Positions 1 through 64,000 of a DNA stretch of 64,000 nucleotides are shown in pieces (the first letter of the stretch is position 1; the number at the start of each line of letters is the position of its first letter). Below the pieces are notes generated by a model. The model did no database searches, was not told where the DNA came from, and was given only the letters and a program-made list of their open reading frames with translations. The stretch is from the IMG/VR virus record IMGVR_UViG_3300027921_000016, positions 1-64,000 of that record; one strand, written 5' to 3'. This stretch comes from a virus. The translations under genes were made by a program, and so were the position numbers.

Positions 1-175
1 GCGGGCTGCGACCGCCGCCACGAGCCGTGCAAAACTCAACCGATACAACAGCCGGTTTACCGGTCATCGTATCCATGCCGTCGCATATCACATGCACATC
101 GCCATCACCGTCAGTGAGCAGGCGCAATTTCACTCCGCGCCCCATGTCTCCGTGCCGCTCAACCATTACAGGCAT
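1..175 (-). CDS. Hypothetical phage protein, runs off the window edge
   Basis: Manual translation MPVMVERHGDMGRGVKLRLLTDGDGDVHV...VEFCTARGGGRSP; GGAGA SD upstream. Confidence 0.6.
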   Translation of the reverse strand, partial: MPVMVERHGDMGRGVKLRLLTDGDGDVHVICDGMDTMTGKPAVVSVEFCTARGGGRSP

Positions 176-195
176 TCCAATCTCCAGTCACAAAA

Positions 196-285
196 GCCCA
201 ACAAACCAATCAAGCGGGACGCGCGAACATCCGTCACGCCTTCGTTTCGCGCCTCACGCGCGCCCGCTTACCCTAGGCGTTATGC
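196..285 (+). mobile_element. Integron attC-like site (90 bp)
   Basis: GCCCAAC (RYYYAAC) at 196-202; arms AAGCGGG-A-CGCGCG / CGCGCG-CCCGCTT with a bulged base; GTTATGC at 279-285. Confidence 0.6.
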
Positions 286-432
286 CCCATATCCATACGC
301 AGCCAATATATCCACTGCAATCACCCAACCGAAAACAGCCCACAACTGCCAGCCTTCTAATCCCCACGATTCCACTAAATTGAACATGGCGATAGTCCCA
401 ATACTTGCAATAAACCGCGCTATTTGTTTCAC
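280..432 (-). CDS. 50-aa membrane protein inside a cassette-like unit
   Basis: AGGAGGAG SD, GTG start, hydrophobic (QLWAVFGWVIAVDILAAYG); stop lies in the GTTATGC box. Confidence 0.55.
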   Translation of the reverse strand: MKQIARFIASIGTIAMFNLVESWGLEGWQLWAVFGWVIAVDILAAYGYGA

Positions 433-459
433 CCCTCCTCCTGTTGCATAACTGCACCT

Positions 460-684
460 TCAACTCGGACGCCAGGCCGTTTTCCCGTCGTCATACAGGC
501 CTGCAATACGCAGGCCTAAGTTGTGCAACTGCGGGAGCAGGAGCGCGGAAAACTCTGCATCCTGCTCACGTGTTGCGCGGCCAGATGCGACCGCATCTGC
601 GCGGCGCTACTGGCCCATCTGTGAATTCCAGGCCACCCCGGCCTGGGCCATTTCGATGTACATTTGAAACATTGTGGCGGTCAT
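460..684 (-). pseudogene. 75-codon frame with internal TAG at 607-609
   Basis: AAGGAG SD plus ATG; frame stays open about 48 codons beyond the amber. Confidence 0.3.
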
Positions 685-706
685 TTTATCGCTCCTTGGT
701 TGCTGC

Positions 707-976
707 TCACAAGTAGGTAACTCCGTCCTCGACCTTCACGGGCTGAGGGGCGGGCTGTTCAACGAAGCCCAGAGCACGCAGGTGCTTGCAGGGCTTACGA
801 ACTCCACCCTTCTGGAAACTCCAGGCCGGGCAAGAGCAACGACCCTGACTCACATCCACCCGGTACTTTTTACTGGGGTCCCGCTCACTAGGGACTTCCA
901 CAACCGCGTAAGCTACCCCACCACGAGCGGGGACTACCATTTCAACTTTGAAGCTGTTGAGGTTCAGGGTTTTCAT
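707..976 (-). CDS. SWIM zinc-finger protein
   Basis: CSC-PAW...CKH motif (CxC-x(n)-CxH); GGAG SD before MKTLNL. Confidence 0.75.
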   Translation of the reverse strand: MKTLNLNSFKVEMVVPARGGVAYAVVEVPSERDPSKKYRVDVSQGRCSCPAWSFQKGGVRKPCKHLRALGFVEQPAPQPVKVEDGVTYL

Positions 977-1015
977 CGTGTCACTCCATTGACGTTGTTG
1001 GGAAGGGGTATCTCC

Positions 1016-1043
1016 AGTGTACCACAACCCTTAAATTTGTCAA
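1016..1043 (-). promoter_or_regulatory. Sigma70-like early promoter
   Basis: TTGACA-N16(ending TTGTGG)-TACACT; 14-mer 8 bp upstream. Confidence 0.8.
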
Positions 1044-1048
1044 GAATT

Positions 1049-1537
1049 TTATGCAATTGATTGCAATGACGAGGTGTTCAAGGCCTCACATTTGGCCTCG
1101 GCCTTCAGAGCGTCAGCCCAGGCACTCATGGCCTGTTCAGGTTCCAGGTGCTGAAAGTCACGGCCCATCGCATGGTAGAAGGGCCTACGGGCGTCGTCCA
1201 ACATGTCGCGGAGGGCGGTGTCGTCTTGGGGCTGATCAATGAAACCCGTCGCCGGGTATCGACCTTTCGCCCAGGCATTCAGAGAGCCGGAGACCGGGTA
1301 GTCGGGCTGCCCATACAGAGACGTGCGCAACTTCGCGTATTGATCCTCTGCTACCAATTTCCACGCTTCCGCACATTCCAGCAGCTTCGCCGCCCGTGCT
1401 TGGCACTCGGCCAACCGTATACGCAACGCAGTAACTTCCATAGATACTTGGTTTTTCACAATTTGTTGGCACTCGGCCAGGGCTTTCTCACTTTGTTCCA
1501 GTGCCGCAACCTTGGATTCTAGTTCTTTCTCGTTCAT
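1049..1537 (-). CDS. Hypothetical coiled-coil protein
   Basis: 162-aa ORF, heptad-like N-terminus, ATGA overlap with upstream gene. Confidence 0.7.
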   Translation of the reverse strand: MNEKELESKVAALEQSEKALAECQQIVKNQVSMEVTALRIRLAECQARAAKLLECAEAWKLVAEDQYAKLRTSLYGQPDYPVSGSLNAWAKGRYPATGFIDQPQDDTALRDMLDDARRPFYHAMGRDFQHLEPEQAMSAWADALKAEAKCEALNTSSLQSIA

Positions 1538-1794
1538 GCCCGCTTCCTATACGTTCGTGGGGTCTTGTCCGCGCTGGTAGGCACCACAGTACCATACCGT
1601 ACCATCTGCTCAAGGCGGTTATGCACCTGCACGGAAGTGTAGTTCCAGGCGACCATTGCCTCCTTCACCGTGAACTCCTGAGGTACTAGCTCAAGGAGTT
1701 TGGCTCTTAGCTTGTCAGCCTGGGCCTTCAACACGGCATTGCGCTTTTGGGATGCGGCGTAAGCCGCTGGCCTAGAATGGGGGTAAGTGCTCAC
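1534..1794 (-). CDS. Small basic protein, possible winged HTH
   Basis: 86 aa, FTVKEAMVAWNYTSVQVHNRLEQMVRYG; coupled to neighbours. Confidence 0.55.
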   Translation of the reverse strand: MSTYPHSRPAAYAASQKRNAVLKAQADKLRAKLLELVPQEFTVKEAMVAWNYTSVQVHNRLEQMVRYGTVVPTSADKTPRTYRKRA

Positions 1795-2092
1795 AAAACC
1801 ACCCTGGGTACGATGTACTTGTGGTCGTCACTGCGAACCTGCACCTCGTAGTTGCCAGGGGCAAGATTGTCTGCCGCCAGGGCACAGAGTTCGTCCAGAG
1901 CCCACCACCAAAACATCTTGAGCCATTTCATTTGCTTCTCCTTAGAAGACAGACAGCCAATATCAAGCCGGTGGCTACCCCAGCAGGTACACCATAACTG
2001 TACGTAAATCGTACAACCAATACAAGAATGAGTCCATCAGGCCCCCACTGCAATTGATTGCACACCCTGGAGCAGGTACTTCCTGGTCTCGT

Positions 2093-2470
2093 TCATCGTG
2101 CCCCCTTCGGGCCTACCATCCAAGTGGGAGGGCAGGGTACTTCCTGATTCTGTGGCCGCCACAAATGCAGACAGTGAGGGTGGTAGTTCACGTACACCTC
2201 AGCAGCCGGGTGGTACTGGATAGCCGTCTCGTCGTCCTTGAAGAACAGGGCCTTGATCTGGCACATTTCGTCCCAGTTCGGGGTACGCCCTCTGCGGGAT
2301 ACACTCACGTGATCCCAGCCCTCGCCCGCCGAGGCAATCACATACAGAGGCTTCTTGTCGATCACCGAGGGTACTACAAAACCCCCGTTCTCGTGGTCCC
2401 CACGTACTCCGTACACCTTGTTCTCTGCCTGTATGTCCCGGTAGGACTCCAGGTTATGCAGGTTCTTCAT
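2093..2470 (-). CDS. Conserved phage protein of unknown function
   Basis: GWDHVSVS..R.PNWDEMCQIK.LFF...QYHP...YVNYHPHCLHLWRP, a pattern common in phage proteins. Confidence 0.75.
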   Translation of the reverse strand: MKNLHNLESYRDIQAENKVYGVRGDHENGGFVVPSVIDKKPLYVIASAGEGWDHVSVSRRGRTPNWDEMCQIKALFFKDDETAIQYHPAAEVYVNYHPHCLHLWRPQNQEVPCPPTWMVGPKGAR

Positions 2471-2471
2471 A

Positions 2472-2873
2472 TCATCCCTCGTTAAGGTCAGGGTTGGGGG
2501 TATACAGCAGGGCATAGCCACAGTCGATAGCCATCTTAACCTCCCAGGCCCTCAACTTCGTACTACTGGTATTCCGAGGCTTTGGGGTGGTGAAGGGCAC
2601 GTACTCATGCACTTCGTTCAGATACCCTACAAGATCGAATCCGGGTTTGTCCGTGGAGTCCAGTGCTACCTGAAGATGGGCATCCATCACCGTACCCCTA
2701 TTGTTTGAGCAGTCTGGGCCGACACCTTGATAACAAACGACGGGCCGTTGGAGTGTTCCTGGGCTTGCTCCGGACCATCGAAGGGGCCATCTACTGGCAC
2801 TACCTCCATTTCCCAACAGGGAGACATAGTACTTGAAGTCGGTAACTGGTGCTACTGGGGCGGGGAATTTCAT
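2472..2873 (-). CDS. Hypothetical protein
   Basis: 133-aa ORF with GGAG SD directly downstream of a promoter. Confidence 0.6.
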   Translation of the reverse strand: MKFPAPVAPVTDFKYYVSLLGNGGSASRWPLRWSGASPGTLQRPVVCYQGVGPDCSNNRGTVMDAHLQVALDSTDKPGFDLVGYLNEVHEYVPFTTPKPRNTSSTKLRAWEVKMAIDCGYALLYTPNPDLNEG

Positions 2874-2907
2874 TTCGTCACTCCATTGACTGTTGAGGGG
2901 TATTCAT

Positions 2908-2935
2908 ACTATAACACAATCCCGGAGTTTGTCAA
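2908..2935 (-). promoter_or_regulatory. Sigma70-like early promoter
   Basis: TTGACA-AACTCCGGGATTGTGT-TATAGT. Confidence 0.8.
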
Positions 2936-2943
2936 TTATTTTC

Positions 2944-3549
2944 TTACTCCTGGGATGCAATTGGTTGCAGAAGCTCAGGGTCTTGACAGTTGACCATCCC
3001 AGTAGCATCAGGTCTGTGTTTACCGGTGTTCCAGTACCGGTAGTACGTACTACGGTACAGCCGCTTGAGCGTGCCCGTCCCGGTCTTGGTCTTGCCCAGG
3101 ACCTTTGGCGCCCGAATTTCCCGCACGTACAACCTGGAACCATTCTCGATGAACACCAGTATTCCTGCCCATTCCGGTACATGCTCGGGTATCTTGTACT
3201 TGGGTTCAAAGGTTCTACCTAGGTCTTTCCACCACCCCCAGCCTTCGGCCTTGTGCTCTTGCTTCTCCAGTAGGTGCTCGGGTACCGCGTAGTAGAATCG
3301 GCTCACGAACTTCCAATTCAGGCTAGTCCACTTGCCCTTCTTGGCGTCGATCTTCCAGTCCCCGTGTGTGAGCTTGACCTCGACCTCCCACATGTAATTT
3401 GCGGGGGTCACCAGTACGAAATCGGCCTCCCAGTCATACACATGGACGTTCGGGAAGCACTGATTCTGAGCGTAGTTGAAGAACGTACCGAGCGCAGCAA
3501 CACACTTACCCTCAGAATACCTCTTGGTACTCTCGATCTTCAGCATCAC
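2944..3549 (-). CDS. PD-(D/E)XK nuclease, MmcB-like
   Basis: EADF...EVEVK...DW..D..K and RFYYAVP motifs. Confidence 0.7.
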   Translation of the reverse strand: MMLKIESTKRYSEGKCVAALGTFFNYAQNQCFPNVHVYDWEADFVLVTPANYMWEVEVKLTHGDWKIDAKKGKWTSLNWKFVSRFYYAVPEHLLEKQEHKAEGWGWWKDLGRTFEPKYKIPEHVPEWAGILVFIENGSRLYVREIRAPKVLGKTKTGTGTLKRLYRSTYYRYWNTGKHRPDATGMVNCQDPELLQPIASQE

Positions 3550-4181
3550 TTTACCTCTCGAATCACCTCAAACGCCTCAGCGTACTCAGACCCAGCCTCA
3601 GCCCCGTACACCCTAGAATTAGCATAGATTGACATCGGAGACCGTGGACCTTTTTTCATAAACTCCCAGGTGTACGCCCGGTACGCCCTCACCTTTACTT
3701 CCATACCCTCTTCAGAAGCGGGCCAAAAACTTGCAGGCTTGAACTCCCCGTACAGCCCACCAAAATTAGACCCCAGAGATACAAACTCCAACAGCGTGCA
3801 AGTGGTCTTAGTTGATCTTGTGGCTACCCTCACGGCCTCACACACTATGCGGTGATCCCTATTCAAGTCCTTTCCTGAGTGCGTGATCACCAGGCTGGGA
3901 ATGCACTCCGAGACCGCGTTTTCTACCTGCCATACCAAATCGGTGAACGGTATCCCGTCCAGACCCTGATCTGGATAACCCAGATATAGCAGGCGCTGGT
4001 ACCCAAGGACCCCCTGAGCGGCCTCCGCATGCACCCTACACACCCCTGGCTGCCCATGACGAATACTGTTCTCACAGAACATGAGTACCGTCACCTCATG
4101 CTCCTTGGCCAACCGGTGAATGGTGGCCCCCACTCCTAGTACCTCGTCATCCGGGTGTGCAACAACCACAAGTACATTCAT
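3546..4181 (-). CDS. PIG-L/LmbE family N-deacetylase
   Basis: VVAHPDDE; THS..DLNRDH; YAEAF C-terminus. Confidence 0.9.
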   Translation of the reverse strand: MNVLVVVAHPDDEVLGVGATIHRLAKEHEVTVLMFCENSIRHGQPGVCRVHAEAAQGVLGYQRLLYLGYPDQGLDGIPFTDLVWQVENAVSECIPSLVITHSGKDLNRDHRIVCEAVRVATRSTKTTCTLLEFVSLGSNFGGLYGEFKPASFWPASEEGMEVKVRAYRAYTWEFMKKGPRSPMSIYANSRVYGAEAGSEYAEAFEVIREVK

Positions 4182-5296
4182 CTTGCCTCCGGGGTCTTGT
4201 AGCAGTCATCCAGCAGCGCGTCTACATTATAGACATATCTCTGCAACCAGAGATCATCAACGATACCACATACAGGGCTGTACCCTACCGCCCCCTGTAG
4301 CACTTGACGAATGCCTCCGATGTCCCCAGCAGAACACAAGGCCTCCAGTGAGTTGACGGCAGACAGTACAGTCTTCCACGCAGGTATCGGTTCGTTCGCC
4401 ACCATTATCTCCGGGTGGGCAGTAGACCTCAAGCCATCCCCCAGGGTAAGTTCCTCATGTAGTTTCTCTCCGGGGCGAAGGCCAACAAACACTACTTCAG
4501 AATCCCTCCCCAGGTCCTCGATCATCCTGGTGGCGATGTCCACTATCTTTACAGCCTCCCCCATGCTAAGCACGTACACCCCACAAGGCATTACATGTGC
4601 TTGTAGGATCAACACAACCGCCTGAGAGACAGTCATGAAGTACCGATCCACCTGAGCGTGTGTGACCGTTACCGGTAGACCCGCCTCTATCTGCTCATAG
4701 AATAATGGGATTACCGAGCCGCTACTGCCTAGCACATTACCGAACCGTACCACCCTAACCCTGCCCTTCAACTTCAGATTACCCAAGGCCAGTTGTTCTA
4801 CCAAGGCTTTACTTGCCCCCATCAAGTTAGTCGGTCTGACGGCCTTATCGGTACTGATCACCGTGATAGCCTCCACCACAGGGGACGCGGCACACACGTC
4901 CAGCAAGTTCGAGGCAGCAAACACGTTGTTGCGTATGGCCGATACAGGGTTACGCTCCACCATCGGCACGTGCTTGTACGCCCCCACATGAAACACTTGG
5001 GACACCCCGTACACGTCTACCAACGAGGACACCAAGGAAGTGTCTCCGTAGCTGCCAAGCACCGGCACTGCAATTGATTGCAGCTTGCGATGCACCTCAT
5101 ACAGACGGTACTCATTATTGTCCAACAACACCAACTTCTTCACGCCGACACTGCCAAGCCGTGCACACAGGGCAGAACCAATTGAACCCCCAGCGCCCGT
5201 CACAAGCACGGACTTACCCCGCAACCCAGACACGTCAATAACCTCCTCGGTCGGGGTTTTACCCAGGAACTCCATCAACTTCTGTTCATTGAACAT
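4178..5296 (-). CDS. Nucleotide-sugar 4,6-dehydratase, PglF/CapD/WbpM type, soluble catalytic domain only
   Basis: TGAGGSIG, AYKHVP, STDKAV, MGASK (MxxxK), RFGNVLGSSGSV, GLRPGEKLHEEL. Confidence 0.92.
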   Translation of the reverse strand: MFNEQKLMEFLGKTPTEEVIDVSGLRGKSVLVTGAGGSIGSALCARLGSVGVKKLVLLDNNEYRLYEVHRKLQSIAVPVLGSYGDTSLVSSLVDVYGVSQVFHVGAYKHVPMVERNPVSAIRNNVFAASNLLDVCAASPVVEAITVISTDKAVRPTNLMGASKALVEQLALGNLKLKGRVRVVRFGNVLGSSGSVIPLFYEQIEAGLPVTVTHAQVDRYFMTVSQAVVLILQAHVMPCGVYVLSMGEAVKIVDIATRMIEDLGRDSEVVFVGLRPGEKLHEELTLGDGLRSTAHPEIMVANEPIPAWKTVLSAVNSLEALCSAGDIGGIRQVLQGAVGYSPVCGIVDDLWLQRYVYNVDALLDDCYKTPEAR

Positions 5297-6399
5297 GCCA
5301 CGGCCTCCAGTATGGTCTCCACTTGCGCGTTCGATAACTGGGAGTACAAGGGTAGGGAACACGCGGACTGCCAGTACTGCTCAGAAACAGGGTACTTCTT
5401 GACATCATCACTGTATGCCGACAACCGGTGCAGGGGTTTGAAGTGCACGGACATCCCAACCCCCTGGGAGGTCATACTGGCTATGAAACCCCCCCTATCA
5501 ACCGTAGGCGGCAACTGAATCGGGTACAGGTGGCGACAGTGGCCAGCATGGTAATACGGCCTGAGTATCTCCTCAGGTAAGAGCTCATCGTACCTCCGTG
5601 CGATCTCCATACGACGGATACGCATTTCTTCCTCACGAAGAAGCTGCACCCTACCCATTGCCGCTGCGGTGTCGGGCATATTAGCCTTCCACCCCACCTG
5701 CGTGACATCGTACTCCCACGCTCCACCAGAGTCCCGGTACCGGTTGAAGGCATCCCGGCTGATCCCATGCAACCTGCCTCTCTGTACATGCTGAATCAAC
5801 CCTGGATTGCCTGACACAACCATACCCCCCTCCCCCGTGGTTATGCACTTGGTTGCGTAGAAGCTGAACACCGTTGCCAGGGAATCATCAGAGGCCCCGA
5901 TTCTACACAGAGCATCTTCCGCACCAAACGAGTGGGCGGCGTCCTCTATGAGCGGGATACGCTCACTCAAGCAGTACTTGACAATCTCGGTGCGATCAAT
6001 CGGCACGGCCCCAGCAAAATGGACCAGAACCACAGCCCCTAAAGGCTCCTGCTTGTGGGCCTTCGTTACAGCATGCAAGGACAAACACAGATCATCTGCA
6101 CGGACATCCCCTATTACAGGGCGGCCCCCTGCCTGCACGATGGTCTCGATACTGGCCACGAACGTGATGTCCGGTACCAGTACTGGCTTTCCTTGTAGCT
6201 GTAAGTACTCCAGGGCCAGTAACAGCCCTGCTGTGGCACTATTTGCTGCCAAGCAGGTACGTGAGGTGTTCAGCCACTCCTGCGCCTCCTGTTCAAACAA
6301 CCGCATCTGAGGCCCGGAGGTAATCCACCCGCCCTCCATGGCCTTGGCCACGGCCTCTATCTCTCTATTCGTTATATCCGGTACCGCGAACGGGATCAT
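5275..6399 (-). CDS. DegT/DnrJ/EryC1/StrS PLP-dependent sugar aminotransferase
   Basis: IEDAAH, FSFYATKCITTGEGG, SLPLY. Confidence 0.95.
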   Translation of the reverse strand: MIPFAVPDITNREIEAVAKAMEGGWITSGPQMRLFEQEAQEWLNTSRTCLAANSATAGLLLALEYLQLQGKPVLVPDITFVASIETIVQAGGRPVIGDVRADDLCLSLHAVTKAHKQEPLGAVVLVHFAGAVPIDRTEIVKYCLSERIPLIEDAAHSFGAEDALCRIGASDDSLATVFSFYATKCITTGEGGMVVSGNPGLIQHVQRGRLHGISRDAFNRYRDSGGAWEYDVTQVGWKANMPDTAAAMGRVQLLREEEMRIRRMEIARRYDELLPEEILRPYYHAGHCRHLYPIQLPPTVDRGGFIASMTSQGVGMSVHFKPLHRLSAYSDDVKKYPVSEQYWQSACSLPLYSQLSNAQVETILEAVACSMNRS

Positions 6400-6971
6400 T
6401 TTGACACCTCGTACATCACCCAGGAACTAAAGAACGGCACATTACGATATTCCCCACAGGCAGTGGTGGACCGGACAGTGAATCCAGCGCCTTTTAGCAA
6501 CCTACGAAACCCCCTGTCCGACCAGATATGGAGCAGGGTAGGATCATCCTTGTACCCTTTCACTTCATTCCAAGGCTTACGCGCCAACCAACTCAGCCTG
6601 CGGGGAATGACGAAGAACGCCTTGCCACTTGGGGTCAGGCGACTATGTAACCCCGTAAGGGTAGCCTCTGGGTTGAGTACATGCCCTAGCACATTCACAC
6701 ACAGAATGACATCAAACTGCAACTGAGGTACTCGGGTAGCCCATACAACTTTGGGGCATTCCCGCATACCGTACTGCCTCAGCTCCGTACTGGGTTCAAA
6801 AGCGGTAACATGGTTGCAGGCCGACAGTGGGCACGCCAATCCCCCTACGCCAGCCCCAAAATCGAGTATCAACTTGGGTATGTGGGTAGAGAGACGCCCT
6901 ACCAACCACTGACGTAGCCATAGGTAGTGCAGGGTGCGGTTATATTGGATAAGCCTCTGGCTGTAGCTCAT
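6396..6971 (-). CDS. Class I SAM-dependent methyltransferase
   Basis: ILDFGAGVG motif I; FDVILC.NVLGHV; L.P.G. Confidence 0.85.
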   Translation of the reverse strand: MSYSQRLIQYNRTLHYLWLRQWLVGRLSTHIPKLILDFGAGVGGLACPLSACNHVTAFEPSTELRQYGMRECPKVVWATRVPQLQFDVILCVNVLGHVLNPEATLTGLHSRLTPSGKAFFVIPRRLSWLARKPWNEVKGYKDDPTLLHIWSDRGFRRLLKGAGFTVRSTTACGEYRNVPFFSSWVMYEVSK

Positions 6972-8461
6972 TTCACTCTCCTCATGTGCCCGGCCTTCAC
7001 ACTGGCGTCCTCCCACCCATGGAAAGCCATCAGGGCCATACGAAACTCGTTCCACGGGGTGGCCCACACAATACCTTTCGAGTCCCGAGTGTCTTCCAAC
7101 TTGGAAGACAGGCCCCTGAACACCCCCTGTTCAGCCAGCTCCCCTAGCACATCGTGCAAAACCATTTCAGAGCGGGACTCCGTGGCCTTGCACACGGCCT
7201 GAACCACATCGTTATCTGCCTTTCCTGGGAACTCCTGAATGTACTGCGGGAGCGTCTTGGTCTTGAATTCCTGTAGACGGGCATAGAACAGCTCGTACAT
7301 CGTATGCTCGTACTGCCCTCCATGATCAAACATGGCCTTGAATGCCCCTTGCTGCCAATCCAGGAACCTTGCATACATCCCTGGGTAATCATCGTGGAAC
7401 ATCTTGATCATAGCGTAGGCTTCCGTCTCGTTGTGGACAAAGAACGGATAGTCCTCTCCAAACAAGGACTCAAGCCATGTAGCCCTTTTCATTACCGATG
7501 GCACTCCCAAGAGCAAGGGCTCCACCTGGGACATGCCAAACCCACCTTCGGTAGTCATGGTTATCACCAAGTCCATCTCCTCCCTCAGTAGCCTCCAGAA
7601 CTCCTCTCGCGGAGGGTGCAGCACCTGACAGAACTCCGGAGGGGCCATCTTGATGCCCGTAGACACGGTAGAGAACACCACCTTGAATCCAAGGTCCCCT
7701 TTCAGTATCCAGTGCTTCTCCATCACCGAGTAGATGGTCTCCAGGTTAGTAGTACTCAGGCCCATACGCTCGGTGAACCCCAAACAGAATGGCCGCTGCC
7801 CTCTCACAAATCGCCTATCTTCGGCTTTACTGTGGAACCCAAAGGCCTTCACATCAACGGGTGTGTACAGCCTGATCTTGTCCCGTAACTCCTTCACGAT
7901 AGCAGGGGACATGAACCTCTTGGCGGCCTCCATCACCCCGGTCTTCTCATGCTTGATGGTAATCAACACATCATCGGCTGCCACGTACCCACACAAGGTG
8001 GCCAGGTCCTGCACCCGTCTGTCCGATACCGCTACGGTCTTCTTGAAGGACATTACTGGCATCTCCTCCCAGAGAAGCACCTTCTTCAAGAACGCCTGAT
8101 TGTAATTCCGGGGGCTGGTCATCACCAGTTTCATATTCTGAATCTGCTGGGTACGCATGGTAATCACCACGTCCGTATCCCAATACGGGCCGTTGAATGC
8201 CAACAAGGTCTCCAACTCCTTGGGGAACACCTGGTACTCCCGCATCCGGTCGTGGCTATACGGGTACTTCAGATACTCGATGTTCGGGTGCTCGGGGAAC
8301 CATTCGTACTCTTCCGCCTCCATCTCCCAGTCCGGGATCAGCCACCGGAAGAACACATCGTCCGTCTGGGATAGCACGTACTCAACAAGCCTCCGGGCCT
8401 TGAGTGCGGAAGCACAGTGGCTCGGCTTGGTACTGTAGATGGGGTCTATGACTACTTTCAT
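6968..8461 (-). CDS. Divergent GT-B fold glycosyltransferase (putative)
   Basis: DLVITMTTEGGFGMSQVEPLLLGVP resembles the GT4 EGFG..xEA..GxP donor-binding motif; sits in a sugar operon. Confidence 0.6.
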   Translation of the reverse strand: MKVVIDPIYSTKPSHCASALKARRLVEYVLSQTDDVFFRWLIPDWEMEAEEYEWFPEHPNIEYLKYPYSHDRMREYQVFPKELETLLAFNGPYWDTDVVITMRTQQIQNMKLVMTSPRNYNQAFLKKVLLWEEMPVMSFKKTVAVSDRRVQDLATLCGYVAADDVLITIKHEKTGVMEAAKRFMSPAIVKELRDKIRLYTPVDVKAFGFHSKAEDRRFVRGQRPFCLGFTERMGLSTTNLETIYSVMEKHWILKGDLGFKVVFSTVSTGIKMAPPEFCQVLHPPREEFWRLLREEMDLVITMTTEGGFGMSQVEPLLLGVPSVMKRATWLESLFGEDYPFFVHNETEAYAMIKMFHDDYPGMYARFLDWQQGAFKAMFDHGGQYEHTMYELFYARLQEFKTKTLPQYIQEFPGKADNDVVQAVCKATESRSEMVLHDVLGELAEQGVFRGLSSKLEDTRDSKGIVWATPWNEFRMALMAFHGWEDASVKAGHMRRVK

Positions 8462-8500
8462 GGGTACTCCTTAACTACGATTGACGGTATCGGTCTTACT

Positions 8501-9151
8501 TCAAACAAGACCCCAGGTAGCGCACTGCTTGACTATCACCAACGGGTCTGACTCCTGTGCAATCAATTGCAGAACAGAGTTGCCTCCACACCCATTGTGG
8601 ACGGTCTGAAACTTCACGGGATATCCAAACAGCCCCACATCCATGTAGTTTCTGCCTCCGGCCCCACTGTAGTACACACAGGCCCCTAACCGTGCTGAGG
8701 ATATAGCACAACGTAGCCTGCTAGTAGTATCCTCTCCAACGTACTCCTCCACTGGGCGCACATCCAAAGACAAACCCAGACCCTCTCCGACCTTCAAAAT
8801 CAACTCCATGTTCATAGGCGAGAGACGTGAAAACTCCATGGTCTCGTACTTCAGGAGCACATCCCTGACGGGCTCCAGCCGCGCACGGTACTTATTGGCC
8901 TTGCTCATCAACTCCTGCTCTATGGTCTTACGGGCCTTTGTGATCGAAGGCCCCCGCACAACAGCATCTAAGTAGGTCTTCCCATGGACATCTAAGCTGA
9001 TCCATCTACCCTTTATCCGGACACGGTAGTGCATACCCCCGCTCTCCAGAGCCACCATATCCAACGGTAAGTACACGTCGGTACTAGCCAACTTATTCCA
9101 GAACCCTGCCCAGGGAAGGAAATCAGGCTGGTGCACTGCTACTCGTAGCAT
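8501..9151 (-). CDS. WbqC-like protein
   Basis: HQPDFLPWAGFWNKL N-terminus; YYSGAGGRNYMD. Confidence 0.85.
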   Translation of the reverse strand: MLRVAVHQPDFLPWAGFWNKLASTDVYLPLDMVALESGGMHYRVRIKGRWISLDVHGKTYLDAVVRGPSITKARKTIEQELMSKANKYRARLEPVRDVLLKYETMEFSRLSPMNMELILKVGEGLGLSLDVRPVEEYVGEDTTSRLRCAISSARLGACVYYSGAGGRNYMDVGLFGYPVKFQTVHNGCGGNSVLQLIAQESDPLVIVKQCATWGLV

Positions 9152-9434
9152 TTGGTTCTCCTTGTTGAGCCTTCAGAGCCTTGTCGTTGAATGCCGCTAC
9201 AACCTCTGGGGGGATTTCTCCAAGATCAACATCGTTGGATACCCACACCTCTCTACGCATGGTCAGACCATACACCACCCCTGCTAGGGCGTCCGACACA
9301 TCCTTACTGTTATGTACGAACGGACCTAGTGCTACCTTAAAGTTTTCTGGGCCTCGCACCGTCACGTCGTACACCGGAACAGGGGCGTCTACTCTTACTT
9401 TACGTACTGATTTTATCCGCATTTTCGGCCTCAT
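9123..9434 (-). CDS. Split-intein C-half (9309-9434) fused to the terminase large subunit C-extein
   Basis: IKSV...PVYDVTV...NF...GPFVHN|S (blocks F/G); extein SKDVSDALAG carries the nuclease DxxD. Confidence 0.92.
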   Translation of the reverse strand: MRPKMRIKSVRKVRVDAPVPVYDVTVRGPENFKVALGPFVHNSKDVSDALAGVVYGLTMRREVWVSNDVDLGEIPPEVVAAFNDKALKAQQGEPNATSSSAPA

Positions 9435-10077
9435 TCTTAGCGACTATTGCCTGCCCCTCGGTTTCAAACCAACCAATATGCCGTTTCTTGTACACAACAC
9501 GCCACCTTGCTTTTCGTTTTTGATTCTTTGCAAACGAAACGCCTACTACAGTACTTGTTCTTTCTCCCACGTTTCTTGGCGGGAGGGCCTCAACACTGCC
9601 CGGTAGGTCTTCTTTCTTGAAGTTCAATATCGCAAACTCTCCCCGCTGTGCAATCGCAGCCAAATCACGGGCTTGTGCTGCCTTCAGTACTGAATCGTAG
9701 TACCCTACCGTTTGCTTACCCAATCGAGCGGCAAACACATTTGGGCTTTCTTGCCTCACACCCCGGTATCCGCAGGCTCCAACACTCTTATCAGAGTTCC
9801 AGGTATTCTGTTTATGCGTTGCCAGGCGTAGATTCTGCCTTCGGTTATCCAACCTCACTCTATTTACATGGTCTACCTGATATTCTGGGTCTCCCATAAT
9901 CAAGCGGTGCATCTGGATGTTTATCGTTCTGTTCTTATCGGTCTTACTACTGCCCTTTCGGTGGACTGCCGTTGCTGCGTACCCATTACGTAAATACCAT
10001 TTATACGGTGCAATCAATTGCAGGTCTTCTTCATCAACCTGCACTTTATGTCCTCCGTGTATCGTTATCGTAGCCAT
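9400..10077 (-). CDS. Free-standing HNH homing endonuclease with AP2-like domains
   Basis: MHRLIM..VDHVNRVRLDNRRQNLRLATHKQN; YRGV; AAQARDLAA; GGGAGAG SD before MATITI. Confidence 0.9.
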   Translation of the reverse strand: MATITIHGGHKVQVDEEDLQLIAPYKWYLRNGYAATAVHRKGSSKTDKNRTINIQMHRLIMGDPEYQVDHVNRVRLDNRRQNLRLATHKQNTWNSDKSVGACGYRGVRQESPNVFAARLGKQTVGYYDSVLKAAQARDLAAIAQRGEFAILNFKKEDLPGSVEALPPRNVGERTSTVVGVSFAKNQKRKARWRVVYKKRHIGWFETEGQAIVAKNEAENADKIST

Positions 10078-10121
10078 TGTCTCTCCCAAAAACAATAGTC
10101 TATCCTTGTTTTGGAGGCTGG

Positions 10122-12182
10122 TCAATCCTGAACTTCGTCTCCCTCCTGTAAGTACTGAGCTTGTATGTACTTTCCGGTCTTCAACAATACCGGGTGTTCT
10201 GGCGTACACACAAGCACACCCCCGCCCCATATTTCGATCTCCACTAGGTCTTGCACGTATTTGGTTATCCTCGGGTGCTCCATAGGCAAATGCACATACT
10301 GTCGGGTATCGTTACTCCAAGACACCCCGGTATGCACTACACCCTGTTCGTAGTCTCGTACAAGTTGGGCCATGGTACGAATTTTATGGTCTGCACATTC
10401 GATCTTTGTACTCCCCAACAAGCAACCGTGGGGAGAGTGATCTATCTTCCTCTTCTTCACATCCTTCTCTAGCGAGACCAACTCCAAGGCGCACTTCCTA
10501 TGCGTAGGCATGTTGATCCGCCCATCATACAGGGCGTTCTTCACAAAATCATAAGGGTGGGTGGTGATGTCCACACTCTGCAACCCCACTACAAACCCTT
10601 GCTGACGCAGTATCTGCTGACTATCTGTAGACTGGAACTGGTCGAAGGTCACCCATTTTATGTTCATGCCCAGACCACGAAGAGCTGCTATGACCTCGCG
10701 CACCTTATACAACAGAATCTCTCCCCCTTTTGGAGGCTTTATCTCCAGCAGGGCGTCTATCCAGATGTTAGGCATTAGCCACCCATCCTTAGACTGCACA
10801 AACTTGTCCACCGTGCCAACTGCGAAACCAGCACTGTCTCCGCTCACGGCCAGGTCACAGTGCACGAATCGTGGAAGCTCAGGACGGTAAAACTTATTCT
10901 TGTAAATCTGGAGCTTGAACTCCTGGAAGTCCACCATTTCCCGTCCAAAAATAATGTCCGTAGTCCTCTGTGCATCCCTAACACTATCGCGGTTCATGAT
11001 GAACGGGTGGTGTGCCAGGGTGCTCACCCCAGCCACATCCCGTAGTGCCTTCATGATATCCGCCTCGAAGTTCACCCGGTATTCCTCTGGTATAGCCATC
11101 ACCAAGTCGCACTCGCTGTCCGCCACTACCTCCGTAGTCTCCAGTATGCGTGGGGTTCTAGCGTCGTCCCCAATGAAGATGTTGAACCACTTGCCACTAA
11201 AGCGATCAAGGGGCTTGACCTCCCACTCCCGCTTGTCATACACGTAAATGCCGGTGCTACCTGTACGAGCGACCTCCTTACGTGCCTCCTCTTCTTTCTT
11301 GTCAGTGAACTGCCCAGGGTACCTCTTGGAAGACACCAGGCAGAGCAGTCCGGGCAGTATCCCTTTCTTCATGAACCGAGACTTACGGCGCATGGCTATA
11401 GAGTCATACAGAGCAGTGGCTTGGTCATAGGTACTGTTGTCCATGTTCGCCTTACTGTTCTCTACAACTGCCATGAAGTTCATTTCGTCTATCAGACCCC
11501 CAATCACGTTCTGCCCTATCGCCCCAGTCTCCGCCCCTGAGACGGGCTTCACGATGATCCGATTAGGGAACTTCAACTCACTCACAATGTCCTTATCGAA
11601 AGGAAACTTCTCCCTGAAGTACGCACTCCTTTCGATCATTGCCCGGAACCGGTCGAAATCCACTGACTTAGCCAGTTTGGCGTTCAAACTCTGAAAGATG
11701 AACGTAATCTCGGAGCTGGGATCAAGGTCAAACAGGTAGTGAGGCGTGCGATAGCAACTCAGCTTGTACAATTGGTAAGCCGTACTGTACAGAGCAAGGG
11801 TGGACTTCCCGGTACCAATTGCACCCGTGAGCACGGCCTCCTGATACAGGCCGTTATTCATCTCTATCAGGCACTCCATCACCTTTGGGAACAGGATGTT
11901 CTTACTGTCCATGAAGTACGGGTCCTCCACGAACGTCTGGATGCTTACAGGGTCGTACTTCAAGCTACTGAAGCCCCGTACTGCCGACCCTCTTACTAGG
12001 CCCTCGCCTTTACGCACTTTCTCCAAATCGGTTACCACAGCCTTGAGGAACCGTACCTGCAAGCTAGGGTCAGGGAGCTTCATGCCCTCCTCCAGTACTC
12101 TAGCCCCTCTATCAGGACCGAGCGCCTGTATCAGGTAGTTTCTGGCGTGCTCAATCACCTGTTGCATCTTGCACGCTCTCAA
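10122..12182 (-). CDS. terL: Terminase large subunit N-part ending in a 100-aa split-intein N-half (10125-10424)
   Basis: Walker A GAIGTGKS, Walker B LIDEMNF, nuclease HCDLA and TFDQFQS; KIDHSPHG|CLLGST..., block B CTPEHP, L..GD then stop. Confidence 0.92.
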   Translation of the reverse strand: MRACKMQQVIEHARNYLIQALGPDRGARVLEEGMKLPDPSLQVRFLKAVVTDLEKVRKGEGLVRGSAVRGFSSLKYDPVSIQTFVEDPYFMDSKNILFPKVMECLIEMNNGLYQEAVLTGAIGTGKSTLALYSTAYQLYKLSCYRTPHYLFDLDPSSEITFIFQSLNAKLAKSVDFDRFRAMIERSAYFREKFPFDKDIVSELKFPNRIIVKPVSGAETGAIGQNVIGGLIDEMNFMAVVENSKANMDNSTYDQATALYDSIAMRRKSRFMKKGILPGLLCLVSSKRYPGQFTDKKEEEARKEVARTGSTGIYVYDKREWEVKPLDRFSGKWFNIFIGDDARTPRILETTEVVADSECDLVMAIPEEYRVNFEADIMKALRDVAGVSTLAHHPFIMNRDSVRDAQRTTDIIFGREMVDFQEFKLQIYKNKFYRPELPRFVHCDLAVSGDSAGFAVGTVDKFVQSKDGWLMPNIWIDALLEIKPPKGGEILLYKVREVIAALRGLGMNIKWVTFDQFQSTDSQQILRQQGFVVGLQSVDITTHPYDFVKNALYDGRINMPTHRKCALELVSLEKDVKKRKIDHSPHGCLLGSTKIECADHKIRTMAQLVRDYEQGVVHTGVSWSNDTRQYVHLPMEHPRITKYVQDLVEIEIWGGGVLVCTPEHPVLLKTGKYIQAQYLQEGDEVQD

Positions 12183-12795
12183 ACACCCCGTCTATGGCGC
12201 TGAAAAATGTCGCTGCTGCTTTCTCCAGTTGCTCATTTACTTGGTAACTCACTTGTACAGCGTCCTTACCATCGGACTCGACTACCGTGGTCTTGCCATC
12301 CTGAATAATCTTGGTGGTCTTCGGTACCCTGCGTACAAACCCTAGATCGAACGACAGGTCAGCAAACTGTTGGATTAACCCCGAGAGGGTCTTCATCTCC
12401 CCCCCGAGGGACGAAATCAGAACAGGCATATCCTTTTCACGGATCATCAACTTCTGCACTCGGGCCTTCTGTGATAGGACCAGTTGCCCCACCTCCTCCA
12501 GTACGTCGATCTCCTCCTTGGTGTGCTGGAGCGGAATTATCTCCTGCCCTTTCGGAATCACCATGGCCATGTTCTTGTCCACTACATCGTACTTGTAGCG
12601 GTACAGGTACTTCTCCAGGGTGTTTTCCTTTACATCCGTCCACAGGCCGAGAGTCTGCTGAAACATCTTCATGATCGCCGGAACACCCCGACCTTCATAG
12701 AACATGGTGTGCAGTATGGCTTTCTGTTCCGGCGTAAGCTCCTGTATGCGCTTAAACGCACGACCGGGGTCTTTACGTGGCTCCTGTGACGGCAT
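12151..12795 (-). CDS. Putative terminase small subunit
   Basis: Helical protein immediately upstream of and overlapping TerL. Confidence 0.55.
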   Translation of the reverse strand: MPSQEPRKDPGRAFKRIQELTPEQKAILHTMFYEGRGVPAIMKMFQQTLGLWTDVKENTLEKYLYRYKYDVVDKNMAMVIPKGQEIIPLQHTKEEIDVLEEVGQLVLSQKARVQKLMIREKDMPVLISSLGGEMKTLSGLIQQFADLSFDLGFVRRVPKTTKIIQDGKTTVVESDGKDAVQVSYQVNEQLEKAAATFFSAIDGVFESVQDATGD

Positions 12796-12941
12796 CTTAA
12801 CCCCAAAACACAAACAGCCTGGGGGCTAAGACCGTCAGGCTTACAAGTACAACCAAACAAAGAACTGGCCCTACTGAGTGTCTACCGTGACTCTTGGGGC
12901 CAATCCGTTTAAGGGACCCCGCACACAGGACAACTAAGGTA

Positions 12942-12970
12942 ATCATACCCCCACCCCCTCAGACTGTCAA
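12942..12970 (-). promoter_or_regulatory. Canonical sigma70 promoter upstream of the terS-terL-sugar operon
   Basis: TTGACA-N17-TATGAT. Confidence 0.65.
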
Positions 12971-13819
12971 TTGCTGTTCTACGGGTAACTTACCTATGGG
13001 AGTTACTACTGGAGGTAGGGGTTTGAGGTACTCCTCCAGAGCGGAGGTACTCAAGTTGCCGGTTGCAATCAATTGCAGTAGCGAGCCCAACACCTGATCC
13101 ACAGACCTCTGCTTACTCTTGCACCAGTCACACAGTACGAGAAACTGCATTTTTTCCTTCTTGGACATGCGAATCCAGACGTGCTCCTGTCCACCGAAGT
13201 CAAACACCATGTACCCCCAGGGTAGGGTGTCTCCGTACTCGGAGAACAGCTTGTTCAGCACCAGAGCGAGGCCGTCAATGGTCTTGATCTCCTTTGTTGC
13301 TTCCTCGAAGGCGGGCAACATCTCCGGTGGTAGGGACTTACCTGTAGCCTTCACCATCTTACGGAACTCTTCCTCACTGGTGAAACCGAATAGTTCAGAA
13401 GCTACCTCTTCCGTGTACTTCTCAGACAGCGACTGGTACATGGCCATGAACTTACTGGCCGACATTTTGCCTCGGATCAGGTTATGACGGACATTCTGGA
13501 ACTTCTCCTTGTCGTCGTCGAACTCAAGATCGGTGATGATCGTTACCGGTACCTGCTCCAGACCCATGAGCTTAGCTACCTCCCAGCGATGGTGGCCACC
13601 AACAATACGATAGGAACCGTCTTTAAGCGGTCGTACAAGCACCGGATCGGTGATCCCAATGGAGCCGATGTTATCGTACAGCATATTGAATTCCTGGTCC
13701 GACATCTCATTTGGGTTGAGCGGGTTCGGTACCAGGGAATTTACTGAGAGAAACGTGCGGGACAACGATGCGGTACGTTCTTCCGCTGTAGGGGCTACCA
13801 TCTGCAACTCCTTATGCAA
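12959..13819 (-). CDS. ParB/Srx N-terminal domain protein with possible HTH
   Basis: LVPNPLNPN...GITDPVLVR...YRIVGGHHRWEVA...VPV; YTEEVASELFGFTSEEE is HTH-like. Confidence 0.85.
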   Translation of the reverse strand: MHKELQMVAPTAEERTASLSRTFLSVNSLVPNPLNPNEMSDQEFNMLYDNIGSIGITDPVLVRPLKDGSYRIVGGHHRWEVAKLMGLEQVPVTIITDLEFDDDKEKFQNVRHNLIRGKMSASKFMAMYQSLSEKYTEEVASELFGFTSEEEFRKMVKATGKSLPPEMLPAFEEATKEIKTIDGLALVLNKLFSEYGDTLPWGYMVFDFGGQEHVWIRMSKKEKMQFLVLCDWCKSKQRSVDQVLGSLLQLIATGNLSTSALEEYLKPLPPVVTPIGKLPVEQQLTV

Positions 13820-13827
13820 TTGATCTC

Positions 13828-15054
13828 TTACGGTGTACAGATTGTACCACCTACAGAGCTCGTGTGGGGGGTCTCCTGTACGGGGTAGTGTGTGGGTATG
13901 CCTTCCACTATACGGAGCCTGGCGGCTCTTAGATCATGCTGAAATACGGGGGATAGCAGGGTTTCCCTGACTGCCTGGGCGTGCTCTTCGTTCAAACCAA
14001 CCGAAGTTGCCTCCATCTGGTCATTGAACCCCTGTATGGTACTTGTCAGAGCCCAGTGTACAGGCTTGTCCAACACCGCTGACTCTGTTTGGAATAGCAT
14101 CATGGATATCATGGCTTGCCTGTCTCCTTGGTACCCAATTTTTTCCAGACATTCTTTGAGGGATTTGCTACTTTTCAATACATAAGCAATGGCTCTCTTA
14201 CCATCTGATACATACTGATCGAACGCCCACTCAGGCACGCCCCCAACCATCTGCAACCCCCTCTCGGGTACCACCAGAGGCGCGTCCACCCTCCAATCCA
14301 TAAACCCAGACTGACACCCCGTAAGGCCTATCAACGGGGATGTCAGGTAGCTTACGTCTTTTTTCGTCCCCGCGTATAGAAGGTAAGCTGCCAGCGGTGA
14401 AGCCCCGGCGTCTACCAGTACGTTCATGTACGCGGTCAGGGCCATTAACCTCTCCTCCTTGGTAAGGGATGAACTTTGCCCATCCAAAGCGTAGCCCAGA
14501 CCGTAGGACACAGTGCTCGCGGATAACGCAAGACGCTCTTCCTCCTTCTGATCATTAAACTGATACCCTAGGCCATGACCAACCATCCAGGAGCATGTTA
14601 CGTCCGTCAAGGTGCGACTCTTCCAAGAGTGACTCAACTCCCTGGCTATCCATGAAGCTACCTGGACAGACCCTCCCAATGCGGTCCTATAGCTCTTGTG
14701 CCTGCACAAGGCCATCACCTGTGCACACAGCTTGAGGTTGACGATCCCGATATCTTCCAGAGCTATGATGGGAAGGCGCCTCCACAGGTAGTCCTCCTTG
14801 CCTCCATGTACGATTGCTTGGGCATATCGTACAGCCAAATCTTGATACCCTCGACGTATGCTCTTCTGCAAGGCAGAGGACACTTTCCACAGCTTACTAG
14901 GATCAGACAAACTGACACTGATCTCCGGGAAGGTGGGAGTAAACTCCACCCCTGCAAGTAACCGGCTCTCCATTTTTTTACCCGAATCCAACAACAAGTC
15001 AGACACCGAAACCCCTTGGAACTCCTTAGGGCAAAACATCGTCGCGTAGTGCAT
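13828..15054 (-). CDS. MgsA/RarA C-terminal-like domain protein lacking the ATPase
   Basis: SALQKSIRRG and LWRRLPIIALEDIG; no Walker A. Confidence 0.65.
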   Translation of the reverse strand: MHYATMFCPKEFQGVSVSDLLLDSGKKMESRLLAGVEFTPTFPEISVSLSDPSKLWKVSSALQKSIRRGYQDLAVRYAQAIVHGGKEDYLWRRLPIIALEDIGIVNLKLCAQVMALCRHKSYRTALGGSVQVASWIARELSHSWKSRTLTDVTCSWMVGHGLGYQFNDQKEEERLALSASTVSYGLGYALDGQSSSLTKEERLMALTAYMNVLVDAGASPLAAYLLYAGTKKDVSYLTSPLIGLTGCQSGFMDWRVDAPLVVPERGLQMVGGVPEWAFDQYVSDGKRAIAYVLKSSKSLKECLEKIGYQGDRQAMISMMLFQTESAVLDKPVHWALTSTIQGFNDQMEATSVGLNEEHAQAVRETLLSPVFQHDLRAARLRIVEGIPTHYPVQETPHTSSVGGTICTP

Positions 15055-15177
15055 TTTCAGCCTTTTTTTTATTGGGGTATGGGGTAACGGTGCCACAGTG
15101 CATAGGAAAAGCAATAGGTGGCCTTACGGTAAAACTTTAGGCCCTCCGCCCGCCGATTAAGCTGACGTTATGCGTCA

Positions 15178-15363
15178 TCAGTTGACGCGCACCAGGGCAA
15201 GAACCTGCGTCACCGGGTCTGCGTCCAGAATATGAATCACGGCTTTTACTTCGTGGCAATCGCCGTCAACCCCGATTGCCACGTCCTCGCCAATGCAGGG
15301 GACACGGCTAACGTCATACACGTCGCTTGTGTGTGTCATCAGGAATTCAATGCGTACCTTCAT
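15178..15363 (-). CDS. 61-aa hypothetical protein in a cassette-like unit
   Basis: AAAGGAG SD; flanked by GTTATGC (15167) and GCATAAA (15376). Confidence 0.65.
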   Translation of the reverse strand: MKVRIEFLMTHTSDVYDVSRVPCIGEDVAIGVDGDCHEVKAVIHILDADPVTQVLALVRVN

Positions 15364-15375
15364 TTCTGCTCCTTT

Positions 15376-15465
15376 GCATAAAAAAGTTTCAAGCGGAGCG
15401 CGGAAATGCGCGCTTCACTTCGTGGTTACGTTTTCGCCCGGCCCGCCTGAACCTGGACGTTATGC
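15376..15465 (+). mobile_element. Degenerate attC-like site (90 bp)
   Basis: GCATAAA...TCAAGCGGAGC / GCCCGCCTGA...GTTATGC; same length and layout as 196-285. Confidence 0.5.
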
Positions 15466-15911
15466 CTCTGATCCCCATGTCCCGCGAAACTGACTTGCTC
15501 CGTGCTGGAGGAATGCTCAAACAACTCCCGACGGAAGTCTTCGAGGGCTTTCTTTCTCCGCTCATCCGACGCTTTGGGTGGCCATTCATGAGCATCGAGA
15601 ATAGCCTCAACAACACTGAATGGCATCGCATCTTCTACCCCTTCTCGCTGCGCGATTTCGCGCAACTCAGATGGGTACGGAAGGCGTTTTTTCTCGATGA
15701 AGACCTTCTTCATCCAGTACCGCATGACGACATCGTGCTTGTCATCCGCAATCTGACTGAGGATTTCTCCGCAACGCTCGGTGGGTACGCCGAACAATCC
15801 AGGAAGAGCTTCTTCTATCTCCGCTCTCGGATGCTGCGCACAGGTGACTTCAGTGCACCAGTCGTGCTTGCATTGGCGGGCGTCTCTTTCAAAGTTCTTG
15901 ATGGGAATCAT
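15426..15911 (-). CDS. Hypothetical protein antisense to the cassette ORF
   Basis: 161-aa ORF with ATGA overlap with upstream gene; conflicts with the + strand ORF. Confidence 0.35.
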   Translation of the reverse strand: MIPIKNFERDARQCKHDWCTEVTCAQHPRAEIEEALPGLFGVPTERCGEILSQIADDKHDVVMRYWMKKVFIEKKRLPYPSELREIAQREGVEDAMPFSVVEAILDAHEWPPKASDERRKKALEDFRRELFEHSSSTEQVSFAGHGDQRHNVQVQAGRAKT

Positions 15912-15995
15912 CGCGTCGCCGCCTTGCTTACTTCTGGCTTGTCGCAGAACGTGCCGCTTGACGCTTGGGTCGGATGGCCAAGTTCAGATGCATAA
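15462..15995 (+). CDS. ParB/Srx-like (DGxHR) cassette protein
   Basis: APVVL...FKVLDGNHRVAAL; ATG within GTTATG and TAA within GCATAAC, as in gene cassettes. Confidence 0.55.
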   Translation: MPLIPMSRETDLLRAGGMLKQLPTEVFEGFLSPLIRRFGWPFMSIENSLNNTEWHRIFYPFSLRDFAQLRWVRKAFFLDEDLLHPVPHDDIVLVIRNLTEDFSATLGGYAEQSRKSFFYLRSRMLRTGDFSAPVVLALAGVSFKVLDGNHRVAALLTSGLSQNVPLDAWVGWPSSDA

Positions 15996-16153
15996 CATTC
16001 GGCCTCGTAAGCGTCTGCCGCCGCGTCCATGCTGCCCTGGTTGATGTGCAGCCCTGCCAGCGGGTGCGGATACTCCTGATCCCGCAAATGCTTAATCCAG
16101 TCGGTATCGCTCCAGCCAACAGGTGTCGGCGGTCGTGTCGTGGTCTCTGTCAT
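15908..16153 (-). CDS. Hypothetical protein
   Basis: 81 aa; ATGA overlap with upstream gene. Confidence 0.55.
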   Translation of the reverse strand: MTETTTRPPTPVGWSDTDWIKHLRDQEYPHPLAGLHINQGSMDAAADAYEAECYASELGHPTQASSGTFCDKPEVSKAATR

Positions 16154-16443
16154 TTTTCTTTCCTTTCGTTGTCACGCATAACAAGCGGTTCCAGGCGTGA
16201 GTATCCGCTCTCGAAGGCTTCAGCCGGTGAAAAGGACATGTATCCATCCCCATAAACAACGTAATAGCCGCCGACATGCGGCTTGTGTTTTCGATGCCAT
16301 CCAGGTAGGAGCGTAACAACGCCGCCAATCTCACCTAAAACTAAATCCGGCCCCTGCGTGCCATTACCGCGAAGTTCAGTAATCTTGGCGGCGCGAACAA
16401 CCTTGTGGCACTTGTACTGCGGTAACTCAACTGCTGCGTTCAT
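16150..16443 (-). CDS. Conserved phage protein (GYxVxYxDGYxSxSP family)
   Basis: LPQYKCHKVVRAAKI...GGYYVVYGDGYMSFSPAEAFESGY. Confidence 0.75.
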   Translation of the reverse strand: MNAAVELPQYKCHKVVRAAKITELRGNGTQGPDLVLGEIGGVVTLLPGWHRKHKPHVGGYYVVYGDGYMSFSPAEAFESGYSRLEPLVMRDNERKEK

Positions 16444-16530
16444 GTCTGTCTCCTGTTTACCGTGCCTTTATTCTGGCGGCACGGCTAACCCTGTACATCA
16501 GACAGGTTTTTGCTCAGGTTGGGTAGACTC

Positions 16531-16734
16531 TTATGTTGATCCATCTTGGTTCTCCATTTTTTCAGCGAGGGAAAGCAAGGCCTGGGCCAGGGTATTCGCG
16601 CCATCCTTGGAGAGCGCCACCCAGGCAACAGGTTGATCGAAGTACATGAGCAATTGCCCCTGATACAGGGTCAAGCCTATGCTGGTGTCAGCGTCAATAG
16701 ACAGAGACTCAGTGGTCACGGTAGGGTTCTCCAC
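16531..16734 (-). CDS. Hypothetical protein
   Basis: 67-aa ORF overlapping upstream gene. Confidence 0.5.
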   Translation of the reverse strand: MENPTVTTESLSIDADTSIGLTLYQGQLLMYFDQPVAWVALSKDGANTLAQALLSLAEKMENQDGST

Positions 16735-16880
16735 AGGTGCAGAAGTACACTACCAACCATGGACAGCGCCCCGAAGGCAAGCGCCAGGGCGCATAGCGTA
16801 TCCAGTGCCGTCCCTTTTTTCGTGGATACCCCTACGAACAAGGAGAGAAGTACGACCACTAACCCGATGATGAACCACAT
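16716..16880 (-). CDS. Small two-TM membrane protein
   Basis: AGGAGG SD; two hydrophobic segments. Confidence 0.6.
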   Translation of the reverse strand: MWFIIGLVVVLLSLFVGVSTKKGTALDTLCALALAFGALSMVGSVLLHLWRTLP

Positions 16881-16906
16881 ACTACCTCCTGCAATTGATT
16901 GCAATC

Positions 16907-16980
16907 TGGTGGGACTGCGGGGACTCGAACCCCGAACTCAAGCCTTATGGGGCTTCACTCTACCATTGAGTTGCAGTCCC
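16907..16980 (-). tRNA. tRNA with CAT anticodon (elongator Met or Ile2), atypical 6-nt anticodon loop
   Basis: GGGACTG/CAGTCCC acceptor; ACTC-AATGGTA-GAGT D arm; AAGCC-CCATAA-GGCTT; CGGGG-TTCGAGT-CCCCG; encoded ACCA end. Confidence 0.85.
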
Positions 16981-17116
16981 GATGGTAAGAGGGGTGCCGG
17001 GATTTGCGCTCGATAATTGGGTGCGCATGCGTACTCCAGATGGGCCTCTGCCACCAACGTAATCGGTATCGGGTACCCATACCCGGACAAAAGGATCATA
17101 GCCAGCATGGTCTTGG

Positions 17117-17722
17117 TCATCTACCCTCCTGGGGAAAGAACTCCCGTATGTCATTCCACTCTACACCCTCGATGGCCCTCACATACATGTAGGTCAAGGC
17201 ACTGAAATCCAAGGCCGGTACATCCTGTACAGTAGAGAGATCGCACAAACTCGGGTCGTCGCTGATGTTGAAGTACAACCGACATGATAACGGTCGTATC
17301 TGGTATATCGAGCACTTACCGTCCTCCAGAAAAGGACAGGGTACCCGCATGTACTTCGTAACCACCAGGCTACGGTCCAACTCCATCCTGGCAAACACCA
17401 TCTTCCTGCCCGTACTCTGGGCGATACGCTTGGCCTCCTCGGTATGGATGGTAACCGCCTGATGGCAACAGTGACTACACCCCTTCCGGCATGCCGTATG
17501 AGGCAAGACCGCCCGCTGCACACGCTCTGCGAGCACAAAGAACTTGGTGACCCTCTGCTTGTTCGTGCCCTCAGGCTCTTCACGAAATGGCCTGGAATTG
17601 AGCAAGGCGTCCAGTATAGGCTCGACAGCCGCAACATTGTCTTCTACTTGTTGATGCACAGTGCGCAGCACAGCTACCTCCAGAAAGGGGTGTACAAACG
17701 GGCTTCTCGTTTGGTTATCCAA
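17117..17722 (-). CDS. YkgJ-family cysteine cluster protein
   Basis: CRKGCSHCC...CPFL...CSIYQIRPLSCRLY. Confidence 0.85.
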   Translation of the reverse strand: MDNQTRSPFVHPFLEVAVLRTVHQQVEDNVAAVEPILDALLNSRPFREEPEGTNKQRVTKFFVLAERVQRAVLPHTACRKGCSHCCHQAVTIHTEEAKRIAQSTGRKMVFARMELDRSLVVTKYMRVPCPFLEDGKCSIYQIRPLSCRLYFNISDDPSLCDLSTVQDVPALDFSALTYMYVRAIEGVEWNDIREFFPQEGR

Positions 17723-18027
17723 ACTCTAAGGGTCACGCCCGTGGGGGATGTGAGAACAGTCTTGCCACCCTGGATGTGCGAGGCTACCTGATAGGTGTCG
17801 CCTGATTCCTTGTTCTCCAACATTAGCGTACCTTTCTTACCTGCTGAAAGCTCCGCCAGGGCATCGAGAATCGTGTACTCCAGCTTATCGGGCTCCAACA
17901 GGGACACTGCCGGTTCTCCTGTGCTGGTAGGCACTTTCACCTCCGTAGGTAACCACGGTACCATGGTGGGTGCCACACCTACGGAGGATCCCTCGGCAAC
18001 CACTTTTACTCCAATAACCAAGCCCAT
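17674..18027 (-). CDS. Hypothetical protein
   Basis: 117 aa, AAGGAG SD. Confidence 0.65.
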   Translation of the reverse strand: MGLVIGVKVVAEGSSVGVAPTMVPWLPTEVKVPTSTGEPAVSLLEPDKLEYTILDALAELSAGKKGTLMLENKESGDTYQVASHIQGGKTVLTSPTGVTLRVWITKREARLYTPFWR

Positions 18028-18338
18028 TTGCTACTCCTTAGCAGTGTCACTGGTGGACTACCTCTGCGGCAACGATGGAGGGGCATCGCTGTTTTGTGAA
18101 CACGACTTACAAGGTAGTCCACCAGTGCCCCCTGTTTCCAAGGGGCGTGGCCCAGGCAGCTTCAGGTCCTAACGCTGACAGCTTGGGCCTGCCGGCGATC
18201 ACGTTTCAGATCATCAGATTCCAGATGGTGCAGGTCGGCGTTCGCATGGATGACTCCTAAAAAGTTGGACTGCATTCTACGTATCCCACGATTCGGGGAA
18301 GACAGGGCCTGTCGTGGCGCAGGCCCTCCCGCATTCGG

Positions 18339-19172
18339 TTACTGCATGGACTCGGGGACGTTCACCTTCATGTCGATCTCGGGCCAGATTTCGGAGATAG
18401 CGGTCAGCGCCTCCTTCCACCCCGCACCCTTGATCACGGACTGGACATCCACGTTGGCGGAGGACACCGTGCCGCCCAGATAGCCGGCGCAGATGTTCTC
18501 CAGGGCGACGGTATCGAACTCCGAGCCCAGTTCCCCCTTGGCCTTGGACAGCGCCGCCTGCACGATCTCCGACTGATCCATGGACAGCTTGAAGGTCATT
18601 TTCACGACCGCATCCGTGGTGGTGGTGGAGGTCTCACCGGTAGGGGACATCGTGGCCTTGAGTGCAGCCAGGAGTTCCAGAACCGTGAGCTTCTCGGCCT
18701 TGGCGACCCACTCGTCCACGTTGTCTAGTGTAAGGATCGGGGCGAGGTCCTTGAGTTTGGTCCAACCCAGGTGGCCGACCTTTTCCCAGGGAATCTGCTT
18801 GGTTACCAGATCGGTGTAGATGGCCATGAGGTACGCGGCTTTCCGGCCTTGGAAGCCGTACTTCTCGAAGACAAAGGTATTGAAGTCCGCGTAGCCCTCG
18901 AACCAACTGTTGTCCGAGATCAGCTTCAGAATACCGCCGAGCTTGAAGTAATTGGTTTCGATGTTCTCGGCCAGGTCGTCAGCCAGGTTCAGAGCCTTGA
19001 TCTTGGTCAGGCCTTCTACTTCTACCGCGATGTCCTGGATCAGGTTGCCGGTCTTCGCGGGTTTGACTTTGGCCTTACCAACGGCAACAGTTTCGGCCAC
19101 TTGTTCGGTGGCGGCAGAGCCTTCGACTACGGGTTCGGTACCGGTGGTTTCAACAGCGTCGTTCATGTTCAC
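18339..19172 (-). CDS. Probable DNA-binding protein (DUF3102-like middle region)
   Basis: YFKLGGIL...GYADFNTFV...GFQGRKAAYLMAIY...LGWTKL; own promoter; hairpin AGGGCCTG/CAGGCCCT after the stop. Confidence 0.55.
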   Translation of the reverse strand: MNMNDAVETTGTEPVVEGSAATEQVAETVAVGKAKVKPAKTGNLIQDIAVEVEGLTKIKALNLADDLAENIETNYFKLGGILKLISDNSWFEGYADFNTFVFEKYGFQGRKAAYLMAIYTDLVTKQIPWEKVGHLGWTKLKDLAPILTLDNVDEWVAKAEKLTVLELLAALKATMSPTGETSTTTTDAVVKMTFKLSMDQSEIVQAALSKAKGELGSEFDTVALENICAGYLGGTVSSANVDVQSVIKGAGWKEALTAISEIWPEIDMKVNVPESMQ

Positions 19173-19204
19173 TCCTTAAGTGGTTTGGTAATAATGCAGT
19201 CTTT

Positions 19205-19232
19205 ACTGTATCACAATTAAAAAGTTTGTCAA
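19205..19232 (-). promoter_or_regulatory. Sigma70-like early promoter
   Basis: TTGACA-AACTTTTTAATTGTGA-TACAGT; 14-mer 8 bp upstream. Confidence 0.8.
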
Positions 19233-19255
19233 GTGTTTACTGCAATTGATTGCAG

Positions 19256-19510
19256 CTACGGGACTACCTGCCAGTCCTCAGCCAACATATCGGTCTGGCT
19301 GGCTAACCAGGGTACGCGGGCGTTGAGGTGGCTGACAGGAGCCGTATCACTTGCGGGGGTGCCTGGGTAAGACATGTACAGATAGGGCAGGGTCATCTTG
19401 CTGTTGGCGTCCGGGACCTGGAGTTCAACCGTCAACCCCTTACCGTTCCACCCTGCCCGCTGTACCTTCTTACCCTCCTTCATGGCCTCGATTGCCTGAC
19501 CGAAGTTCAT
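19256..19510 (-). CDS. tad2: DUF2829 / Thoeris anti-defence Tad2-like protein
   Basis: MNFGQAIEAMKEGKKVQRAGWNGKG...PWLASQTDMLAEDW. Confidence 0.85.
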   Translation of the reverse strand: MNFGQAIEAMKEGKKVQRAGWNGKGLTVELQVPDANSKMTLPYLYMSYPGTPASDTAPVSHLNARVPWLASQTDMLAEDWQVVP

Positions 19511-20235
19511 GCTGCCACCTGCTCGCCTGCGGCCTTGGCCTTCTCCACTTCCGTGGCGGTATCCTTGTCGGCCAAGGCCTTGTCCTGGTCGAAGAAACCG
19601 TCGCCATAACGATGTGCCAGCTTGGCGATGTTCCCAGCGAACACCCCCTCCGGGGGCTGGCCAAACATGTCGTAGACCAGACGGAAGTACAGGTCAAGAG
19701 CCGAAGCGACCAAGGTGGCCAGCGTGGCTTCTCGTTCGGTATCCATCACCGCCTGGGCTTCAAGGTCGGGGACCTTGACCACCTTGGGCGGCAGGACCGC
19801 GCCGTTGGGGGCCTTGCGCTCTGCGCGCTGGAAGTCCTTGAGAGCGACCCCGTACATGTATTTCTTGGCCTGCCCCAGGATATCCACGGCAATGCCGTTC
19901 AGGGTCAGGAGGGCCAGGCCTCGGGTGCCCACGAGCTTGATCTTCTTGCCAGAACCGGGAACATGGACCTTGAGCATCTTGGCAGCCACGATCAGGTAGT
20001 AGCCCAGGTCGCCCAGTTCCTGGAAGGCGTTGTCCTTGGCCTCTTGAGTGGCCTTGCCTTCCAGCAAGTAAGGAGTCATACCCTGGAGCAGTTCACCGGC
20101 CTCGGTGGCGATGCCCAGGCAGGCGTGGAAGAGGTTAGTGCGATGGGTATTGCGTGCGACGTGCTTGAGGCCTAGTTTCGCCGGAGCGACAGCCAGGGTT
20201 TTGAACACATTAGCACGGTAGGTTGTGGTCTTCAT
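19507..20235 (-). CDS. MazG-like nucleotide pyrophosphohydrolase
   Basis: LGIATEAGELL, QELGDLGYY, NIAKLAHRY..GF. Confidence 0.8.
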   Translation of the reverse strand: MKTTTYRANVFKTLAVAPAKLGLKHVARNTHRTNLFHACLGIATEAGELLQGMTPYLLEGKATQEAKDNAFQELGDLGYYLIVAAKMLKVHVPGSGKKIKLVGTRGLALLTLNGIAVDILGQAKKYMYGVALKDFQRAERKAPNGAVLPPKVVKVPDLEAQAVMDTEREATLATLVASALDLYFRLVYDMFGQPPEGVFAGNIAKLAHRYGDGFFDQDKALADKDTATEVEKAKAAGEQVAA

Positions 20236-20254
20236 GACAACACTCCATTGGTGG

Positions 20255-20752
20255 TTAAAACAGCCGATGTACCCCATTGAGACCTGAGGTACCTCCTGTA
20301 GTCGCTACCTGTAGCCCTAGCCTAGCTAGAGCGTAGGCATCAACTATGTCATCCGATGAGCTAGTATACCCCCACCGGTCCTTTACTACTTCTGCCATAC
20401 GCACCTTATCAGCAGTACCCTTACCTGTCACCCATTTTTTCAAAGTAGTGGGCGGGCACTCCCAGGTGGGGATACGGGTAGCGTATAGCGTATGGCGTAT
20501 TATACTACCTATCTCAACTAGAGTCACAAGAGAATGCCTGTTGCCATAAGCATAGCCTTCGATCATGATGAGATCAGGGGCGGCCAAGACCCCCGTCCGC
20601 AACACCTCATCTGCAATTGATTGCAGGCGACGATAGCCTGTCTGCCCGTTAAACGCTATGGTTTTGCCTATAGCCGATACCTCCAACTGCCCCTCGACTA
20701 CCAGCTTCACCACCCCCGTACAGGTGGAAGGGTCCAGGCCAAGTATTTTCAT
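20255..20752 (-). CDS. ruvC: RuvC-like Holliday junction resolvase
   Basis: ILGLDPS, IEGY, KKWVTGKG.ADK, DIVDAYALA. Confidence 0.85.
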   Translation of the reverse strand: MKILGLDPSTCTGVVKLVVEGQLEVSAIGKTIAFNGQTGYRRLQSIADEVLRTGVLAAPDLIMIEGYAYGNRHSLVTLVEIGSIIRHTLYATRIPTWECPPTTLKKWVTGKGTADKVRMAEVVKDRWGYTSSSDDIVDAYALARLGLQVATTGGTSGLNGVHRLF

Positions 20753-21603
20753 ACGGCCATAGGGGCACTGATTGCAGGGTGTGATTGATAGCCCTCCAAC
20801 TGTATGTCTTCCGGCAACAGGCGCAGCAGGTACTCCATTGGCGTCCGCTCAGGGGCCTTCTCCGGTATCACCAACGTCGGTAACGGGAACGGCGCCCTAC
20901 TACACTGCGCATCCGCCTGCTCCATGTGGTTGGCGTACACATGGACATCCGATAGCATCATCACCAGTTTGCCTGGAAGGCGCCCAGTGGCCTTGGCCAC
21001 CAAATGCAGGAGCAGCGCGTAACTGGCGATATTAAAAGGGATGCCCAGGAACATGTCACAGGACCGCTGGAACATAACGAGGTCCAGGGTGTTGTACTCG
21101 ATATCCACTAGGTACTGGTGCAGTACATGGCAAGGCGGCAAGGCCATCTGATCCAGTTCGGCGGGGTTCCAGGCGTTCACGATGATCCTGCGGCTACTCG
21201 GGTTGGACACGATGTCATCCAGGGCGTTCTGCAACTGGTCCACCCTCTGCCCTATTGCCCCTCTCCATTGCCGCCATTGCATGCCGTATATGCGGCCAAG
21301 GTCGTCTTCCCCCCTGCGGAAGCGACTTGCAAGCCACTGCCTGTTCTCATTGGCATTCTGATCCCAGATTCTGCAACCCAGGTAGCGAAACTCGGAGGCC
21401 CTGGAGTACCCCCGGATGAATCCCAGGAGCTCCGCCTTCACAGCCCCGAAGGCCAACTTCTTGGTGGTAACCGCAGGAAAGCCGTCAACCATACTGAACT
21501 CCAGCATGGCCCCAGCCTTACGGTAAGTGGGGATACCCGTCCGGTTCAGTTGTTTCCTGCCGGTTGTAGCGACATCTGCCAACAAATCCAAATACTTTTT
21601 CAT
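20749..21603 (-). CDS. thyA: Thymidylate synthase
   Basis: LPPCH, QRSCDMFLGIPFNIASY, DVHVYANH, C-terminal PMAV. Confidence 0.97.
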   Translation of the reverse strand: MKKYLDLLADVATTGRKQLNRTGIPTYRKAGAMLEFSMVDGFPAVTTKKLAFGAVKAELLGFIRGYSRASEFRYLGCRIWDQNANENRQWLASRFRRGEDDLGRIYGMQWRQWRGAIGQRVDQLQNALDDIVSNPSSRRIIVNAWNPAELDQMALPPCHVLHQYLVDIEYNTLDLVMFQRSCDMFLGIPFNIASYALLLHLVAKATGRLPGKLVMMLSDVHVYANHMEQADAQCSRAPFPLPTLVIPEKAPERTPMEYLLRLLPEDIQLEGYQSHPAISAPMAV

Positions 21604-22499
21604 GCTAATACCTCAAGTTCGGTGGGGTTGAACGTGGCCTTGTACATGCCTGAAAAACACTGCTTACACACAGAACAGGCTTTAGCCTGCTTATCCAGGG
21701 CGGTTGAACACACCCCAGAAGGGTACACCCCTTTCTGACCCATACCCACGGCCATACCTTGTTGCAGGTAGGGTATCAGGTCTTTGTCATCTCGCTTAAC
21801 CACGTACTCCTTGAACGGCAGTATCTCATCCAGAGTCTCGTGCTTCTTTCCATACCCCCGACTCACATAAAGGACTCGCCCCTCATGCAGATTGATCCTG
21901 TCCTTCCAAACGGAGGAGCTATCTGCAATCAATTTCAGGTACAGGTTGGTACGAATGCGGTGCTCGGGCAAAGGCACCTTAATGGTGGCGAAGTCGTCAA
22001 CATTCAGAATTTTTAACTCCACTACCTGCCACTTATGGCCCCCAAGATCGGCTAGTAGATCAACGCTGCCGGATATCCCAAACTGGGGACTCACAAACAC
22101 AGGCTCCACGTACCTCCAATGGTGAGTGCCTGAGTGAGAGGAGCATCCGGAGGTGCCTGGCTTGGAGGTCATCGAGGCCGTGGCTCCACAGGAGGCGCAG
22201 AACCAGTTGCCTATCGCGTATTCCCGCATCCACTCCTCAACCACCAGCCTGGCCGTGGCATTTCCCACATCAAACGTGGCCTGTAGTGCTGCCGTTACAT
22301 ACTGGTCTTTGAGAGGCTTATGCTCCTCCCGGAGGATCACCCATTTACGAGCACAGAACCTCGGCTTCGTAATGTCGGAAGCATGTAGAACCTGTATGTC
22401 CCTAGCAGGCTGCCACCCTCCCAGGTTCTTCCTGAGTAGGTCAATGACCCCTTTCTTAGGTGCCTGGGCGTTGGCCACTGCTACTTTAAGCCAGGACAT
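21600..22499 (-). CDS. Cas4-like PD-(D/E)XK exonuclease
   Basis: HASD...C.R; GSVD...VELK; LYL; C-terminal CxxCxxC. Confidence 0.75.
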   Translation of the reverse strand: MSWLKVAVANAQAPKKGVIDLLRKNLGGWQPARDIQVLHASDITKPRFCARKWVILREEHKPLKDQYVTAALQATFDVGNATARLVVEEWMREYAIGNWFCASCGATASMTSKPGTSGCSSHSGTHHWRYVEPVFVSPQFGISGSVDLLADLGGHKWQVVELKILNVDDFATIKVPLPEHRIRTNLYLKLIADSSSVWKDRINLHEGRVLYVSRGYGKKHETLDEILPFKEYVVKRDDKDLIPYLQQGMAVGMGQKGVYPSGVCSTALDKQAKACSVCKQCFSGMYKATFNPTELEVLA

Positions 22500-22876
22500 T
22501 CCAGGGCCTCCAGTAGTTCATGAAAGAACGACTTGGGTAACGCCACCCACTCCGAATTGAAGTCAGAACGAGGGTTGCCGTCAGGACGTACAAAACTGAG
22601 GGTAACAGCGGGAATAGAAGCATCAGCCAGACTCTCCTTACTGATCTTGGTCAGCCATGCGAGGTCCAGGGGCAGAGAGGTGTTGACTGTGCTCTTACTC
22701 TCGATCCTGAACTTCCAATCCCCCACCCGCTTGAGCATGTCACTCTTGGAGTGGCTAATAGCCCCAGACGCAGGTTGCATCCTAGCGGCTAAGGACTTGC
22801 CGATACGGGCCTCACTGGCATTCCCGTGACCGATCTTGCCCTTGGCGGCTATCCTCCTCAGAAAAGGACTGTCCAT
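22481..22876 (-). CDS. PD-(D/E)XK endonuclease, Hjc-like
   Basis: E...ASGA...KSD...IESKST. Confidence 0.65.
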   Translation of the reverse strand: MDSPFLRRIAAKGKIGHGNASEARIGKSLAARMQPASGAISHSKSDMLKRVGDWKFRIESKSTVNTSLPLDLAWLTKISKESLADASIPAVTLSFVRPDGNPRSDFNSEWVALPKSFFHELLEALECPGLK

Positions 22877-22878
22877 CA

Positions 22879-23082
22879 CTACTCCCCCGCAATACGTTCG
22901 AGGATTTCTCGCTGCTTCGGACTGATATACATCCTCTTCCCGTATTCCTCCCACTTGGATACCATGGTGGTCATGAACTCGGTCTCAAAATCATTGGCAG
23001 CATTCCCCTCTGCCTCATCCAAGAGGTCTTGGAATTCGTCATCAGTATAGAAGTCCTGTACCCGCTCATCCTGTCCCATCAT
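22879..23082 (-). CDS. Small acidic hypothetical protein
   Basis: 67 aa, coupled to recA. Confidence 0.65.
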   Translation of the reverse strand: MMGQDERVQDFYTDDEFQDLLDEAEGNAANDFETEFMTTMVSKWEEYGKRMYISPKQREILERIAGE

Positions 23083-24230
23083 TGCTCCTGCTCTACGAAG
23101 GTCATCTTGTCCTTGAATGCCTCGATCACCAAACGCTGTAGCTCAAGAGCGAAGTGTGGCTCGGCCTCATACGTATCTTGGATTGGCACCAAGGTCTTGT
23201 ACAGCTTGTTCTGCAACAGCCACCCTGCTGAAACCTTCTGCAAGATACCCAACTGCTTCAGATGGTTGGCCACGGTGTTCCAGCTATTCACCTGCCCAAC
23301 CATCAAGCCATTATGGGGGTACACACACATATCGTAGCCGAAGCTGGTCTTGATCACCGGCACCTTGGCCTTCTTGATCTCAGCCGTGGTCTCCTTGAAC
23401 GCCGGTACGTCCGGAGAGATTTCCTTCACGATCTTGTTCTTGGCGCTCAGGCGCACGCTCAGAGAGTACGCGAAGTCCTTGGCCTTACCCCCTGGGCAAA
23501 TTTCCGGGTTACCGAACATCACGCCGATCTTGTATCGGATTTGATTGATGAACACCACTGCCGGTTGATGCCCTCGACGCTCTTCCTTGGTCAGGGCGAT
23601 TACCAGTTTGTTGATCATTCTCTTGGCCAGGATACTGGTGGTCCCGACATCGTACTTCTCACTGGACTGTTCAACTTCCTTGATAGCCACAAGATTGGCG
23701 ATGGAGTCCACGACTATCAACGCCACGTCCTCGGCGTATACCAGGGCGTCAATCAAGTCAACTGCTTCCTCTCCATAGGCGGGCTGCACCAACACCAGCT
23801 CATCCAGGTCGATACCAAACATCGCTGCCCACACAGGATCAATAGTGTGTTCCAGGTCGATGTACACCGCTTTATTACAGGGGGGTGGCTGCCTCTGCGC
23901 CTGGGCAATGGCCATATAACACAGGGCGGTCTTACCTGATCCCTCAAGGCCGTAAACGTTGGAAATCCGGCTCAAGGGGAATCCACCCCCGGTTGCGAAA
24001 TCGAAGTCGAAATTGCCAGTGGGCAGCCTCTTGATCTTCGGCACCTGCCGACCGTTTACCACCACCTTGTCCCCCTTCTCCTTGCGAATCTGGGCAAGAA
24101 TGGCGGAAAGCTCCGTCTGCTTCTTCGGTGCAGCCGCCGTAGGGGCACTTTCAGGCTCTGCAATTGATTGCACACCCGGTACAACCGGTTCGTCACCAAT
24201 AGTCAGGCCCATGTCAGCCTCCTTTGGCAT
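23079..24230 (-). CDS. recA: RecA-family recombinase
   Basis: YGLEGSGKT, YIDLEH, VVDSIA, FINQIR.KIGVMFGNPE..PGG. Confidence 0.95.
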   Translation of the reverse strand: MPKEADMGLTIGDEPVVPGVQSIAEPESAPTAAAPKKQTELSAILAQIRKEKGDKVVVNGRQVPKIKRLPTGNFDFDFATGGGFPLSRISNVYGLEGSGKTALCYMAIAQAQRQPPPCNKAVYIDLEHTIDPVWAAMFGIDLDELVLVQPAYGEEAVDLIDALVYAEDVALIVVDSIANLVAIKEVEQSSEKYDVGTTSILAKRMINKLVIALTKEERRGHQPAVVFINQIRYKIGVMFGNPEICPGGKAKDFAYSLSVRLSAKNKIVKEISPDVPAFKETTAEIKKAKVPVIKTSFGYDMCVYPHNGLMVGQVNSWNTVANHLKQLGILQKVSAGWLLQNKLYKTLVPIQDTYEAEPHFALELQRLVIEAFKDKMTFVEQEQ

Positions 24231-24579
24231 CAGCTACCGCTTCTTTGATCTTTCCACTGACCCAGTCAGTGCCCCAGGCATACACCTCCTCCAGGGTCTT
24301 GCTGGTACAGGGTATGCGGATTGTGACCGCGATGCGGGCACTCTCGTAGTTCCCGAGATTGATTGTGGCTCCGCCTTCGATCTGAATATGGATCAGCTCC
24401 CCTTCGGACAAGACAACCCCAGGGTGCAATTGCTCTTCAGACGAATGCCCGAGCTTCTCCTCGGCTTTTCCTGACTTCTTGAGCACCGAGACTTCCCCCA
24501 CTAGGGGGGAGCTATCCAGATGCTTGGCGTACTCGGAAACCATAGAGGGTGTAGACTTCTTACCAAACTTGACGGGCAT
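24214..24579 (-). CDS. Hypothetical protein
   Basis: TINLGNYESARI pattern; operon context. Confidence 0.7.
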   Translation of the reverse strand: MPVKFGKKSTPSMVSEYAKHLDSSPLVGEVSVLKKSGKAEEKLGHSSEEQLHPGVVLSEGELIHIQIEGGATINLGNYESARIAVTIRIPCTSKTLEEVYAWGTDWVSGKIKEAVADAKGG

Positions 24580-24583
24580 GATG

Positions 24584-25000
24584 TCAGCTCCAGTTGACCA
24601 GAATCAGGGACTTGAGGTCATCGAACTCAGCGGCAGTTCGATGGCCGATACGCGGGTGCCCCTGTCGAAACTCCGCTAGTCTGGCGAGTAGCGATACCTG
24701 TGCAGCAGAAAACCAGAACTTGCCCCCATGGGAATAGGGCTCGGGAAAATCCCCCTGCCTGCGCCACTCCCGGAGCTGAAACACGGTCACTCCAATATCC
24801 TCGGCAACTCGCTCGAAGGTGAGATCGTATCCGTACAGTTTGTCCGGTCCGCGAATCAGGGCTCGACGCTCGGCAGACCGAGCCTTTACCTGTTCACGGT
24901 ACTGGATATCCTCCCTATACTTCTTCTTACGTTTTTCCGCAAGCTCGCCCGAGTGGGTGGCGTACCATTTCTTGAAGGGGGTTACAGGTGCTTCACTCAT
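24584..25000 (-). CDS. HTH DNA-binding protein (MerR/AlpA-like)
   Basis: TFERVAEDIGVTVFQLREWRRQGDFPEP. Confidence 0.7.
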   Translation of the reverse strand: MSEAPVTPFKKWYATHSGELAEKRKKKYREDIQYREQVKARSAERRALIRGPDKLYGYDLTFERVAEDIGVTVFQLREWRRQGDFPEPYSHGGKFWFSAAQVSLLARLAEFRQGHPRIGHRTAAEFDDLKSLILVNWS

Positions 25001-25001
25001 A

Positions 25002-27353
25002 TCATTCCATCCTAATTATGGTGGACCCGAGGGAGTAGTATTGGGTCAATCTACTGTAGAAGAAGCTGCTAAAAATCTTATCCAAGTCCAGAAGATCAAG
25101 GATGACCGGTTGCTTTTTGCCTTCCACATACCGCAGGACCCGTCCCACGGACTGCTTGATGTTCGACCTGGGAGTGGCCATCACCAGAGAATCCCAATGG
25201 GGTACGTCTGTTCCGGTGCTGCACATCTGGTAGGTGGCCAATACCACTCTACACTTCTTGGTTTGCTCAAGCTCGTGGGGCTTCATGCCACCAACGTAGT
25301 ACCCGATCTCCTGGCCGGGTATTCCCGCCATAGACAGCATCTTGAATAGCCTGTCCAGGTGGTACTCCTTCATCCCCGACAGCACCAACGTGACTCTCCC
25401 CGCCTTATACGCAGCGAGTACGAACTCAACTATCAGGGCATTCCTCCTGGTAGACGCAGCCTGGGCCTTGGTTACCAACATCATCCGGCCTGGGGAATGC
25501 GGTATCTGCGTATCCCCCCAATTGGGGATCGCCCATTTGGTGGACTTCACCAGAACCTTGGGGGTCATCGGTACGGTAGTACCCTTGACCCTGACCTCCC
25601 CCATGTGCGCTTCTACAACAGCCCATTTACCGTCTGATCGGTCAGGGGTGGCGCTGAAACCCAGGCGATGACGGGCTGTCACCTTCCAGCAGATTTTCAC
25701 AAAACAATCTGCCGCCATCGTATGGACTTCATCACAAACCAGCAGCCCGAAGTACCGGTACAGTTCATCCGGGTATCTATCGGGTATGATCAAACTTTGA
25801 ACCATGCCAATAACGAACCACTTGCCTTGGTAATCGCACGTATCCTGCTGGACCTTCCCGATCTTGTTTGCCGGAATGCCCAGGATTGTATGCAAGGCCT
25901 TATACCAGTTGGCCACCAAGTCCTGCTTTTGTACCACTATGAGCGTGGGCTTACCCAGCTTTGCTGCGATAACCGCACCGCAAACAGAATTGTGGTTTAC
26001 AAAGAAGTTACCGTCCAAATACTGACGGTCCCCATCGAGCATAAATCCATAGTACTCTTCGTCCCCAATCAGATGGGCTGTAAACCCGTGCATTAGCGGG
26101 TTCTTTATCTGCTTACGAACCTCTGCCTTTTTACGAGCCAATCGACATGGGACTTTATGGGTATCCCCGGATATGCACACCCTATAGTACCCCCCCCACA
26201 CTCCATTATTGACACACTCTTTCTCACACCTAGATTTAACAGCAGCTAATCCGACAGACCAAGACAAGTAGCAAAGGTCGTCCGAAAGCTGCTCGCTCTT
26301 ACTAATGAAATCATAGGAGCCGTGATTATGATGCCCGTCTGTATCAATTAGCCCTGCAATCAATTGCAGCCTGTCCTCTACCGAGGCCGTTAAGTAGTCT
26401 ACAGGCACCCGCTTATCCGAGGACCCTTTACCGTGTACTCCCATATCTTGCAGAACATCCTTGATAGCATTACTACCGTACCCACTGGAGTCACGCCTAT
26501 CATCACTCACCGACCACCCATAATCTGTACCTCCAACCTTACGCACCTCACACCCAAACCTCAAAGCCTCAGAGTGCAGTTCGTTCACCAACTCCATATC
26601 TGCGGAGGTAAACTTCACCCCGTTCTTGATCCCCCCGTCTCCTAGCAAAAGCCCCAGAATATACGGGGTAATAGGCAAACCCCGTTCACGCTCAAACTGC
26701 ACAACAGAGGGCTTCCATAACTTGAAGCAATGCTTCTTGTACTTTGGCCACCCCAGCCAATCCTTTAGAGTTACATGAAGTACCGCACCTTTCTCCGCGT
26801 AGGTACTCCCCCCGGTACAGCGTAGAGACAGAATATGATCCTCATTACACAAGAGGACCTCGCCTCTCGGAGTACGTAATTCATAGGCAGGGGCGACACC
26901 ACTCACCAAAGACAGAACCCTGCGGGGAGTTCCGTCGGGTCCCATCAGGGCATCGCCTACCAGCACATCCTCCACTCGTTTTTTGGTCCCAGAGTACATC
27001 AGGACTTTTGTGCCCTTGATCTGACACTTCCCAAACCCTGTGGGGGCCTCAAATACATGATCCACTCCGGATTTCAACAGAGCGAGGCTGCGCGCTACTA
27101 AGACCCCTTGCTCGTCATTGGTTGGCACGAACTTACTGCAATCAATTGCAGCCGGCAGGCTAGGGTCTGCTCTCCAGTCTTCCATCCCAATCGGAGCAGT
27201 CTGCCTGGGCACGGCCAGCATATTGCCTTCTACCCTGGCCATATCAACCTCATCCCCAAACTTACTGGTGAACTTGTACACCGAATGCAATCCGGGGTTG
27301 TACTCCAGAAGCGATACCGCTGCTGTTCGTATGGGGATGAGGTTGGTCAGCAT
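25002..27353 (-). CDS. SF2 DExH helicase containing an intein
   Basis: APTGFGK|..|S, DEVH, SATPDRSDG, QSVGRVLR. Confidence 0.93.
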   Translation of the reverse strand: MLTNLIPIRTAAVSLLEYNPGLHSVYKFTSKFGDEVDMARVEGNMLAVPRQTAPIGMEDWRADPSLPAAIDCSKFVPTNDEQGVLVARSLALLKSGVDHVFEAPTGFGKCQIKGTKVLMYSGTKKRVEDVLVGDALMGPDGTPRRVLSLVSGVAPAYELRTPRGEVLLCNEDHILSLRCTGGSTYAEKGAVLHVTLKDWLGWPKYKKHCFKLWKPSVVQFERERGLPITPYILGLLLGDGGIKNGVKFTSADMELVNELHSEALRFGCEVRKVGGTDYGWSVSDDRRDSSGYGSNAIKDVLQDMGVHGKGSSDKRVPVDYLTASVEDRLQLIAGLIDTDGHHNHGSYDFISKSEQLSDDLCYLSWSVGLAAVKSRCEKECVNNGVWGGYYRVCISGDTHKVPCRLARKKAEVRKQIKNPLMHGFTAHLIGDEEYYGFMLDGDRQYLDGNFFVNHNSVCGAVIAAKLGKPTLIVVQKQDLVANWYKALHTILGIPANKIGKVQQDTCDYQGKWFVIGMVQSLIIPDRYPDELYRYFGLLVCDEVHTMAADCFVKICWKVTARHRLGFSATPDRSDGKWAVVEAHMGEVRVKGTTVPMTPKVLVKSTKWAIPNWGDTQIPHSPGRMMLVTKAQAASTRRNALIVEFVLAAYKAGRVTLVLSGMKEYHLDRLFKMLSMAGIPGQEIGYYVGGMKPHELEQTKKCRVVLATYQMCSTGTDVPHWDSLVMATPRSNIKQSVGRVLRYVEGKKQPVILDLLDLDKIFSSFFYSRLTQYYSLGSTIIRME
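25989..27026 (-). mobile_element. Class 1 intein (346 aa) with LAGLIDADG endonuclease, inserted at Walker A
   Basis: C1 (CQIKGT), CNEDHIL, LGLLLGDG, IAGLIDTDG, VNHN|S. Confidence 0.93.
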
Positions 27354-27528
27354 CAGCCCTCCTAGTCCAGAGATTCCCGAATGGCGTCAGCGAAGATATC
27401 CGCTTTCGAGGATATTTCTTCGAGACCCTTCAAGCACTCTTCTTTGGACAGGCTAGTGTCGCCGAAGTAGTCTTCGATGGCCTTGAGTATGGTGTCTAGC
27501 GACATAAAGTCTCCTGTGTCGTAAACTG

Positions 27529-28293
27529 TTACAGTTGGGTCGCGTAGTTGGTGCCACCTTCAAACGGTGGGGTGTCACCTCCCCCCTGGAAGTTGCCATG
27601 ACCGAATCCCAGTTTCCGAAGCTCCTCGGCGGTACGGAAGGTGATCTCTTCCTCGTAGTTGGGGGCCTTGAAGTACGTCTCCATGGTCTTGACATTGGTC
27701 TTGGGGTCTATCACTTCGCGCACGTACTTTGCGCGGAGTACGTCCAGCGGGGTCTTCCCCACGAAGTCGAACATGTCCCCCACGCTCTCGGACTTCTCAC
27801 CGAGACGAGAGACATCGAACGTGGCACCGGCCAGTCCACCCCGCTTCTGCGCGATCTTGGCCAGGAGTTCAAAGGTCTTGGCCTTGGCCGCCAACAGCCG
27901 GGGCTGGTTGGTGTGCTCCTTTCCGTTCTTGTCCGTGAACACCCGGTGGTCGATGATCGTGAACAGCGCCACCAACGTGGCGTACTGCTTGGGGTCCTCG
28001 CAGATCGGACACTTGCCGCCGTTCTCTGGATCATTCTTCTCCGGGCAGGGATAGTACTCCGGAGCTTGCCCCTTGCGAAAAATCCCGTGCTCATAGTACC
28101 GGGGGGGAATCAGAAACAGGCCGCTGGGGGTGGTTTGCAGATCACCGTCAACGAATGTCACCCGGCACTCTTCCTTTTCCTTGAGCCAGAAACGGTACAT
28201 CTTTCCGATTTCGGACTTGCGTTTCTCTGCCTCGGCCTTGGCCTGCTCGGCCATCTGTGCACTCGCTTCACCCGTTTTCATCCAGGAGATCAT
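27529..28293 (-). CDS. Single-stranded DNA-binding protein, gp32-like
   Basis: RFWLK..VTFVDG; YEH..CP..CPIC Zn site; Gly/acidic tail; position beside primase. Confidence 0.65.
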   Translation of the reverse strand: MISWMKTGEASAQMAEQAKAEAEKRKSEIGKMYRFWLKEKEECRVTFVDGDLQTTPSGLFLIPPRYYEHGIFRKGQAPEYYPCPEKNDPENGGKCPICEDPKQYATLVALFTIIDHRVFTDKNGKEHTNQPRLLAAKAKTFELLAKIAQKRGGLAGATFDVSRLGEKSESVGDMFDFVGKTPLDVLRAKYVREVIDPKTNVKTMETYFKAPNYEEEITFRTAEELRKLGFGHGNFQGGGDTPPFEGGTNYATQL

Positions 28294-28349
28294 GATTTAA
28301 TCCTTTTCCATGTAGTAGGTTGGTAATCTGTCCTCAAGTGGACAAGTCT

Positions 28350-28377
28350 ATTGTACCACAAAATCATGTTATGTCAA
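28350..28377 (-). promoter_or_regulatory. Sigma70-like early promoter
   Basis: TTGACA-TAACATGATTTTGTGG-TACAAT. Confidence 0.8.
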
Positions 28378-29339
28378 ATAACTTTCGTAATTTGATCCAT
28401 CAAGAAGTCTGGGTGTGTTTCCCCTGGGTCTTTTACCCCGGCAGGAAGGGCTATGCGAGTATAGCGTATGCCATTTTGGCCACAGAAACTCTGGTACCTC
28501 TCCACACTGGCCTCCCCCGTAGCATCCCTATCTGGGAACTGGATGATGTGCTGTTCCTGAGCAACACGCTTCAACTTCAAGTCCGTGACCTTGGCCGTCA
28601 TGTTCGCCACCACTTTTTTCCAATGCACGTGCACCCGCAGAAGGTCGAACTGGCCCTCTACAACCACCAACGGGCCTGCACTTGATTGCAGGCACGGCTC
28701 ATTGAACCAACAGAACTTGGCATTGTTTACGCCATTCCACCGGTAATCAAAATGCTTCAGCTTCGGCTCAAGGTCTATCGAGCGCCCACGGACGCCAGCA
28801 AACTTCCCATACACATTGTAGTAGGGGAATAGCACCATTCGACGCTCAGGATCATACCGAAGATCAAAGTCCTTTATCTGTGAGTGCAACACCTCTCGAC
28901 TGAGCAGGTACTCCATTGCCTCTGGGAAGCTGTCCACATACGGAAATTCGTCTAGCCAGTACAATGGCCACTGCTGGAACTCTTCTTCAGTTGGTGGAAA
29001 CTCAGAAAATGGGGGCAAGTGCACAACCTCACTATTGATCAGCTCCAGTAGTTCCCTGGCCTTGACAAAATTTGGAAGATACCCGCTGATGGGACTTTTC
29101 CCCTGGTAGTACTCCAGGGCTCCGATCAGTTCCTCAGCGGAGCCACTCTGACAGGTAAAGCAATTAAACCTTGGCGGTTCTCCGGGCTTGGTCAGCAAGC
29201 CAAAGCTCGGATTGTGGTCGTGTCCATGAGTGTGTGTCCAGGGACTGAGGGGGCACGAACACTTTGTCCATGGGGTTCCTGGGTGTATGTTCTTTGCTCC
29301 CAAGGCCAACAGCAACTCCTTTGCTTGATCCTTGTTCAT
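28374..29339 (-). CDS. DNA primase
   Basis: Zn ribbon CP..H..NPSF..FNCFTC; TOPRIM VVEGQFD, DRD, KDPG. Confidence 0.88.
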   Translation of the reverse strand: MNKDQAKELLLALGAKNIHPGTPWTKCSCPLSPWTHTHGHDHNPSFGLLTKPGEPPRFNCFTCQSGSAEELIGALEYYQGKSPISGYLPNFVKARELLELINSEVVHLPPFSEFPPTEEEFQQWPLYWLDEFPYVDSFPEAMEYLLSREVLHSQIKDFDLRYDPERRMVLFPYYNVYGKFAGVRGRSIDLEPKLKHFDYRWNGVNNAKFCWFNEPCLQSSAGPLVVVEGQFDLLRVHVHWKKVVANMTAKVTDLKLKRVAQEQHIIQFPDRDATGEASVERYQSFCGQNGIRYTRIALPAGVKDPGETHPDFLMDQITKVI

Positions 29340-29340
29340 A

Positions 29341-29799
29341 TCAATCCTGTACGTGAAGGGGCAGGTAGTACCCCCCTTCTACGCCTGCTTCTTTCAGTAT
29401 GTGCTTGGCGTACTCAGCCTCTTCTGCCCACACGGTACTCGCCCCTATACGATGGTTGGCTGGGGCAAACACCCTTTTAATGCCTGACTGAGCGATCATA
29501 CCCGCGCAGTTAGAGCACGGATGCAGGGAAGTGATGATCATCTGACTGCCAAGTAGCCGCGCGCCAACACGAGCTGCCTGGGCAATGGCATTGGCTTCTG
29601 CATGAACCACGAACTTGTATTTCGTAGGCTTGTGTTCCCATCGTACCGGGCTGTCGGTCACCCCTCTGGGAAATCCGTTGCAGCCGACGGACAGAATGTT
29701 GCAGTCCATGTCCAGGACTACCGCCCCTACCTGGGTACTCGGGTCCTTACTGAGGGTCGCCATGGCCTGGGCTACAGCAATAAATTTCAAGGGGTTCAT
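29341..29799 (-). CDS. dCMP deaminase
   Basis: SKDPSTQVGA, HAEANAI, PCSNC. Confidence 0.93.
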   Translation of the reverse strand: MNPLKFIAVAQAMATLSKDPSTQVGAVVLDMDCNILSVGCNGFPRGVTDSPVRWEHKPTKYKFVVHAEANAIAQAARVGARLLGSQMIITSLHPCSNCAGMIAQSGIKRVFAPANHRIGASTVWAEEAEYAKHILKEAGVEGGYYLPLHVQD

Positions 29800-30427
29800 A
29801 GTCTCTCCAACTACAGTATGTGGAAGGGGCTGGATTTGACACCATCATAGCCCCTGTGCCTCCAGGCGTCTAAGCCTGTCCAAATGAGGCAATGAGCAGC
29901 TTGTTACTCCACAGGGGCATAGTCTCTCACGCTGCAACCTCCACGTACTACACTGGTGAGGCCCTGTGCATCCCTGCATCCGATTCTCCTTGGAAAGGTT
30001 GGTCGGCAGGGCCTCGTTGAAGGGACAGCCCACGTGGGCTGCCCCAGGCTCTATGTGTTTTTTGGCGGGAGGTTGGTCCTTAGCACCACCCCCCGATCTT
30101 GTGTCGGGGATGTTACCTCGGGCGCCTTGCCCAGGTAGGGGATTGTGTTCTTGGCATGGTGATCTCCAGGCTAAGGCTGGAGGACGTTGTATAGACGGGG
30201 CCGACTAGGCGCAGGACTTGATAGCCTCCAAGTACACTAGAGGCCAGCCCAAGGAAAGCCGTTGCGGCTAGGGCGAAACAGGCTACAGACCTTCTCATGC
30301 TGTTCAGCGAAGACCGCCGCAATTACCGGCAGCGGCTTTGTTGGCCAGCTTCGCGCCGGGCTTGCCCCGCAATAGCGGGTTCTTGTCAGGGCGACAGATT
30401 TTGGGGACGTTCTGGTACTTACGGGGG

Positions 30428-30934
30428 TTACGGGGCACCTTGTTCTCCTGCCGTGGTGGGTTTGATCTTGGAAACACGCGAGCCAGTCTGAGACACCGAC
30501 GAGTAGGCGGCGATCTCGTGTTCACTGAGGAGCTTCTTCAACTCGGTGATACCGATGGACACAACGGCAGACGCCACGTCGTCCCCGAACTTCTTGCGGA
30601 GACCGTCCAGCAACTCGAAGGGCTTGGGGAAAGTAGTAGCGTTTGCCCTGGCCCCGAGTTCCACGACACCCAGGGAGCCGACGAACTCCACAGACTTGTC
30701 CGCTGGTTGGGTGGCTGCAATTGATTGCAGTACCTTCTTCCCGGCATCCATCTCCTTGAGTTTCTCCGGAACCTGATGGGCCTTCAACCACCGGTCATTG
30801 GTAATCAGCATATCCACGACCGCTACCTGCTCTTTCAACGCCTGGGTTGTTTCCTCGGCCTGCTGAATTACGGCCTTCACTTCCTGCGGCTTCACCGCCT
30901 TGATTTCCTGTACAAATGAAAGCATGGTCTTCAC
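30428..30934 (-). CDS. Hypothetical protein
   Basis: 168 aa, AGGA SD, phage-like codon usage. Confidence 0.7.
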   Translation of the reverse strand: MKTMLSFVQEIKAVKPQEVKAVIQQAEETTQALKEQVAVVDMLITNDRWLKAHQVPEKLKEMDAGKKVLQSIAATQPADKSVEFVGSLGVVELGARANATTFPKPFELLDGLRKKFGDDVASAVVSIGITELKKLLSEHEIAAYSSVSQTGSRVSKIKPTTAGEQGAP

Positions 30935-31139
30935 TCCTCTGAAGTTGATGTAGGATGCCGGTATTCAGATACCGGCCCCCCAGTTGTACTGGGCGTACCG
31001 CCCCAACATCTTGGTAATAGACAGTTCCACCCCATGGCGATCCCGATTACCTACCTTACGAATCTTGCGGCGATCCCTAGCCTTGTTTCTGCCCTTGGTT
31101 TTCATCCTAGTCCTCTTGTAAGGTGTACTTGATAGAACC

Positions 31140-31167
31140 AGTTTAACACAATCCCAGAGTTTGTCAA
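31140..31167 (-). promoter_or_regulatory. Sigma70-like early promoter
   Basis: TTGACA-AACTCTGGGATTGTGT-TAAACT. Confidence 0.8.
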
Positions 31168-31174
31168 GAGGTTT

Positions 31175-33448
31175 CTACAGGTACCCCAGGTCCTGCTCTT
31201 GCTCGTCCTGCGCCTGATCGAAGTTCATCACGTTGAACAACCAGTTGATGTCGAATTTCCCGATTTCCCCGCTCCTGCCTTTCATCACGTTGATAGTCCT
31301 GCGCTTCATGGTCTCGACACCCTCCTCCTGAAAGAGCCCGAGAACAATTGAGCTTATCTGGCCGATGGCGTCCGAGTATCCGATGTCCTCCAGACCAACA
31401 TCCTGCACCCTTTTCTTACCCTTACTGGCCTCCCGGCTGAACTGCCAAGTGGCAAACGTGCTGATATCCAAGTCCGTACTCGCGCGCTTCATCAACTCCG
31501 CATTTTCAGCCACTCGGGTATACCTGTCCAGCTTGGTGTTCTTGTGCCGGAGCAGGTACGCACCGTCGATACACACCACTGGGCACTCAAGCTGGGCTGC
31601 CAGGGTATATACATCCTCCCCGGATGCCGCGAGATTACCGTCCACCAGATATAGCTTGGACTCTTCATGGGCGATACCAAGTAGCCCTTTCTCGAACTTA
31701 CCGAGGGTGATTGAACTGTACTCCCCGGTCTTCAACTGGCTGTAGTTGGTTCCCGCGTACATGCTGGCCAGGCGTTGGGCTATGTGCAGGGGTGTCATTT
31801 CCATGGACACGAACAGCACATTCTTATGGTTACGCCAGTTATGCAAAGCTGTGTACAAGGAAACCCATGAGTTATGGGTGACCACATAGTTATCGGACAA
31901 ATACAGTCTTCGCGGATGGGAAACGGTTATACACTGACACTCCTCCTCCCCATGGTAGTGTATGGACTCCAGGGTCAAACGATGGTTTGTGTGCTTAGTT
32001 CTTCCCCGCAGTACCCTGTCCTGTTTCCTACCTAAGGAAAACACCCGCACCCTATTGGGGACCACAATGTGCAGGATGTACGCATCCAAACACCTGGGTT
32101 GTTTCAGATTGATCGTAGCTTTTCCACCTAAAGACCAAACCAAAGTTTGTACCCCCTTAGCCAATCTAGGACTAGAGGTGCAATACGACACCCCTCCATT
32201 CTTAGCGGCAGTCCCATCGGTATCCATCAACCCTCGTAACAACTCCCAGCGGGTAAACACGTCCGCAGACAGGTACTTCTCTGGAATGTGTTTTTTCTCT
32301 GACTTAACCCCTTGCAAACCCAATGATACGAACCACTTGGATAGACGATTCACGCCCCCAGGGCCTCCGCAACGATCATCCCTCACCCCATACGTATAAG
32401 GACCAGACCCTTGCTTGATTAAATCCAGACCCTGGACTCGCAACTCATAGCGGATTCGGCTAACTATGTGCCAGTCAGCAGACGTAAGCACCGGGGACTC
32501 CTTAGTCAACCCCCCGTCCCCAATAAAAACCCCCAACAAGTAGGGAGAGAACGGGGCCTCAACCGGAGTGCCGTACTCCCCAGAGTACAGACTAACAGAT
32601 GGACGATTCTGGTGCCTGCGGGTATGCAGCCGTGCAATCAATTGCAGGGTAGTCTCCACCCGAGTGGCATCCCCCCCTCTGTAAAATACCTCCCACAGGT
32701 GCTCCCCAGACGCCTTTACAGTACGGCCGTCTTGAAAGGTTAAAACAAACACGGACTTAACACCTTGGGGGTGTATTCCCGTAACCTCAGACTCTCCGCC
32801 ATCTACTGAGGCCAGTTTATCCCCTAACTGAATATCCCCCATCCGTTTGAATCCCCCCAGGGTAAGCACCTTGGAGTCCAGAGGCTGGGCCTTCCCAGCG
32901 GCAGGCCTGCCTACTATTGAGACCACCTCACCGGGAGTCACACCCCCTTGGCTGTCCATGTACGGCCAGCCGAACTGCGCGAACTCATCGGACTTCAGGA
33001 TGTTGTGGTATTCCTGGTACACCGCCTGCACCCCGTCTTTACCAAAATCCATGATCCGGGTACGGTACTGCTGCTCGGTTATGGTGTTCAGGGTGTTCCT
33101 TAGGATGGCCGAGGCCTTTTTCCACGCATGCTGATCGTCTTTCAGGACCTGCTGGGAGTCAACATTGGCCTTGTTCAACATCCTGTGAAAGTACGAGTCC
33201 TCCAACAAGGACAGGTAATACGCACTGGGTTCCGGGGTCTCAATGTTCTTGACCTCCGGGAACATGGTCTCCAGGGTATCCAACTTCGGTAACATGTGAA
33301 ACTTGGTCACATGGGCATCCACCCACTCAAAAGCAGGTATCTCCGAGACAATGAATACGTTGGAATTCAACTTGGCGCGTTTGTAGGCAATGACGCTCTG
33401 CTGCTCGCAATATGAGCGCAGGGCCTTTAGTCCAATGGCAAATGACAT
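31175..33448 (-). CDS. dnaB: DnaB-like replicative helicase containing an intein
   Basis: GRPAAGK|..|SW, VSMEM, IDGAY, Q.SR, SDAIGQ, KGRSG. Confidence 0.92.
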   Translation of the reverse strand: MSFAIGLKALRSYCEQQSVIAYKRAKLNSNVFIVSEIPAFEWVDAHVTKFHMLPKLDTLETMFPEVKNIETPEPSAYYLSLLEDSYFHRMLNKANVDSQQVLKDDQHAWKKASAILRNTLNTITEQQYRTRIMDFGKDGVQAVYQEYHNILKSDEFAQFGWPYMDSQGGVTPGEVVSIVGRPAAGKAQPLDSKVLTLGGFKRMGDIQLGDKLASVDGGESEVTGIHPQGVKSVFVLTFQDGRTVKASGEHLWEVFYRGGDATRVETTLQLIARLHTRRHQNRPSVSLYSGEYGTPVEAPFSPYLLGVFIGDGGLTKESPVLTSADWHIVSRIRYELRVQGLDLIKQGSGPYTYGVRDDRCGGPGGVNRLSKWFVSLGLQGVKSEKKHIPEKYLSADVFTRWELLRGLMDTDGTAAKNGGVSYCTSSPRLAKGVQTLVWSLGGKATINLKQPRCLDAYILHIVVPNRVRVFSLGRKQDRVLRGRTKHTNHRLTLESIHYHGEEECQCITVSHPRRLYLSDNYVVTHNSWVSLYTALHNWRNHKNVLFVSMEMTPLHIAQRLASMYAGTNYSQLKTGEYSSITLGKFEKGLLGIAHEESKLYLVDGNLAASGEDVYTLAAQLECPVVCIDGAYLLRHKNTKLDRYTRVAENAELMKRASTDLDISTFATWQFSREASKGKKRVQDVGLEDIGYSDAIGQISSIVLGLFQEEGVETMKRRTINVMKGRSGEIGKFDINWLFNVMNFDQAQDEQEQDLGYL
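31871..32890 (-). mobile_element. Ala1 class 3 intein (340 aa) with LAGLIDADG endonuclease
   Basis: AQPLD start; HLW, CQCITV, VVTHN|S (WCT triplet); LGVFIGDG, LRGLMDTDG. Confidence 0.9.
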
Positions 33449-33460
33449 GAGATTCCCTAC

Positions 33461-34000
33461 TCAGCAGAAGTTGGTCAGCAGATGGTCCGCAAATACTGGC
33501 CCATAGGCGTTCTTGAGCCCGTCCATAGACTCTACGTACACAATCGTGGACTTGTCTTGGGCGTACCGGCGCATCAACAGGTCATACAGGCTCTGAATCT
33601 GCCAACTGGTCAAGGCTTTACCGTGGGTGGCCACAAACAAGTTTGGGATCACCATGACCGTGGGATCAGGTACCATGTGTCCTTGTTTGTCCTGCAATGG
33701 GATCAAGGTATTCAGCGACACCACGCGGGCGTCAATAAAGTTACGGATGAACGCCCCTGCAATGTACAGGTGACGATTATCCAACTTCCCGGTCATCGTG
33801 TACCCGAGAGTTCCATGGTTCTTGAACTTCCAGTACTCTTTGACGTACCTGAGGTCCTCGGACGTGACATGTCCTACCATGGACGCATGGACAAACTTCC
33901 TTGGGGTCTGCGCGATCTCACACACGCCATCCAGATCAGCAAGGAGACGCTGATGGATAACCGGGTCGAGTATCGAGAGCTTGGTAGAGGGATCGTTCAT
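33461..34000 (-). CDS. DnaC-like helicase loader, degenerate P-loop
   Basis: Lies between initiator and DnaB; LYDLLMRRYAQDKSTIVY resembles the DnaC C-terminal region. Confidence 0.55.
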   Translation of the reverse strand: MNDPSTKLSILDPVIHQRLLADLDGVCEIAQTPRKFVHASMVGHVTSEDLRYVKEYWKFKNHGTLGYTMTGKLDNRHLYIAGAFIRNFIDARVVSLNTLIPLQDKQGHMVPDPTVMVIPNLFVATHGKALTSWQIQSLYDLLMRRYAQDKSTIVYVESMDGLKNAYGPVFADHLLTNFC

Positions 34001-34971
34001 TTGGCTTTCAACTGCTCAAGAAAGGCAGCAACCTTTTCAGGGTCATGTACAGCAGGAGTATCCTCTACTCCCGCCACTTTGACAACCACTGGTTCTGGTA
34101 CTGCAATTGATTGCACGACCGTGGAACTCAGGTCCATGTTTGCTAGGGTATCAACATGCAGTAGCAGGAATCCAGGCAACGGCCGCACAGGGGGGTTGGA
34201 CACACCCTTCTCCGTGCTGACCTTCCAGGAAAATACTGCCCAATTTTGCAGCACCCAATCCACTTTCTCCCTGGTGCTTTCCCCCAGGTGCTTGTACACG
34301 CCTTTTAACTGCGCCTTGTCCTTGATCGTGAGCGGCTTCTGATACCCTCCGTACAGGGTCCCCATCCTCTTCATCCAAAGACCCTCCAAGGATATTGGAG
34401 TGCCTTTGTTCTTCAATACCGTAGCTGCATCCATGTCTGTGACTCCTATAGGGGCTGGCAAGGCGCCTGCGCTGGTTTTATTATCTGCTGTAGTCTCTGT
34501 AGTATTCTCTGTTGGGTAATGCACCTGTAGGTGCAATGGTTTGCCCTCACAGGTGCATTGGTTTGCCCCTACAGGTGCAAATGAAATTCTCTTGGATAGC
34601 GGCATGGCGTCAAGGAATGTGCAGAGAATGTGTCTAGTGGGCTTACTGTTGGCCATAAAAATCTCTACCTGAATAAGTTTGCACCTCACAAGAATATCCA
34701 TTGCCCTGTCCAGTTGGCGGCGGGTAAGACGTACCTCCTCCCACCATTCAGTATGCGTCTTGTACAGCCAGGATCGAACCACCCCATACCGGTCTTTCCG
34801 GTGGTGAGACAGTCTCTCTTTACCTTTGACATCCGGACAATACCAGTAATGAATCTGGGACATCACCAGTGCGGCATTTATATCCCCTGTCCAGTCCACA
34901 TACCCTGGACGAAACCACACCCCACGTACCTCAGGCATACAGGCCCCTGCAATCAATTGCGAAACCGCCAA
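33997..34971 (-). CDS. Replication initiator (wHTH); start uncertain
   Basis: AALVMSQIHYW...WLYKTHTEWWEEVRLTRRQL; TENTTETT linker; internal iterons. Confidence 0.75.
   Translation of the reverse strand: MAVSQLIAGACMPEVRGVWFRPGYVDWTGDINAALVMSQIHYWYCPDVKGKERLSHHRKDRYGVVRSWLYKTHTEWWEEVRLTRRQLDRAMDILVRCKLIQVEIFMANSKPTRHILCTFLDAMPLSKRISFAPVGANQCTCEGKPLHLQVHYPTENTTETTADNKTSAGALPAPIGVTDMDAATVLKNKGTPISLEGLWMKRMGTLYGGYQKPLTIKDKAQLKGVYKHLGESTREKVDWVLQNWAVFSWKVSTEKGVSNPPVRPLPGFLLLHVDTLANMDLSSTVVQSIAVPEPVVVKVAGVEDTPAVHDPEKVAAFLEQLKAK
34520..34583. repeat. Iteron-like repeats, candidate replication origin
   Basis: AGGTGCA(A/T)TGGTTTGCCC at 34529 and 34551, partial at 34573 (22-bp period); palindrome TGCACCT-GT-AGGTGCA. 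Confidence 0.65.
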
Positions 34972-35008
34972 AAGGGGAGTTTAACCCCTTTGGCAAAGTG
35001 GCAGTGGA

Positions 35009-35716
35009 TCAGCGTGGTTCAGGCGGTTTGATGTCCACGAACACCGCCCGGCCAGTGGGGTCTGTAAAGTTGGCATCAAAATTGCCGGCATCACCGCAGC
35101 CACTCAGTACCCTGTTGATGGTATCCACACTCAGGGCCTTGACCTCCTTACGGGTACCGAGGTCCCCGAGCAATGCGGCAAGGTTCTTGCGGTCAATGTA
35201 CATGCGCTGGTACCCCCCATAGTACCCGTTGCCGACGGAGAAGCGGGTGGCAAAGTACACCGCACCGTACTTGTCGGCGAGACTGTCCGCACTGTACCCC
35301 CAGGCCTCTATGGAGGGGAAGAACTTGACCTTGACCTCGCTCCCGAACTTCCTGACCATCACTGCCGTGAACACGTCGCTGGCCGCCAGGGTGGCTGCCA
35401 CCAGATAGCTGTTGTAGGAGGTAATCCCGTTACGCCAGTGTGGCTGAGTAGTGGACACCGCACGGTACGTGCGGTGGGCCTGTGAGGGGTGGACGGCCTT
35501 GGTACGTGGGGTACGGGCAGGCGCCTTTGGTTTCGCAGTCGCAACAGGCTTGGGCCTGTCGTAGGTAGCATCCGTGGTCGAGAGCACGGACTTTATCTCA
35601 CAGCCTGGATATTTTTTGAACACCCCCTGCTTGGCACCACGATCAGTGTTGGCAGCGACGACGATGACCTTGGCTTTACCCTTCAGGTCGGGGAAGAACA
35701 CGATTTGGAAGTTCAT
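35009..35716 (-). CDS. Hypothetical protein
   Basis: 235 aa, AAGGAG SD. Confidence 0.7.
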   Translation of the reverse strand: MNFQIVFFPDLKGKAKVIVVAANTDRGAKQGVFKKYPGCEIKSVLSTTDATYDRPKPVATAKPKAPARTPRTKAVHPSQAHRTYRAVSTTQPHWRNGITSYNSYLVAATLAASDVFTAVMVRKFGSEVKVKFFPSIEAWGYSADSLADKYGAVYFATRFSVGNGYYGGYQRMYIDRKNLAALLGDLGTRKEVKALSVDTINRVLSGCGDAGNFDANFTDPTGRAVFVDIKPPEPR

Positions 35717-35718
35717 GA

Positions 35719-36123
35719 TTACTCCTTTAGAAGTTCGATGTTTCGCCGGGGTAGGCCTACCAGGTCCCAGGTTTCAGAGTCGAGAAAACACTTACATTTT
35801 GCCAGAGCCCGTTTGGCTTCAGCTCCCCCGAAGGCTCGGGCAAATCCTTCCTTGGTGACTACCGACCACGTACCCGTAGGGTACACCCGATCTTGCAACG
35901 GGGGCTGGTCGGGACTGGCTGGCGTAGGGTTGGCTTCGATACAGGTGATACCCTGGGCCATGAGCTTCTGACACTCAACACATGGCTCGTAGCTGGTGAC
36001 CATGTGCATCGGTGCTTCTTTCGGATAAGCGGCGCCCAAGAGTGCGACTTCGCCCGTCTCCTTGCCGCACCAAAAGCAGGTAGACAGTGTGGGGTTAAGC
36101 CCGTACTTGGCAGAGAGTCTCAT
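35719..36123 (-). CDS. Zn-binding hypothetical protein
   Basis: GLNPT..CFWC...EPCVEC. Confidence 0.7.
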   Translation of the reverse strand: MRLSAKYGLNPTLSTCFWCGKETGEVALLGAAYPKEAPMHMVTSYEPCVECQKLMAQGITCIEANPTPASPDQPPLQDRVYPTGTWSVVTKEGFARAFGGAEAKRALAKCKCFLDSETWDLVGLPRRNIELLKE

Positions 36124-36383
36124 GTCATGGACCTCCCGAAAAACGAGCCATCACCACCCAAGGAGTACTCCTCCTTGGCTACCGTGTCTGGGTCAGTGAT
36201 GCACCCAGAGCAGACCACCATGTACTGGCCCATGCAGTCCCCACTGTCGATCGTGTGATGAAGTTCCTTGAGGTTGTCAAACTTCAGGTGCCCAGGGCCA
36301 TCCGAAAGTACGGTAACCATGATCGCGGTCTTGCGGACGCAATGGTCACTCATCTCCGCCTCCAGTCTAGGGGTTGTGCTCAA
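36120..36383 (-). CDS. Hypothetical protein
   Basis: 87-aa ORF, ATGA coupling. Confidence 0.6.
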   Translation of the reverse strand: MSTTPRLEAEMSDHCVRKTAIMVTVLSDGPGHLKFDNLKELHHTIDSGDCMGQYMVVCSGCITDPDTVAKEEYSLGGDGSFFGRSMT

Positions 36384-36843
36384 TGGCCAGCGGAGGGGTG
36401 AACACCACCACAGACTTGTCCAAGCCTAGGCTTGTACTGAAGAATGCCGCCAACTCGGTGTTGTCGCCCCACTCAGCGTCCATGCCGATCTCTTTCTGGA
36501 TTTGGGTGATAGCCCACGCCAGAAGAACTTCAACTACCTTGTGTTCGATGCAGGCGGCGGCGAACTGTTCTGCTGATGCCCTCATGTCGAGCACCGGAAT
36601 TTCCACGAGATCGTAGTGCATGCCCGCAACGTGTGCACCGTCCATCTCGAACGGGGAGTTTTTGCGGAAATTGAGGTACTTGGGTGCCTTTTCAGGGTAC
36701 CCTAGGGTGGCAAACCTGACCACCACATCCGAGTACTTTTCAGAAGGCGCCATCGACACCCCGAAGCAGACTGCCTGGGTACAGGACAGTACTGCATACT
36801 TATTGGAACTGCCAAAAAACACTTTCAATGTCATGATCTCCAC
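36367..36843 (-). CDS. Hypothetical protein
   Basis: 158 aa, first gene after a promoter. Confidence 0.7.
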   Translation of the reverse strand: MEIMTLKVFFGSSNKYAVLSCTQAVCFGVSMAPSEKYSDVVVRFATLGYPEKAPKYLNFRKNSPFEMDGAHVAGMHYDLVEIPVLDMRASAEQFAAACIEHKVVEVLLAWAITQIQKEIGMDAEWGDNTELAAFFSTSLGLDKSVVVFTPPLAIEHNP

Positions 36844-36867
36844 TCCATTGGGTTGAACTACAATCTT

Positions 36868-36895
36868 AGATTAACACAATCAAGCAATTTGTCAA
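36868..36895 (-). promoter_or_regulatory. Sigma70-like early promoter
   Basis: TTGACA-AATTGCTTGATTGTGT-TAATCT; 14-mer 8 bp upstream. Confidence 0.8.
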
Positions 36896-36898
36896 TAA

Positions 36899-38089
36899 TT
36901 ATTTGCAATCAATTGCAGGTAGATAGTGGTGCTGCTTGATGGTCGCGTACACGGTCTCCGCTACCTCCGAGTGACTGAACTCAACCTGTTGTTGGTCCTC
37001 AAGCGCCTGCCTGAGAGTCTGCTGTTGCTTCATGCTTGGGCTCTTACCCATCACACTTTGGAAGCACTTGACAGCAAATATCTTGGCATCGCCTGAGCTT
37101 AACTTCGGGATATGCAGCACCAGATCGAGGCGACCTGGGCGGTACAATTCAACTGGCAAGACCTTCAGATCGTTGGTGGTCATGACCGTGATTACCCGGC
37201 TACGGTGGTCGGACAACCACCAAAGCAGTTGGCTCATTATCCTGGCGGTCACACCTGAATCGTCCTGGCCGCCAAAGATTTTCTCCGCTTCATCAATGAG
37301 CACCACACATGGGCTCTCGCGTTCCAACATGTTCAAGCTGCGTGCTACTCGTGACTCCGATTCACCTATGTACTTATTTAGGGTAGTAGCGATGTCCAGA
37401 CGGAACAGCGGTACCTGCCAGTGATTGGCGATGGCCTTGGCCGCCGTGCTCTTACCTACTCCTGGAGCACCTGCAAGCATCAAGCCCCTGGGCACCAGTT
37501 TGTCCGGCACCCCCTGGGTGAGAAAATACTGACCATTCAACTTGAGCCACTGTTCCAGCTTCTCCGGGTACAGGTAGAAGTCCAGGTCGGTGTCCACCAC
37601 CTGAAGGCCCTGGATGGCACCCCCAACCATGGTACGAGTTCGCCTGATCTCCGGTAGAGCCAGACTCCCTACCCTGGCCATGGTCAGCTGCACGATCTCA
37701 CTGGCGGCCTTCAGAGACAGCCCTCGCAGGGCCTGGACAATCGCAGGCACATCCTCCGGGAGGGTGAACTCCTTGAGATAGTCCGAGACCATGCTCTGGG
37801 GCGTTGGCAACTCCCCGGCCATGAACATAAATGAACTCTTGTCCACGGGGTTGATGATCACCAACGTGGATTCGGCTTCGACCAGCTTCTTGTACACCTG
37901 GGCATCCAGGATATCCAGGTTCTCGCTCACGTACACGTAGGGTCCCAGGGTTGCACTAGACAGCTTACTGGCCGGCCAGGGAACCACCTTCTTTCCTGTG
38001 AGCAACTGCAAGGACGTAGTGTAGTTCAGCAGGTCATCCGTGTACACCCCGATCACCGGAATATGGGCGTTGTAGGCTAAATCAAAAAT
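36899..38089 (-). CDS. AAA+ ATPase (SpoVK/Ycf46-like); ATT start proposed (ORF track starts at GTG 38056)
   Basis: GAPGVGKS, LIDEAEK, TTN, RPGRLD. Confidence 0.88.
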   Translation of the reverse strand: MFDLAYNAHIPVIGVYTDDLLNYTTSLQLLTGKKVVPWPASKLSSATLGPYVYVSENLDILDAQVYKKLVEAESTLVIINPVDKSSFMFMAGELPTPQSMVSDYLKEFTLPEDVPAIVQALRGLSLKAASEIVQLTMARVGSLALPEIRRTRTMVGGAIQGLQVVDTDLDFYLYPEKLEQWLKLNGQYFLTQGVPDKLVPRGLMLAGAPGVGKSTAAKAIANHWQVPLFRLDIATTLNKYIGESESRVARSLNMLERESPCVVLIDEAEKIFGGQDDSGVTARIMSQLLWWLSDHRSRVITVMTTNDLKVLPVELYRPGRLDLVLHIPKLSSGDAKIFAVKCFQSVMGKSPSMKQQQTLRQALEDQQQVEFSHSEVAETVYATIKQHHYLPAIDCK

Positions 38090-38667
38090 GGCAGCTTCTC
38101 CTTATTAGATCGGTAGTGGCTTACCAGGGTTCCCCTGGGTATACCGTTGGCCAACGCAACCTCCTCCTGAGTGCCTTTACCAGCTAACCACTCCCCTACC
38201 GCTTTATCTAAGGCAGCCTTGGTGTACTTCTTTGGGGTCTTCTGTAGAGGGGCTCTCCCTTTCTTACGCATGTCCTCCATATTATCCTGGTGTGTGCCAA
38301 GGAATAAATGCGACGGATTTATACAGCCAGGAGTGTCGCACTTATGGCAAACAGACAGTCCTTCTTCTATAGGACCTACACTAACCTCCCAGGTTACCCT
38401 ATGAGCTAGGCACAGTTTGCCCAGGTAGTACAGAACCCCATACCCGGCACTATTTGTAGCGCCTAACCACCTATAGCACCCCGTTTTCTGGTCCACCTCG
38501 TAATTACCCAGTCGGGTGGTGATGTCGGGGTACTTGCCTCTAGTGTGGTGGTTATGAAGGTACTTCAGGGGGGCACCTTTAACCTGCCCCAGCTTGGCGT
38601 TAGTTTTCTTAGCCAACGGAGCAGGGTTACCACACCCACAGGCGCACAAGACAAGTTCAAACATCAT
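38077..38667 (-). CDS. HNH homing endonuclease
   Basis: CACGCG; AHRVTW...VCHKCDTPGCINPSHLFLGTHQDNMEDM; C-terminal HTH. Confidence 0.9.
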   Translation of the reverse strand: MMFELVLCACGCGNPAPLAKKTNAKLGQVKGAPLKYLHNHHTRGKYPDITTRLGNYEVDQKTGCYRWLGATNSAGYGVLYYLGKLCLAHRVTWEVSVGPIEEGLSVCHKCDTPGCINPSHLFLGTHQDNMEDMRKKGRAPLQKTPKKYTKAALDKAVGEWLAGKGTQEEVALANGIPRGTLVSHYRSNKEKLPFLI

Positions 38668-38816
38668 CAGCCTCCTGACCAAAGCCAACTCGGTCAGGTT
38701 GGTTGGGGGGATTGAGAGCGAGCTTCAAGGCCTTCAACTCTTCGGCGGTGAGGTCCATAACTGTTACCTCAACGGGAGTACCCTCATCCTGGCCATAGCA
38801 CCAGTACCCCGCCATA

Positions 38817-39107
38817 TTAGTCCCCTCCTTTGGAGCTTGCCTGGTGGCATAGGGCTGCTCGATCCCGCCACGCTGCCCACATCATGCGGGTACGCATGGC
38901 CAGAGGACAAACGTAGGTTGATCCTTGGAGCTCCCCTTGGCCAGTATACGATTCCCCGTCCCAGTTTGCACCCAATACCCAGCAATGCCCCTGCACCCAT
39001 GCCTCGAAGGCAAGGCGTTCAGCCTCAACAACTGGGCCGCCTACAGCTCCCATATCCCGCGCAGCCTCTACACTAGGCGGGTCAGAAAAACCGGCAGGGT
39101 TACTCAT
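38817..39107 (-). CDS. Hypothetical protein
   Basis: ERLAFEAW...MWAAWRDRA pattern; GGAG SD. Confidence 0.6.
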   Translation of the reverse strand: MSNPAGFSDPPSVEAARDMGAVGGPVVEAERLAFEAWVQGHCWVLGANWDGESYTGQGELQGSTYVCPLAMRTRMMWAAWRDRAALCHQASSKGGD

Positions 39108-39258
39108 TTCTCCATGCCCAACAGACGCTTCAACGCGGACAGAACAACGTGGTACCCTGTATGGGTGATGGACTCCAGTACCCGAAGGTACTGGCCATTC
39201 CTGTTCAAAAATACGAATGGCATTTGTCACTCCTTGACGTGGTGATTTCCTATTTCTG

Positions 39259-39286
39259 AATATACCACAATCCCGGAGTTTGTCAA
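39259..39286 (-). promoter_or_regulatory. Sigma70-like early promoter at the start of the early region
   Basis: TTGACA-AACTCCGGGATTGTGG-TATATT; 14-mer 7 bp upstream. Confidence 0.8.
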
Positions 39287-39644
39287 CCTTTAATGCAATT
39301 GATTGCAGGGCCGAAGCCCCTACGGGGCGGCCCCAAGTTTGCAACAACTTACCCTGTGATACGCGTGTGATGGTACTTAGATGGCCGCAACGTGAGGCAC
39401 AGCGCCAGAGAAAGGGCGTGGGGCAGACCGGCTACCAGAAAGAGCGGGGGCAACAGGCACTGGGGGTGCCGTCAACATAAGCGCATCGAGGCGTGGGTCA
39501 GGCACAAAAACCATTGGGATCACGCACACAGCCACGTAGGTTGCAGCAGGGCAAGGGCCTGGCAGGTACACGGCATACCCAGCATTGAAGCTTAAGAAGA
39601 ACGAGATGATGAACGTCATGGCGCTTGCCTAGGTTAATCAGGTA

Positions 39645-40247
39645 CTACAATGGCGGGGGTGCAATCGCACGAGTACGATCCCACTCAGCTTTGTTGGCTA
39701 CATACCAGTCTTGCCATGCTCGGAGGAGCTTTCCTCGGGTGACGCATTCGATGTTGTTTTGGGCGTTTGTTCTTGCGAGATCAGAGAGCTTAACGGTTGA
39801 GGGGGAACTACCATCTGGTGGAGGACGGCGGGAAATTCCGGGAAGCTCCGCTGCGAGGGGCAGGTCGTGCACCCAGACAACACCATTGGTAATAGTACAA
39901 GCAGCATCATCTTTGACGGAGACATAGTAGGGTATCCTCTTGATCACAGTTACGGTTTCTTTCTGAACATCCCGATGGGCTACCAGACTCTTCTCCAGGT
40001 CCTTGAGCAAGGTCGTGTTGGCGTCCTGCATGTTCTTGATCTGGACTCCAACGATACGCTCCCGCTCCTTCACCTGAGTGGTGTAGGTCGTCAGCTTGTC
40101 CTCCCACGAACTGCTGCCTGTGTACCAACCCAAGGCGAACGCAAGTACATAGCCCAAGAGCAGCACCATAGCCAGCGCAACCGGGGCGAGAATTTTTGCG
40201 AGGGCGTTACTTGCGCCAAGCCGTACCATCAGAGAGGAGAGCATCAC
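39645..40247 (-). CDS. i-spanin (Rz-like)
   Basis: N-terminal TM plus coiled coil; follows the endolysin; hosts an embedded lipoprotein. Confidence 0.8.
   Translation of the reverse strand: MMLSSLMVRLGASNALAKILAPVALAMVLLLGYVLAFALGWYTGSSSWEDKLTTYTTQVKERERIVGVQIKNMQDANTTLLKDLEKSLVAHRDVQKETVTVIKRIPYYVSVKDDAACTITNGVVWVHDLPLAAELPGISRRPPPDGSSPSTVKLSDLARTNAQNNIECVTRGKLLRAWQDWYVANKAEWDRTRAIAPPPL
39698..39925 (-). CDS. o-spanin (Rz1-like), embedded
   Basis: MMLLVLLPMVLSG|C lipobox; Pro-rich. Confidence 0.75.
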   Translation of the reverse strand: MSPSKMMLLVLLPMVLSGCTTCPSQRSFPEFPAVLHQMVVPPQPLSSLISQEQTPKTTSNASPEESSSEHGKTGM

Positions 40248-40528
40248 ATCCCCAAAAAAAGTCGTTGTTCAGCCATACGTGCATTCCACTGAGTGGCGCA
40301 CACCTTACCGTTCACTCTACACCATTTTGGGAACTCTGCGGCTGCCAATTGAAACTCCCTACGGTTGAGGTGGTACAGCAGCGCAGTTGACTCCAGGCCA
40401 TCGTCCAGTCCCTCCACCCTACCGAGGAGGACAGCCCTACCCCAGGCCAACACGGCATCCTGCTGGTGGTCTAGCAAGGGTACTGCAATCAATTGCAGCA
40501 CCTTGAGACTGGCCTCCGAGGGGGTCAT
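40244..40528 (-). CDS. Truncated GH24 lysozyme-like protein, C-lobe only
   Basis: QQDAVLAW...STALLYHLNRREFQLAAAEFPKW...ARMAEQRLFL; no catalytic N-lobe. Confidence 0.6.
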   Translation of the reverse strand: MTPSEASLKVLQLIAVPLLDHQQDAVLAWGRAVLLGRVEGLDDGLESTALLYHLNRREFQLAAAEFPKWCRVNGKVCATQWNARMAEQRLFLGM

Positions 40529-40788
40529 CCCGCCCCCGTAACTGATGCACTCGGGAAAGAAAATTCACCAACGGAGTCCGAAACAACCCTGTTCAGGTCC
40601 AGTACGAACTCACGCCCCCGCTGGTACTCTTCCGCCTTCTCCGGCGAGCAAGTGATGCCGATCATCACCGCAGGAATTGGGCCTTCTGGGGAAATAGCTG
40701 TGCGCGTGGACTCGAAAAATACGCGGGTACTTCGGTTGCCGGTAGCCGCATCGTAGAAATTCACCGTAGACTTGTAATGGACCCTCAC
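40525..40788 (-). CDS. Hypothetical protein
   Basis: AAGGGGG SD plus GTG; coupled to next gene. Confidence 0.45.
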   Translation of the reverse strand: MRVHYKSTVNFYDAATGNRSTRVFFESTRTAISPEGPIPAVMIGITCSPEKAEEYQRGREFVLDLNRVVSDSVGEFSFPSASVTGAG

Positions 40789-40798
40789 AGTCACCCCC

Positions 40799-41464
40799 TT
40801 AAAAGAAATCCCGGTACTTACCCGGACGAACACGAAGCACGTTCTTAACGTACTCCCGATTGATTGCAAAAAAACTCTTACCGTACCCAGGCATAGCTGT
40901 TTTCTTCTTGTTGCTCGTGTACTCAACATCCCCGAACCACCTACTAGGTACGCACCCAAGAGTGGCCTCGCACACCTTCCGATCAGAAATCACCCCACCC
41001 ATCCCCCCATTGTATGCGGCATAGGTAAAGGCCAGTTTTTCCTCTCCACCCGCCCCAATGACTTTATTGTATAGCTGTAGGTTTTTTAACACAAGAGCCC
41101 GGAGTTGCCGTACAGGATCGTACCGGTCTTCCCAGGCCCATCCTCTAAGACTTGGATCGAGTACCTGCACCTCTTCAAAGGTATTGAAGCTCTTGGTGAC
41201 GGTGATCTGTCCGAGACCAAACCCGTACTCCCTGCTGGTCTTCAGCTCGGCCTTGGGGCTCCAGCATCGAGGGGACTTCAAACTTGAGCACGTTTCCTGT
41301 TCCACCTGCCCCGCAAGGGTGGCTGGCTGAGGGTGGTATCTCCAATGTACCCGCTGCTCCTGTACCAACAGGGGTAGGTACTTGACCGCCAGTGGCGGAA
41401 TTTGGGCGTGGGTAGTCCATGAGGGGCATAGCAGTACTCCAAGAAGGATTGTTTTGAATACCAC
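40799..41464 (-). CDS. Lytic transglycosylase (SLT) endolysin with N-terminal hydrophobic signal; start uncertain
   Basis: GQVEQET, GLGQ, AAYNGG, NREYV. Confidence 0.85.
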   Translation of the reverse strand: MVFKTILLGVLLCPSWTTHAQIPPLAVKYLPLLVQEQRVHWRYHPQPATLAGQVEQETCSSLKSPRCWSPKAELKTSREYGFGLGQITVTKSFNTFEEVQVLDPSLRGWAWEDRYDPVRQLRALVLKNLQLYNKVIGAGGEEKLAFTYAAYNGGMGGVISDRKVCEATLGCVPSRWFGDVEYTSNKKKTAMPGYGKSFFAINREYVKNVLRVRPGKYRDFF

Positions 41465-41466
41465 GA

Positions 41467-41796
41467 TCAGGCCCGTACCATTGCCCCGAACATCAGGACA
41501 TACGCAGCCAGTAGAAGACACACCCCGAGGAATACCAGACCCGCACCTGTTGGGTGTACACACGCCTTCTGTGCAATCAATTGCAGATCGAGACGATAAA
41601 ACAGAAGGCGACGAATGACGTGAGAGAGCGCCACTATGTAGAAGGCTCCACCGGTAAACAGTCCCCAAGGAGCTAGTGCCGGTTCATGAAAGAACTCAGC
41701 TACTGGGACGCTGGTGGACACCAATACTGTCCCTATGAGAACGAGCAGGGCCAGTCGAAGTATGTCCGGCAGGAGTACTTTCAGAAATCGGATCAT
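41467..41796 (-). CDS. Holin (3 TM)
   Basis: Three hydrophobic segments; directly upstream of the endolysin. Confidence 0.7.
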   Translation of the reverse strand: MIRFLKVLLPDILRLALLVLIGTVLVSTSVPVAEFFHEPALAPWGLFTGGAFYIVALSHVIRRLLFYRLDLQLIAQKACVHPTGAGLVFLGVCLLLAAYVLMFGAMVRA

Positions 41797-42371
41797 GGTG
41801 CACCCCCTAAGCCCAAGGGCACCACCGTGAACTTAATAGAAGGGGCCTCCATCGAGTGGATGAACCCCGGCCAGTCGTACCACAGCACCTTGACCCTCAT
41901 CACCCAAGAACCTGGGGTCAATGCCCTGGGTAGTACGATGACCTGTTCCTTGCCGGGGGCGGCACTTAGACTTATACCCCCTCCGGAGAGCTGCTCAACC
42001 CTGCCATCGTCACGTATCTTCTCGAAGGTACTAGTAGACACCAGAGTCGAACCCCGTAGTACCCAAAGGTCTCGTTTGATAGACACCACCTGCCCCGGCA
42101 CCCCCGTTGATGGGATCATGGTTTGGGTGTTACCGTACCGCAAGGGAGGGTGGCCCGCCATTACAGCGAGACAAAGGAGGCCAATTAGGGGCAGTAGCAC
42201 CACGGCCACTACAAGCTCGATTAGATAGGGGCGAGCCTTGCCGCTCACTCTACTACCCCCGTCCGCCAGGCCAGCATTCCCCAGTACACCAGCACGAATA
42301 CCACGGCTACCGCCCCCAGAACCAGGTACCTTGCCACCGAGCGTTTCAAATCCCGCATGTCCTCTTGCCAT
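41793..42371 (-). CDS. Membrane-anchored protein; true start probably near 42240
   Basis: One TM then beta-rich domain; lysis region. Confidence 0.5.
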   Translation of the reverse strand: MARGHAGFETLGGKVPGSGGGSRGIRAGVLGNAGLADGGSRVSGKARPYLIELVVAVVLLPLIGLLCLAVMAGHPPLRYGNTQTMIPSTGVPGQVVSIKRDLWVLRGSTLVSTSTFEKIRDDGRVEQLSGGGISLSAAPGKEQVIVLPRALTPGSWVMRVKVLWYDWPGFIHSMEAPSIKFTVVPLGLGGAP

Positions 42372-42451
42372 TGCCGCCTCCTACCTATCTCTGTGGAGAT
42401 AAAAATATGATGCTCTGTGTGCACTTTCTTATCCGGGTAGTCATCGTCCAT
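42245..42451 (-). CDS. Small single-TM protein (holin/antiholin candidate)
   Basis: C-terminal TM, lysis context. Confidence 0.55.
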   Translation of the reverse strand: MDDDYPDKKVHTEHHIFISTEIGRRRQWQEDMRDLKRSVARYLVLGAVAVVFVLVYWGMLAWRTGVVE

Positions 42452-42475
42452 GACACCCCCCCAGGTAGACGAAAA

Positions 42476-42757
42476 TCACTTGAAAGCCCCAAACACCTTC
42501 AAATCCACTGTTTCCCCAAGACCACTCCATCCGGCTACCGTCACCTTGACTTGAAGTTTCCAGGTGCCTGCCATGTCTAGATCACTGGCCACAGTCGCGT
42601 ACTTGATCTTGGTCAGGCTAATCACCGTGCCGATCCAGGTAACGACGACCCCATTGGGCTTCTTGGCAAGGATGTCGCTGACAGTGGCAGCCGAGATATC
42701 CTCCTTGCAGTCCAAGATGATCTCGGTACCGACATCACCAACGTAGACCTTGCTCAT
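42476..42757 (-). CDS. Small Ig-like virion protein
   Basis: YVGDVGT...KKPNG...DLDMAGTWKLQ. Confidence 0.65.
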   Translation of the reverse strand: MSKVYVGDVGTEIILDCKEDISAATVSDILAKKPNGVVVTWIGTVISLTKIKYATVASDLDMAGTWKLQVKVTVAGWSGLGETVDLKVFGAFK

Positions 42758-42936
42758 GCTTCCTCCAACTCGATAAGAGAGGTGCCTGCTACGGACTTGG
42801 TGATCGCACTACCCTCGGCAATAGACATTGCCTTGACGGGGGAGTCCACCAGTACCCCTTGGGTTAGCGCAGACTGGGCCAATACAGCCAAACTCACTGC
42901 ACTGACGCCTTCTACCACTTCTACTTCGGAGGCCAT
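42754..42936 (-). CDS. Hypothetical protein
   Basis: 60 aa, ATGA coupling. Confidence 0.45.
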   Translation of the reverse strand: MASEVEVVEGVSAVSLAVLAQSALTQGVLVDSPVKAMSIAEGSAITKSVAGTSLIELEEA

Positions 42937-43069
42937 ATTCGAGAATCTCCAAGTACTACCCGAGCTACAGCCGACACCCCACGAACTACCTTACGCCACG
43001 TCCGTGGTACAGCCTCTGCCAGCCACCCCCACCATTTTCCGTGAGTATTACCGTGCCAGTTCCCAAACA

Positions 43070-44284
43070 TCACGTACCGTCCCTGGTGGTTACATCCCTA
43101 GTGCCAGTGGCGTAGGTACCGGCTACCCGTACTTTAACACCGTCCAAGCCTCTGAACACCGGGCTACCGTTCTCCAATCCAGTTGCATTGCCAGTGGCCA
43201 CAGACACGAGCAACCGCAGAATATCATCATGGGTTGCCGTGCCCTCAACCAACCGGGTGCCCACCTCCGCAGCGGTGGCCACTGGCACACCGGTCAGGTG
43301 GGCCTCGGCGCTCTGCGCACCGAGCATCTTGGCCCATACCCCCGTGACGATGGCGTCAATGTCTGCCTGCGTAAGCGTGCGCGCGCTGGCTGGCCCGGCT
43401 GTGACCGTGCCGTACATCCCGACACTGCCATCCACCCCGGACAGCGCCACCTTGGTCGAGGCCAAAGCCGCGTCTGTAGCGAGGTGCGCGGCGAGGTCGG
43501 CACTGGCGATCTTGGTAGCGGCCACCGATCCATCCGCGCCGAGCAGAACAGCGATGGTTGTCGTGCCGATCCCGGATGGGGCGGCGGTTACCGATCCATC
43601 TACACCTAGCGCAGCCGCGATGGCGGCAATGGCGGCCTTGCTTGCGGTGTTCGCCGCGTCCGCGTCAAGGCTGGCAGCGAGGTCGGCACTGGTGATCTTG
43701 ATGGCGGTGTTCGCCGCGTCCGCGTCAAGAGCAGCCGCTATGGTAGCGGCAGCGGTCTTGCTTGTGGTGTCTAAACCATCTGCACCAAGGGCGGCCGCGA
43801 CTGTGGCGGAGACGGTCTTGCTTGTGGTAACTGAGCCCTCTACGCCCAGCGCCGCCTCGATAGTAGCAATGGCTGCCTTGCTTGCGGTGTTGGCGCTGTC
43901 AATGCCCAGCGCCGCCGCGATAGTGGTCGAGACAGCGCCTACGGGAGACGCGGTGTTCGCGGCCTCCATGGCCAGAGCGGCGGCGATGGTGACCGCGCCC
44001 GACTTGGCTACCGTGCTGGCAATATCCGCAAGCAAAGCAGCATCGAGGGTGACGACGCCGATCTTGGCCGTGCTGGCGGTGGCATCTTGCCCGAGGATGG
44101 ATGCGATGCTTATGGCGGCGGTCTTGGCTACCGTGTTGAGGCTGTCCGCACCAAGTACGGAGGCGATGGTGGTGGTTCCTACTGCGCCGCTCGTTGTTTC
44201 CTGCGCCCACCCTGTAGGTGTAGCGCGGCTATTAGTTCCAGTTTCCTCTAGCCAGCCATTTGGAGTAACACGGGATAGTGCCAT
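43070..44284 (-). CDS. Ala/Thr-rich fibre protein with about 12 tandem 20-aa repeats
   Basis: TIAAALGxDxxxTxSK units; 60-bp nucleotide periodicity near 43640-43730. Confidence 0.75.
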   Translation of the reverse strand: MALSRVTPNGWLEETGTNSRATPTGWAQETTSGAVGTTTIASVLGADSLNTVAKTAAISIASILGQDATASTAKIGVVTLDAALLADIASTVAKSGAVTIAAALAMEAANTASPVGAVSTTIAAALGIDSANTASKAAIATIEAALGVEGSVTTSKTVSATVAAALGADGLDTTSKTAAATIAAALDADAANTAIKITSADLAASLDADAANTASKAAIAAIAAALGVDGSVTAAPSGIGTTTIAVLLGADGSVAATKIASADLAAHLATDAALASTKVALSGVDGSVGMYGTVTAGPASARTLTQADIDAIVTGVWAKMLGAQSAEAHLTGVPVATAAEVGTRLVEGTATHDDILRLLVSVATGNATGLENGSPVFRGLDGVKVRVAGTYATGTRDVTTRDGT

Positions 44285-45610
44285 TTATACAGTTCCGCGA
44301 ATAGTCGGATCAACGTAGACCGTATGTGCTCCGTAGACTTTTACACGCGCAGATAGATGCCCGATCTCGGCTGGGGTAATTGATGGAGAAACAAGTTTTC
44401 CACTCCACGCACTCCCAGATTCTCCGGTCCACCCAGAAAGGCCGCCGCCTGCGTCTTGGCTTGTTCCAGTAGACGCATCCCCGCCATAATCGCAGACGAA
44501 TGTGGCAATTGGAAATCCTGAGGTTCCTTGGTAACTAAATTCGCCTGCCACTTGAATATCCGTATATGGCGTTGTGCTTCCGTCTCTTAGGATTTCAAGA
44601 TATGGAGTGATTGCACTGGCCCCTGAGTGATACCGTGGTATCCACTCGGAGACATATGGATTACCACGTGTCGCATTTGTTCCGGTGACTATCCACGAAT
44701 GCCTATTTGTTCCATTGTAAGTCGCACCATCGTTGGCATAGATAGCGGTGCTGATTACGGTATTTCCTTCGTAGGTATAGTGCGCGTAGCTGTAGTGGAT
44801 ATTGCTTGATGCAGAGTTGTATACATAGTAATTGGGGCCAGGGGCATTAAGCGTTGTAGTGATTGCACCAGAACCCAACTTGCAATTTATCAATTTACCG
44901 ACAAAGGCGTATTGTTGCGCATTAAATACAACCCCAGTCATATCAGACAGGTCTACACCTTCGAATATGCATTGCCCAGCTTTATAGCCAATAGCTCCGA
45001 TAATCCCAGTCGGTTGTGTTCCAGCTCCAGTAACAGATATACTGCCCCCTTGCATATGTAATGAAGCATATAATGCTATATGCGTTGTTGTGGAGCCGAT
45101 ATATTCTATGTGGGTTTCGGTCAGTTTTAATTTGTAACGCCTGTTGACGTTAGCCCCAAACGTTATGACCGAGCCAGAGACAGTTGAATTCATATAGAGC
45201 TTGCACGAATCTAAATTAATCGCTTGCTCTGCATCTGAGGTGCCTATGGCAATGTTTGCCGTCCCTGATCCAGATGCAAATTGCAATGCTTTGCAATGTA
45301 CATTTGTACTGTTTATTGTTATATCTACCCCTGATGTGGCAGCCCCCGTAACGGTCGTGTATGTTCCAGCAGCATGAACTGAGGTTGGCGGATCGTTAGC
45401 GGGGTCTGATGTACCGAGTATTCGTACACCATTCGCTACGGTATACACAGTATCTATAGTAATTACATCATCAGCCGTGCTGTATACCCAAATATCGTTA
45501 TTAGCGGTTACGGTATCTGTTGCCTTCTTCAATGATTTCCATGGGAGCGCCCAGGTTCCGGTGCCCGTGGTATCATTACCAGAAAGTGGATTGACGTAAT
45601 AGTTAGCCAT
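44285..45610 (-). CDS. Beta-helix-like tailspike / receptor-binding protein
   Basis: YYVNP.SGND..GT...PWKS start; beta-rich; visibly AT-richer than flanks. Confidence 0.65.
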   Translation of the reverse strand: MANYYVNPLSGNDTTGTGTWALPWKSLKKATDTVTANNDIWVYSTADDVITIDTVYTVANGVRILGTSDPANDPPTSVHAAGTYTTVTGAATSGVDITINSTNVHCKALQFASGSGTANIAIGTSDAEQAINLDSCKLYMNSTVSGSVITFGANVNRRYKLKLTETHIEYIGSTTTHIALYASLHMQGGSISVTGAGTQPTGIIGAIGYKAGQCIFEGVDLSDMTGVVFNAQQYAFVGKLINCKLGSGAITTTLNAPGPNYYVYNSASSNIHYSYAHYTYEGNTVISTAIYANDGATYNGTNRHSWIVTGTNATRGNPYVSEWIPRYHSGASAITPYLEILRDGSTTPYTDIQVAGEFSYQGTSGFPIATFVCDYGGDASTGTSQDAGGGLSGWTGESGSAWSGKLVSPSITPAEIGHLSARVKVYGAHTVYVDPTIRGTV

Positions 45611-45818
45611 TTATCAGTGCCTCTGCTTCTTGCTCTGCAAGCATATCCGCAATCGAGATTGCATTGGCCGCAAGCCGGGCATTATGGTCTACGGAGCTAA
45701 CTGCTGTGTAGCAATTGGAGTAGACAATTCCCTGCGAATCGGTATGGCGCTCGTAGACATGCTTCAGCCCACTCGGCTGCTCAAGAACTTGATAGACTAC
45801 ACTGGATACAATTGCCAT
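45603..45818 (-). CDS. Small tail-associated protein
   Basis: ORF with SD in the tail region. Confidence 0.55.
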   Translation of the reverse strand: MAIVSSVVYQVLEQPSGLKHVYERHTDSQGIVYSNCYTAVSSVDHNARLAANAISIADMLAEQEAEALING

Positions 45819-45819
45819 C

Positions 45820-46074
45820 TCATTCTCCCCTTGCACCCTGTATCGACTGCCATTGTGTTCGCAGGGGCGTGAACTTGGCTTTCAGCGTGGCCCACTGCGC
45901 TACAGTCAACCCAAAGGCTGTGCGTACTTGCAGCTCGGTCATGTCGCCGTTGTCGATATGGGTAAGGACCCAAGTGGCAATCCGTGCACAGTCTTCCTTG
46001 CTCGCCGAGCGGTAATGCTCTCTCAGGCGAGTGGCGAATTGGGCAACCGTTTGGTGCCTCAGGTTGAGGGGCAT
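45820..46074 (-). CDS. Small tail-associated protein
   Basis: ORF in the tail region. Confidence 0.55.
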   Translation of the reverse strand: MPLNLRHQTVAQFATRLREHYRSASKEDCARIATWVLTHIDNGDMTELQVRTAFGLTVAQWATLKAKFTPLRTQWQSIQGARGE

Positions 46075-46081
46075 GACAGAC

Positions 46082-46687
46082 TTACAGAGCCACGGTGAGC
46101 GTGGAAACCCGGTGCGTGCCACCACTGCCATAGGTCTCGGGAACCAGCTTGGAGACCCGACACGTTGCCGCCGCCTCGCTGGTTAGGTCGATAGCCGCGC
46201 CGCCAAGAGTTGTTGAAACATTGAAATAGTCTGGAGTACCTGCCGTGACGCCCACCACGAAATACTCCGTGCCGGCAGTAAGCCCGCCCGGTGCAGTCCC
46301 GTTGTGGAAGGTCACCTTGTCGTTATTGACAAGACCGTGGCCCTCGCAGTAGATGCGTTCGGCAGAGACGGTGGGGTCAATCTGGAACGACTTGTCGCTG
46401 CCCCCGTTGGGCCACATACCCAGGAACGTGGTGTCGGTGGTGGCGTCCCACATGCCAATCCAGCGCACCGTGGCGGCGGCGGGCACGTTCAGGATGTCCA
46501 CGGCGGCGCTCAACGCACGGCTGCGCGCTAATGCCGCGGCGAGGGTGCCGACGGTCTTGGCGGTGCCGGTAACGATGCTGCCCCCCGTGGCGCTGTAGGC
46601 ATCATGGACACTCAGCTTGATATTGCTCGCGCCTGAGGTGGGGGTTACGGCGTCCAGGGCTGCGTTGAGACGGGTATCGGTCAACAT
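46082..46687 (-). CDS. Minor tail protein
   Basis: HGLVNNDKV...PGGLTAGTEYFV...FNVSTTLGGAAIDLT. Confidence 0.7.
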   Translation of the reverse strand: MLTDTRLNAALDAVTPTSGASNIKLSVHDAYSATGGSIVTGTAKTVGTLAAALARSRALSAAVDILNVPAAATVRWIGMWDATTDTTFLGMWPNGGSDKSFQIDPTVSAERIYCEGHGLVNNDKVTFHNGTAPGGLTAGTEYFVVGVTAGTPDYFNVSTTLGGAAIDLTSEAAATCRVSKLVPETYGSGGTHRVSTLTVAL

Positions 46688-46956
46688 GGTATTACTCCTT
46701 GGTTAGGATGAATGGATCGCCGTCATAGTCGAGCGACAAGGCATTGTCGCTGGCGATAGCCTCGGCAAGCTGGAAATTTCCTATCAGCCCAGGCGCAGCG
46801 ATCACGCCCTGGCGGATCATTTCCGGGTGGGAATATGGAGTCCTGTGGTCCCGCCTGGCTGACTCACGGCATCAGACAACCGCGCCAGCTTACTTTGTTT
46901 TACCGTGAGCCCCATCGTGGTTCTCCCTCTGGAGGTCTACTGCAATTGATTGCAGA

Positions 46957-47664
46957 TTACGAATCGAAACTCGGGGCGTTCGCGTACACCTGCACTCGGG
47001 CCCCTGTACCCGTTAGTGCCGTACAATTCACACGCACAAACGGGTAGCTATCTACTTGTACGCCGATCACCGCTGCCCTTCCGGTACCCGTGGGGGACTG
47101 TGCGGCTTGCCCTGCGTGGGTGGAAAAATCCACCCCGTTGTTGGATACCTGAATCTGGGTAGTAGCAGCCACGGAGACACTACCCGTGATCTCACTCACG
47201 ACCGTCTGAAAGACCGCTTTCAGGTTGTTGAGGTGGAATACCGGGCCATACCCTAGGCGCATGTACGAGTTGATAACCGTCGCCAGATTGGTGGCCGTGT
47301 CTGCGTCGGTGGCACCCACATTAAACTGTTGGCCGGTGGCACCGGAAGCCACACAAGTATAGATGAGACCGTTCACAACACAGGTGTCGGTGGCCACCAC
47401 CCCTGCCAAGGTCAGGGTGTCGTACTGGGTTGCCAGCCAAGGGCCTTCGCCCATGGCAGCGTTGGCTGCGATCTGAGCGGCACTTACGGTGTTGGCCAGA
47501 GCATTCCGGTTAGCCGCAGAGATCAGGGCCGCAGTGATATGCGTACTCCCGGTGAGCACAATCTGAGGTACAGGCGTACCTTGAGGATTCTGCACGAACT
47601 GCACAACGGCGCCAACTGCCTGCGCAGTCCAGAGGGGGTTACCACTGTCGTAAATTTTCATCAT
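46957..47664 (-). CDS. Virion structural protein
   Basis: Gly/Thr/Ala-rich, TATNLATVIN. Confidence 0.65.
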   Translation of the reverse strand: MMKIYDSGNPLWTAQAVGAVVQFVQNPQGTPVPQIVLTGSTHITAALISAANRNALANTVSAAQIAANAAMGEGPWLATQYDTLTLAGVVATDTCVVNGLIYTCVASGATGQQFNVGATDADTATNLATVINSYMRLGYGPVFHLNNLKAVFQTVVSEITGSVSVAATTQIQVSNNGVDFSTHAGQAAQSPTGTGRAAVIGVQVDSYPFVRVNCTALTGTGARVQVYANAPSFDS

Positions 47665-47725
47665 CGACTCCTGACTGCAATTGATTACACTGGCCTATTG
47701 TACCCCTGCCTTGGCCTCCGAGTAA

Positions 47726-47950
47726 CTACACCTGTATCTCCGAGTACGGCAGGTCCGGTGCTGCGCCCTCCACCCAGCCCGAGCGTACAAACGCCTTGGA
47801 GTTCACGGCAACCGTTTGACCTCTGGCTAGTATCACCGGACCCCCTGGAAGCTGTACAGAACTACTGCCGTCAGCGTTATGGGACACGATAGTGCCAACC
47901 AGCAACGGGTCTTTCACCAATAGTGATAGGAACTTCTGGTAAGGGTTCAT
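47726..47950 (-). CDS. Small tail tip protein
   Basis: MNPYQKF...LPGG..ARG...FVRSG..EG.AP. Confidence 0.7.
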   Translation of the reverse strand: MNPYQKFLSLLVKDPLLVGTIVSHNADGSSSVQLPGGPVILARGQTVAVNSKAFVRSGWVEGAAPDLPYSEIQV

Positions 47951-49797
47951 GGTACGTACCTCACAACCGAAACAAGCTGCTTGACTTTCGGGAATGCCAC
48001 GGACACGTCAACACCGGTTACATACCCCGTCCAGGTAACCGCCCCCTCCTGCCCCTCAAAAACCATGCCCGGACGCATCAACACCGCGCCAATGCTATCC
48101 TTGATAGGCAGCTCCAGGGACACGCTGACCTTTCTCCCCGCGTCCGCCAGGATCGTCCCCCCACGCTGACGAATGGCGGCGTCGGCAGTAAGCAGCTTGT
48201 GCGTCACCATTTGTTCGAGCACATCCCCTGCGGTCCCCGTGCGCTTCACAAACCCGAGCCTGCCCTGACTCTCCCCGGTGCAATACACCCCGTTGTACGG
48301 GGGCCGGGTCACCCAGTCTTCGGACACCCTTGTCGCCATGTCCAACGGGATGGAAACATCAGGGAGGATGGTATTCAGTTCCCACGGGAGCACTTTGTAC
48401 CTAGGGGAAAAGATAATGGTCTGATTCGATTGGTGACTCATAACCAGGCTTCCAACGGCCTCGCCAACGAACAACAGGGCTTCCATGGGCGTACAGTAGT
48501 TGGTCCACACCCCCCCTGGGACTAGCCAGTCCGTGATATTCCATTCAGTTGTCCACCCCACGGGTAGAACTGAATTGGCGATCTGCTGAGCGTTGATCGC
48601 CTGAACCGAGATAAACGCCTGCTTGATGGAATATGGGTCTGCCAAATACGCAGATTTACTCCTACCACTCAAATCCCACGTGTCTTTCCCAAACACCCGA
48701 GACCGGGTGATGCCCTCGATTATGAACTCCCAGGTGTACCCGTTGATCACCACCTGAACCGTTACCGGCCCGCTACCATCGGGCATCACCTTATCCACTT
48801 CACTGTTTGGGATGGTGGCCCGGAACATCCAAGCCCAAGTGCTGTTCATGGCCAGGGACTGGATACTGATCCCCAGGATGTTCTCCAACCCAGGCAAACG
48901 CTTTACGGTACAGGAGTCGATCACGATGTACGTCCTTAAAACAGGTACAAATCTACGGCAAGAAAAAACAAGGTTACGCCTGGATGCAAGTAATCGCACA
49001 AACAGGTCCAGGTGGGCCACTCCAATCTCGGGTTTGTAGCACCGCTCGTCAACCGGGGGCGGCTCTACGGGGCCTTCATACGGGTAAAACGGTCCCCAGC
49101 CAAACACGTCCAGGCCTTCAACAAATGGGAGACGGGTACTATTGAAGCGCGGCACCGCAGTCTGGAAATCCCCGTGCCATAATTTGGACACCCCTGGCAG
49201 CGCCACCTCCCATACAAGGGTATCAAATGGCCTGGCGTGCATCAGAAGCTGAATCCACGGGAAAGTGGAAGAAGGGGATTGGTATTCTCCAAGCTCCCAC
49301 GAACTGGACACCTTGGGCCTTTCAGTGATTACCCCGGTCTCCCAAATAACCTCGGTGGCCCATCCAATATCCCCTCCCTCCATCCAGCTAAAATACCTTG
49401 GGCTACGGTACTGTACCCCGTCTGCATGATTTACCTGTATTCCCGAGTCCATCTTCTGGGCTTGCTCATGCGGACACGCTCCGTACTGGTTTACCGGGGC
49501 ACCGAGCTGATGGGCGTGGGCTACCAAGGCCACAGTTTCTACTGCCTCTTCCCATTTACCTCCAACCTCCCTTGAGGTTCCGCGCCACACAGCGTTATCC
49601 CAGGTGAGCGCGATCTTTCCAGTCAATGGAGTGACAGGAATTACACCATTCATGGCTGCGGTATTGGCCGTCCTCAGAAATATCTCGCCAGTCAACTTAG
49701 GTAGTCGTACCGTGCAGGGGTCACCCAGGACCAGCAGCAAATCTGCACGCGCCCCAACCGTAGCCTGAGAGCATAGATGGATGCTAGTACTAGCCAC
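47947..49797 (-). CDS. Tail tip hub-like protein
   Basis: 616 aa; GRS.SAYLADPY, DWLVPGG, PRY...PW. Confidence 0.75.
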   Translation of the reverse strand: MASTSIHLCSQATVGARADLLLVLGDPCTVRLPKLTGEIFLRTANTAAMNGVIPVTPLTGKIALTWDNAVWRGTSREVGGKWEEAVETVALVAHAHQLGAPVNQYGACPHEQAQKMDSGIQVNHADGVQYRSPRYFSWMEGGDIGWATEVIWETGVITERPKVSSSWELGEYQSPSSTFPWIQLLMHARPFDTLVWEVALPGVSKLWHGDFQTAVPRFNSTRLPFVEGLDVFGWGPFYPYEGPVEPPPVDERCYKPEIGVAHLDLFVRLLASRRNLVFSCRRFVPVLRTYIVIDSCTVKRLPGLENILGISIQSLAMNSTWAWMFRATIPNSEVDKVMPDGSGPVTVQVVINGYTWEFIIEGITRSRVFGKDTWDLSGRSKSAYLADPYSIKQAFISVQAINAQQIANSVLPVGWTTEWNITDWLVPGGVWTNYCTPMEALLFVGEAVGSLVMSHQSNQTIIFSPRYKVLPWELNTILPDVSIPLDMATRVSEDWVTRPPYNGVYCTGESQGRLGFVKRTGTAGDVLEQMVTHKLLTADAAIRQRGGTILADAGRKVSVSLELPIKDSIGAVLMRPGMVFEGQEGAVTWTGYVTGVDVSVAFPKVKQLVSVVRYVP

Positions 49798-49798
49798 A

Positions 49799-50200
49799 TC
49801 AAGCCCTAATTATGGCCGTGGTAGCGTAAATCAGCCCACCCGCAATCACCGAGAAAGAGTTGATCTCTATGGCGTACCCAGAACCCACGAGCCCCGCATC
49901 CATATCTGCGGCGATACCCCCTGCTCTAGTGATAATCCTGCCAAAAGAGATCGTGCCGGTGGCCGCCACGTTTATCCACGCGGGCAAGGCAAGTGTTAAT
50001 TCAGTCCCCACGATGGTCCCACACGGATTGGGGAGGTCATAGGACACCAAAACAACGCCCGTGTACGCGGCACCACGGGGTGGTCTGGGTGCCGAGATCA
50101 GCCTTAGCTGGGCAGTGCCTGCCCCTGTCTCGATGAAGGTCTTGAAACCATTCAAGCGGGCGGATTCGGCCTCTATCGTAAGCTCGACTAGGTTACTCAT
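49799..50200 (-). CDS. Minor tail protein
   Basis: 133 aa, tail operon. Confidence 0.7.
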   Translation of the reverse strand: MSNLVELTIEAESARLNGFKTFIETGAGTAQLRLISAPRPPRGAAYTGVVLVSYDLPNPCGTIVGTELTLALPAWINVAATGTISFGRIITRAGGIAADMDAGLVGSGYAIEINSFSVIAGGLIYATTAIIRA

Positions 50201-52545
50201 TCTGGCACCATGTGATCCGCTACCCCTGCATTGTACACCTGGTTGTAGTCATGCCCCGCTACCAGGAACTTACGAGTGGTATCGAGATTGGGGAACTCGT
50301 AATCCCCCGCACTGTTGGACCACACTTGGTGTACCAGGGCTCCTGTAAGTTTGTCGTACAGCCGCACATCCCTAGTGGCCAGTACCCCTCCAACCCGCAC
50401 CGTTCCGTAGATTCGCCCCGACCCGCCACACAGCATGTTGCGTGTGTGGTGATCATCCAATGCAATCAATTGCACGTCGGCCGGAGGAGTGAAGGTCGGA
50501 ACAACGATGTCCGTATCCAGTACGGAAGAGGCTAGGCATTGTCCTAACGTGAGTATTTCCGGAGTTACTCCAAGGGCGTACAGAGAAAGGTCGTAAGGGC
50601 TATTCTTGATTATCTCAAGCTCGTCAATCTTACAGGGCGTGGTCGTTCCAACATTATAGTTTGCTCCTATGTACAAGGTGCCCACCGTCACGAAACTAAA
50701 ATCCTCATGGTAGAAGCCCCCTATGATCACCCCATCCTGGATGAATATATTCAGCCCCCCTACCTTCTGCCATACAAAATAATGCCTATTCGTGTTATGC
50801 GAATAAACAAAATTACACACGTCAGACGAAATACTATTGATGCCCACCTTCACCTTAAAACCACCATCCCCCATCAGTAACTGCCAATAGTTAGCAGCAT
50901 CCCCCATACACAGTAAAGCAGCAGAACTACCAGGAAGCGAATCCAGCTTATACCAGAAGCGTAGACAGAAGTTACCAGCCCCAAGCAAAAAATCGTTGGA
51001 AGTCGATACCAGCTTACCTGAGGAGGTGAACTTGGCAGCCGCCTCTCCAAACGCACTATCAGCACTGAATTCAGCGTCCCCCTGAGGCGTTACCGTATGC
51101 CCTTTAACATCGACAAAGGTAGTCACCCCCGAGGGGGCTGCCGTAGTCAAAGATAGTACAACCTTGTACCAGTGAGGATCGCCAACCACAGTCTCGGGAA
51201 AGGGTAGGCTAACCACATAATTCCCCGTGTACCTCCCCTCTCCAATCGTGAGGCGTACACAACTTACCTGGCCGTTAAGGTAATACAGGGAGGTGGCATT
51301 ATAGACATTAGCGCCTATCTTCAAAGGCGTGCTCGTTGCCTGCACGCTCTTAGACGTTTCGGTACCTCCAGCATTTAACAGTCCCCCGTTAACAAAGACA
51401 TACGTTCTTCCATTTTTCTTTGAAACCGCGAGGTCGTACCACACACCAAGACTGAACGTGTAGGCTCCTACCACGGTGTCGTAGACGACATTGGACCCAA
51501 AACTAGTAACCTGAAGAGAGGTCAGAGAAGAGGCCGTTCCTGTAACCGATACCGTAAATTCCCTGGAGCCCTCTACGTCCTTACAGATAATAGTAAAAGC
51601 GTAAGTTCCTCCATTGTCTACAGGCCACCCGGTGAACCTAACGGACGCCTCTACCGTGTAATCCCTGTCCCCCAAGTATAAATCCGGGGCACTTATTGAC
51701 GTTAGGTAATCCCCGTTACCATCGAACGTAAAACTGACTCCCCCAGGCAGACGGCTCTGGCCTGTAGTCACGGCTGCGTTCCCTACCCCTGTTACTACAT
51801 GCTTTTTCAAATCACGGAATTGAATCTGACCATCCATGTGCATGGCCAGTACCGTGCTCGCCCAAAATCCCCCACTCTCGGGAAACGCAGCAATAGGCAC
51901 TTCAAACACTTTATTAAGTGGAAACGAGCCCACGTACACCTGTAGGTCCTGCATGTAACACATAAGAGGCCCACCACTAGGGTTATAATTGACGGCCACG
52001 GCCATCCCACTGCTACTCAGGGATTCAGTACTCCTACCCACGCCAATCAACACCCTGTTAATCGCCAAGTACACTACACCCTCTACTCTGCCATAAGCCA
52101 CCTCGAACCACGAGTTCAAAGGAGCAGCAGCTCCGTATGAAACGACAGTGCTTCCTGCCTTCAGAACAGCCAGTTTACCCAGCGAGTCCACTGCCAACCT
52201 GTGCCCGTCCAAATTGCTTGAGTCTTCGTTAGTGAAAGTCAGCAAGTGCTTTATGACGGAAGGAAATTCTGGGAGTTTTACCCATGCCCGCACCCAATAG
52301 CTCCCAGTACCTACAGAAAATCTTACGTTTGCGGCCACACTTAACCGGGTATCGGTAGTCCCATCAAAATACCCAACGGACCTACCATCCCTGGTCTCGG
52401 TCGTAACTATCTTGGCCGCCCCACGTACTGTAATTACGTTCTGCTGAAAACTCCTGTCCAGGATGGCCGTAGAGTTGTCTACCCCATCAAACGGTAGATG
52501 CAGTACGCAATTCGCGTACATGGGATCGACTGGAACCGTAGGCAT
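50197..52545 (-). CDS. Tail protein with three tandem LamG/ConA-like domains
   Basis: Three units beginning VLHLPFDG / VLAMHMDG / VLSLTT; FDGNGDYL; DYTVEA. Confidence 0.8.
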   Translation of the reverse strand: MPTVPVDPMYANCVLHLPFDGVDNSTAILDRSFQQNVITVRGAAKIVTTETRDGRSVGYFDGTTDTRLSVAANVRFSVGTGSYWVRAWVKLPEFPSVIKHLLTFTNEDSSNLDGHRLAVDSLGKLAVLKAGSTVVSYGAAAPLNSWFEVAYGRVEGVVYLAINRVLIGVGRSTESLSSSGMAVAVNYNPSGGPLMCYMQDLQVYVGSFPLNKVFEVPIAAFPESGGFWASTVLAMHMDGQIQFRDLKKHVVTGVGNAAVTTGQSRLPGGVSFTFDGNGDYLTSISAPDLYLGDRDYTVEASVRFTGWPVDNGGTYAFTIICKDVEGSREFTVSVTGTASSLTSLQVTSFGSNVVYDTVVGAYTFSLGVWYDLAVSKKNGRTYVFVNGGLLNAGGTETSKSVQATSTPLKIGANVYNATSLYYLNGQVSCVRLTIGEGRYTGNYVVSLPFPETVVGDPHWYKVVLSLTTAAPSGVTTFVDVKGHTVTPQGDAEFSADSAFGEAAAKFTSSGKLVSTSNDFLLGAGNFCLRFWYKLDSLPGSSAALLCMGDAANYWQLLMGDGGFKVKVGINSISSDVCNFVYSHNTNRHYFVWQKVGGLNIFIQDGVIIGGFYHEDFSFVTVGTLYIGANYNVGTTTPCKIDELEIIKNSPYDLSLYALGVTPEILTLGQCLASSVLDTDIVVPTFTPPADVQLIALDDHHTRNMLCGGSGRIYGTVRVGGVLATRDVRLYDKLTGALVHQVWSNSAGDYEFPNLDTTRKFLVAGHDYNQVYNAGVADHMVPE

Positions 52546-52548
52546 CTG

Positions 52549-53757
52549 TTACTCCCAGGGTCCCGTTATATCTATAAAACCTACCGCCCAGTTACTGATG
52601 GCAGAATTGTACCCATAAGGTACGGCAGCAAAGGCCCTGTCAGGGTACCCTGGCACCCCTTCGATCACCACTGGCGTCCGGGCATCCGGGCATACCCTCT
52701 GAATAAGGGTCTGCGGGGAAGAAAAAATCCCCAAGTATTTCCCGCGAAAACTTCCGGACGAACCCTCCAGAAGGTGTATGGGGGTCAGCACGAGTCCGTA
52801 ATCAGGCCCATTTGGATAAGGTACGCTCCCATTCCCTGAATATAGGTACCACGACGGCGCACCGGCAGGTGTGCCATAGAAGGCTGAGGCTCTATACGAA
52901 CACGTACCCCCTACCCCCGTGAAATCACGGGCCAGTAGATGGTAGGTGTCTACGGACCCCCAGACAGGGCTGTACCCAAATATCGAGTAGTACTCGTAAG
53001 GTGTTGATGCGGCATTATTAGCATGGTGATTGTGGCGAAGGAACGACTTGTACGCATCAACAGCCTTACGACTTTTAAAATCCCCAAACCCCGCCGCTGC
53101 GGCGGCGTACAAAGATTGCGTGTAGTAAAAAACGAACAGGTACACCGTTGAATCCGAGGCCACTAGTACCCAAGGCCGGGCAGTACTATCAGCAACATTG
53201 GACTTGAACAGGTACCCCCCACCAGAAATCTGAGCATCGGTAGGGCTTTTGCCTACTCCAGTGTCGATGTCCGTCATGGACTCGTACATGTTAATCCGAG
53301 CAGCCGTGGTGTACGCATCGTCAACCCTGAAGTACAGCCTTGCAGAGGCCACATTAGGGGACCGGTACACGGCTTTGTTCTCCCCTGTGTATGCCTTCTC
53401 CCACCCAGCACTTGCAACCTTGGTAGTGATTGCACCCGTCGCGGTTTGATCAGTAATACCTGTGGCATCGAATACCACAGTCGATGCCGTGGTGCTGATA
53501 ACCCGCTTCTCCCCATTCAAACCCGAGGGGGTGGCTCCTGCCACCAGTGCAACTGCGTGCTGAACAAAACTGTGCCCAGAACTGATGGTCATGGTGGCAA
53601 TGCCATTGAGTACCACCAGGGTGTCCACGCTCTTGAGTCCAAAGCCATTAACCAGGCAGGCGTCGAGGAGAGAGGCCAATGCCCCGGCCTGCCCTGACAG
53701 CACGGGGGCACCTGGGAAATCGGATTTGAAGTACTTAACGGAAGCTGAGCGGGCCAT
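52549..53757 (-). CDS. Tail protein
   Basis: GAPVLSGQAGALASLLDACLVNG N-terminus; DITGPW C-terminus. Confidence 0.8.
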   Translation of the reverse strand: MARSASVKYFKSDFPGAPVLSGQAGALASLLDACLVNGFGLKSVDTLVVLNGIATMTISSGHSFVQHAVALVAGATPSGLNGEKRVISTTASTVVFDATGITDQTATGAITTKVASAGWEKAYTGENKAVYRSPNVASARLYFRVDDAYTTAARINMYESMTDIDTGVGKSPTDAQISGGGYLFKSNVADSTARPWVLVASDSTVYLFVFYYTQSLYAAAAAGFGDFKSRKAVDAYKSFLRHNHHANNAASTPYEYYSIFGYSPVWGSVDTYHLLARDFTGVGGTCSYRASAFYGTPAGAPSWYLYSGNGSVPYPNGPDYGLVLTPIHLLEGSSGSFRGKYLGIFSSPQTLIQRVCPDARTPVVIEGVPGYPDRAFAAVPYGYNSAISNWAVGFIDITGPWE

Positions 53758-53766
53758 GAGTGCACC

Positions 53767-55557
53767 TTAGACGTTTACGTCGCCGCGAATTTGGATCGTG
53801 AACACATCCGACTGCGCGGTTGCCGGACCCTGCTGAATAGTACGTACCACCCCCACCGGGAAATTGGCGGCAACGGTATTGAACCGCAGGACATTACCAG
53901 CAGCCCATCCACCACCCCATCCCAGAGCAGCAAGAGTGAAATACGGCACCGACTGACTCGGGTTGTTCGGGGCCAGATCGGTACTGGTATTGCCTGTGGC
54001 GATCAATCCCACGTTCTCACCGATCACATTGAAAGCCGTACTGTTCGTGAAGATGATCGCCCAACGCTCCTGGATTGCCCCCCGGTTGGTAACCACAATC
54101 GGGTACTGAACATCATTGTATTCGGCTAGGGTATTGGTACCGATCACCGTATCCGACCACACGCTAGTCCAGGTGGCTTGATCGAACACGTTTGTATACC
54201 GGGCGAACATGTCGCCGATCAGCAAGGCGCTGCTGACGGAACTCCCAGTCGGGTAGTCATGGGTAAGCGGGCGAGTGACCGTGAGCTGACCATTGATCTG
54301 AACATCAGACAGCAAGCCCGTGTCCTCGATCCGGTCCTCGATGGTCAGGGGTTGACTCAGGCCTGTGAGGTTGCCGAACGTGAGTATCCCGGTGTCCAGG
54401 TTTACCGTGTACTTGCCCGTGTTGATCTCCGCCCCCGTGCTATCCAACACCCGCACACGAGTGATACGGGTACGGCCGAGATTCACAACCTCATTGGAGA
54501 TATACGTTCCAGAATGCAGGCCCGTATGGTGAACCACCACCACACCACCAACATGAAACAGCGGAACCTTGCCATCCTGAGGCAAACGCACGGGGTTGAT
54601 GCCCAGGATAGAGGCGTCCAGCGGGATGTACACGTAGGAAACCGCTGCGTACCTGATGGTGTCCCCAAGAACGTGCCGGGGGCTAAACACCTGCCCGTTC
54701 ACCACATTCACAGGGTCGTACCAAGGCTCGGCCTCGTTACCTGCGGCGGTAACCCAGGTACCAAATCGCAGGCGAACAATGCCAGTTTGGACATCAACAG
54801 TTCCTATCACGCCCGTGGCAGAGATGGTCCCGTTGGTATTCGCAGTAACAGTGGTTATACCCCCTCCAGTGGCTCGCGCGAATTGAATGACAAGGCTTCC
54901 TGGCCGAATAGGTGAGGCCGCTGTACGGAAGGTCACGGCGTCTATCACGTTCCCTACCACGGAAGTCACCAACCCAGTCACCGTACCGCTATTGGCAGAC
55001 CCAGAAATAACCGAAGTCAGGTTCACCAGGCCGGTACTATAATCCACGGTTCCTACCGCAGTCCCTGACCCATTACTGGGGTTCAAATCCCAGTACATCA
55101 CACCCGTCCGGTCGTATAGGGCCTTGCCCATGTACGACAACCGTACCGATCCTGGGACAACCTCCTCTGCGTGACCAGGGGTGAGATCAAGCGTGGGTGT
55201 CCAGGTGAACGCCTGAACGGGAAGAGCGGCCTGTGAGTCAGCAGACCCCCAATAACCCCCGACTGAACCACCCGTACCCCAGAGATAGGGTTTCAACTCC
55301 GGGTCATTGTTCAGGGTGAAAACTGACCTATTGTAGTCGCCGCCCGTAGCTTTGGTTTGCTGAGACAGCCGGGTCAAAATCGAGTAGGTATCCGGAACGT
55401 CAAAAGCACCAGTCGTGTAGTTGATAGTGCCTACAGTAACCGCCCCATTCTTGAGGTTACCCAACCCGTCATCCCGCAACGACACATGGCCCGTGACCAC
55501 CATACGAGGGTCTGCCACTGAATTTTGCATCACATACCCGATTGCGCCTGTAGACAT
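53767..55557 (-). CDS. Large tail protein, C-terminal half (in frame with 55561-57327)
   Basis: LGINPVRLPQDG, ERWAI.F, WGGGW..GNVLRFNT, RGDV. Confidence 0.75.
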   Translation of the reverse strand: MSTGAIGYVMQNSVADPRMVVTGHVSLRDDGLGNLKNGAVTVGTINYTTGAFDVPDTYSILTRLSQQTKATGGDYNRSVFTLNNDPELKPYLWGTGGSVGGYWGSADSQAALPVQAFTWTPTLDLTPGHAEEVVPGSVRLSYMGKALYDRTGVMYWDLNPSNGSGTAVGTVDYSTGLVNLTSVISGSANSGTVTGLVTSVVGNVIDAVTFRTAASPIRPGSLVIQFARATGGGITTVTANTNGTISATGVIGTVDVQTGIVRLRFGTWVTAAGNEAEPWYDPVNVVNGQVFSPRHVLGDTIRYAAVSYVYIPLDASILGINPVRLPQDGKVPLFHVGGVVVVHHTGLHSGTYISNEVVNLGRTRITRVRVLDSTGAEINTGKYTVNLDTGILTFGNLTGLSQPLTIEDRIEDTGLLSDVQINGQLTVTRPLTHDYPTGSSVSSALLIGDMFARYTNVFDQATWTSVWSDTVIGTNTLAEYNDVQYPIVVTNRGAIQERWAIIFTNSTAFNVIGENVGLIATGNTSTDLAPNNPSQSVPYFTLAALGWGGGWAAGNVLRFNTVAANFPVGVVRTIQQGPATAQSDVFTIQIRGDVNV

Positions 55558-55560
55558 AGA

Positions 55561-57327
55561 TCACCACATCAAGAATGTTTGAGGGATTGAGAGATTCAGA
55601 TATAAGGTCTTTGGTCTCACCGCTTCCCCGAGACTGCCAGTCAGCCTCCCGCCAGCCTGAGTTACCACAGGGAAGTAACTCCGGGCGGTAGAGGTCTCGC
55701 CCACGGTGATAGAGAACGTGGTGCCTGCTGCGGGTATGAGCGTGGGGATCAACCTGATCGTCCTGTCTGCGTAGTTCACAGTACCAGTGGCGTCCCCCTG
55801 AAGATTGCCATTCCCGTCATCGGTAGCCACTTTGTCCACCCCCCAGGCAAGGGTTACCAACCCAGGCACTATTGCGTTAGTGCCAGCAAGCTGTATGTCC
55901 TGGAACAAGGCTACAGTCACTCCCGCCCTACTAGTGTCTGCGTAGGGTAGCCCGTAGGTAAAGATCACTGAGCTACCCACGTCAGGCAGCGCCCCGAGGG
56001 TGACACTAACCGACCCCGTGGTAAAACTCACGATCCCCACGCCATAGGAGGAGTCCACTCCGCGAATAGCCCCAGACCCATCATCACGAATCACGTACCA
56101 GTTACCCTGGGACATAAAATGCACAGCCAGGCTTCCGGGAGTGGGGATGGGGTCAAGGTAGGTCACAACCGTCTGGGACCTGGACTCAGTGGTAACCGAC
56201 CAGGAGGCAGTTTGCGTATTTCTGGTGGGGGCCGCCGCTGGCCGGTACACCACAGCCTTGGTGCCTCCGATAGAGGGGCCGCCTGAATTGATGGTGACAA
56301 CCCCGTTCGAGTAGTCCACCAAGCCAATGGGGGTGGTCCCACTCATCAGCACCCCACCCTTATCCACCAGGGAATAGGGTGCGGCAGTGATGGTCAGGGT
56401 ACCGGGCATTATACTCTGGCCCACATGGAGGCCGGTAGTCGGATCAAACGTGTAAGTGGAGTTAAACGATATGGTTCCAGCCCCAGACGGCAGATATACA
56501 ACTGAGTCCCCGTTTGGCTTCACATCCGTAATGGGGATTTCAGTCTGAGCACTGGGCACCAACACTCCGAAGATCGTGTCTGCGGTTATCGTGTAGTCCC
56601 CGACTGCTAGTGTCCCACTAACAGGGCGTATGCCATAGTACACAGCGGCGTCCGCCACCACCGTTGAATAGAGTTTGCAGGTGGTGGGTTGGCTATACAC
56701 ACAGGAAGGCGAGCCGCCCAAGGCGTCGAACGCCAGAGGGTCGGAGATATAGAGGGTCACCACATTGAAAGTCTTGCTTCCACACGGGCTCAGGCTAAAC
56801 GTGCGGATCACACTGTCTACCCCAGTGACCCGTACAAACTGACTATCCTCGGTAGAAAGCCCTGGGTTCTTGACCACCACAATGGTGGTACCGGTGGTAA
56901 CCAAGGGCTCGGACACCTCCATCAGCACCAGTAGAGCCTTCTGCCCTGCGATGTGCTGGTCAAACAAAATCCCAGGGAACAACGGGCCACGGGCTAGGTA
57001 ACTTTCCATGCGATCAACGGCCTGACTTCTCGTAGCCGTCCAATCACGCATGGTAAACAGCGTGGCGTGTACCAGCGGATCAGCCGGTGCCTGGGAGATA
57101 ATGACGTGTGCCCCCATGTAGCTATCGGTATCAGCGGTGGTAACTGCTGGGAACGCCTGACGCCAATTGAACCGCCCAAGAGTGCGGTCGAGTTCAGAGA
57201 TATCGGGAAACAGATTGTTGCTCACACCCCCGACGATCACGGTCCCGGTCACAGGCCCACCACCATCCTCGGTGTCAGTCATTCGCTGACTGGCAAATAG
57301 CACGATGTTGTTTTGACTGATCGCCAT
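55561..57327 (-). CDS. Large tail protein, N-terminal half
   Basis: SQRMTDTEDGGG...NNLFPDISELDRTLGR. Confidence 0.8.
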   Translation of the reverse strand: MAISQNNIVLFASQRMTDTEDGGGPVTGTVIVGGVSNNLFPDISELDRTLGRFNWRQAFPAVTTADTDSYMGAHVIISQAPADPLVHATLFTMRDWTATRSQAVDRMESYLARGPLFPGILFDQHIAGQKALLVLMEVSEPLVTTGTTIVVVKNPGLSTEDSQFVRVTGVDSVIRTFSLSPCGSKTFNVVTLYISDPLAFDALGGSPSCVYSQPTTCKLYSTVVADAAVYYGIRPVSGTLAVGDYTITADTIFGVLVPSAQTEIPITDVKPNGDSVVYLPSGAGTISFNSTYTFDPTTGLHVGQSIMPGTLTITAAPYSLVDKGGVLMSGTTPIGLVDYSNGVVTINSGGPSIGGTKAVVYRPAAAPTRNTQTASWSVTTESRSQTVVTYLDPIPTPGSLAVHFMSQGNWYVIRDDGSGAIRGVDSSYGVGIVSFTTGSVSVTLGALPDVGSSVIFTYGLPYADTSRAGVTVALFQDIQLAGTNAIVPGLVTLAWGVDKVATDDGNGNLQGDATGTVNYADRTIRLIPTLIPAAGTTFSITVGETSTARSYFPVVTQAGGRLTGSLGEAVRPKTLYLNLSIPQTFLMW

Positions 57328-57334
57328 CTTGACC

Positions 57335-57742
57335 TCAAACGGTTAAAAACTTCAGCTTCACGTTGTACCAGTCCGTAGAACCGTGGGCAGGGAACCCGGC
57401 TACAGGTGTTGCGTCCACGGGATTTTCTGAGGTTTTGAACACTACCGTGAACTCCCGTGTGTCTGTTGGGTATTCTAACACTAGCTTGTACTGCACGCCA
57501 GGGGCACTTGCCCATGCAATCAATTGCAGTACCGTGGACCTTGGCACCCACGCCATATCAGACTGAGGCGTCAAGGTGATGGGCCGCCCAGCCTGCTTGG
57601 TGCCAACATGGATAATCAACGCCCCGGTCACACCCCATTCTTCGGTACTCACAACCGGTACCCAGGTGTTCTCGTCCACCCACAACAAATCATTGGGGAG
57701 GTCGAGTACCACCGGTACTGTATCGAGGGTCTGAAGTTTCAT
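57335..57742 (-). CDS. Distal-tail-like protein
   Basis: LPNDLLWVDE..W; GRPITL; follows the tape measure. Confidence 0.7.
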   Translation of the reverse strand: MKLQTLDTVPVVLDLPNDLLWVDENTWVPVVSTEEWGVTGALIIHVGTKQAGRPITLTPQSDMAWVPRSTVLQLIAWASAPGVQYKLVLEYPTDTREFTVVFKTSENPVDATPVAGFPAHGSTDWYNVKLKFLTV

Positions 57743-57749
57743 GCTCTAC

Positions 57750-60700
57750 TCACTGGTAACTGGCTTTCATGGCATTCAACATGGATAGTAGGTCTTGCTC
57801 CCCACCTGCGGGCACAAATACATTGCTGGTCTTCTTGCCAAAGGACAGCTCGATCTTCATCATCGCACCTGAGGTACCAGGTTTCAGATTGGAGGTATCG
57901 TACTCACCAGCAGCCTTGTTGATCTTGGCCGTGGCCTCGTATTCGGCTGCGTACTGTGCTGCTGTCTTCTTGGCTAGGGCCGCCTGGGCGTCTGTTTCCT
58001 GCGCCGCCACTACCTTGGCCGCCGACACCTTGTCCAGGAGTTGCAATGCCTGGGTCAAGGCGGCAATGGCCACGCTGTCCTTGGAGGCGGTAGCTACTGC
58101 GAGCTGGGATTCAATCTCGGCCTTACGAGCAGCGGCATGCCGTACCTCCATGGCTGAAGTCGTGTTATTGATCTGGTCCCATTCATCAAGGAGCGAGGCC
58201 AGGGTACTCTGGGCGGTCTCCCGTAGTTGCTGCATACGTGCCACGGCATCGGCCAGAGCCTGCCTCAAGGGTAGGAGTTGCTGCTCCCCCAGAAGTCCGG
58301 AGAACGTGCCAGCCTCCCGAGCTTGATTCCCAAGTATTTCCCACCCTCTGGCAATATCCCAGACCGTAGCCCCATGAGACTTCAGGGACGCTACCAGGCC
58401 GGTAGACACCTCCTCCTGCTCCTTGAACCTGGCCGTCACAAATTCTGAAAACCGCCTGAGATCGTGCAGGTAGTTGCCGATGGACTGGCCAACGGCCCCG
58501 ATACTGCCCAGGGATTTGGTGAAGAACTGATCCGCTGCGTCACTCATGGACCGAAACTGCTGGTGGTAGCCGTTGATGATACTGCCCATGGCGCCACCAA
58601 GGTCTCGCAGATTTGCATGGAAGCCATTGATAAAAGACTGCATGGACCCAAGCTCCCCGGCCGTAGCCTGTGCCGCCGCAGTAGCTTGACTCCTGGCAAG
58701 GGCTAGGGCTTCAGCGGCAGTGGCCCCCATCCTCAGGAATTCCTCACCGGTCTTCCCGATCTCCACCGTAAAGTTGTGCTGCGCCGCCTCAGCCCGCACT
58801 ATATCCGGGATAATCCCGTTATTAGCCTCTATCGCTGCCTTTGCCCACTTACCCCAGGCGGTATTCTGGGTATCCAGGGAGGCTCCACTGGCGTCGATCA
58901 ACGTCAAGTTCTTACGAGCCTCGTCCGCTACTTGGATGAGAGCTTCCGTGGATTTCACCCCCAGCTTCTCATAGGCAGTAGTGACCCCTGGGATGGCGGA
59001 CTCCAGCATACGCACACCAAGGGAAGCGTCCTTCATGGACTGCACGGTAGCCTGACCAACGGCATCTACCTCGATCTTGAACCCGTGCATACCTGCTTGG
59101 GCTCTCAGGGTGCTGTCGGCCACCCCATTATTGGCTTTGATGGCCGCCTCAGCATAGGTTTTCCAGGCGGCGTCCAGGGTGCTACCTGCTGCCCCAAACT
59201 TCTGTAGCACCTCCAGGTTCTTCTTGGCCGTGTCTGCAATCAATTGCAGAGCCGCAGAGGTCTTCAACCCGAGACCCTCATACGCTGCCGCTACCTTGGG
59301 AGTCAGGGCCGAGAAGGCGTCAACCTGGGCGTGCAAGGCTTTTACCGCCTCAGTCCCAAGATTTACCCTGGTGCCATACTCCTTCACGGCCTCATGAAGG
59401 CGGGTAAAATCTTCTACCGACTTCGCGGCCTTCAGTTGCGTGTCGAATGCCTTGTCAAACTGCACGCCCATCAACTTGACTGCTTGAGTAGCCGCACCCA
59501 TAAGAGCCGTTCCCTCACGCAGGTTACCAAGATCGAGCAGCTCCTGGGCTCTCTTCTTGATGGCATCAACCGCAGCACCCACGGCGTTCAGGTCCAACAA
59601 GGTCTTGGCCGTGTCCAGGCCTTTCTCAAAGGCATCAGTGAACTGCTGGGAGGTAGTCAGGGCCGACGAGGCCATGGCCGTGAGCGAGCCAGACAAATCG
59701 ATCACGTTCTTGGTCACCCCGGTCTTCAACTCCTCGGTGGCGATGCCCATGTTCTTTACCGATGTACCCCAATCCTCCTGTAGCTTGGTCACAACCCCAT
59801 CCAAGGCGTTCATGGCCTTGGCCACTTCCTCGGGTGCTCCTCCGGCTTCCCCAAACTTGGTGATCGAGGCCGTGATCAAATCAACCGCCACCTTCTGCTC
59901 GGTGGAAGTCAAGGCATTGAGTCTCTGGGCTTCCGTGAGCTTACGTATATCCTCCTCGATGCCCTTGAACGAAGTAGCCTTACCCAGGGAGTCCAGAGAG
60001 ACCCTGGCAGCCTCCAGTTGCTTCTTCAAAGTCTTGGCCGCCTCTGCCCCGGAGGTAAACCCCGCCGGTAGTTCCTGGCCAGCAGCGATAGCCGAGTCCA
60101 CAAGCTGTAGAATCTGCTTATCCGTGAGCTTGCCCTGTTGGGCCAACTCTATCATGGACTTGACCGTGCGTGCCCCTGCCTCTTTCACATCGTCCAAAGA
60201 GATGGCTTGATCATCCGTAGCCTTGGAGAGCTTCTTGAATTCATCCTGCACCTGGGAAAAGCTCGTGGCCTTGCCAAAATCAGTGATCGCCAAGTGTACG
60301 GTCTTCACACCCTTCAGGAAATCCTGGGTGGCTGTTCGCCCATTGGCGAAATCCGTGACAATCTGGTCTGCCAGCTTCTCAGAAGCTTGACTGGTGTTGT
60401 ACAGCGATTGCGCGGTTGCCTTCAGAACCGTGGACAAGCTTCCAAGTCCGGGTACCATTCCTGCAAGCGCAGCAAGGGCTTCCGCGATATTCCCAGCCAC
60501 CCCGAGGAAGGCTGAGGCTACGATCAACACTCCCGCCCGCAAGAAAGAAAAGCCGTCCCTCAACCCCGCTACCACGAATCCAATACCCCATAACACAGCC
60601 TTAAGTGGGTCCCCTGCCTCTGACAGCCGAAAAAACGATGCAGCCAGTTGCACGATGTCCGTGATGATCCCCACCACGTTAGCCCCAATGGACTCCAGGA

Positions 60701-61715
60701 TGTCCACATTCGCGGCGACAAAACTGGCTATGCCTTCCACCACGTAGCTGATGGTATCTGCCAATTGCCCAATCACTCCACCAAAGTGCTTGCTGGCCTC
60801 CCCCGAGGAGTCCATGCCCTTGGCAATTGACTCCAGGTGCTTAAGCAGTAGTGTAGCGGAGTCCACGATAGCGCCATACGCAGGAAGCAGGTGCTGGCCA
60901 ATAGCCTGCGAGAGCTGCTCCTGGTATCTGGTCATGGACGATACTTTCTTGCCCACGGACTCCATCGAAAGCTCGTAGGCTCCTTGTAGCTTGGTGGCCT
61001 CCTCCAGTACCGCGTTATTGACCGCCTGAATCTTCTGCTGTTGTGTCAGGGCTGCCGTGGTCTTGTTGATGGACGTGGCAAACTTCTCCTGGGCTGCCTG
61101 GATATTGATGTTCAGGCCCATGAACCTCAGACCCATGGTATCCATTTGCTGGATGTTCGTGATCATCCGTTGGAACGTGTAACTACTGTTCTCACCGGTT
61201 ACAACCGCCAAATCCTGGGCTGCGCGAGCAAGACGCTCGACGTTACTGGTTGCTCCCGCAGTCATGGGACCAAGGGGCAGACCTGCCTGGATCATAGCGG
61301 TCATGGACGTGCGAGCAGCTTGGGTGGTAATCCCCAGCTTCTCAAGGCCCTTCTCATACCCGGCTATCTGATCCTTGGAGTACCCAGCGTTCTTCGAGAC
61401 CACCCCCAGGGTGATACCCAGGGTCTCCGATCTGGCTGCGTAATCCGCTAGTTCCTTGACCCCCTGCACGGCCAAAAAACCCACAAACGCGGCGGCCGCC
61501 GCCTTGATGTACCCCGTTAGCTTACTATACCCCTCCCCCATGGCCTCAAGCTGGGTCCCCAACTCCTTTCCTTTATGGGACATCACAGAGGCGCCATGGG
61601 CGGCATCCGTACTGGCCGAACCGACCCCCCTGATGTTGTCAACCACAGTACTCAGGTTGTTCATGCCGTCTATGAAAGCACGGATTCGTATGTCAAGGTT
61701 TGCAGTAGTGGTCAT
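57750..61715 (-). CDS. Tape measure protein
   Basis: 1321 aa, Ala-rich helical, hydrophobic central segment; follows the chaperones. Confidence 0.92.
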   Translation of the reverse strand: MTTTANLDIRIRAFIDGMNNLSTVVDNIRGVGSASTDAAHGASVMSHKGKELGTQLEAMGEGYSKLTGYIKAAAAAFVGFLAVQGVKELADYAARSETLGITLGVVSKNAGYSKDQIAGYEKGLEKLGITTQAARTSMTAMIQAGLPLGPMTAGATSNVERLARAAQDLAVVTGENSSYTFQRMITNIQQMDTMGLRFMGLNINIQAAQEKFATSINKTTAALTQQQKIQAVNNAVLEEATKLQGAYELSMESVGKKVSSMTRYQEQLSQAIGQHLLPAYGAIVDSATLLLKHLESIAKGMDSSGEASKHFGGVIGQLADTISYVVEGIASFVAANVDILESIGANVVGIITDIVQLAASFFRLSEAGDPLKAVLWGIGFVVAGLRDGFSFLRAGVLIVASAFLGVAGNIAEALAALAGMVPGLGSLSTVLKATAQSLYNTSQASEKLADQIVTDFANGRTATQDFLKGVKTVHLAITDFGKATSFSQVQDEFKKLSKATDDQAISLDDVKEAGARTVKSMIELAQQGKLTDKQILQLVDSAIAAGQELPAGFTSGAEAAKTLKKQLEAARVSLDSLGKATSFKGIEEDIRKLTEAQRLNALTSTEQKVAVDLITASITKFGEAGGAPEEVAKAMNALDGVVTKLQEDWGTSVKNMGIATEELKTGVTKNVIDLSGSLTAMASSALTTSQQFTDAFEKGLDTAKTLLDLNAVGAAVDAIKKRAQELLDLGNLREGTALMGAATQAVKLMGVQFDKAFDTQLKAAKSVEDFTRLHEAVKEYGTRVNLGTEAVKALHAQVDAFSALTPKVAAAYEGLGLKTSAALQLIADTAKKNLEVLQKFGAAGSTLDAAWKTYAEAAIKANNGVADSTLRAQAGMHGFKIEVDAVGQATVQSMKDASLGVRMLESAIPGVTTAYEKLGVKSTEALIQVADEARKNLTLIDASGASLDTQNTAWGKWAKAAIEANNGIIPDIVRAEAAQHNFTVEIGKTGEEFLRMGATAAEALALARSQATAAAQATAGELGSMQSFINGFHANLRDLGGAMGSIINGYHQQFRSMSDAADQFFTKSLGSIGAVGQSIGNYLHDLRRFSEFVTARFKEQEEVSTGLVASLKSHGATVWDIARGWEILGNQAREAGTFSGLLGEQQLLPLRQALADAVARMQQLRETAQSTLASLLDEWDQINNTTSAMEVRHAAARKAEIESQLAVATASKDSVAIAALTQALQLLDKVSAAKVVAAQETDAQAALAKKTAAQYAAEYEATAKINKAAGEYDTSNLKPGTSGAMMKIELSFGKKTSNVFVPAGGEQDLLSMLNAMKASYQ

Positions 61716-61720
61716 GAGCG

Positions 61721-62310
61721 TCAGTCGGTTAAACTCTTCAAAGCCGTAGCCATGCCTTCTTCAGTGCCCCTGGCAGCAACTGCCCCTAACCGCAACCCTA
61801 TGGCCCTGTCCCGCTTGTCCTTACGGAAGGAAGCCTTGAGGAACGCCAGATACTGGGACCAAGTGTACTCCAGGATGTCCCCATACCGGTGCCCGCTGCT
61901 TATCAGGTCTTGGAAGGCATCGCTCCAGGAAGTTTGATTTTGCTTGCGACCCCGAGCAGCCGCTCCAGAGCCTGTGATACGGAGGGGAACAACCTCTGGA
62001 TAAAAAAATCGAGGTTCACCTCGATGACCTTGGTGGTGACCGTGATAAGGTCGTCGGCCTTAAGTTCCATCACCCAGTCCACTTCCCGACCCAGCATCAG
62101 CGCCACCAACTGAACAATCTCGTCCGGGTACTGGAGCACGAGAGCCCCGACATCCACGGGCTTCTTCGGGTCCTTGAATTCTTGCAGAACCGGGGCCACT
62201 AACTTCACGATCTGCGTGAGTTGTTTCACCTTCAGTTCCGGGATTACGATTTCTTCCCCGCCGATGAGTACGCTCTGAACCTCGGGGATCATGGTAGTAA
62301 GGTCACTCAT
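61721..62310 (-). CDS. Tail assembly chaperone G (61903-62310) with -1 frameshift product GT
   Basis: T TTT TTT slippery heptamer at 62002-62008; -1 frame open to 61721 encoding WSDAFQDLISSGH..DILEYTWSQ. Confidence 0.85.
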
Positions 62311-62381
62311 TGTCCTACTCCTAAGAATAAGAGGGGCATGTAGCCCCTCTCGTGGTTCCCTGCAATTGATTGCACCTGGGG

Positions 62382-63512
62382 TTAGTACATCTGCTTCACG
62401 TGGAAGTACTTGCTGCCGGTAGTCTTGGTGGAATCGGCCAGGATAGCGCCCTCGATGGTCATCTTGCCTATGGTGTCCGAGATCAGGTCCAACTCCTTCA
62501 GCGGATCGACCGAGAACTTGTAGACCTCGACCACCACGGGGTTGAAGCTGGTAACCGAGGTGCCACTCGGATCGGCGGTGTTCAGGCCCTCGAAGCGGAG
62601 GAACATCTCCTGTGGGGGCAGGGTCAGGGTATCCACCCGGTTCTGAGCGGCGTAGTTGTAGCCGATGGCCGTTAGCGTTACCGGGAAGGGCTGGCCGGTA
62701 CTGGCCTTGGTGATGGGCACGACCAGGGTAGTGGTAGCCAGGACGACCGCGCCTGCCGAACCAGGGATCGTGACCGTCAAGGTGGTAGCAGAGATCGCGG
62801 TAATCGTACCTGCGATACCATTCACCGAGGCTGCGCCCGCACCGGTAACGCCCCACAGAGACACCGTGTCATTCACTGCCAACGGGGAATTACTGGCGGC
62901 GTACCCTGGCCAGGCCGTGAGACCGGTGATCGCCAAACTAGAGGCGGTGATCGTGCCGACCGGGGTGCCAGTCAGGGCTATGCTCAGCTTGACCGGGGCC
63001 ACGGTTTCGGTACCGCTGTTCAGCTTGTACGAGCCAGCGTCGGCATTCCACTTGTAGTCCCAGGCGGTGGCATCATCCACGTACTCGGTCAGCACCCCCG
63101 AGGTCCAACCGGGGGTGCCGTTGGTCATCACCAGGGAAGTCACGCTCATGTGCGCGAGGTTGCCAACGGCACCCATGTACCCGGTGTCCGTACCTGCGGA
63201 CACCACCCCTGCCGGGATGATGGTGAACGCCCCGCGCGTGGCGATGGCCAGATTTCGGGCGATCAGGTTCTCCAAGTCAAAGGAGATCGTACCCTTGATC
63301 TCCGTAACCAGCCGCTTGTCCATGGCACGGACGCCATCCTGGGCGTTCTTGTGGTCGGTGGTGGATGCGGCCATGCCGATCTTGAGGGCAGTGCAGTTGC
63401 CGAGGGGGAACAGGGCACCAGCATTGCCCTGGGCATCACGCTGACCGATCATCACCACGCCCTGACCGCTGTAGTAGTGGTTGCCCACATCATTGTGTAC
63501 GTTAACACTCAT
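62382..63512 (-). CDS. Major tail protein
   Basis: YYSGQG.V..G.R...LGN; LRFEGLNTA; upstream of the chaperones. Confidence 0.85.
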   Translation of the reverse strand: MSVNVHNDVGNHYYSGQGVVMIGQRDAQGNAGALFPLGNCTALKIGMAASTTDHKNAQDGVRAMDKRLVTEIKGTISFDLENLIARNLAIATRGAFTIIPAGVVSAGTDTGYMGAVGNLAHMSVTSLVMTNGTPGWTSGVLTEYVDDATAWDYKWNADAGSYKLNSGTETVAPVKLSIALTGTPVGTITASSLAITGLTAWPGYAASNSPLAVNDTVSLWGVTGAGAASVNGIAGTITAISATTLTVTIPGSAGAVVLATTTLVVPITKASTGQPFPVTLTAIGYNYAAQNRVDTLTLPPQEMFLRFEGLNTADPSGTSVTSFNPVVVEVYKFSVDPLKELDLISDTIGKMTIEGAILADSTKTTGSKYFHVKQMY

Positions 63513-63540
63513 TTCGTGCTCCTAGTTAGGGGTTGGGCGA

Positions 63541-64000
63541 TTAGGCTTGGCCGATCACGCGGGATTTCTTGAACCAGACCACCAACAGGTGCTTGGTAGC
63601 GGCGCTGGCCGAGTTCTTCCAGCCCCTGGCAGCGGCGGTTAGGGTCGCGGCGGAAACCGCGAGGGGGGTGCCAGAGCTACTGGTCAGGGTGACGGCAGCG
63701 CCATCGGCACCGTCGCTCTTGGCCACGAGGTTCACAACCGCAGCATCCGCTGAGGCGGTAACCACACTGCCATTATTGGCATTGACCTTGAACGCCAGGA
63801 TGTACGCCATGGCATTGTTTGCCACCACCGTGCTTGCAGCCGTCAAGATTGCCTGAGCTTGTCCCTGGGTCAGGCCTATGGCCATCAACTGAGTCTGAGC
63901 AGCGCAGGCACCCCCGACCGTGATGTCCCCCAAGGCCAGAGCCGGGAACTGATTTGGTCCGCACACCAGGGTATTGGCAATCGCCGTATACCGAACACCC
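63541..64000 (-). CDS. Virion structural protein (partial)
   Basis: Ala-rich open frame running to the window edge. Confidence 0.55.
   Translation of the reverse strand, partial: GVRYTAIANTLVCGPNQFPALALGDITVGGACAAQTQLMAIGLTQGQAQAILTAASTVVANNAMAYILAFKVNANNGSVVTASADAAVVNLVAKSDGADGAAVTLTSSSGTPLAVSAATLTAAARGWKNSASAATKHLLVVWFKKSRVIGQA

Follow-up and report, generated by a model that had tools for sequence, protein, structure and literature searches.

Stoperators (Cluster A mycobacteriophages, L5 gp71) are asymmetric, mostly intergenic sites that are oriented with transcription. Noc-NBS, SlmA-SBS and MatP-matS are cellular systems whose sites are distributed regionally rather than evenly and are not conserved codon by codon; Noc is a relative of ParB. 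In Cluster O mycobacteriophages, each ~70-kb genome holds >30 copies of a 17-bp dyad repeat (TGTTCGG-NNN-CCGAACA), for which the authors suggested a dimeric regulatory protein (PMC4351075). Here we describe a lattice of 14-bp sites in a phage genome and its relatives, of which we found no description in searchable papers.

The window, the 64,000-nt stretch analyzed here, is part of a phage genome of 97,848 bp. It contains the 14-mer TGCAATTGATTGCA 24 times (39 times in the whole genome; expected 0). The pattern TGCAATNNATTGCA matches exactly 24 times in the window, 12 times with the centre TG and 12 times with CA on the plus strand, and no other centre occurs among these matches. Dinucleotide shuffles of the window gave 0 matches. 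The counts agree with an earlier, sequence-only reading of this DNA, which had reported 24 perfect copies, 12 in each orientation, with a fixed central dinucleotide, and the five one-mismatch copies that it mentioned were located as well (Table 1). Its label of a palindrome needs correction to near-palindrome, since the centre is always the non-palindromic TG/CA.

Table 1. Sites, neighboring promoters and candidate readers in the window
Feature	Position	Strand	Context
Exact site	1052..1065	+	Last codons of 162-aa ORF (QSIA*); -35 TTGACA 8 bp downstream
Exact site	2049..2062	+	Small-ORF start or intergenic DNA
One-mismatch copy TGCAATTGGTTGCA	2956..2969	+	-35 TTGACA 20 bp downstream
Exact site	5069..5082	+	394-aa gene, codon 94 (QSIA)
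Exact site	8558..8571	-	216-aa gene, codon 194 (QLIA); codon position shared with G005
Exact site	10009..10022	-	276-aa ORF, codon 70 (QLIA)
Exact site	13064..13077	-	ParB_N gene, codon 248; homologous position in DLP5, G005
Exact site	16890..16903	+	Small-ORF start or intergenic DNA
Exact site	19241..19254	+	Intergenic; stop codon 1 nt before; -35 of gene 18339-19172 promoter 8 bp downstream
Exact site	20612..20625	+	RuvC-like gene, codon 43; homologous in DLP5, centre flipped
One-mismatch copy	21924..21937	-	TGAAAT half, as is common in Vibrio phage SIO-2
Exact site	24159..24172	+	RecA/UvsX-like gene, codon 20; homologous position in G001
Exact site	26355..26368	-	SNF2-type helicase, codon 329, in lineage-specific intein-like insert (aa ~112-455)
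Exact site	27137..27150	-	SNF2-type helicase, codon 68 (AIDC); homologous position in G005, G008
One-mismatch copy	28677..28690	+	
Exact site	30716..30729	+	168-aa gene, codon 69; homologous position in G008
Exact site	32633..32646	-	DnaB, codon 268, in lineage-specific intein-like insert (aa 187-526)
Exact site	34102..34115	+	DnaD-like gene, codon 286; homologous position in G005
One-mismatch copy	34948..34961	-	CGCAAT half, as fixed in relative G016; DnaD-like gene start
Exact site	36904..36917	-	Last codons of AAA ATPase gene; -35 TTGACA 8 bp downstream
Exact site	39294..39307	+	After terminator-like hairpin; -35 TTGACA 7 bp downstream
Exact site	40484..40497	-	94-aa gene, codon 11
Exact site	41572..41585	-	Endolysin-like gene, codon 28 (AIDC)
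Exact site	46941..46954	+	Intergenic; stop codon 2 nt before
One-mismatch copy	47676..47689	+	
Exact site	50461..50474	-	782-aa tail-region gene, codon 691
Exact site	57515..57528	-	135-aa gene, codon 72
Exact site	59235..59248	-	1321-aa tape-measure-size gene, codon 823
Exact site	62361..62374	+	Intergenic; stop codon 7 nt before
Sigma70-like promoter	1014..1043, approximate	-	Directly downstream of site 1052
Sigma70-like promoter (TTGACA, ~17 bp, extended -10)	19203..19232, approximate	-	Directly downstream of site 19241
Sigma70-like promoter	36866..36895, approximate	-	Directly downstream of site 36904
Sigma70-like promoter	39257..39286, approximate	-	Directly downstream of site 39294
p277, best candidate reader	18339..19172	-	277 aa; phrog_17202; without Pfam family
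ParB/Noc/KorB-family protein	12959..13819	-	ParB_N domain aa 23-97 and helical region
MerR-type HTH protein, second candidate reader	24584..25000	-	phrog_19880

About 70% of the copies lie inside ORFs on the minus (coding) strand, where they are translated as [LMV]QSIA, [LMV]QLIA, AIDC, AINC or CNQL. Such peptides occur ~31 times in the proteome, nearly all of them encoded by the exact 14-mer, and the codons within the site are minor ones (TCA, 9% of Ser; GCA, 20% of Ala). In 300 synonymous-codon shuffles that kept every protein, the genes retained a mean of 0.44 copies and a maximum of four, versus 30 observed. Codon-preserving shuffles thus do not reproduce the count, in line with the earlier claim that selection acts on the DNA.

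The density is one site per ~2.5 kb along the whole 98-kb genome, and likewise in its relatives. Gaps in the window measure 0.8-3.8 kb, apart from two of 5.4 kb and 7.1 kb in the tail-gene region, where wide gaps had already been remarked upon. The CV of the gaps is 0.44-0.72 versus ~0.95 for random placement (P ≤0.004 in seven of eight genomes), and genomes bearing variant sites are equally evenly spaced. In the window phage genome, in-gene copies divide 15:15 in orientation relative to the coding strand, and both orientations are present in most genomes. Nearly all copies in three relatives (G003, G007 and G010) share one orientation, the same as the genes, and in G003 a third of the copies lie 12-70 nt upstream of start codons. 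A contrast drawn previously with polar stoperators therefore stands for the window phage genome only and fails for these relatives. In six of the ~13 strong promoters of the genome a site precedes the -35 box by 7-8 bp, and at ~10 operon boundaries a site lies between stop codon and -35 box. The site-then-promoter arrangement is repeated in G001, G005, G008 and G010.

The same site or its lineage variants tile ~20 related phage genomes of 45-62% GC. Among them are a 96-kb Paracoccus element and three isolates, namely DLP5 (a Stenotrophomonas phage), SIO-2 and RcZahn. The identical 14-mer occurs 20-50 times in each of G001, G003, G004, G005, G007, G008, G017 and G025 and 26 times in DLP5. Variants in G016, G021, G020, G019 and G006 share the core GCAAY-NN-RTTGC, the centre of which is never palindromic. 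The Paracoccus contig carries TGCAACCCGTTGCA 35 times. Degenerate copies number 15 per 50 kb in SIO-2 and 9 in RcZahn, versus an expected 0.1 for both. Between 30 and 60% of coding copies stand at homologous codons, in proteins that are only 30-55% identical. Symmetry extends to the outer positions, which differ by lineage (C/G, T/A, G/C or A/T; CGCAAT in G016, GGCAAT in G021), and G020 has two different half-sites. No site-by-site complementarity, that is, no stem-like covariation, was found at positions ±8 and ±9.

Hosts of these phages are Gamma- and Alphaproteobacteria, and the contig of one relative was assigned to an Acidobacteriaceae MAG. Of the cultured relatives, DLP5 and DLP3 are temperate, and DLP5, a phagemid, persists as a plasmid (PMC5834331, PMC7326821); RcZahn is reported to be apparently virulent (PMC8601537). 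Outside the phage contigs, one MAG has only 2 copies over 4.65 Mb and another only 1 over 4 Mb, and the 14-mer is therefore not a host signal. G016 has only the replication/recombination module in common with the window phage, yet it is tiled over its full length. The lattice is thus linked to this module.

The symmetric lineage-specific flanks, the lack of stem-like covariation, the even spacing and the near-absence from the rest of the MAGs argue for docking sites of a dimeric protein over the whole chromosome. The sequence-only reading had likewise proposed that a dimeric protein marks the whole chromosome; the docking-site appearance and DNA-level selection are supported, and the ParB-like binder that it favored is not. 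Duplex recognition by two half-site readers is most likely, to judge from the motif. We infer that some phage-encoded protein reads the sites, which is probable. The best explanation, to which we give an even chance, is that the sites are operators for a phage-encoded dimeric DNA-binding protein with p277 as the likeliest reader. The 14-mer (16 bp with flanks) would be a high-affinity operator that the protein binds as a dimer on duplex DNA, and selection would hold one site per ~2-3 kb genome-wide, intergenic where possible and otherwise written into codons. A simple homodimer fails to account for the never-palindromic centre or for the two different half-sites of G020, and a symmetric reader does not predict the near-uniform orientation in G003, G007 and G010.

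The putative reader p277 would recognize the sites through a ParB/KorB-like helix-turn-helix. A p277 HMM matched in every site-bearing genome with the replication region sampled, including G004, G006, G002, G030 and G033, and identity among relatives is 50-70%; the DLP5 homolog is gp066. The helical domain (aa ~45-177) of the AF2 model (pLDDT 77) resembles ParB/KorB DNA-binding domains. VIA-align matched it to ParB DBD-parS (6s6h, Z 7.7, rmsd 4.3, 112 aligned), Spo0J (1vz0, Z 7.5) and KorB DBD-operator (1r71, Z 6.7), as well as SopB, VirB and P1 ParB; these matches are modest (Z <8 for the helical domain), and the top match is Raf1 (Z 9.2). The protein has no CTPase domain, and no sequence-level link to ParB was found. 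Homodimer prediction gave an ipSAE of 0.71 versus 0.00 for the best control, with at least 85% of contacts agreeing between runs and a partner pLDDT of at least 79; among proteins of solved structure, 20 of 30 one-chain pairs attained this ipSAE mark, as did 1 of 23 single chains. In ~9 of 20 genomes a site precedes the p277 gene by no more than 100 bp, and the upstream regions of the protease and portal genes have conserved sites as often. Four candidate binders had been named from the sequence, and p277 alone is in every sampled site-bearing genome; the DnaD-like initiator, for instance, is missing from G004, G006 and G033. Because of this distribution, the ParB/KorB-like fold and the predicted homodimer, p277 is the best candidate, and we regard it tentatively, at slightly less than an even chance, as the most likely reader.

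The ParB_N protein favored earlier is a real ParB family member, with a Pfam ParB_N domain (E 7e-12) and Foldseek matches to the N-terminal and DNA-binding regions of ParB, Noc and KorB (E 3e-8 to 1e-7). As a ParB/KorB/Noc-type CTP clamp it would load at each site and slide, and the 2-3 kb spacing would give continuous coverage. Its gene contains a positionally conserved site and in many genomes follows that for p277 at a distance of 1-9 kb, with ParB_N ORFs directly after the p277 homolog in G004. However, neither a custom HMM nor a six-frame search with Pfam ParB_N found a homolog in G020 or G021, two complete and site-rich genomes (39 and 63 sites, respectively), the ParB_N ORFs of G001, G003 and G004 are only weak and differently placed, and the model is of low confidence beyond the N-domain (pLDDT 62). 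It is thus an unlikely reader, and where present may be an accessory partner. Neither a ParA (CbiA family) nor an integrase was found in the genome, so classical partition is unsupported.

The sites could instead be substrates of DNA transactions, either nick/cleavage sites or Chi-like self marks for the recombination-dependent replication module of the phage (UvsX-like recombinase, Cas4-like exonuclease, two resolvases and SNF2 helicase). The lattice travels with this module, as in G016, its even whole-genome spacing is that of self marks (Chi, uptake sequences), and some genomes are polar; the always non-palindromic centre gives the site intrinsic polarity. RuvC prefers to cleave (A/T)TT↓(G/C), and the TG form contains ATTG twice, a resemblance that we treat as a lead only; the Paracoccus variant lacks ATTG. 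We identified no site-specific nuclease, and Chi-like sites are short and strictly polar, whereas orientation flips here at homologous codons. We consider this reading improbable.

Slightly more improbable are stoperator-type targets of an immunity repressor such as the MerR-type HTH protein, which would shut one-directional transcription of the 98-kb genome in a plasmid-prophage state, with the flanks setting immunity type. The temperate DLP5 and DLP3 and the phagemid state of DLP5 (PMC5834331, PMC7326821) are consistent with this, as are the stoperator-like number of 26-63 sites per genome, the lineage-specific outer positions, the promoter-adjacent sites and the near-single orientation relative to transcription in G003, G007 and G010. 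On the other hand, the 12-bp core is invariant across phages with proteins 30-55% identical, unlike fast-evolving immunity specificities, ~70% of copies are in genes, most genomes have both orientations, and the apparently virulent RcZahn (PMC8601537) retains degenerate sites. The MerR-type HTH, another candidate of the earlier reading, was confirmed as such but not found in G002, G006 and G030.

A conserved host protein would explain an invariant core in phages of 45-62% GC, and no LacI-type HTH was found among the phage proteins. The 14-mer fits what we take to be the LacI/GalR-family operator pattern TGnAAnCGnTTnCA everywhere but at the centre, a lead only, which could allow the phage either to titrate a host regulator or to recruit it. 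This is very unlikely, given the near-absence of the motif elsewhere in two MAGs with such phage contigs, flanks and even half-sites that differ between closely related phages, and the breadth of hosts. Least likely of all is a hairpin in RNA or single-stranded DNA (a processing site, nut-like site or priming signal): the potential stems of 5-7 bp and the gene-oriented copies of G003, G007 and G010, a third of them shortly before starts in G003, are outweighed by the balanced orientation in genes of the window phage, by flanks without site-by-site complementarity, and by the invariance of all 14 bases, beyond those that pair in a short stem.

If p277 or another phage protein occupies the operators, the chromosome of the phage would be coated, bridged or silenced throughout by the bound lattice, by analogy with KorB-OB of RK2, Noc-NBS and ParB-parS. 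Genome-wide silencing, organization or segregation is a possible function that we still regard as doubtful, and the apparent virulence reported for RcZahn (PMC8601537) makes a role restricted to lysogeny uncertain. A protein bound between stop codon and -35 box could also block read-through or modulate the promoter.

Like the lattice, the sites of Noc, SlmA and MatP are 12-16-bp palindromes dispersed over a replicon, and their dimeric readers mark or organize DNA rather than regulate single genes. The lattice differs in its even distribution, in sites conserved codon by codon and in belonging to a phage genome. Stoperators, too, are near-identical sites of 13-14 bp that recur by the tens along temperate phage genomes and co-vary in sequence with lineage, whereas the lattice is near-palindromic, ~70% in coding DNA and in both orientations in most genomes.

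KorB and its 12 OB operators on the IncP plasmid RK2 offer a further parallel, a short palindromic operator scattered over a whole mobile genome, with some copies adjoining -35 boxes and others distant from promoters or in genes (PMC11790492). A reader with a ParB-family HTH and global control of the element would likewise be common to KorB and the proposed system (PMC11790492). KorB has a CTPase N-domain, which p277 lacks, and the partners IncC (ParA) and KorA; in the phages a separate ParB_N protein is not universal and no ParA was found. The lattice comprises 26-63 evenly spaced sites versus 12 OB on RK2.

The Cluster O repeats have invariant inverted arms and an asymmetric centre in either orientation, and lie between and inside genes at positions that related phages mostly have in common; the host genome has none (PMC4351075). 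The lattice is alike in these respects. They are unrelated in sequence and occur in unrelated phages and hosts (Actinobacteria), and the genomes compared were near-identical. In the lattice, by contrast, sites stay at homologous codons even where the proteins are only 30-55% identical and GC ranges over 45-62%. Its spacing is demonstrably even, its flanks change together with lineage, and we can name a specific candidate reader.

The window contains exactly 24 matches to TGCAATNNATTGCA, 12 as TGCAATTGATTGCA on the plus strand and 12 on the minus strand, and five further copies that are one base off, the same numbers as in the sequence-only reading. None of the 24 has a centre other than TG or CA, and the central dinucleotide is indeed fixed in this genome. 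The site had been called a palindrome, but it is a near-palindrome since the centre is not palindromic: six-base inverted arms enclose an ever-TG/CA dinucleotide. Dinucleotide-preserving shuffles (n = 100) yielded no matches to TGCAATNNATTGCA. The full 97,848-bp record carries 39 exact copies, and almost all of its genes are encoded on the minus strand. A 55-bp terminal repeat of the record resembles an overlap left by assembly.

About 27-30 of the 39 copies lie within ORFs, where every usable frame is represented and the encoded peptides are [LMV]QSIA, [LMV]QLIA, AIDC, AINC and CNQL. Such peptides occur ~31 times in the proteome and virtually all are written as the exact 14-mer. The codons used are minor ones, for example TCA (9% of Ser) or GCA (20% of Ala). 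Synonymous-codon shuffles (n = 300) that held every protein and the per-gene codon usage fixed kept 0.44 copies on average and four at most, compared with 30 observed in genes. The count is not reproduced by codon-preserving shuffling, and selection is on the DNA itself.

A scan of IMG/VR with the 14-mer recovered many ~95-100-kb contigs bearing multiple copies. Whole-record counts in related genomes (G handles) are 50 in G001, 47 in G005, 30 in G003, 23 each in G017 and G025, 22 each in G004 and G007, and 20 in G008. GC contents run from 47% to 62% in the sequenced genomes and span about 45-62% over the site-bearing relatives. The nearest isolates are the Stenotrophomonas phages DLP3, DLP5 and Summit, and DLP5 has 26 exact copies. 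Other relatives carry variants that share the core GCAAY-NN-RTTGC: CCGCAATCAATTGCGG in G016, TGGCAATCAATTGCCA in G021 (52-63 copies), the asymmetric TGCAATCAGTTGCG in G020, CG-centred and TGCAAC forms in G019 and G006, and TGCAACCCGTTGCA (35 copies) in the 96,368-bp Contig206 of Paracoccus sp. MKU1. Across the variants, position 1 is T, C or G, position 6 is T or C, and CA, CC and CG occur as centres. This contig, from an isolate genome, is phage-sized and also encodes a distant homologue of the 277-aa protein p277; it is probably a plasmid-prophage of the same phage supergroup in an alphaproteobacterial host. In cultured phages that are more distant the copies are degenerate: sites with up to two mismatches occur 15 times per 50 kb in Vibrio phage SIO-2 and nine times in Rhodobacter phage RcZahn, against 0.1 expected. 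When 7 kb of window sequence was searched at the DNA level against a collection of phages, there was no match.

Protein identity between the genomes compared is only 30-55%, yet 30-60% of their coding sites occupy homologous codons. Shared positions include ~codon 375 of the PPDK-like kinase, ~107 of ThyX, ~120 in the N-terminus of the ParB-nuclease/MuF protein and ~247 of the ParB_N protein. Judged by these sequence comparisons, the sites are old. At a given homologous position, genomes may differ in having CA or TG as the centre, a flip that must pass via a CG or TA centre, both of which are rare in most genomes.

The sites are evenly spaced. The gaps have a coefficient of variation of 0.53 here and of 0.44-0.72 in seven other genomes, versus ~0.95 expected at random (P <=0.004 in seven of the eight genomes), and variant-bearing genomes are equally regular. 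Intergenic DNA makes up <10% of the genome yet holds about one third of the copies, which typically start 0-7 nt past a stop codon. Three copies lie in insertions that relatives are without: DnaB and the SNF2 helicase each have one in an intein-like insert, and the third is in an insert of the MuF-like protein. Recently inserted DNA therefore also acquires sites or brings them along.

Large insertions also interrupt the DNA polymerase and the portal. The DnaB, SNF2, polymerase and portal insertions are missing in DLP5, G001, G003 and G021 and match PHROGs of terminases and primases that contain inteins. At least four essential genes probably carry inteins of this kind.

Coordinates of the features discussed (window numbering, unless a sequence stretch, L, or a related genome, G, is named)
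Feature	Location	Strand	Detail
ParB_N protein	12959-13819	-	
p277	18339-19172	-	
ThyA	20749-21603		
MerR-type HTH protein	24584-25000		
SNF2 helicase	25002-27353		insertion aa ~112-455
p254	27529-28293		
dCMP deaminase	29341-29799		
DnaB	31175-33448		insertion aa 187-526
DnaD-like initiator	33997-34971		
DNA polymerase	L166/L167		insertions aa 284-528 and 748-1344
Portal	L166/L167		insertion aa 353-681
PTP-type phosphatase	L167:4332-4820		
PPDK-like kinase	L167:5909-7840		
Sigma70-like promoter	1014-1043	-	
Sigma70-like promoter	2906-2935	-	
Sigma70-like promoter	19203-19232	-	
Sigma70-like promoter	31138-31167	-	
Sigma70-like promoter	36866-36895	-	
Sigma70-like promoter	39257-39286	-	
Distant p277 homologue and next two ORFs	G004:C1:49483-53948		
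Second repeat of G007	14855, 33577, 46684		oriented positions, examples

The bases just outside the 14-mer are symmetric and lineage-specific, being C/G in this genome and G003, T/A in G001 and G005, G/C in G004 and G007, and A/T in G010. The outermost base of the 14-mer itself has changed symmetrically in G016 and G021. Within a genome, the left and right flanks of individual sites show no excess of complementarity over chance, which argues for two half-site readers on duplex DNA and against an RNA or single-stranded DNA stem; a hairpin or cruciform reading was rejected for this reason. No lineage has a palindromic centre, and the two half-sites of G020 differ from each other; the site is therefore intrinsically polar. 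Most genomes use both orientations. On the coding strand, this genome has 23 CA and 16 TG forms (15:15 inside genes). The TG form holds an in-frame TGA in one frame, which by itself predicts a CA excess of ~60:40. On the same strand, the CA form accounts for 29 of 30 copies in G003, 21 of 22 in G007 and nearly all in G010; a search for a gene specific to these polar genomes found none.

Several familiar functions for a dispersed site fit poorly. A DNA uptake sequence or generic host signal should be common in host DNA, and the 12-mer core, present 19 and 11 times in the phage contigs of two MAGs (G029 and G030), occurs outside them only twice in ~4.65 Mb and once in ~4 Mb; in these two MAGs the motif is thus not equally dense in the host chromosome. 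The phage contig of the first, the Acidobacteriaceae contig G029:C20 (374,533 bp), has its 19 sites together with p277 and ParB_N genes in the first ~50 kb only, and site orientation changes at ~24 kb. Either the copy is integrated or the assembly is chimeric.

A packaging (pac/TerS) signal or a DNA-hypermodification signal would go with the corresponding modules. G016 has in common with this phage only the replication/recombination module (window ~18.3-38 kb), and homologues of this phage's terminase (TerL), structural, PPDK and ThyX genes were not found in it. It is still tiled over its whole length by 22 evenly spaced sites, and both readings were rejected on this ground. The phage does encode a PPDK-like kinase, a PTP-type phosphatase, ThyA and a dCMP deaminase, a set that suggests DNA hypermodification. 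DLP3 DNA is resistant to all 15 restriction enzymes tried (PMC7326821).

Chi-like sites are short, strictly polar and read from a DNA end. The site described here differs in being 14-16 bp long, in occurring in both orientations and in flipping at homologous codons.

The genome contains ~13 strong sigma70-like promoters of nearly the same sequence (TTGACAAACT, ~17 bp, extended -10), whose -10 region reads TGTGGTAtAgT; seven of these lie outside the window. At six of the ~13, a site in either orientation ends 7-8 bp upstream of the -35 box. The arrangement recurs in G001, G005, G008 and G010 with a spacing of 4-12 bp and was not found in G003, DLP5, G004 or G006. Promoter adjacency is common, not universal, and may be partly due to the use of free intergenic space.

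Other repeats were noted. A conserved TCAATGGAGTGA leader or Shine-Dalgarno-like element lies ~35-45 nt downstream of each sigma70-like promoter, and DLP5 and G021 have this element too. In G007 another repeat besides the site, AAATATATTTTCA(AAAA), is present in 23-33 copies, in several places directly after the 14-mer; it may be a promoter of another type, positioned as the TTGACA promoters are in this genome. The relative G002 (38.6% GC) carries the 14-mer only nine times and a GC-rich hairpin (GGGCCCTTTCGGGCCC type), probably a terminator, 11-16 times.

The sequence-only reading had named four candidate binders, and we profiled candidate readers over all genomes. The DnaD-like initiator was not found in G004, G006 and G033 (the Paracoccus genome), nor the MerR-type HTH protein in G002, G006 and G030. 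The ParB-like candidate is a genuine member of the ParB/Noc/KorB family (Pfam E 7e-12; Foldseek E ~3e-8), but it could not be detected in G020 and G021, two complete genomes rich in sites, which counts against a binder role. The fourth protein, p277, is the best candidate reader. Its HMM matches in every site-bearing genome in which that region is sampled. Identity among relatives is 50-70%, placing p277 among the best-conserved non-structural proteins, and it occurs in DLP3, DLP5, Summit, RcZahn, SIO-2-like vibriophages and Rhizobium phages, with >660 metagenomic homologues. The DLP5 homologue of p277 is gp066 (YP_009619961.1); in the same phage the ParB_N protein is gp114 and the MerR-type protein gp059. 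Another protein, p254, was set aside as reader; the lead for it is a gp32-like single-strand-binding protein.

The AF2 model of p277 (pLDDT 77) has a helical domain (aa 45-177) that matches the ParB DNA-binding domain on parS (Z 7.7), Spo0J (Z 7.5) and the KorB DNA-binding domain on its operator (Z 6.7) and also aligns with SopB, VirB and P1 ParB, although Z scores below 8 are modest and not decisive for a helical domain and the top match is Raf1. Foldseek against the PDB gave nothing significant, with weak ParB rows. Sequence-level likeness to ParB was not found: PDB searches with p277, singly or as a profile, gave no match, and hhalign of the p277 and ParB_N families was not significant. p277 has no Pfam family, and neither a ParB_N CTPase domain in it nor longer fused relatives were found; stop-to-stop ORFs of distant homologues gave no Pfam domain. 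A p277 homodimer is predicted (ipSAE 0.71 versus 0.00 for the best control; runs agree in at least 85% of contacts, pLDDT at least 79), at an ipSAE mark reached by 20 of 30 solved one-chain pairs and one of 23 solved single chains.

In this genome the p277 gene has its own promoter and an upstream site, and ~9 of 20 genomes have a site in the 100 bp in front of the gene. The protease and portal genes are preceded by sites that are as frequent and conserved, and we do not take this as specific evidence for autoregulation. In G004, two ORFs that match ParB_N weakly come immediately after a distant p277 homologue, an arrangement that would suit a ParB-like system made up of two genes. Searching the genome in six frames gave no LacI HTH, tyrosine integrase or CbiA/ParA family match (positive controls were recovered for the last), and a literature search on DUF3102 returned nothing relevant.

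DLP5 is temperate and persists as a phagemid, and DLP3 forms stable lysogens (PMC5834331, PMC7326821). Since KorB/OB, Noc-NBS and the stoperators are the closest functional models, we favour a genome-wide nucleoprotein role, in which the lattice of sites could silence or insulate the one-directional transcription programme, and could organise or segregate an episomal genome. RcZahn is reported as apparently virulent (PMC8601537), and its degenerate-only sites fit relaxed selection but also a role untied to lysogeny. A more speculative and rather improbable reading is that the lattice is an undescribed genome-identity mark, in which a CTPase-less ParB-fold reader on a polar near-palindrome every 2-3 kb would tell phage from host DNA for replication, recombination or anti-defence, or would keep a ParA-less plasmid-prophage, and which would be common to a very large group of phages with genomes of 80-120 kb that infect Proteobacteria and also other hosts.

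An invariant word at the same codons despite 30-50% protein identity and 45-62% GC is among the strongest cis-acting constraints seen in phages. It points to a genome-wide DNA-protein system, whether for silencing, organisation, segregation or self-marking, in a phage family that is widespread, judging by the >660 metagenomic homologues of the reader candidate. Cultured members exist, including phages considered for Stenotrophomonas maltophilia therapy, making the reader and the role of the site directly testable. A full-text literature search with both strand forms of the 14-mer found no paper, the DLP3 and RcZahn papers make no mention of palindromes, and the motif goes unmentioned in the searchable literature for DLP3/DLP5, SIO-2-like vibriophages and RcZahn.

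Among known systems, KorB and its OB operators on RK2 (PMC11790492) are one closest functional model. The site, a 14-16-bp near-palindrome with symmetric flanks and a non-palindromic centre, agrees with ParB/KorB-type palindromes (13-16 bp). A ParB/KorB-type reader would be expected to have a ParB_N CTPase domain, whereas p277 is without it and the separate ParB_N protein is not in G020 and G021; partition of this type would also call for a ParA-type ATPase partner, which this genome does not have. Cluster A stoperators keep one orientation relative to transcription and lie mainly in short intergenic regions, whereas here most copies are inside ORFs. The contrast with polar stoperators drawn earlier holds for this orientation-mixed genome but not for G003, G007 and G010, which are nearly one-way and do match. 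Closest among described phenomena are the dyad repeats of Cluster O mycobacteriophages, 17 bp long and of unknown function (PMC4351075). There are >30 copies of them; the arms do not vary, the asymmetric centre is found either way round, both genic and intergenic copies exist, and the host has none. The lattice shares these features, from the tens of copies to the absence from the host, while sequence and lineage are unrelated. What the lattice has in addition is conservation of position over deep divergence, spacing measured to be even, flanks specific to each lineage and a candidate for the reader, and the outcome may also explain the long-unexplained Cluster O repeats.

Follow-up and report, generated by a model that had tools for sequence, protein, structure and literature searches.

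To our knowledge, every characterised pathway that attaches sugars to phage DNA needs either a TET/JBP dioxygenase or a thymidylate-synthase variant. In the 5mYOX clusters (O'Toole et al. 2026, PMC13229309; Pyle et al. 2023, bioRxiv 10.1101/2023.12.21.572611), a glycosyltransferase, a ParB, an AAA/MgsA-like protein and sugar-tailoring enzymes are found together with a terminase. Glycosyltransferases (31%), ParBs (27%) and terminases (19%) neighbour phage DNA 5mYOX dioxygenases most often, and one dioxygenase subclass is activated by a ParB homologue (PMC13229309). Validated phage DNA GT-B enzymes have BshA, MshA and PglA/PglH-type enzymes as their nearest solved neighbours (bioRxiv 10.1101/2023.12.21.572611), and the donor in the 5mYOX clusters is a hexose, HexNAc or heptose from the host pool. 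The 5-hydroxycytosine and 5-hydroxymethylcytosine glycosylation of Straboviridae and Pootjesviridae (Lee et al. 2026, PMC13326640) joins phage nucleotide-sugar synthesis to GT-B transferases, needs a ThyA homologue with D169N (for 5hoC) or a dCMP hydroxymethylase, and protects the genome throughout.

The locus described here resembles the 5mYOX clusters in its gene types, in a GT-B enzyme with BshA and MshA among its solved neighbours, and in an action that would be post-replicative and probably site-limited; with the Straboviridae and Pootjesviridae it shares phage nucleotide-sugar synthesis and GT-B transferases. Unlike the 5mYOX clusters, it lies in a complete genome that has no 5mYOX/2OG oxygenase (5mYOX is absent from five cultured relatives too), its transferase family has a winged-helix tail of its own, and its predicted donor is a tailored 4-amino-dideoxy-hexosamine. 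Unlike the Straboviridae and Pootjesviridae, the phage has a ThyA with D169, N177 and L143.

We analysed a stretch of 64,000 nucleotides (the window; positions 1 to 64,000 of IMG/VR record IMGVR_UViG_3300027921_000016) together with the complete phage genome of 98 kb, in which amino-sugar genes are joined onto the DNA-packaging operon. An earlier note on the window had placed an amino-sugar pathway at 3546-9151, and its six cassette genes were found there, all on the minus strand, in the following arrangement:

13828..15114, minus strand: 428-aa protein; residues ~73-133 form an MgsA_C-like lid segment (PF12002, E 3e-4, under the Pfam cut-off)
12959..13819, minus strand: ParB/Srx-domain protein with a GGHHRW box (phrog_26387, E 3e-86; TIGR00180, E 2e-11, below cut-off)
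12942..12970, minus strand: TTGACA-17-TATGAT, a sigma-70-like promoter match heading the terS-terL-sugar operon (11/12 positions, a consensus match only)
12151..12813, minus strand: 220-aa protein in the TerS position, by its place between ParB and TerL
9123..12182, minus strand: large terminase, intein-split, with a free-standing HNH gene (tblastn, 45-54% identity to the TerL of relatives)
10122-12182, minus strand: TerL-N, part of the intein-split terminase
9400-10230, minus strand: HNH gene inside the terminase region (HNH_3 Pfam match)
9123-9434, minus strand: IntC and TerL-C, matching the C-terminal end of the relatives' TerL
8501..9151, minus strand: WbqC-family protein, the first sugar-cassette gene (PF08889, E 1.3e-16, 61.6 bits vs cut-off 21.3)
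6968..8461, minus strand: GT497, a 497-aa GT-B (GT4-like) glycosyltransferase, by AF2 model and structure matches
6396..6971 (ORF 6396-7067), minus strand: class I SAM methyltransferase (PF13489, E 1.7e-19)
5275..6399, minus strand: DegT/PseC/ArnB-type PLP sugar 4-aminotransferase (PF01041, E 1.9e-79)
4178..5296 (ORF 4178-5362), minus strand: PglF/WbpM/CapD-type UDP-HexNAc 4,6-dehydratase (PF02719, E 7.7e-89, 298 bits)
3546..4181, minus strand: PIG-L/LmbE-family de-N-acetylase (PF02585, E 5.7e-18, 66.1 bits vs cut-off 28.2)
2944..3546, minus strand: 200-aa protein, the last operon gene (phrog_2776, E 6e-22; phrog_5429 'DNA repair protein', E 2e-8)
20749-21603: ThyA, a thymidylate-synthase homologue with the canonical dTMP-synthase residues L143, D169 and N177, as in E. 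coli

Start codons were picked with a GGAGG- or AAGGAG-type ribosome-binding site before each. Stop and start codons overlap by 4 nt between GT497 and the methyltransferase (likely start ATG 6971), between the methyltransferase and DegT, and between the dehydratase and PIG-L. The dehydratase likely starts at ATG 5296 or 5275 (a 22- or 1-nt overlap with the DegT stop), PIG-L and the 200-aa gene overlap by 1-4 nt, and the end of TerL-C overlaps the WbqC start by 29 nt. The Pfam matches and these starts bear out the gene identities and the overlapping start/stop coupling after TerL-C that the earlier note had described, and the ParB gene does precede the TerS-position gene, as it had said. From the gene order and predicted starts, the terS-terL late operon appears extended by seven translationally coupled cassette genes, a layout that agrees with the late, terminase-coupled expression proposed before. 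PDB matches to the 428-aa protein were limited to the MgsA/RarA C-terminal segment; its homologues head the sugar cassette in relatives, and in RcZahn, KarBoss and many IMG/VR loci they adjoin PIG-L or the transferase. The 220-aa protein gave no family match; gp1 of Arthrobacter phage DanielleIgnace and the genes found at this position in relatives are weakly homologous to it. The 200-aa protein gave no Pfam, NCBIfam or PDB match and carries a possible PD-(D/E)xK nuclease-like motif (D...EVEVK). A promoter-like site lies after its gene, at 2935-2908.

The sugar-building enzymes resemble the PglF/PglE (bacillosamine) and PseB/PseC (pseudaminic acid) pairs. The Polysacc_synt_2 dehydratase keeps GAGGSIGS (Rossmann), STDK and LMGASK, with Met for the Tyr of YxxxK, which is the MxxxK motif seen previously, and the DegT protein keeps its PLP lysine within SFYATK. 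The best NCBIfam matches are PseB and FnlA for the dehydratase, both below cut-off (PseB 160 bits vs an equivalog cut-off of 407.75), and PseC and ArnB for DegT (PseC 262 bits, below its equivalog cut-off of 423.5). Unlike the two known routes, the locus has no PglD-type acetyltransferase, NeuB or NeuA and probably no membrane domain, and the C4/C5 stereochemistry of the sugar is not readable from sequence. Given the family matches and intact motifs, the chemistry that the earlier note had assigned to the dehydratase and DegT enzyme, which would lead to a 4-amino-4,6-dideoxy-HexNAc, is sound. The methyltransferase has ILDFGAGVG as motif I. PIG-L retains its metal-binding motif AHPDDE (VVVAHPDDEVLG), with weak best NCBIfam matches to BshB1 and BshB2. 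The WbqC family is frequent in Uroviricota, at times fused to GNAT, and its neighbours in the Atlas are all WbqC; a search for a solved structural relative of the WbqC protein returned none. The glycyl-transferase role that the earlier note had cited for WbqC found no support here.

We propose, at a probability of about 0.4, that this cassette puts a de-N-acetylated 4-amino-4,6-dideoxyhexosamine sparsely, and after replication, on phage DNA or on a packaging complex bound to DNA. As read from sequence and fold, the dehydratase and aminotransferase would convert host UDP-HexNAc into UDP-4-amino-4,6-dideoxy-HexNAc, the SAM methyltransferase and the WbqC-family protein would tailor the sugar, GT497 would move it onto the acceptor, and PIG-L would remove the N-acetyl group after transfer. 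This order is suggested by analogy with BshA/BshB, MshA/MshB, PIG-A/PIG-L and LmbT/LmbE, where a HexNAc is transferred and the product is then de-N-acetylated. Those pairs act on small-molecule or lipid acceptors, whereas GT497 has an extra winged helix and sits in a packaging operon, and all family scores here are far under the equivalog cut-offs. The product would be a cationic sugar with one or two free or methylated amines. The acceptor is the least certain step: a packaging complex of ParB and TerS bound to DNA is one candidate, and DNA of the phage itself, at a restricted number of sites, is the likeliest target. The modification would follow replication and affect a limited site set, not all copies of one base. 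Its purpose may be packaging, charge balance, marking, or escape from a defence other than ordinary type II restriction. A cationic DNA modification that aids dense packaging is known in the alpha-putrescinylthymine of Delftia phage PhiW-14, made through a 5-hmdU kinase and a pyrophosphorylase. The proposed effect here, positive charges fixed on packaged DNA, is alike, but the route is different.

The AF2 model of GT497 (pLDDT 92) has a GT-B fold at residues 1-~380 and, beyond a linker helix, a C-terminal winged helix at ~413-497 (corresponding to 6971-7225). Foldseek matched it to BshA, PglA and MshA (E ~1e-9), with structural Z scores of 22.4 to SenB, 21.7 to BshA and 21.0 to PglA (~300-345 residues, rmsd 3.5-4.5), so the GT-B assignment made earlier for the 497-aa protein holds. 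The phage HY126 DNA arabinosyltransferase (PDB 9ir0) matched at Z 17.6; T4 AGT and BGT, with which GT497 has the general GT-B fold in common, were not among the 50 listed Foldseek or VIA-align matches. GT497 had no Pfam or NCBIfam match at E <= 0.01, Glycos_transf_1 included, and a weak match to phrog_30253 'glycosyltransferase'. Its family keeps E314-P-x-x-F-G-x-P, with a clear second Glu of the EX7E motif absent. A family profile found only 645 clusters at E <= 1e-3 (almost all of the top 150 listed have 480-500 aa) and thus did not merge with the bulk of GT4.

These structural neighbours also bear on an alternative, in which the acceptor is not a macromolecule of the phage: the cassette could build a small-molecule amino-glycoside by the logic of bacillithiol, mycothiol, lincosamides or aminoglycosides, or modify a host envelope glycan. 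Each of the nearest solved structures (SenB, BshA, MshA, LmbT and the tetrahydrobiopterin glucosyltransferase) belongs to an enzyme with a small acceptor, and the best NCBIfam matches of PIG-L are BshB1/BshB2. The presence together of a GT4 enzyme, a deacetylase, an aminotransferase and a methyltransferase likewise resembles aminoglycoside clusters. We nevertheless consider this quite improbable: flippase, polymerase, polyprenyl-phosphate GT and exporter are all absent, the module is common to phages of diderm and monoderm hosts and always lies at packaging genes, and a winged-helix tail would be unexpected on a small-molecule enzyme. The operon indeed holds no flippase, polymerase or membrane GT, as the earlier note had said, and a link to host O-antigen is improbable because an actinobacterial phage carries the module too and all homologues found adjoin phage packaging genes.

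When the C-terminal 85 residues were searched alone, 50 of the 50 best matches listed were winged-helix domains, at a modest Z of 5-6, among them the protein-binding winged helices of cullin WHB and ESCRT-II. With a net charge of -1 (family median 0), the domain is not basic. Across 43 aligned homologues, the acceptor-side N lobe holds 20 near-invariant columns, equal to the donor-lobe count. Such conservation of the N lobe, while the accompanying sugar genes vary, fits one shared acceptor.

The only proteins common to the present phage and DanielleIgnace are PIG-L, WbqC, GT497, ParB (40% identity) and the TerS-position protein; its terminase, portal, capsid and replication genes gave no matches. 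By this comparison, these five genes appear to be a mobile module, present in an otherwise unrelated phage. GT497 lies at most one gene from ParB in 12 of the first 13 loci, with ParB usually directly downstream of the transferase in relatives, and it is present at 22 of 25 close-clade ParB loci. A sister clade, like 3 of the 25 close relatives, has ParB-TerL pairs without GT497, which indicates that ParB has a role of its own and that the GT497-ParB adjacency may partly be inherited synteny. All GT497 homologues found lie next to phage packaging genes, and the three found in bacterial genome records all adjoin a phage TerL. Sugar pathway genes differ among relatives while the transferase is retained, and GT497 is an accessory of a phage clade, non-essential for packaging. 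We count the GT-B fold, the HY126 match, the winged helix and the co-travel with ParB/TerS for an acceptor in DNA or its packaging complex, and the non-basic charge and modest Z of the winged helix and the GT497-free ParB-TerL pairs against it.

Also counting against DNA is the absence of any enzyme known to make a base hydroxyl. The earlier note had reported no hydroxymethylase or TET gene in the window, which stands, with the correction that the window does encode a thymidylate-synthase homologue, of canonical residues. The search of the rest of the genome that it had called for gave no base-hydroxylating enzyme: profile searches of the complete genome found no TET/JBP, 2OG-FeII_Oxy_2/_3 or other 2OG oxygenase, ThyX or TGT, and PF12851, PF13640 and PF13532 gave nothing at E <= 1, a level at which very divergent oxygenases could escape. 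No dCTPase- or hydroxymethylase-type machinery for nucleotide-pool replacement was found. The phage encodes a dCMP deaminase, which with the canonical ThyA points to an ordinary dTMP supply. TET/JBP (PF12851) was found in none of the five cultured relatives (0/5), which, together with the canonical ThyA, further weighs against DNA.

The palindrome statistics argue for sparse rather than genome-wide modification. Among 6-bp palindromes of the present genome, 48% have O/E < 0.5 and 27% O/E < 0.1, against 0.3% of non-palindromes below 0.5. Sites at O/E < 0.1 make up 40% in DLP3 and 64% in RcZahn, as compared to 0% in T4 and 4% in PhiW-14, where the purge is weak. All carriers examined purge their palindromes, with 27-64% of sites at O/E < 0.1, and the purge is at least as strong as in relatives that lack GT497. 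Purged palindromes span all base compositions (e.g., AATATT, AGATCT, CCCGGG and CTGCAG), and the purged sets differ among phages, which marks the purging as recent and host-specific. These data run against the lead idea of the earlier note, an anti-restriction hypermodification in which all or most copies of one base carry the cationic sugar. The GT-B fold as in the T4 and HY126 DNA glycosyltransferases and the position beside the terminase would suit it, as would the reported resistance of Stenotrophomonas phage DLP3 DNA to 15 restriction enzymes (PMC7326821). However, the DLP3 genome lacks sites for 10 of the 15. DLP3, which carries a homologous cassette, was reported uncut by SmaI, ClaI, EcoRI, NdeI and XbaI (PMC7326821), for which we count 68, 18, 7, 4 and 1 sites, respectively. 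The published inference of modified DNA in DLP3 rests on these five enzymes, with the cutting control unreported, and we count it as weak evidence for a DNA acceptor. As carriers purge palindromes far beyond T4 and PhiW-14, and as dCTPase/hydroxymethylase machinery is lacking and ThyA is canonical, we regard genome-wide hypermodification as very improbable.

The main rival to the proposed decoration of DNA or its packaging complex is that the amino sugar is put, late in infection, on a phage protein of the virion or of the packaging machinery (capsid, tail, portal, ParB or TerS). We judge it somewhat unlikely. Freeman and colleagues are said to have found in 2023 that mycobacteriophages glycosylate capsid and tail-tube proteins. 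The predicted late expression with the terminase, the lack of a base-preparing enzyme in the complete genome, the exposure of the DNA to restriction that palindrome purging reveals, and a neutral winged helix like those of protein-binding cullin WHB and ESCRT-II would all fit a protein acceptor. So would the retention of the transferase while relatives' sugar pathways vary, with the variable genes reflecting selection on virion surface properties, and the detection of the DLP3 cassette SDR in ghost-particle preparations (PMC7326821, Table 4). Yet unmodified peptides cover 92% of the DLP3 major capsid protein (PMC7326821, Table 4), a weak argument against heavy glycosylation of the capsid. No homology is detectable between the structural proteins of DanielleIgnace and those of the present phage, yet the GT497 acceptor lobe is conserved like the donor lobe, and the travel of GT497 with ParB and the TerS-like protein would go unexplained unless either is the acceptor.

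Within the reading that places the sugar on DNA, we also considered a specific and rather unlikely variant: GT497 would glycosylate DNA directly, with no base hydroxylation; ParB and the TerS-like protein that travel with it would set its sites, possibly the 14-bp TGCAATCAATTGCA lattice, and PIG-L would then unmask the amine. The sugar could be joined to an exocyclic amine, to a phosphate or hydroxyl of the backbone or of a terminus, or to the DNA ends that the terminase makes. If true, this would be a new DNA glycosylation chemistry and a new use of ParB.

In this phage clade, the description 'resistant to restriction enzymes' largely reflects missing sites, which bears on the way therapeutic Stenotrophomonas phages are presented. 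If the sugar is on DNA, the GT497 family would offer a glycosylation route independent of both TET/JBP dioxygenases and thymidylate-synthase variants, and would add a cationic diamino sugar as opposed to a neutral hexose. If it is on protein, glycosylation of virion or packaging proteins would extend from mycobacteriophages to phages of Gram-negative hosts. The family comprises ~650 sequence clusters, with cultured members that infect Stenotrophomonas, Rhodobacter, Rhizobium, Vibrio and Arthrobacter; because cultured carriers exist, the question of the acceptor is open to direct test under either reading.

The phage genome is complete at 97,848 bp with direct terminal repeats, the window covering its first 64 kb, and almost all of its genes lie on the - strand. 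Its large terminase (TerL) is 45-54% identical to those of siphophages of 87-101 kb, namely Stenotrophomonas phages DLP3, DLP5 and Summit, Rhodobacter phage RcZahn, Rhizobium phage RHph_TM16 and Vibrio phage KarBoss; a megablast of the cassette region against phage records returned no match. Pfam confirmed the gene identities and positions that the earlier note had given for the sugar cassette (PIG-L, Polysacc_synt_2, DegT, class I SAM methyltransferase and WbqC), and the 497-aa ORF at 6968-8461 (-), hereafter GT497, matched nothing in Pfam or NCBIfam. None of the catalytic motifs is disrupted: the dehydratase has STDK and LMGASK, PIG-L has AHPDDE, DegT keeps its PLP lysine within SFYATK, and the methyltransferase keeps motif I. 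Given the best start codons, stop/start overlaps run from TerL-C, the C-terminal part of the intein-split large terminase, to the seventh gene, p201, and promoter-like sites occur at two places only, before terS (12970-12942) and after p201 (2935-2908). Because the overlaps continue from TerL-C and the promoter-like sites lie only at the two ends of the operon, the cassette, by its layout, prolongs the packaging operon at its 3' end.

p201 and two further genes of the window
2944-3546, - strand: p201, translationally coupled to PIG-L, with a PD-(D/E)xK nuclease-like pattern (D...EVEVK) and a weak match to the PHROG 'DNA repair protein'
13828-15114, - strand: protein annotated 'AAA-ATPase' in relatives, with just one segment resembling the C-terminal lid of MgsA/RarA
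17117-17722, - strand: 201-aa protein with a putative zinc/iron-chelating domain (CxxCxxCC; PF03692, E = 1e-9)

Against the PDB, p201 gave chance-level matches only, and L022, a 374-kb Acidobacteriaceae MAG contig, lacks p201 in a cassette that is the same in all other respects. No AAA core was detected in the 13828-15114 protein, whose Atlas neighbours include Nucleocytoviricota clusters.

The AF2 model of GT497, built from 43 homologues (pLDDT 92), bears out the GT-B fold that had been suggested for this protein: Residues 1 to ~400 are modeled as GT-B and match SenB and BshA at Z ~22 (22.4 and 21.7), PglA at 21.0, and MshA at 19.8, with a Z of 17.6 for the DNA arabinosyltransferase of phage HY126. 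T4 AGT and BGT were absent among the structural matches listed, which is uninformative as to relationship. When folded alone, residues 413-497, the last ~85, matched only winged-helix domains, at modest Z values of 5-6 (histone H1, forkhead, MarR/PadR/Fur, Z-alpha, cullin WHB, and ESCRT-II), and the charge of this predicted domain is not basic. The family is small and uniform. Out of 1.84 billion representatives it comprises 645 clusters at E <= 1e-3; of the best 150 listed, almost all are 480-500 aa long and match over the full length. Arthrobacter phages carry full-length structural look-alikes. A complex prediction of GT497 with ParB scored 0.01, giving no verdict either way.

Homologous IMG/VR loci were gathered with a 14-row GT497 alignment, and gene neighbourhoods were read from these loci and from GenBank records. 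The transferase lies directly upstream of ParB-TerS-TerL both in the GenBank relatives and in the first eight IMG/VR loci, and the sugar genes around it vary: A WcaG-type SDR replaces the PglF-type dehydratase in relatives, and WbqC, PIG-L, and the methyltransferase are present or missing from one relative to another. In the window phage the cassette is located downstream of terL, as it is in L022 and in IMG/VR locus L063. The window phage and L022 also differ from the relatives in having the genes in the opposite order with respect to transcription. L022 has the same gene layout as the window phage (3087-15057: ParB, TerS, TerL, WbqC, GT at 54% identity, methyltransferase, DegT, dehydratase, PIG-L), which gives a hint of the subclade's host range and suggests that L022 may be either a prophage or phage DNA that was binned into the MAG. 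The DLP3 'Erm' methyltransferase, gp99, is encoded within that phage's homologous cassette; besides its reported erythromycin phenotype, it may therefore have a role in sugar tailoring.

A comparison with Arthrobacter phage DanielleIgnace yielded matches for five window-phage proteins only, namely PIG-L, WbqC, GT497, ParB (40% identity), and the TerS-position protein (220 aa, between ParB and TerL). Since only these five match this unrelated phage, they constitute, judged by their sequence matches, a module that travels as one. ParB-TerL pairs also occur where the transferase is missing: 3 of the 25 close relatives show this, as does a sister clade. By this gene content the transferase is therefore accessory and ParB would have a function of its own.

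All characterised phage DNA glycosylations begin at 5hmC or 5hmU (via a ThyA homologue or a TET/JBP-type dioxygenase, 5mYOX) or at 5hoC (via ThyA D169N) (PMC13326640; PMC13229309; bioRxiv 10.1101/2023.12.21.572611). Six-frame searches, which took the hunt for base-hydroxylating enzymes to the rest of the genome as the earlier note had proposed, found no TET/JBP, 2OG-FeII_Oxy_2 or _3, ThyX, or TGT in the complete genome, and no TET/JBP was found in five cultured relatives. The earlier note, which listed no hydroxymethylase or TET gene for the window, had overlooked a ThyA gene, albeit a canonical one.

Nucleotide-metabolism genes of the window
20749-21603, - strand: ThyA (PF00303, E = 4e-92; L143, D169, and N177 conserved)
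29341-29799, - strand: dCMP deaminase (PF00383, E = 1e-20)

Because its active-site stretch (MALPPCH ... FQRSCDMFLGIPFNIAS) contains the equivalents of E. coli L143, C146, D169, and N177, this ThyA is, by its residues, an ordinary dTMP synthase, and together with the dCMP deaminase it would fit a phage-own dTMP supply and no hydroxymethylase route. The 220-aa protein after ParB was considered as a hidden dioxygenase and rejected: a His-x-Asp-type family signal is lacking, the N-terminus is HTH-like, and in all relatives it occupies the TerS position; we retain it as putatively TerS-like.

Published resistance of DLP3 DNA to 15 enzymes was interpreted as modification (PMC7326821). Counting sites in the DLP3 sequence (MT110073.1), we found no site for 10 of the 15; the five that do have sites are SmaI (68), ClaI (18), EcoRI (7), NdeI (4), and XbaI (1). 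PvuII has 78 sites in DLP3. The resistance is largely accounted for by absent sites, which are missing because 6-bp palindromes are purged in an extreme, bimodal fashion, and it lost most of its weight as strong support for DNA modification; the five reportedly resisted enzymes with sites leave room for some modification of DLP3 DNA. In the window-phage genome, the observed/expected count (O/E) was below 0.5 for 48% and below 0.1 for 27% of 6-bp palindromes, versus only 0.3% of non-palindromic hexamers below 0.5. The fraction of palindromes below 0.1 was 40% in DLP3 and 64% in RcZahn, while T4 (0%) and PhiW-14 (4%), controls with genome-wide modified DNA, showed little purging. The purged sets are unlike among the window phage, DLP3, and RcZahn. 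Window-phage DNA is thus evidently exposed to type II enzymes, which makes a blanket protective sugar on DNA unlikely. The anti-restriction role envisaged for the sugar in the earlier note is not supported: palindromes are purged in transferase carriers (median 31%) at least as much as in relatives without the transferase (medians 20% and 12%).

The purge is bimodal, with sites near zero or at expectation, in the window-phage genome, DLP3 (L017-L021), and RcZahn (L005, L006, L001). CCCGGG, CTGCAG, CGTACG, CTCGAG, GTCGAC, and AGATCT have 0 copies in the window-phage genome, but GGTACC has 54 and TGGCCA 79; GTAC occurs 768 times, versus once in RcZahn. CAATTG is commoner than expected (61 versus 41) because of a 14-mer, TGCAATCAATTGCA, which is repeated genome-wide, with copies at 8558 (WbqC), 5069 (dehydratase), 10009 (HNH gene), and 13064 (ParB), and one with 1 mismatch at 2956, close to the end of p201. 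In WbqC it codes for LQLIA, which is also found in WbqC homologues of other phages.

By sequence and fold, the phage carries the enzymes needed for UDP-4-amino-4,6-dideoxy-HexNAc; to these it adds two enzymes for tailoring the sugar, a dedicated transferase of GT-B/winged-helix type, and a de-N-acetylase. De-N-acetylation would follow sugar transfer, since the deacetylase acts in this order in BshA/BshB, MshA/MshB, PIG-A/PIG-L, and LmbT/LmbE, families whose members are among the best structural and family matches of the cassette; the product would be cationic. The acceptor is the least certain part. Our tentative preference (probability roughly 0.4) is for modification, limited to certain sites, of phage DNA or of a ParB/TerS complex bound to DNA, because of the mobile module, the acceptor lobe that is conserved despite variable donors, the winged-helix tail, and the GT-ParB-terminase neighbourhoods published for DNA dioxygenases. 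The main rival, in which phage proteins would receive the sugar, we consider less likely.

A second gene set may bear on the same glycan:

86538-91840 of the complete genome (G000; L050 6538-11840), beyond the window: PPDK-like dikinase and neighbours, with PPDK_N and PEP-utilisers mobile domain

The dikinase lacks the pyruvate-binding barrel. Beside it, two DSP/PTP phosphatases (CX5R) flank a 338-aa protein without assigned function. The dikinase/phosphatase set lies 3' of TerL in most transferase-carrying relatives and, because it resembles glucan-water dikinase with the laforin/SEX4 glycan phosphatases, it might act on the glycan of the cassette.

A full-text search for PIG-L with terminase gave no papers, nothing useful was found in the literature on WbqC, and the WbqC profile had no meaningful match among PDB sequences. 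New here are the analysis of palindromes and restriction sites, the module of five proteins shared with an actinophage, the winged-helix domain, the ThyA test, and the tally of ParB loci with versus without the transferase; the cassette of the window phage has a rearranged layout. Neighbourhoods of GT, ParB, and terminase genes like this one have been published for phage DNA dioxygenases (5mYOX pathways), whereas the window phage has no 5mYOX, a transferase family of its own, and an amino-sugar donor, a version of such a pathway that has not previously been characterised.

Follow-up and report, generated by a model that had tools for sequence, protein, structure and literature searches.

A fractured phage large terminase gene with a predicted trans-splicing intein around a free-standing HNH-AP2 endonuclease gene

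How does a phage obtain a complete large terminase (TerL) when its only copy of the gene is broken within the nuclease motif by a stop codon and another gene? This question is raised by the window analyzed here, a 64,000-nucleotide stretch of an uncultured phage (virus record IMGVR_UViG_3300027921_000016, positions 1 to 64,000). On its minus strand, and all on that strand, it carries the N-terminal part of TerL fused to the N-terminal half of an intein (TerL-N::IntN), then a free-standing HNH-AP2 gene, and then the C-terminal half of the intein fused to the remainder of the terminase (IntC::TerL-C). No second TerL is present in the complete 97.8-kb genome. We consider it highly probable that this is a fractured terL with an intein in the nuclease motif and an HNH-AP2 gene at the position of the endonuclease loop, and that the locus yields three proteins, two of which are predicted to be joined by trans-splicing. 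The arrangement exists as described and very probably functions. This supports the original prediction, made from the letters of the window, of a canonically split class-1 intein with Cys1 and Ser+1 in a fractured terL.

The positions of the features are collected in Table 1. The stop after KIDHSPHG/C plus a 100-aa IntN with block B TPEH (here and below, a slash marks a splice junction), and the separate HNH-AP2 gene between the intein halves, had both been proposed in the original prediction and were confirmed at these coordinates. An IntC of 38-42 aa joined to SKDVSDALAG had also been proposed; the fusion holds, and the size can be narrowed to 38 aa, because the second of two in-frame ATGs in this open reading frame (9434 and 9422) has a GAGG 6 nt upstream and because IntC is 38 aa long in all relatives. 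The start at ATG 9422 overlaps the 3' end of the HNH gene by 23 nt, and translation of IntC::TerL-C may be coupled to that of the HNH gene. A weak sigma-70-like element overlapping the IntN stop (TTGACC-17-TAGACT, 10125-10097) was no better than those in shuffled sequence. The GC content of the HNH gene is 0.45-0.47, compared to ~0.53 in its flanks.

Table 1. Features of the fractured terL locus, in window coordinates
Feature	Position	Strand	Details
terL N-extein	10425..12182	-	586 aa; covers the ATPase domain and the larger part of the nuclease domain; C-terminal end KIDHSPHG
TerL-N + IntN ORF	12182..10122	-	start codon TTG 12182 or ATG 12167
IntN	10125..10424	-	exactly 100 aa; Cys1 codon 10424-10422; block B TPEH at IntN residues 74-77
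TGA stop closing TerL-N::IntN	10122..10124	-	canonical split site; read directly in the sequence
Spacer, 47 nt	10075..10121	-	contains the Shine-Dalgarno (SD) sequence of the HNH gene, GGGAGAG
HNH-AP2 homing-endonuclease gene	9400..10074	-	ATG 10074; stop 9402-9400; 224 aa; frame differs from terL
IntC	9309..9422	-	38 aa; blocks F (PVPVYD) and G (FVHN)
terL C-extein	9123..9308	-	61 aa; starts SKDVSDALAG; Ser+1 codon 9308-9306; stop 9125-9123

The two exteins correspond to adjoining parts of contiguous terminases. The N-extein is 52-53% identical to the TerLs annotated in Stenotrophomonas phages DLP3 and DLP5, with the match ending at residue 587, and 71% identical to L002, an intein-less TerL from IMG/VR. 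The C-extein matches the C-terminal tails of the very same TerLs, and alignment of both exteins to contiguous TerLs leaves neither a gap nor an overlap between them. Alignment with the TerL of DLP3 places the junction exactly at KIDHPASG/SKDVSDA, intein-less relatives run uninterrupted across it (KIDHxxxG/SKDVSDA), and the tblastn matches of both exteins meet exactly, to the base, in two Rhizobium phages. A megablast search of 9000-12300 against GenBank phages gave no match.

Pfam assigned no terminase family to the window open reading frame or to its intein-less relatives; the relatives carry PF27249.1 as a precomputed Pfam annotation. As searching the PDB by sequence with the intein-less TerL returned no match, fold comparison was used instead. 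The top Foldseek matches of the L002 AlphaFold model were the solved large terminases of D6E, HK97, T4 and Sf6 (E ~1e-11 to 1e-9), and the G20c TerL nuclease domain aligned with model residues 409-621 over 178 residues with a Z score of 17.1 and an rmsd of 2.5 Å. Judged on this intein-less relative, at its 71% identity to the N-extein, the ATPase and the RNase H-like nuclease fold are both present. The nuclease fold of the model spans the junction (605/606 in L002 numbering), and the break falls between a strand and a helix, inside the invariant active-site motif. The invariant D600 and H601 precede the junction, while S606, D608 and D611, which are invariant in 32 intein-less TerLs, lie C-terminal to it, which gives the C-extein the final invariant acidic positions of this domain. 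The third catalytic Asp is putatively assigned to the C-extein, based on its invariance and its linear correspondence to the G20c structure. Invariant residues on both sides of the junction support the further claim of the original prediction that the nuclease motif is split here and would be rebuilt only after splicing.

The intervening halves have the features of a class-1 intein: Cys1, a block B T-x-x-H, blocks F and G, a terminal His-Asn, Ser+1 and a precise in-frame insertion. The split is canonical, with the halves on separate open reading frames that have their own stop and start, and the break lies between block B/N4 and block F. In the comparison to intein HMMs proposed along with the original prediction, TIGR01443 scored 20.7 bits on IntC (cut-off 15.6), with the match ending at Ser+1, and TIGR01445 scored 23.1 bits on IntN, slightly under its cut-off of 24.5, with model positions 1-82 of 83 covered. 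By phmmer, residues 2-98 of IntN match the NrdJ-1 split intein (8ubs; E = 2e-5), its nearest solved relative, and the alignment stops at the end of the NrdJ-1 IntN. Because a phmmer search of the PDB with the single sequence of IntC plus C-extein gave chance-level matches only, a profile was needed, and the IntC profile matched the C-termini of solved inteins, including the Npu DnaE IntC.

Across six split loci, Cys1, T-P-x-H (as T-P-[DE]-H) and other IntN columns do not vary, even though the IntN halves are mutually just 31-46% identical, and PVPVYD ... FVHN/S is invariant in eight loci. The net charge is -5 for IntN and +4 for IntC, with the same pattern in most split loci; Dassa et al. 2009 (PMC2677866) describe this charge complementarity for split inteins of the canonical kind. 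A chance origin is excluded by the TIGR01443 score above cut-off, the match to NrdJ-1 and the recurrence of the layout in eight other diverged phage contigs.

The protein encoded between the halves matches Pfam HNH_3 (E = 1.1e-8) and the HNH endonucleases of PHROG 99 (E = 8e-28), and D68, H69, N77, N81 and N90 are invariant in three HNH-AP2 orthologues. The Pfam AP2 domain was found in only one orthologue (1.4e-6), and a profile of the window protein and two orthologues matched AP2/ERF structures at profile positions 101-159 with E values from 7.5e-13 to 2e-6, among them WRI1 (7.5e-13) and ERF096 (4e-7). Free-standing HNH-AP2 endonucleases of other phages, such as the protein annotated "HNH-AP2 endonuclease" in Bacillus phages Slash and Staley, have the same HNH_3 plus AP2 architecture at 30-39% identity; compared to these, an extra C-terminal AP2-like segment marks the TerL-intein subgroup. 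None of 80 sampled loci of HNH-AP2 homologues were flanked by halves of the TerL intein family, which indicates that HNH-AP2 proteins are not generally associated with inteins.

The window locus is one of nine TerL split loci with this three-ORF layout. In all nine, a stop follows IntN at the homologous place and a 38-aa IntC starts with ATG next to an SD-like motif, and every TerL split form has an HNH-AP2 homologue. Inteins at this TerL site occur in more than 200 metagenome stretches, mostly as contiguous forms. The split forms make up one branch of the tree (support 100/97), within which four mini-inteins nest once representative proteins are added; P0147 is a mini-intein among those proteins. 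Approximately 19 of the best 150 representative clusters end directly after IntN, and ~20 clusters encode the 38-aa IntC with a TerL tail. The TerLs bearing the split layout are only 28-60% identical to one another, and the persistence of the layout over such divergence points to long-term purifying selection. The split terL layout is a selfish element of a known kind that is common in phage metagenomes.

Several other explanations of the broken frame have to be weighed against a fractured gene. [quoted passage not shown] However, an independent assembler produced the same sequence: over 9000-12300 the window does not differ from a Logan contig of run X1, at a depth of ~15 (the stretch was not covered in runs X2 and X3). 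Run X1, from a biofilm sample and the one run found to contain this DNA, is probably its source, and the contig therefore tests the assembly rather than the biology; the runs listed for the DNA include none of RNA. Beyond this, the eight contigs with the same layout come from other samples and have their stops and starts at homologous places. The window HNH-AP2 protein is not related to the HNH domain that contiguous forms carry in frame, and its gene has a separate SD and ATG. An artefact is extremely improbable: the stops in this locus are real and not errors, which speaks against the concern about assembly raised with the original prediction. Repair at the RNA level, with the HNH gene inside a self-splicing intron or a bypass element within a mini-intein gene, would suit the frequent encoding of phage HNH homing endonucleases in introns and the single frame that IntN and IntC share in the window. 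Those frames differ, however, in four of the nine TerL split loci (L003, L016, L042 and L045), and an Rfam scan of 8800-12500 with E values up to 10 gave four chance-level matches, none of them an intron, a negative that does not by itself amount to proof. The non-coding DNA on the 5' side amounts to just 47 nt and on the other side the HNH gene and IntC overlap, leaving no room for an intron core, and the conserved stop, SD and ATG speak for separate translation, making RNA repair scarcely credible.

The frameshifted HNH gene of the relative L016 might suggest a decaying element, with a dead terminase in a defective phage. It indicates that the endonuclease need not be active everywhere, but the record behind the window represents a complete genome bounded by terminal repeats, its three open reading frames are intact with their catalytic motifs present, and the layout has been kept across highly diverged TerLs; we give decay very little credence. 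It is also improbable, although the idea has a precedent, that the TerL pieces act without being joined covalently, either with the intein halves serving as a dimerisation handle only or as a terminase that works in pieces. The intein-less nrdA of phage Aeh1 remains functional when split by an HNH gene, as cited by Dassa et al. 2009 (PMC2677866). Against this reading, all of the splicing residues (C1, the block B T and H, the block F D, the terminal HN and S+1) are invariant across loci despite the low identity of their IntN halves, which would not be expected if binding alone mattered, and the position of the break between a strand and a helix, inside the invariant active-site motif, is hard to reconcile with a terminase in two pieces.

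For the fractured gene with a trans-splicing intein, the following course of events is proposed. An intein occupies the nuclease motif D-H-x4-G/S-K-D-x2-D-A of the sole large terminase of the phage, and a free-standing HNH-AP2 gene would have entered the usual endonuclease loop, breaking the intein coding sequence. The locus would now give three independent translation products, namely TerL-N::IntN of 686 aa, the endonuclease of 224 aa and IntC::TerL-C of 99 aa. IntN, which is acidic, and the N-terminus of IntC, which is basic, would be expected to associate into a HINT fold, and class-1 trans-splicing, predicted from the conserved catalytic residues and the essential host gene, would proceed through a Cys1 thioester, transesterification at Ser+1 and cyclisation of Asn38 to yield a TerL of 647 aa whose nuclease site is complete. 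Mobility of the element would be driven by the endonuclease, which most likely cuts alleles without an endonuclease gene (mini-intein or intein-less terL) during co-infection. Candidate homing targets of both kinds, mini-intein and intein-less alleles, exist, and the homing target would probably lie among them.

A broader scenario appears doubtful, in which the canonically split TerL inteins form a single ancient lineage associated with just one HNH-AP2 subfamily, toggling between split and re-fused mini-intein forms and having jumped to a GyrB-like host gene, with trans-splicing and translational coupling acting as a timing checkpoint that holds back the terminase nuclease until late infection, and with a new orthogonal, fast Cys1/Ser+1 split intein as a further outcome.

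Protein ligation has gained its fastest and most orthogonal tools from naturally split inteins of fractured phage genes, such as gp41-1, NrdJ-1 and IMPDH-1. To these, the window locus and its relatives, with nine full TerL loci and ~20 further gene clusters, add a diverse, unnamed family of predicted Cys1/Ser+1 canonical split inteins with the native extein context G/SKD. In biological terms, the locus shows a packaging enzyme that is essential and would have to regain its nuclease site after translation, by predicted splicing. Empty, full, mini and split states are all represented at this single site, as are the decay of an endonuclease gene and a transfer to a new host gene, and having every stage of the intein and homing-endonuclease cycle in one place makes it a good system to test the gene-breaking model of Dassa et al.

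No description of a canonically split TerL intein was found in the literature. As had been correctly stated in the original prediction, the known TerL split inteins are atypically split, and the intervening enzymes of Dassa et al. are GIY-YIG or Vsr-like. AceL-TerL, GOS-TerL, Cat-TerL and the terminase locus of Dassa et al. 2009 are likewise naturally split, metagenomic and located in phage large terminase genes; their break follows block A and leaves a short IntN of 25-37 aa with a long IntC of 104-122 aa, and their +1 residue is Cys. Membership of the window intein in the AceL-TerL/GOS-TerL group was ruled out by its 100-aa IntN, 38-aa IntC and Ser+1. The contiguous TerL inteins, with hundreds of metagenomic examples, share the insertion point (DH...G/C...HN/SKD) and the block F and G motifs with the split forms, but they are single polypeptides, with in-frame HNH or other nuclease domains or as mini-inteins, and in the tree the split forms branch apart from them.

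The novelty seen in the original prediction was overstated in several respects, since split TerL inteins are a widespread metagenomic family and not a singleton, and an HNH partner was anticipated by Dassa et al. and reported for the PolB split intein of Pseudomonas jumbo phage MIJ3 (PMC6892783). There too, a free-standing HNH-family gene separates IntN from IntC within a phage gene that is essential; the host gene is PolB, the accessible part of the report mentions no AP2 domain, and the report concerns a single genome rather than a survey of a family. Nor is a canonical split with Cys1 and Ser+1 new, as it is the norm for gp41-1, gp41-8, NrdJ-1 and IMPDH-1, which are known fast split inteins with sizes near 100/38 aa as a rule. 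These and others come from the fractured genes described by Dassa et al. (2009, PMC2677866), in which a free-standing homing-endonuclease gene accompanies a split intein; the window locus resembles them in its three open reading frames on one strand, the split at the endonuclease loop, Cys1/Ser+1, an IntN of ~100 aa with an IntC of ~40 aa, and the acidic and basic character of the two halves. Compared to those loci, the window locus, known here from its sequence, differs in its host site, the TerL nuclease motif, and in its intervening gene, which is HNH-AP2.

The large terminase gene (terL) is divided among three minus-strand open reading frames, whose coordinates are collected in the table below. 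The third frame shares 23 nt with the end of the HNH gene. This layout, the homologies of the three products and the related loci bear out the original prediction of a fractured terL and its mechanistic reading, under which trans-splicing would rejoin the two TerL parts.

Features of the fractured terL locus in the window
Feature	Coordinates	Strand	Details
terL-N::IntN ORF	12182..10122	minus	686 aa; sequence reading
N-extein	within 12182..10122	minus	residues 1-586, C-terminal end KIDHSPHG
Cys, intein position 1	codon 10424-10422	minus	residue 587
IntN	upstream of TGA	minus	exactly 100 residues, TPEH at positions 74-77
TGA stop of terL-N::IntN	10124-10122	minus	
Spacer	between TGA and HNH ATG	minus	47 nt, contains GGGAGAG
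HNH ORF	ATG 10074, stop 9402-9400	minus	224 aa, frame differs from terL
In-frame ATGs of IntC ORF	9434 and 9422	minus	
IntC	9422..9309	minus	MRIKSV...GPFVHN, 38 aa, from second ATG; GAGG 6 nt upstream of ATG 9422
C-extein	after IntC, stop 9125-9123	minus	SKDVSDALAG..., 61 aa

The 686-aa product shares 52-53% identity with the annotated large terminases of Stenotrophomonas phages DLP3, DLP5 and Summit, and about 50% with the TerL proteins of many siphophages of Vibrio, Rhizobium and Rhodobacter. Every TerL match to this product ends at residue 582-587, the C-terminal tails of the same TerLs match the third frame from residue 43 onward, and in Rhizobium phages RHph_TM16 and RHph_Y1_11 the N- and C-extein matches adjoin to the base. 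In a three-way alignment that included the contiguous TerL of DLP3, the break fell at KIDHPASG|SKDVSDA, and the closest IMG/VR relative (L002, 71% identical, intein-less) reads KIDHPPHG|SKDVSDA. Intein-less TerLs are contiguous across the KIDHxxxG|SKDVSDA junction in this insertion-site comparison, which the original prediction had proposed.

As the Pfam copy used contained no model for this TerL lineage, the fold of the L002 protein was predicted with 32 aligned relatives as input (mean pLDDT 78.7). The best Foldseek matches of the model were the large terminases of D6E, HK97, T4 and Sf6 (E about 1e-11 to 1e-9), and its residues 409-621 superpose on the G20c terminase nuclease domain (VIA-align; Z 17.1, rmsd 2.5 Å, 178 residues). 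In this predicted model the junction (605|606, L002 numbering) lies after the last strand of the nuclease domain (598-600) and before its C-terminal helix (608-622), flanked by residues invariant in 32 intein-less TerLs (D600 and H601 before it; S606, D608 and D611 after it), and the intein is therefore located within the conserved TerL active-site motif. From this invariance and a linear correspondence with the G20c structure, rather than a residue-level mapping, we infer that the last metal-binding Asp is supplied by the C-extein. A second TerL was not found in the phage genome. All close TerL relatives among representative proteins P0151-P0270 carry the precomputed accession PF27249.1, which is absent from the Pfam copy used, and several of 937-961 aa hold a contiguous intein, one with a LAGLIDADG domain (PF14528). 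The region on the upstream side of terL (12151-13819) contains a 220-aa ORF that matches no family and occupies the position expected for a small terminase, and a ParB-like nuclease gene (12959-13819); phage DLP3 has the same order of ParB, unknown ORF and terL. A WbqC-like gene (8501-9151) follows terL-C with overlapping ends, and a glycosyltransferase-like gene (6968-8461) comes next.

Both intein halves were compared with intein models and solved inteins, a check of the kind suggested with the original prediction. Residues 16-39 of the third frame match the NCBIfam model of the intein C-terminal region (TIGR01443, 20.7 bits against a cut-off of 15.6), ending at Ser+1, and IntN covers positions 1-82 of 83 of the N-terminal model (TIGR01445) at 23.1 bits, slightly short of the cut-off of 24.5. 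A profile of eight IntC sequences matched the C-termini of solved inteins, including Npu DnaE IntC chains, and a phmmer search of the PDB matched IntN residues 2-98 to the NrdJ-1 intein (8ubs, E = 2e-5). NrdJ-1 is a naturally split intein from the original fractured genes, and by this match the window's intein is broken at the canonical site. IntN has a net charge of -5 and IntC of +4, with the positive charge of IntC within its first 12 residues; this polarity, common to most relatives, has been described for canonical split inteins (Dassa et al. 2009, PMC2677866).

The separate 224-aa protein was predicted to be an HNH-AP2 endonuclease, and its matches agree: it is hit by Pfam HNH_3 (E = 1.1e-8) and PHROG 99 (HNH endonuclease, E = 8e-28), and its HNH residues are intact. 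Pfam AP2 matched only one of three orthologues, and the label is justified because the three-orthologue profile matches plant AP2/ERF domain structures (WRI1, 7.5e-13; ERF096, 4e-7; AtERF1, about 2e-6). Over the gene GC falls to 0.45-0.47 (dip at 9600-10200) from about 0.53 around it and AT skew is strongly negative relative to the flanks, consistent with a foreign origin. The gene has only one copy in the phage genome. Related HNH-AP2 genes are common free-standing phage genes, and halves of the window's intein family flank none of 80 sampled relatives. The IntN stop codon sits within a -35-like TTGAC(C/A), as TTGACC-17-TAGACT in the window (10097-10125, minus) and TTGACA-18-TATTAT in related contig L014, and L111 likewise reads TTGACC there; this site is a possible promoter of the endonuclease gene, its match in the window being not above chance.

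The stops are very unlikely to be assembly errors in one contiguous intein. The IMG/VR record that contains the window is 97,848 bases long, has direct terminal repeats and is rated complete, and the stretch was found in one public run, probably the source sample, of which an independent Logan contig covers 9000-12300 in one piece with zero differences at a depth of about 15. Stronger evidence that the stops are real is the recurrence of the three-ORF layout in eight contigs from other samples (L003, L014, L016, L018, L020, L042, L045 and L111), whose TerL exteins are only 28-60% identical to that of the window. In all nine TerL split loci a stop follows IntN at the equivalent position, IntC has exactly 38 aa and an ATG behind a Shine-Dalgarno-like purine run, and the IntC frame opens at the HNH gene's 3' end or within it; the IntN and IntC frames differ in four of the nine. 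As C1, T-P-[DE]-H, PVPVYD, FVHN and S+1 are invariant while the IntN halves are only 31-46% identical, sequence conservation excludes an artefact and points to selection on splicing over a long time. Were the HNH segment instead removed by RNA splicing, an intron would be expected in the region, where Rfam gave no match and too little space is left for an intron core.

A scan with the IntC/junction motif yielded 215 confirmed stretches in metagenome contigs. Among the 81 loci with both intein ends readable, 54 carry a contiguous full-length intein, 17 a contiguous mini-intein and 10 a split intein. An HNH-AP2 homologue lies between the halves of all nine TerL split inteins, frameshifted in L016, where the gene occupies two frames (L016:3820-4523; 3820-4314 and 4290-4523) between intact halves, reflecting either decay or sequencing error. 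When the splicing domains were placed in a maximum-likelihood tree, all ten split inteins grouped on one side of a branch (100/97 support), with long branches. Once contiguous inteins from representative proteins were added, mini-inteins P0147, P0091, P0063 and P0104 nested in the split group (FastTree, support 0.87), and three of these four (P0147, P0091, P0104) keep a Met at the IntC-start position, which suggests either that the halves re-fused once the endonuclease gene was lost or that mini-intein alleles are the endonuclease's targets. One split-group member, with Cys+1, interrupts a GyrB/topoisomerase-like gene (L108:1-3770, metagenome contig Ga0182741_1010127; …EGDSAGGGVRR|C … IVHN|CRDRRTQAV), with no plus-strand ORF of at least 70 aa in the ~1.5 kb between its halves; a related IntN that follows an EGxSAGG motif also forms the C-terminal end of P0061, P0076 and P0114.

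A profile of the junction plus IntN was run with HMMER against 1.84 billion representatives; among its best 150 matches, ~19 of ~64 same-site TerL matches stop no more than a few residues from where IntN ends. Searching with the third frame yielded ~20 further 90%-identity clusters of a 38-aa IntC with a TerL tail, unnamed or called 'hypothetical protein'. A cultured, unannotated example seems to be present in the sparsely annotated 176-kb Streptococcus phage vB_SagM-GXN1 (PQ819873.1, about 122.5-125.5 kb; L037:1375-4348), whose unannotated terL is apparently in pieces: an 872-aa ORF holds an intein C-end (…VVSHN|CALMDEIEF) and has a tail resembling a PD-(D/E)xK/Vsr-like nuclease, and the next, separate 124-aa ORF starts with IntC (…LVVHN|SKDISDSLAG). 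The TerL of L014 (L014:2027-5536, IMG/VR 3300037067_013705) bears two inteins: a contiguous one inserted at Walker B (VFGG|C ... ASN|CIDEMNF), which holds a 328-aa ORF in another frame (2967-3953), and, at the nuclease site, the split one with its HNH-AP2 gene. The genome to which the window belongs also has, beyond the window, a family-A DNA polymerase gene (G000:C1, about 78866-81931; open frame of 1620 aa) interrupted by at least two contiguous inteins (…IVTHN|T, …VVVHN|T), one with an in-frame HNH-like segment.

Fractured genes were defined by Dassa et al. 2009 (PMC2677866), who reported a single, atypically split terminase locus and intervening GIY-YIG or Vsr-like endonucleases, in contrast to the HNH-AP2 gene found here, and who anticipated HNH cases. 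The only TerL split inteins named in a 2025 review are AceL-TerL, GOS-TerL and Cat-TerL, every one of them atypical, with an IntN spanning 25-37 aa and a Cys at +1, whereas the window's intein has an IntN of 100 aa and Ser+1; the original prediction was correct on the atypical split of known TerL inteins and on the GIY-YIG or Vsr-like enzymes. No canonically split TerL intein or HNH-AP2 partner was found in the literature searched, whose limited searchable coverage does not prove absence. The suggested novelty does not extend to Ser+1 or to an HNH gene as such. Ser+1 is known from gp41-1, gp41-8, NrdJ-1 and IMPDH-1, given in the review as Cys1/Ser+1 canonical splits (IntN 88-110 aa, IntC 37-50 aa) and alike in half sizes to the window's intein (100/38 aa), and an HNH gene within a split intein has been described for PolB of phage MIJ3 (PMC6892783). 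Trans-splicing and homing at this locus are predictions from sequence. In total, the window's element is an unnamed representative of a sizeable, undescribed split-intein family and not a new kind of system; what it adds to the known fractured genes is a TerL intein split at the canonical site, the strict pairing of TerL split inteins with one HNH-AP2 subfamily and an evolutionary picture at the TerL nuclease-motif site.
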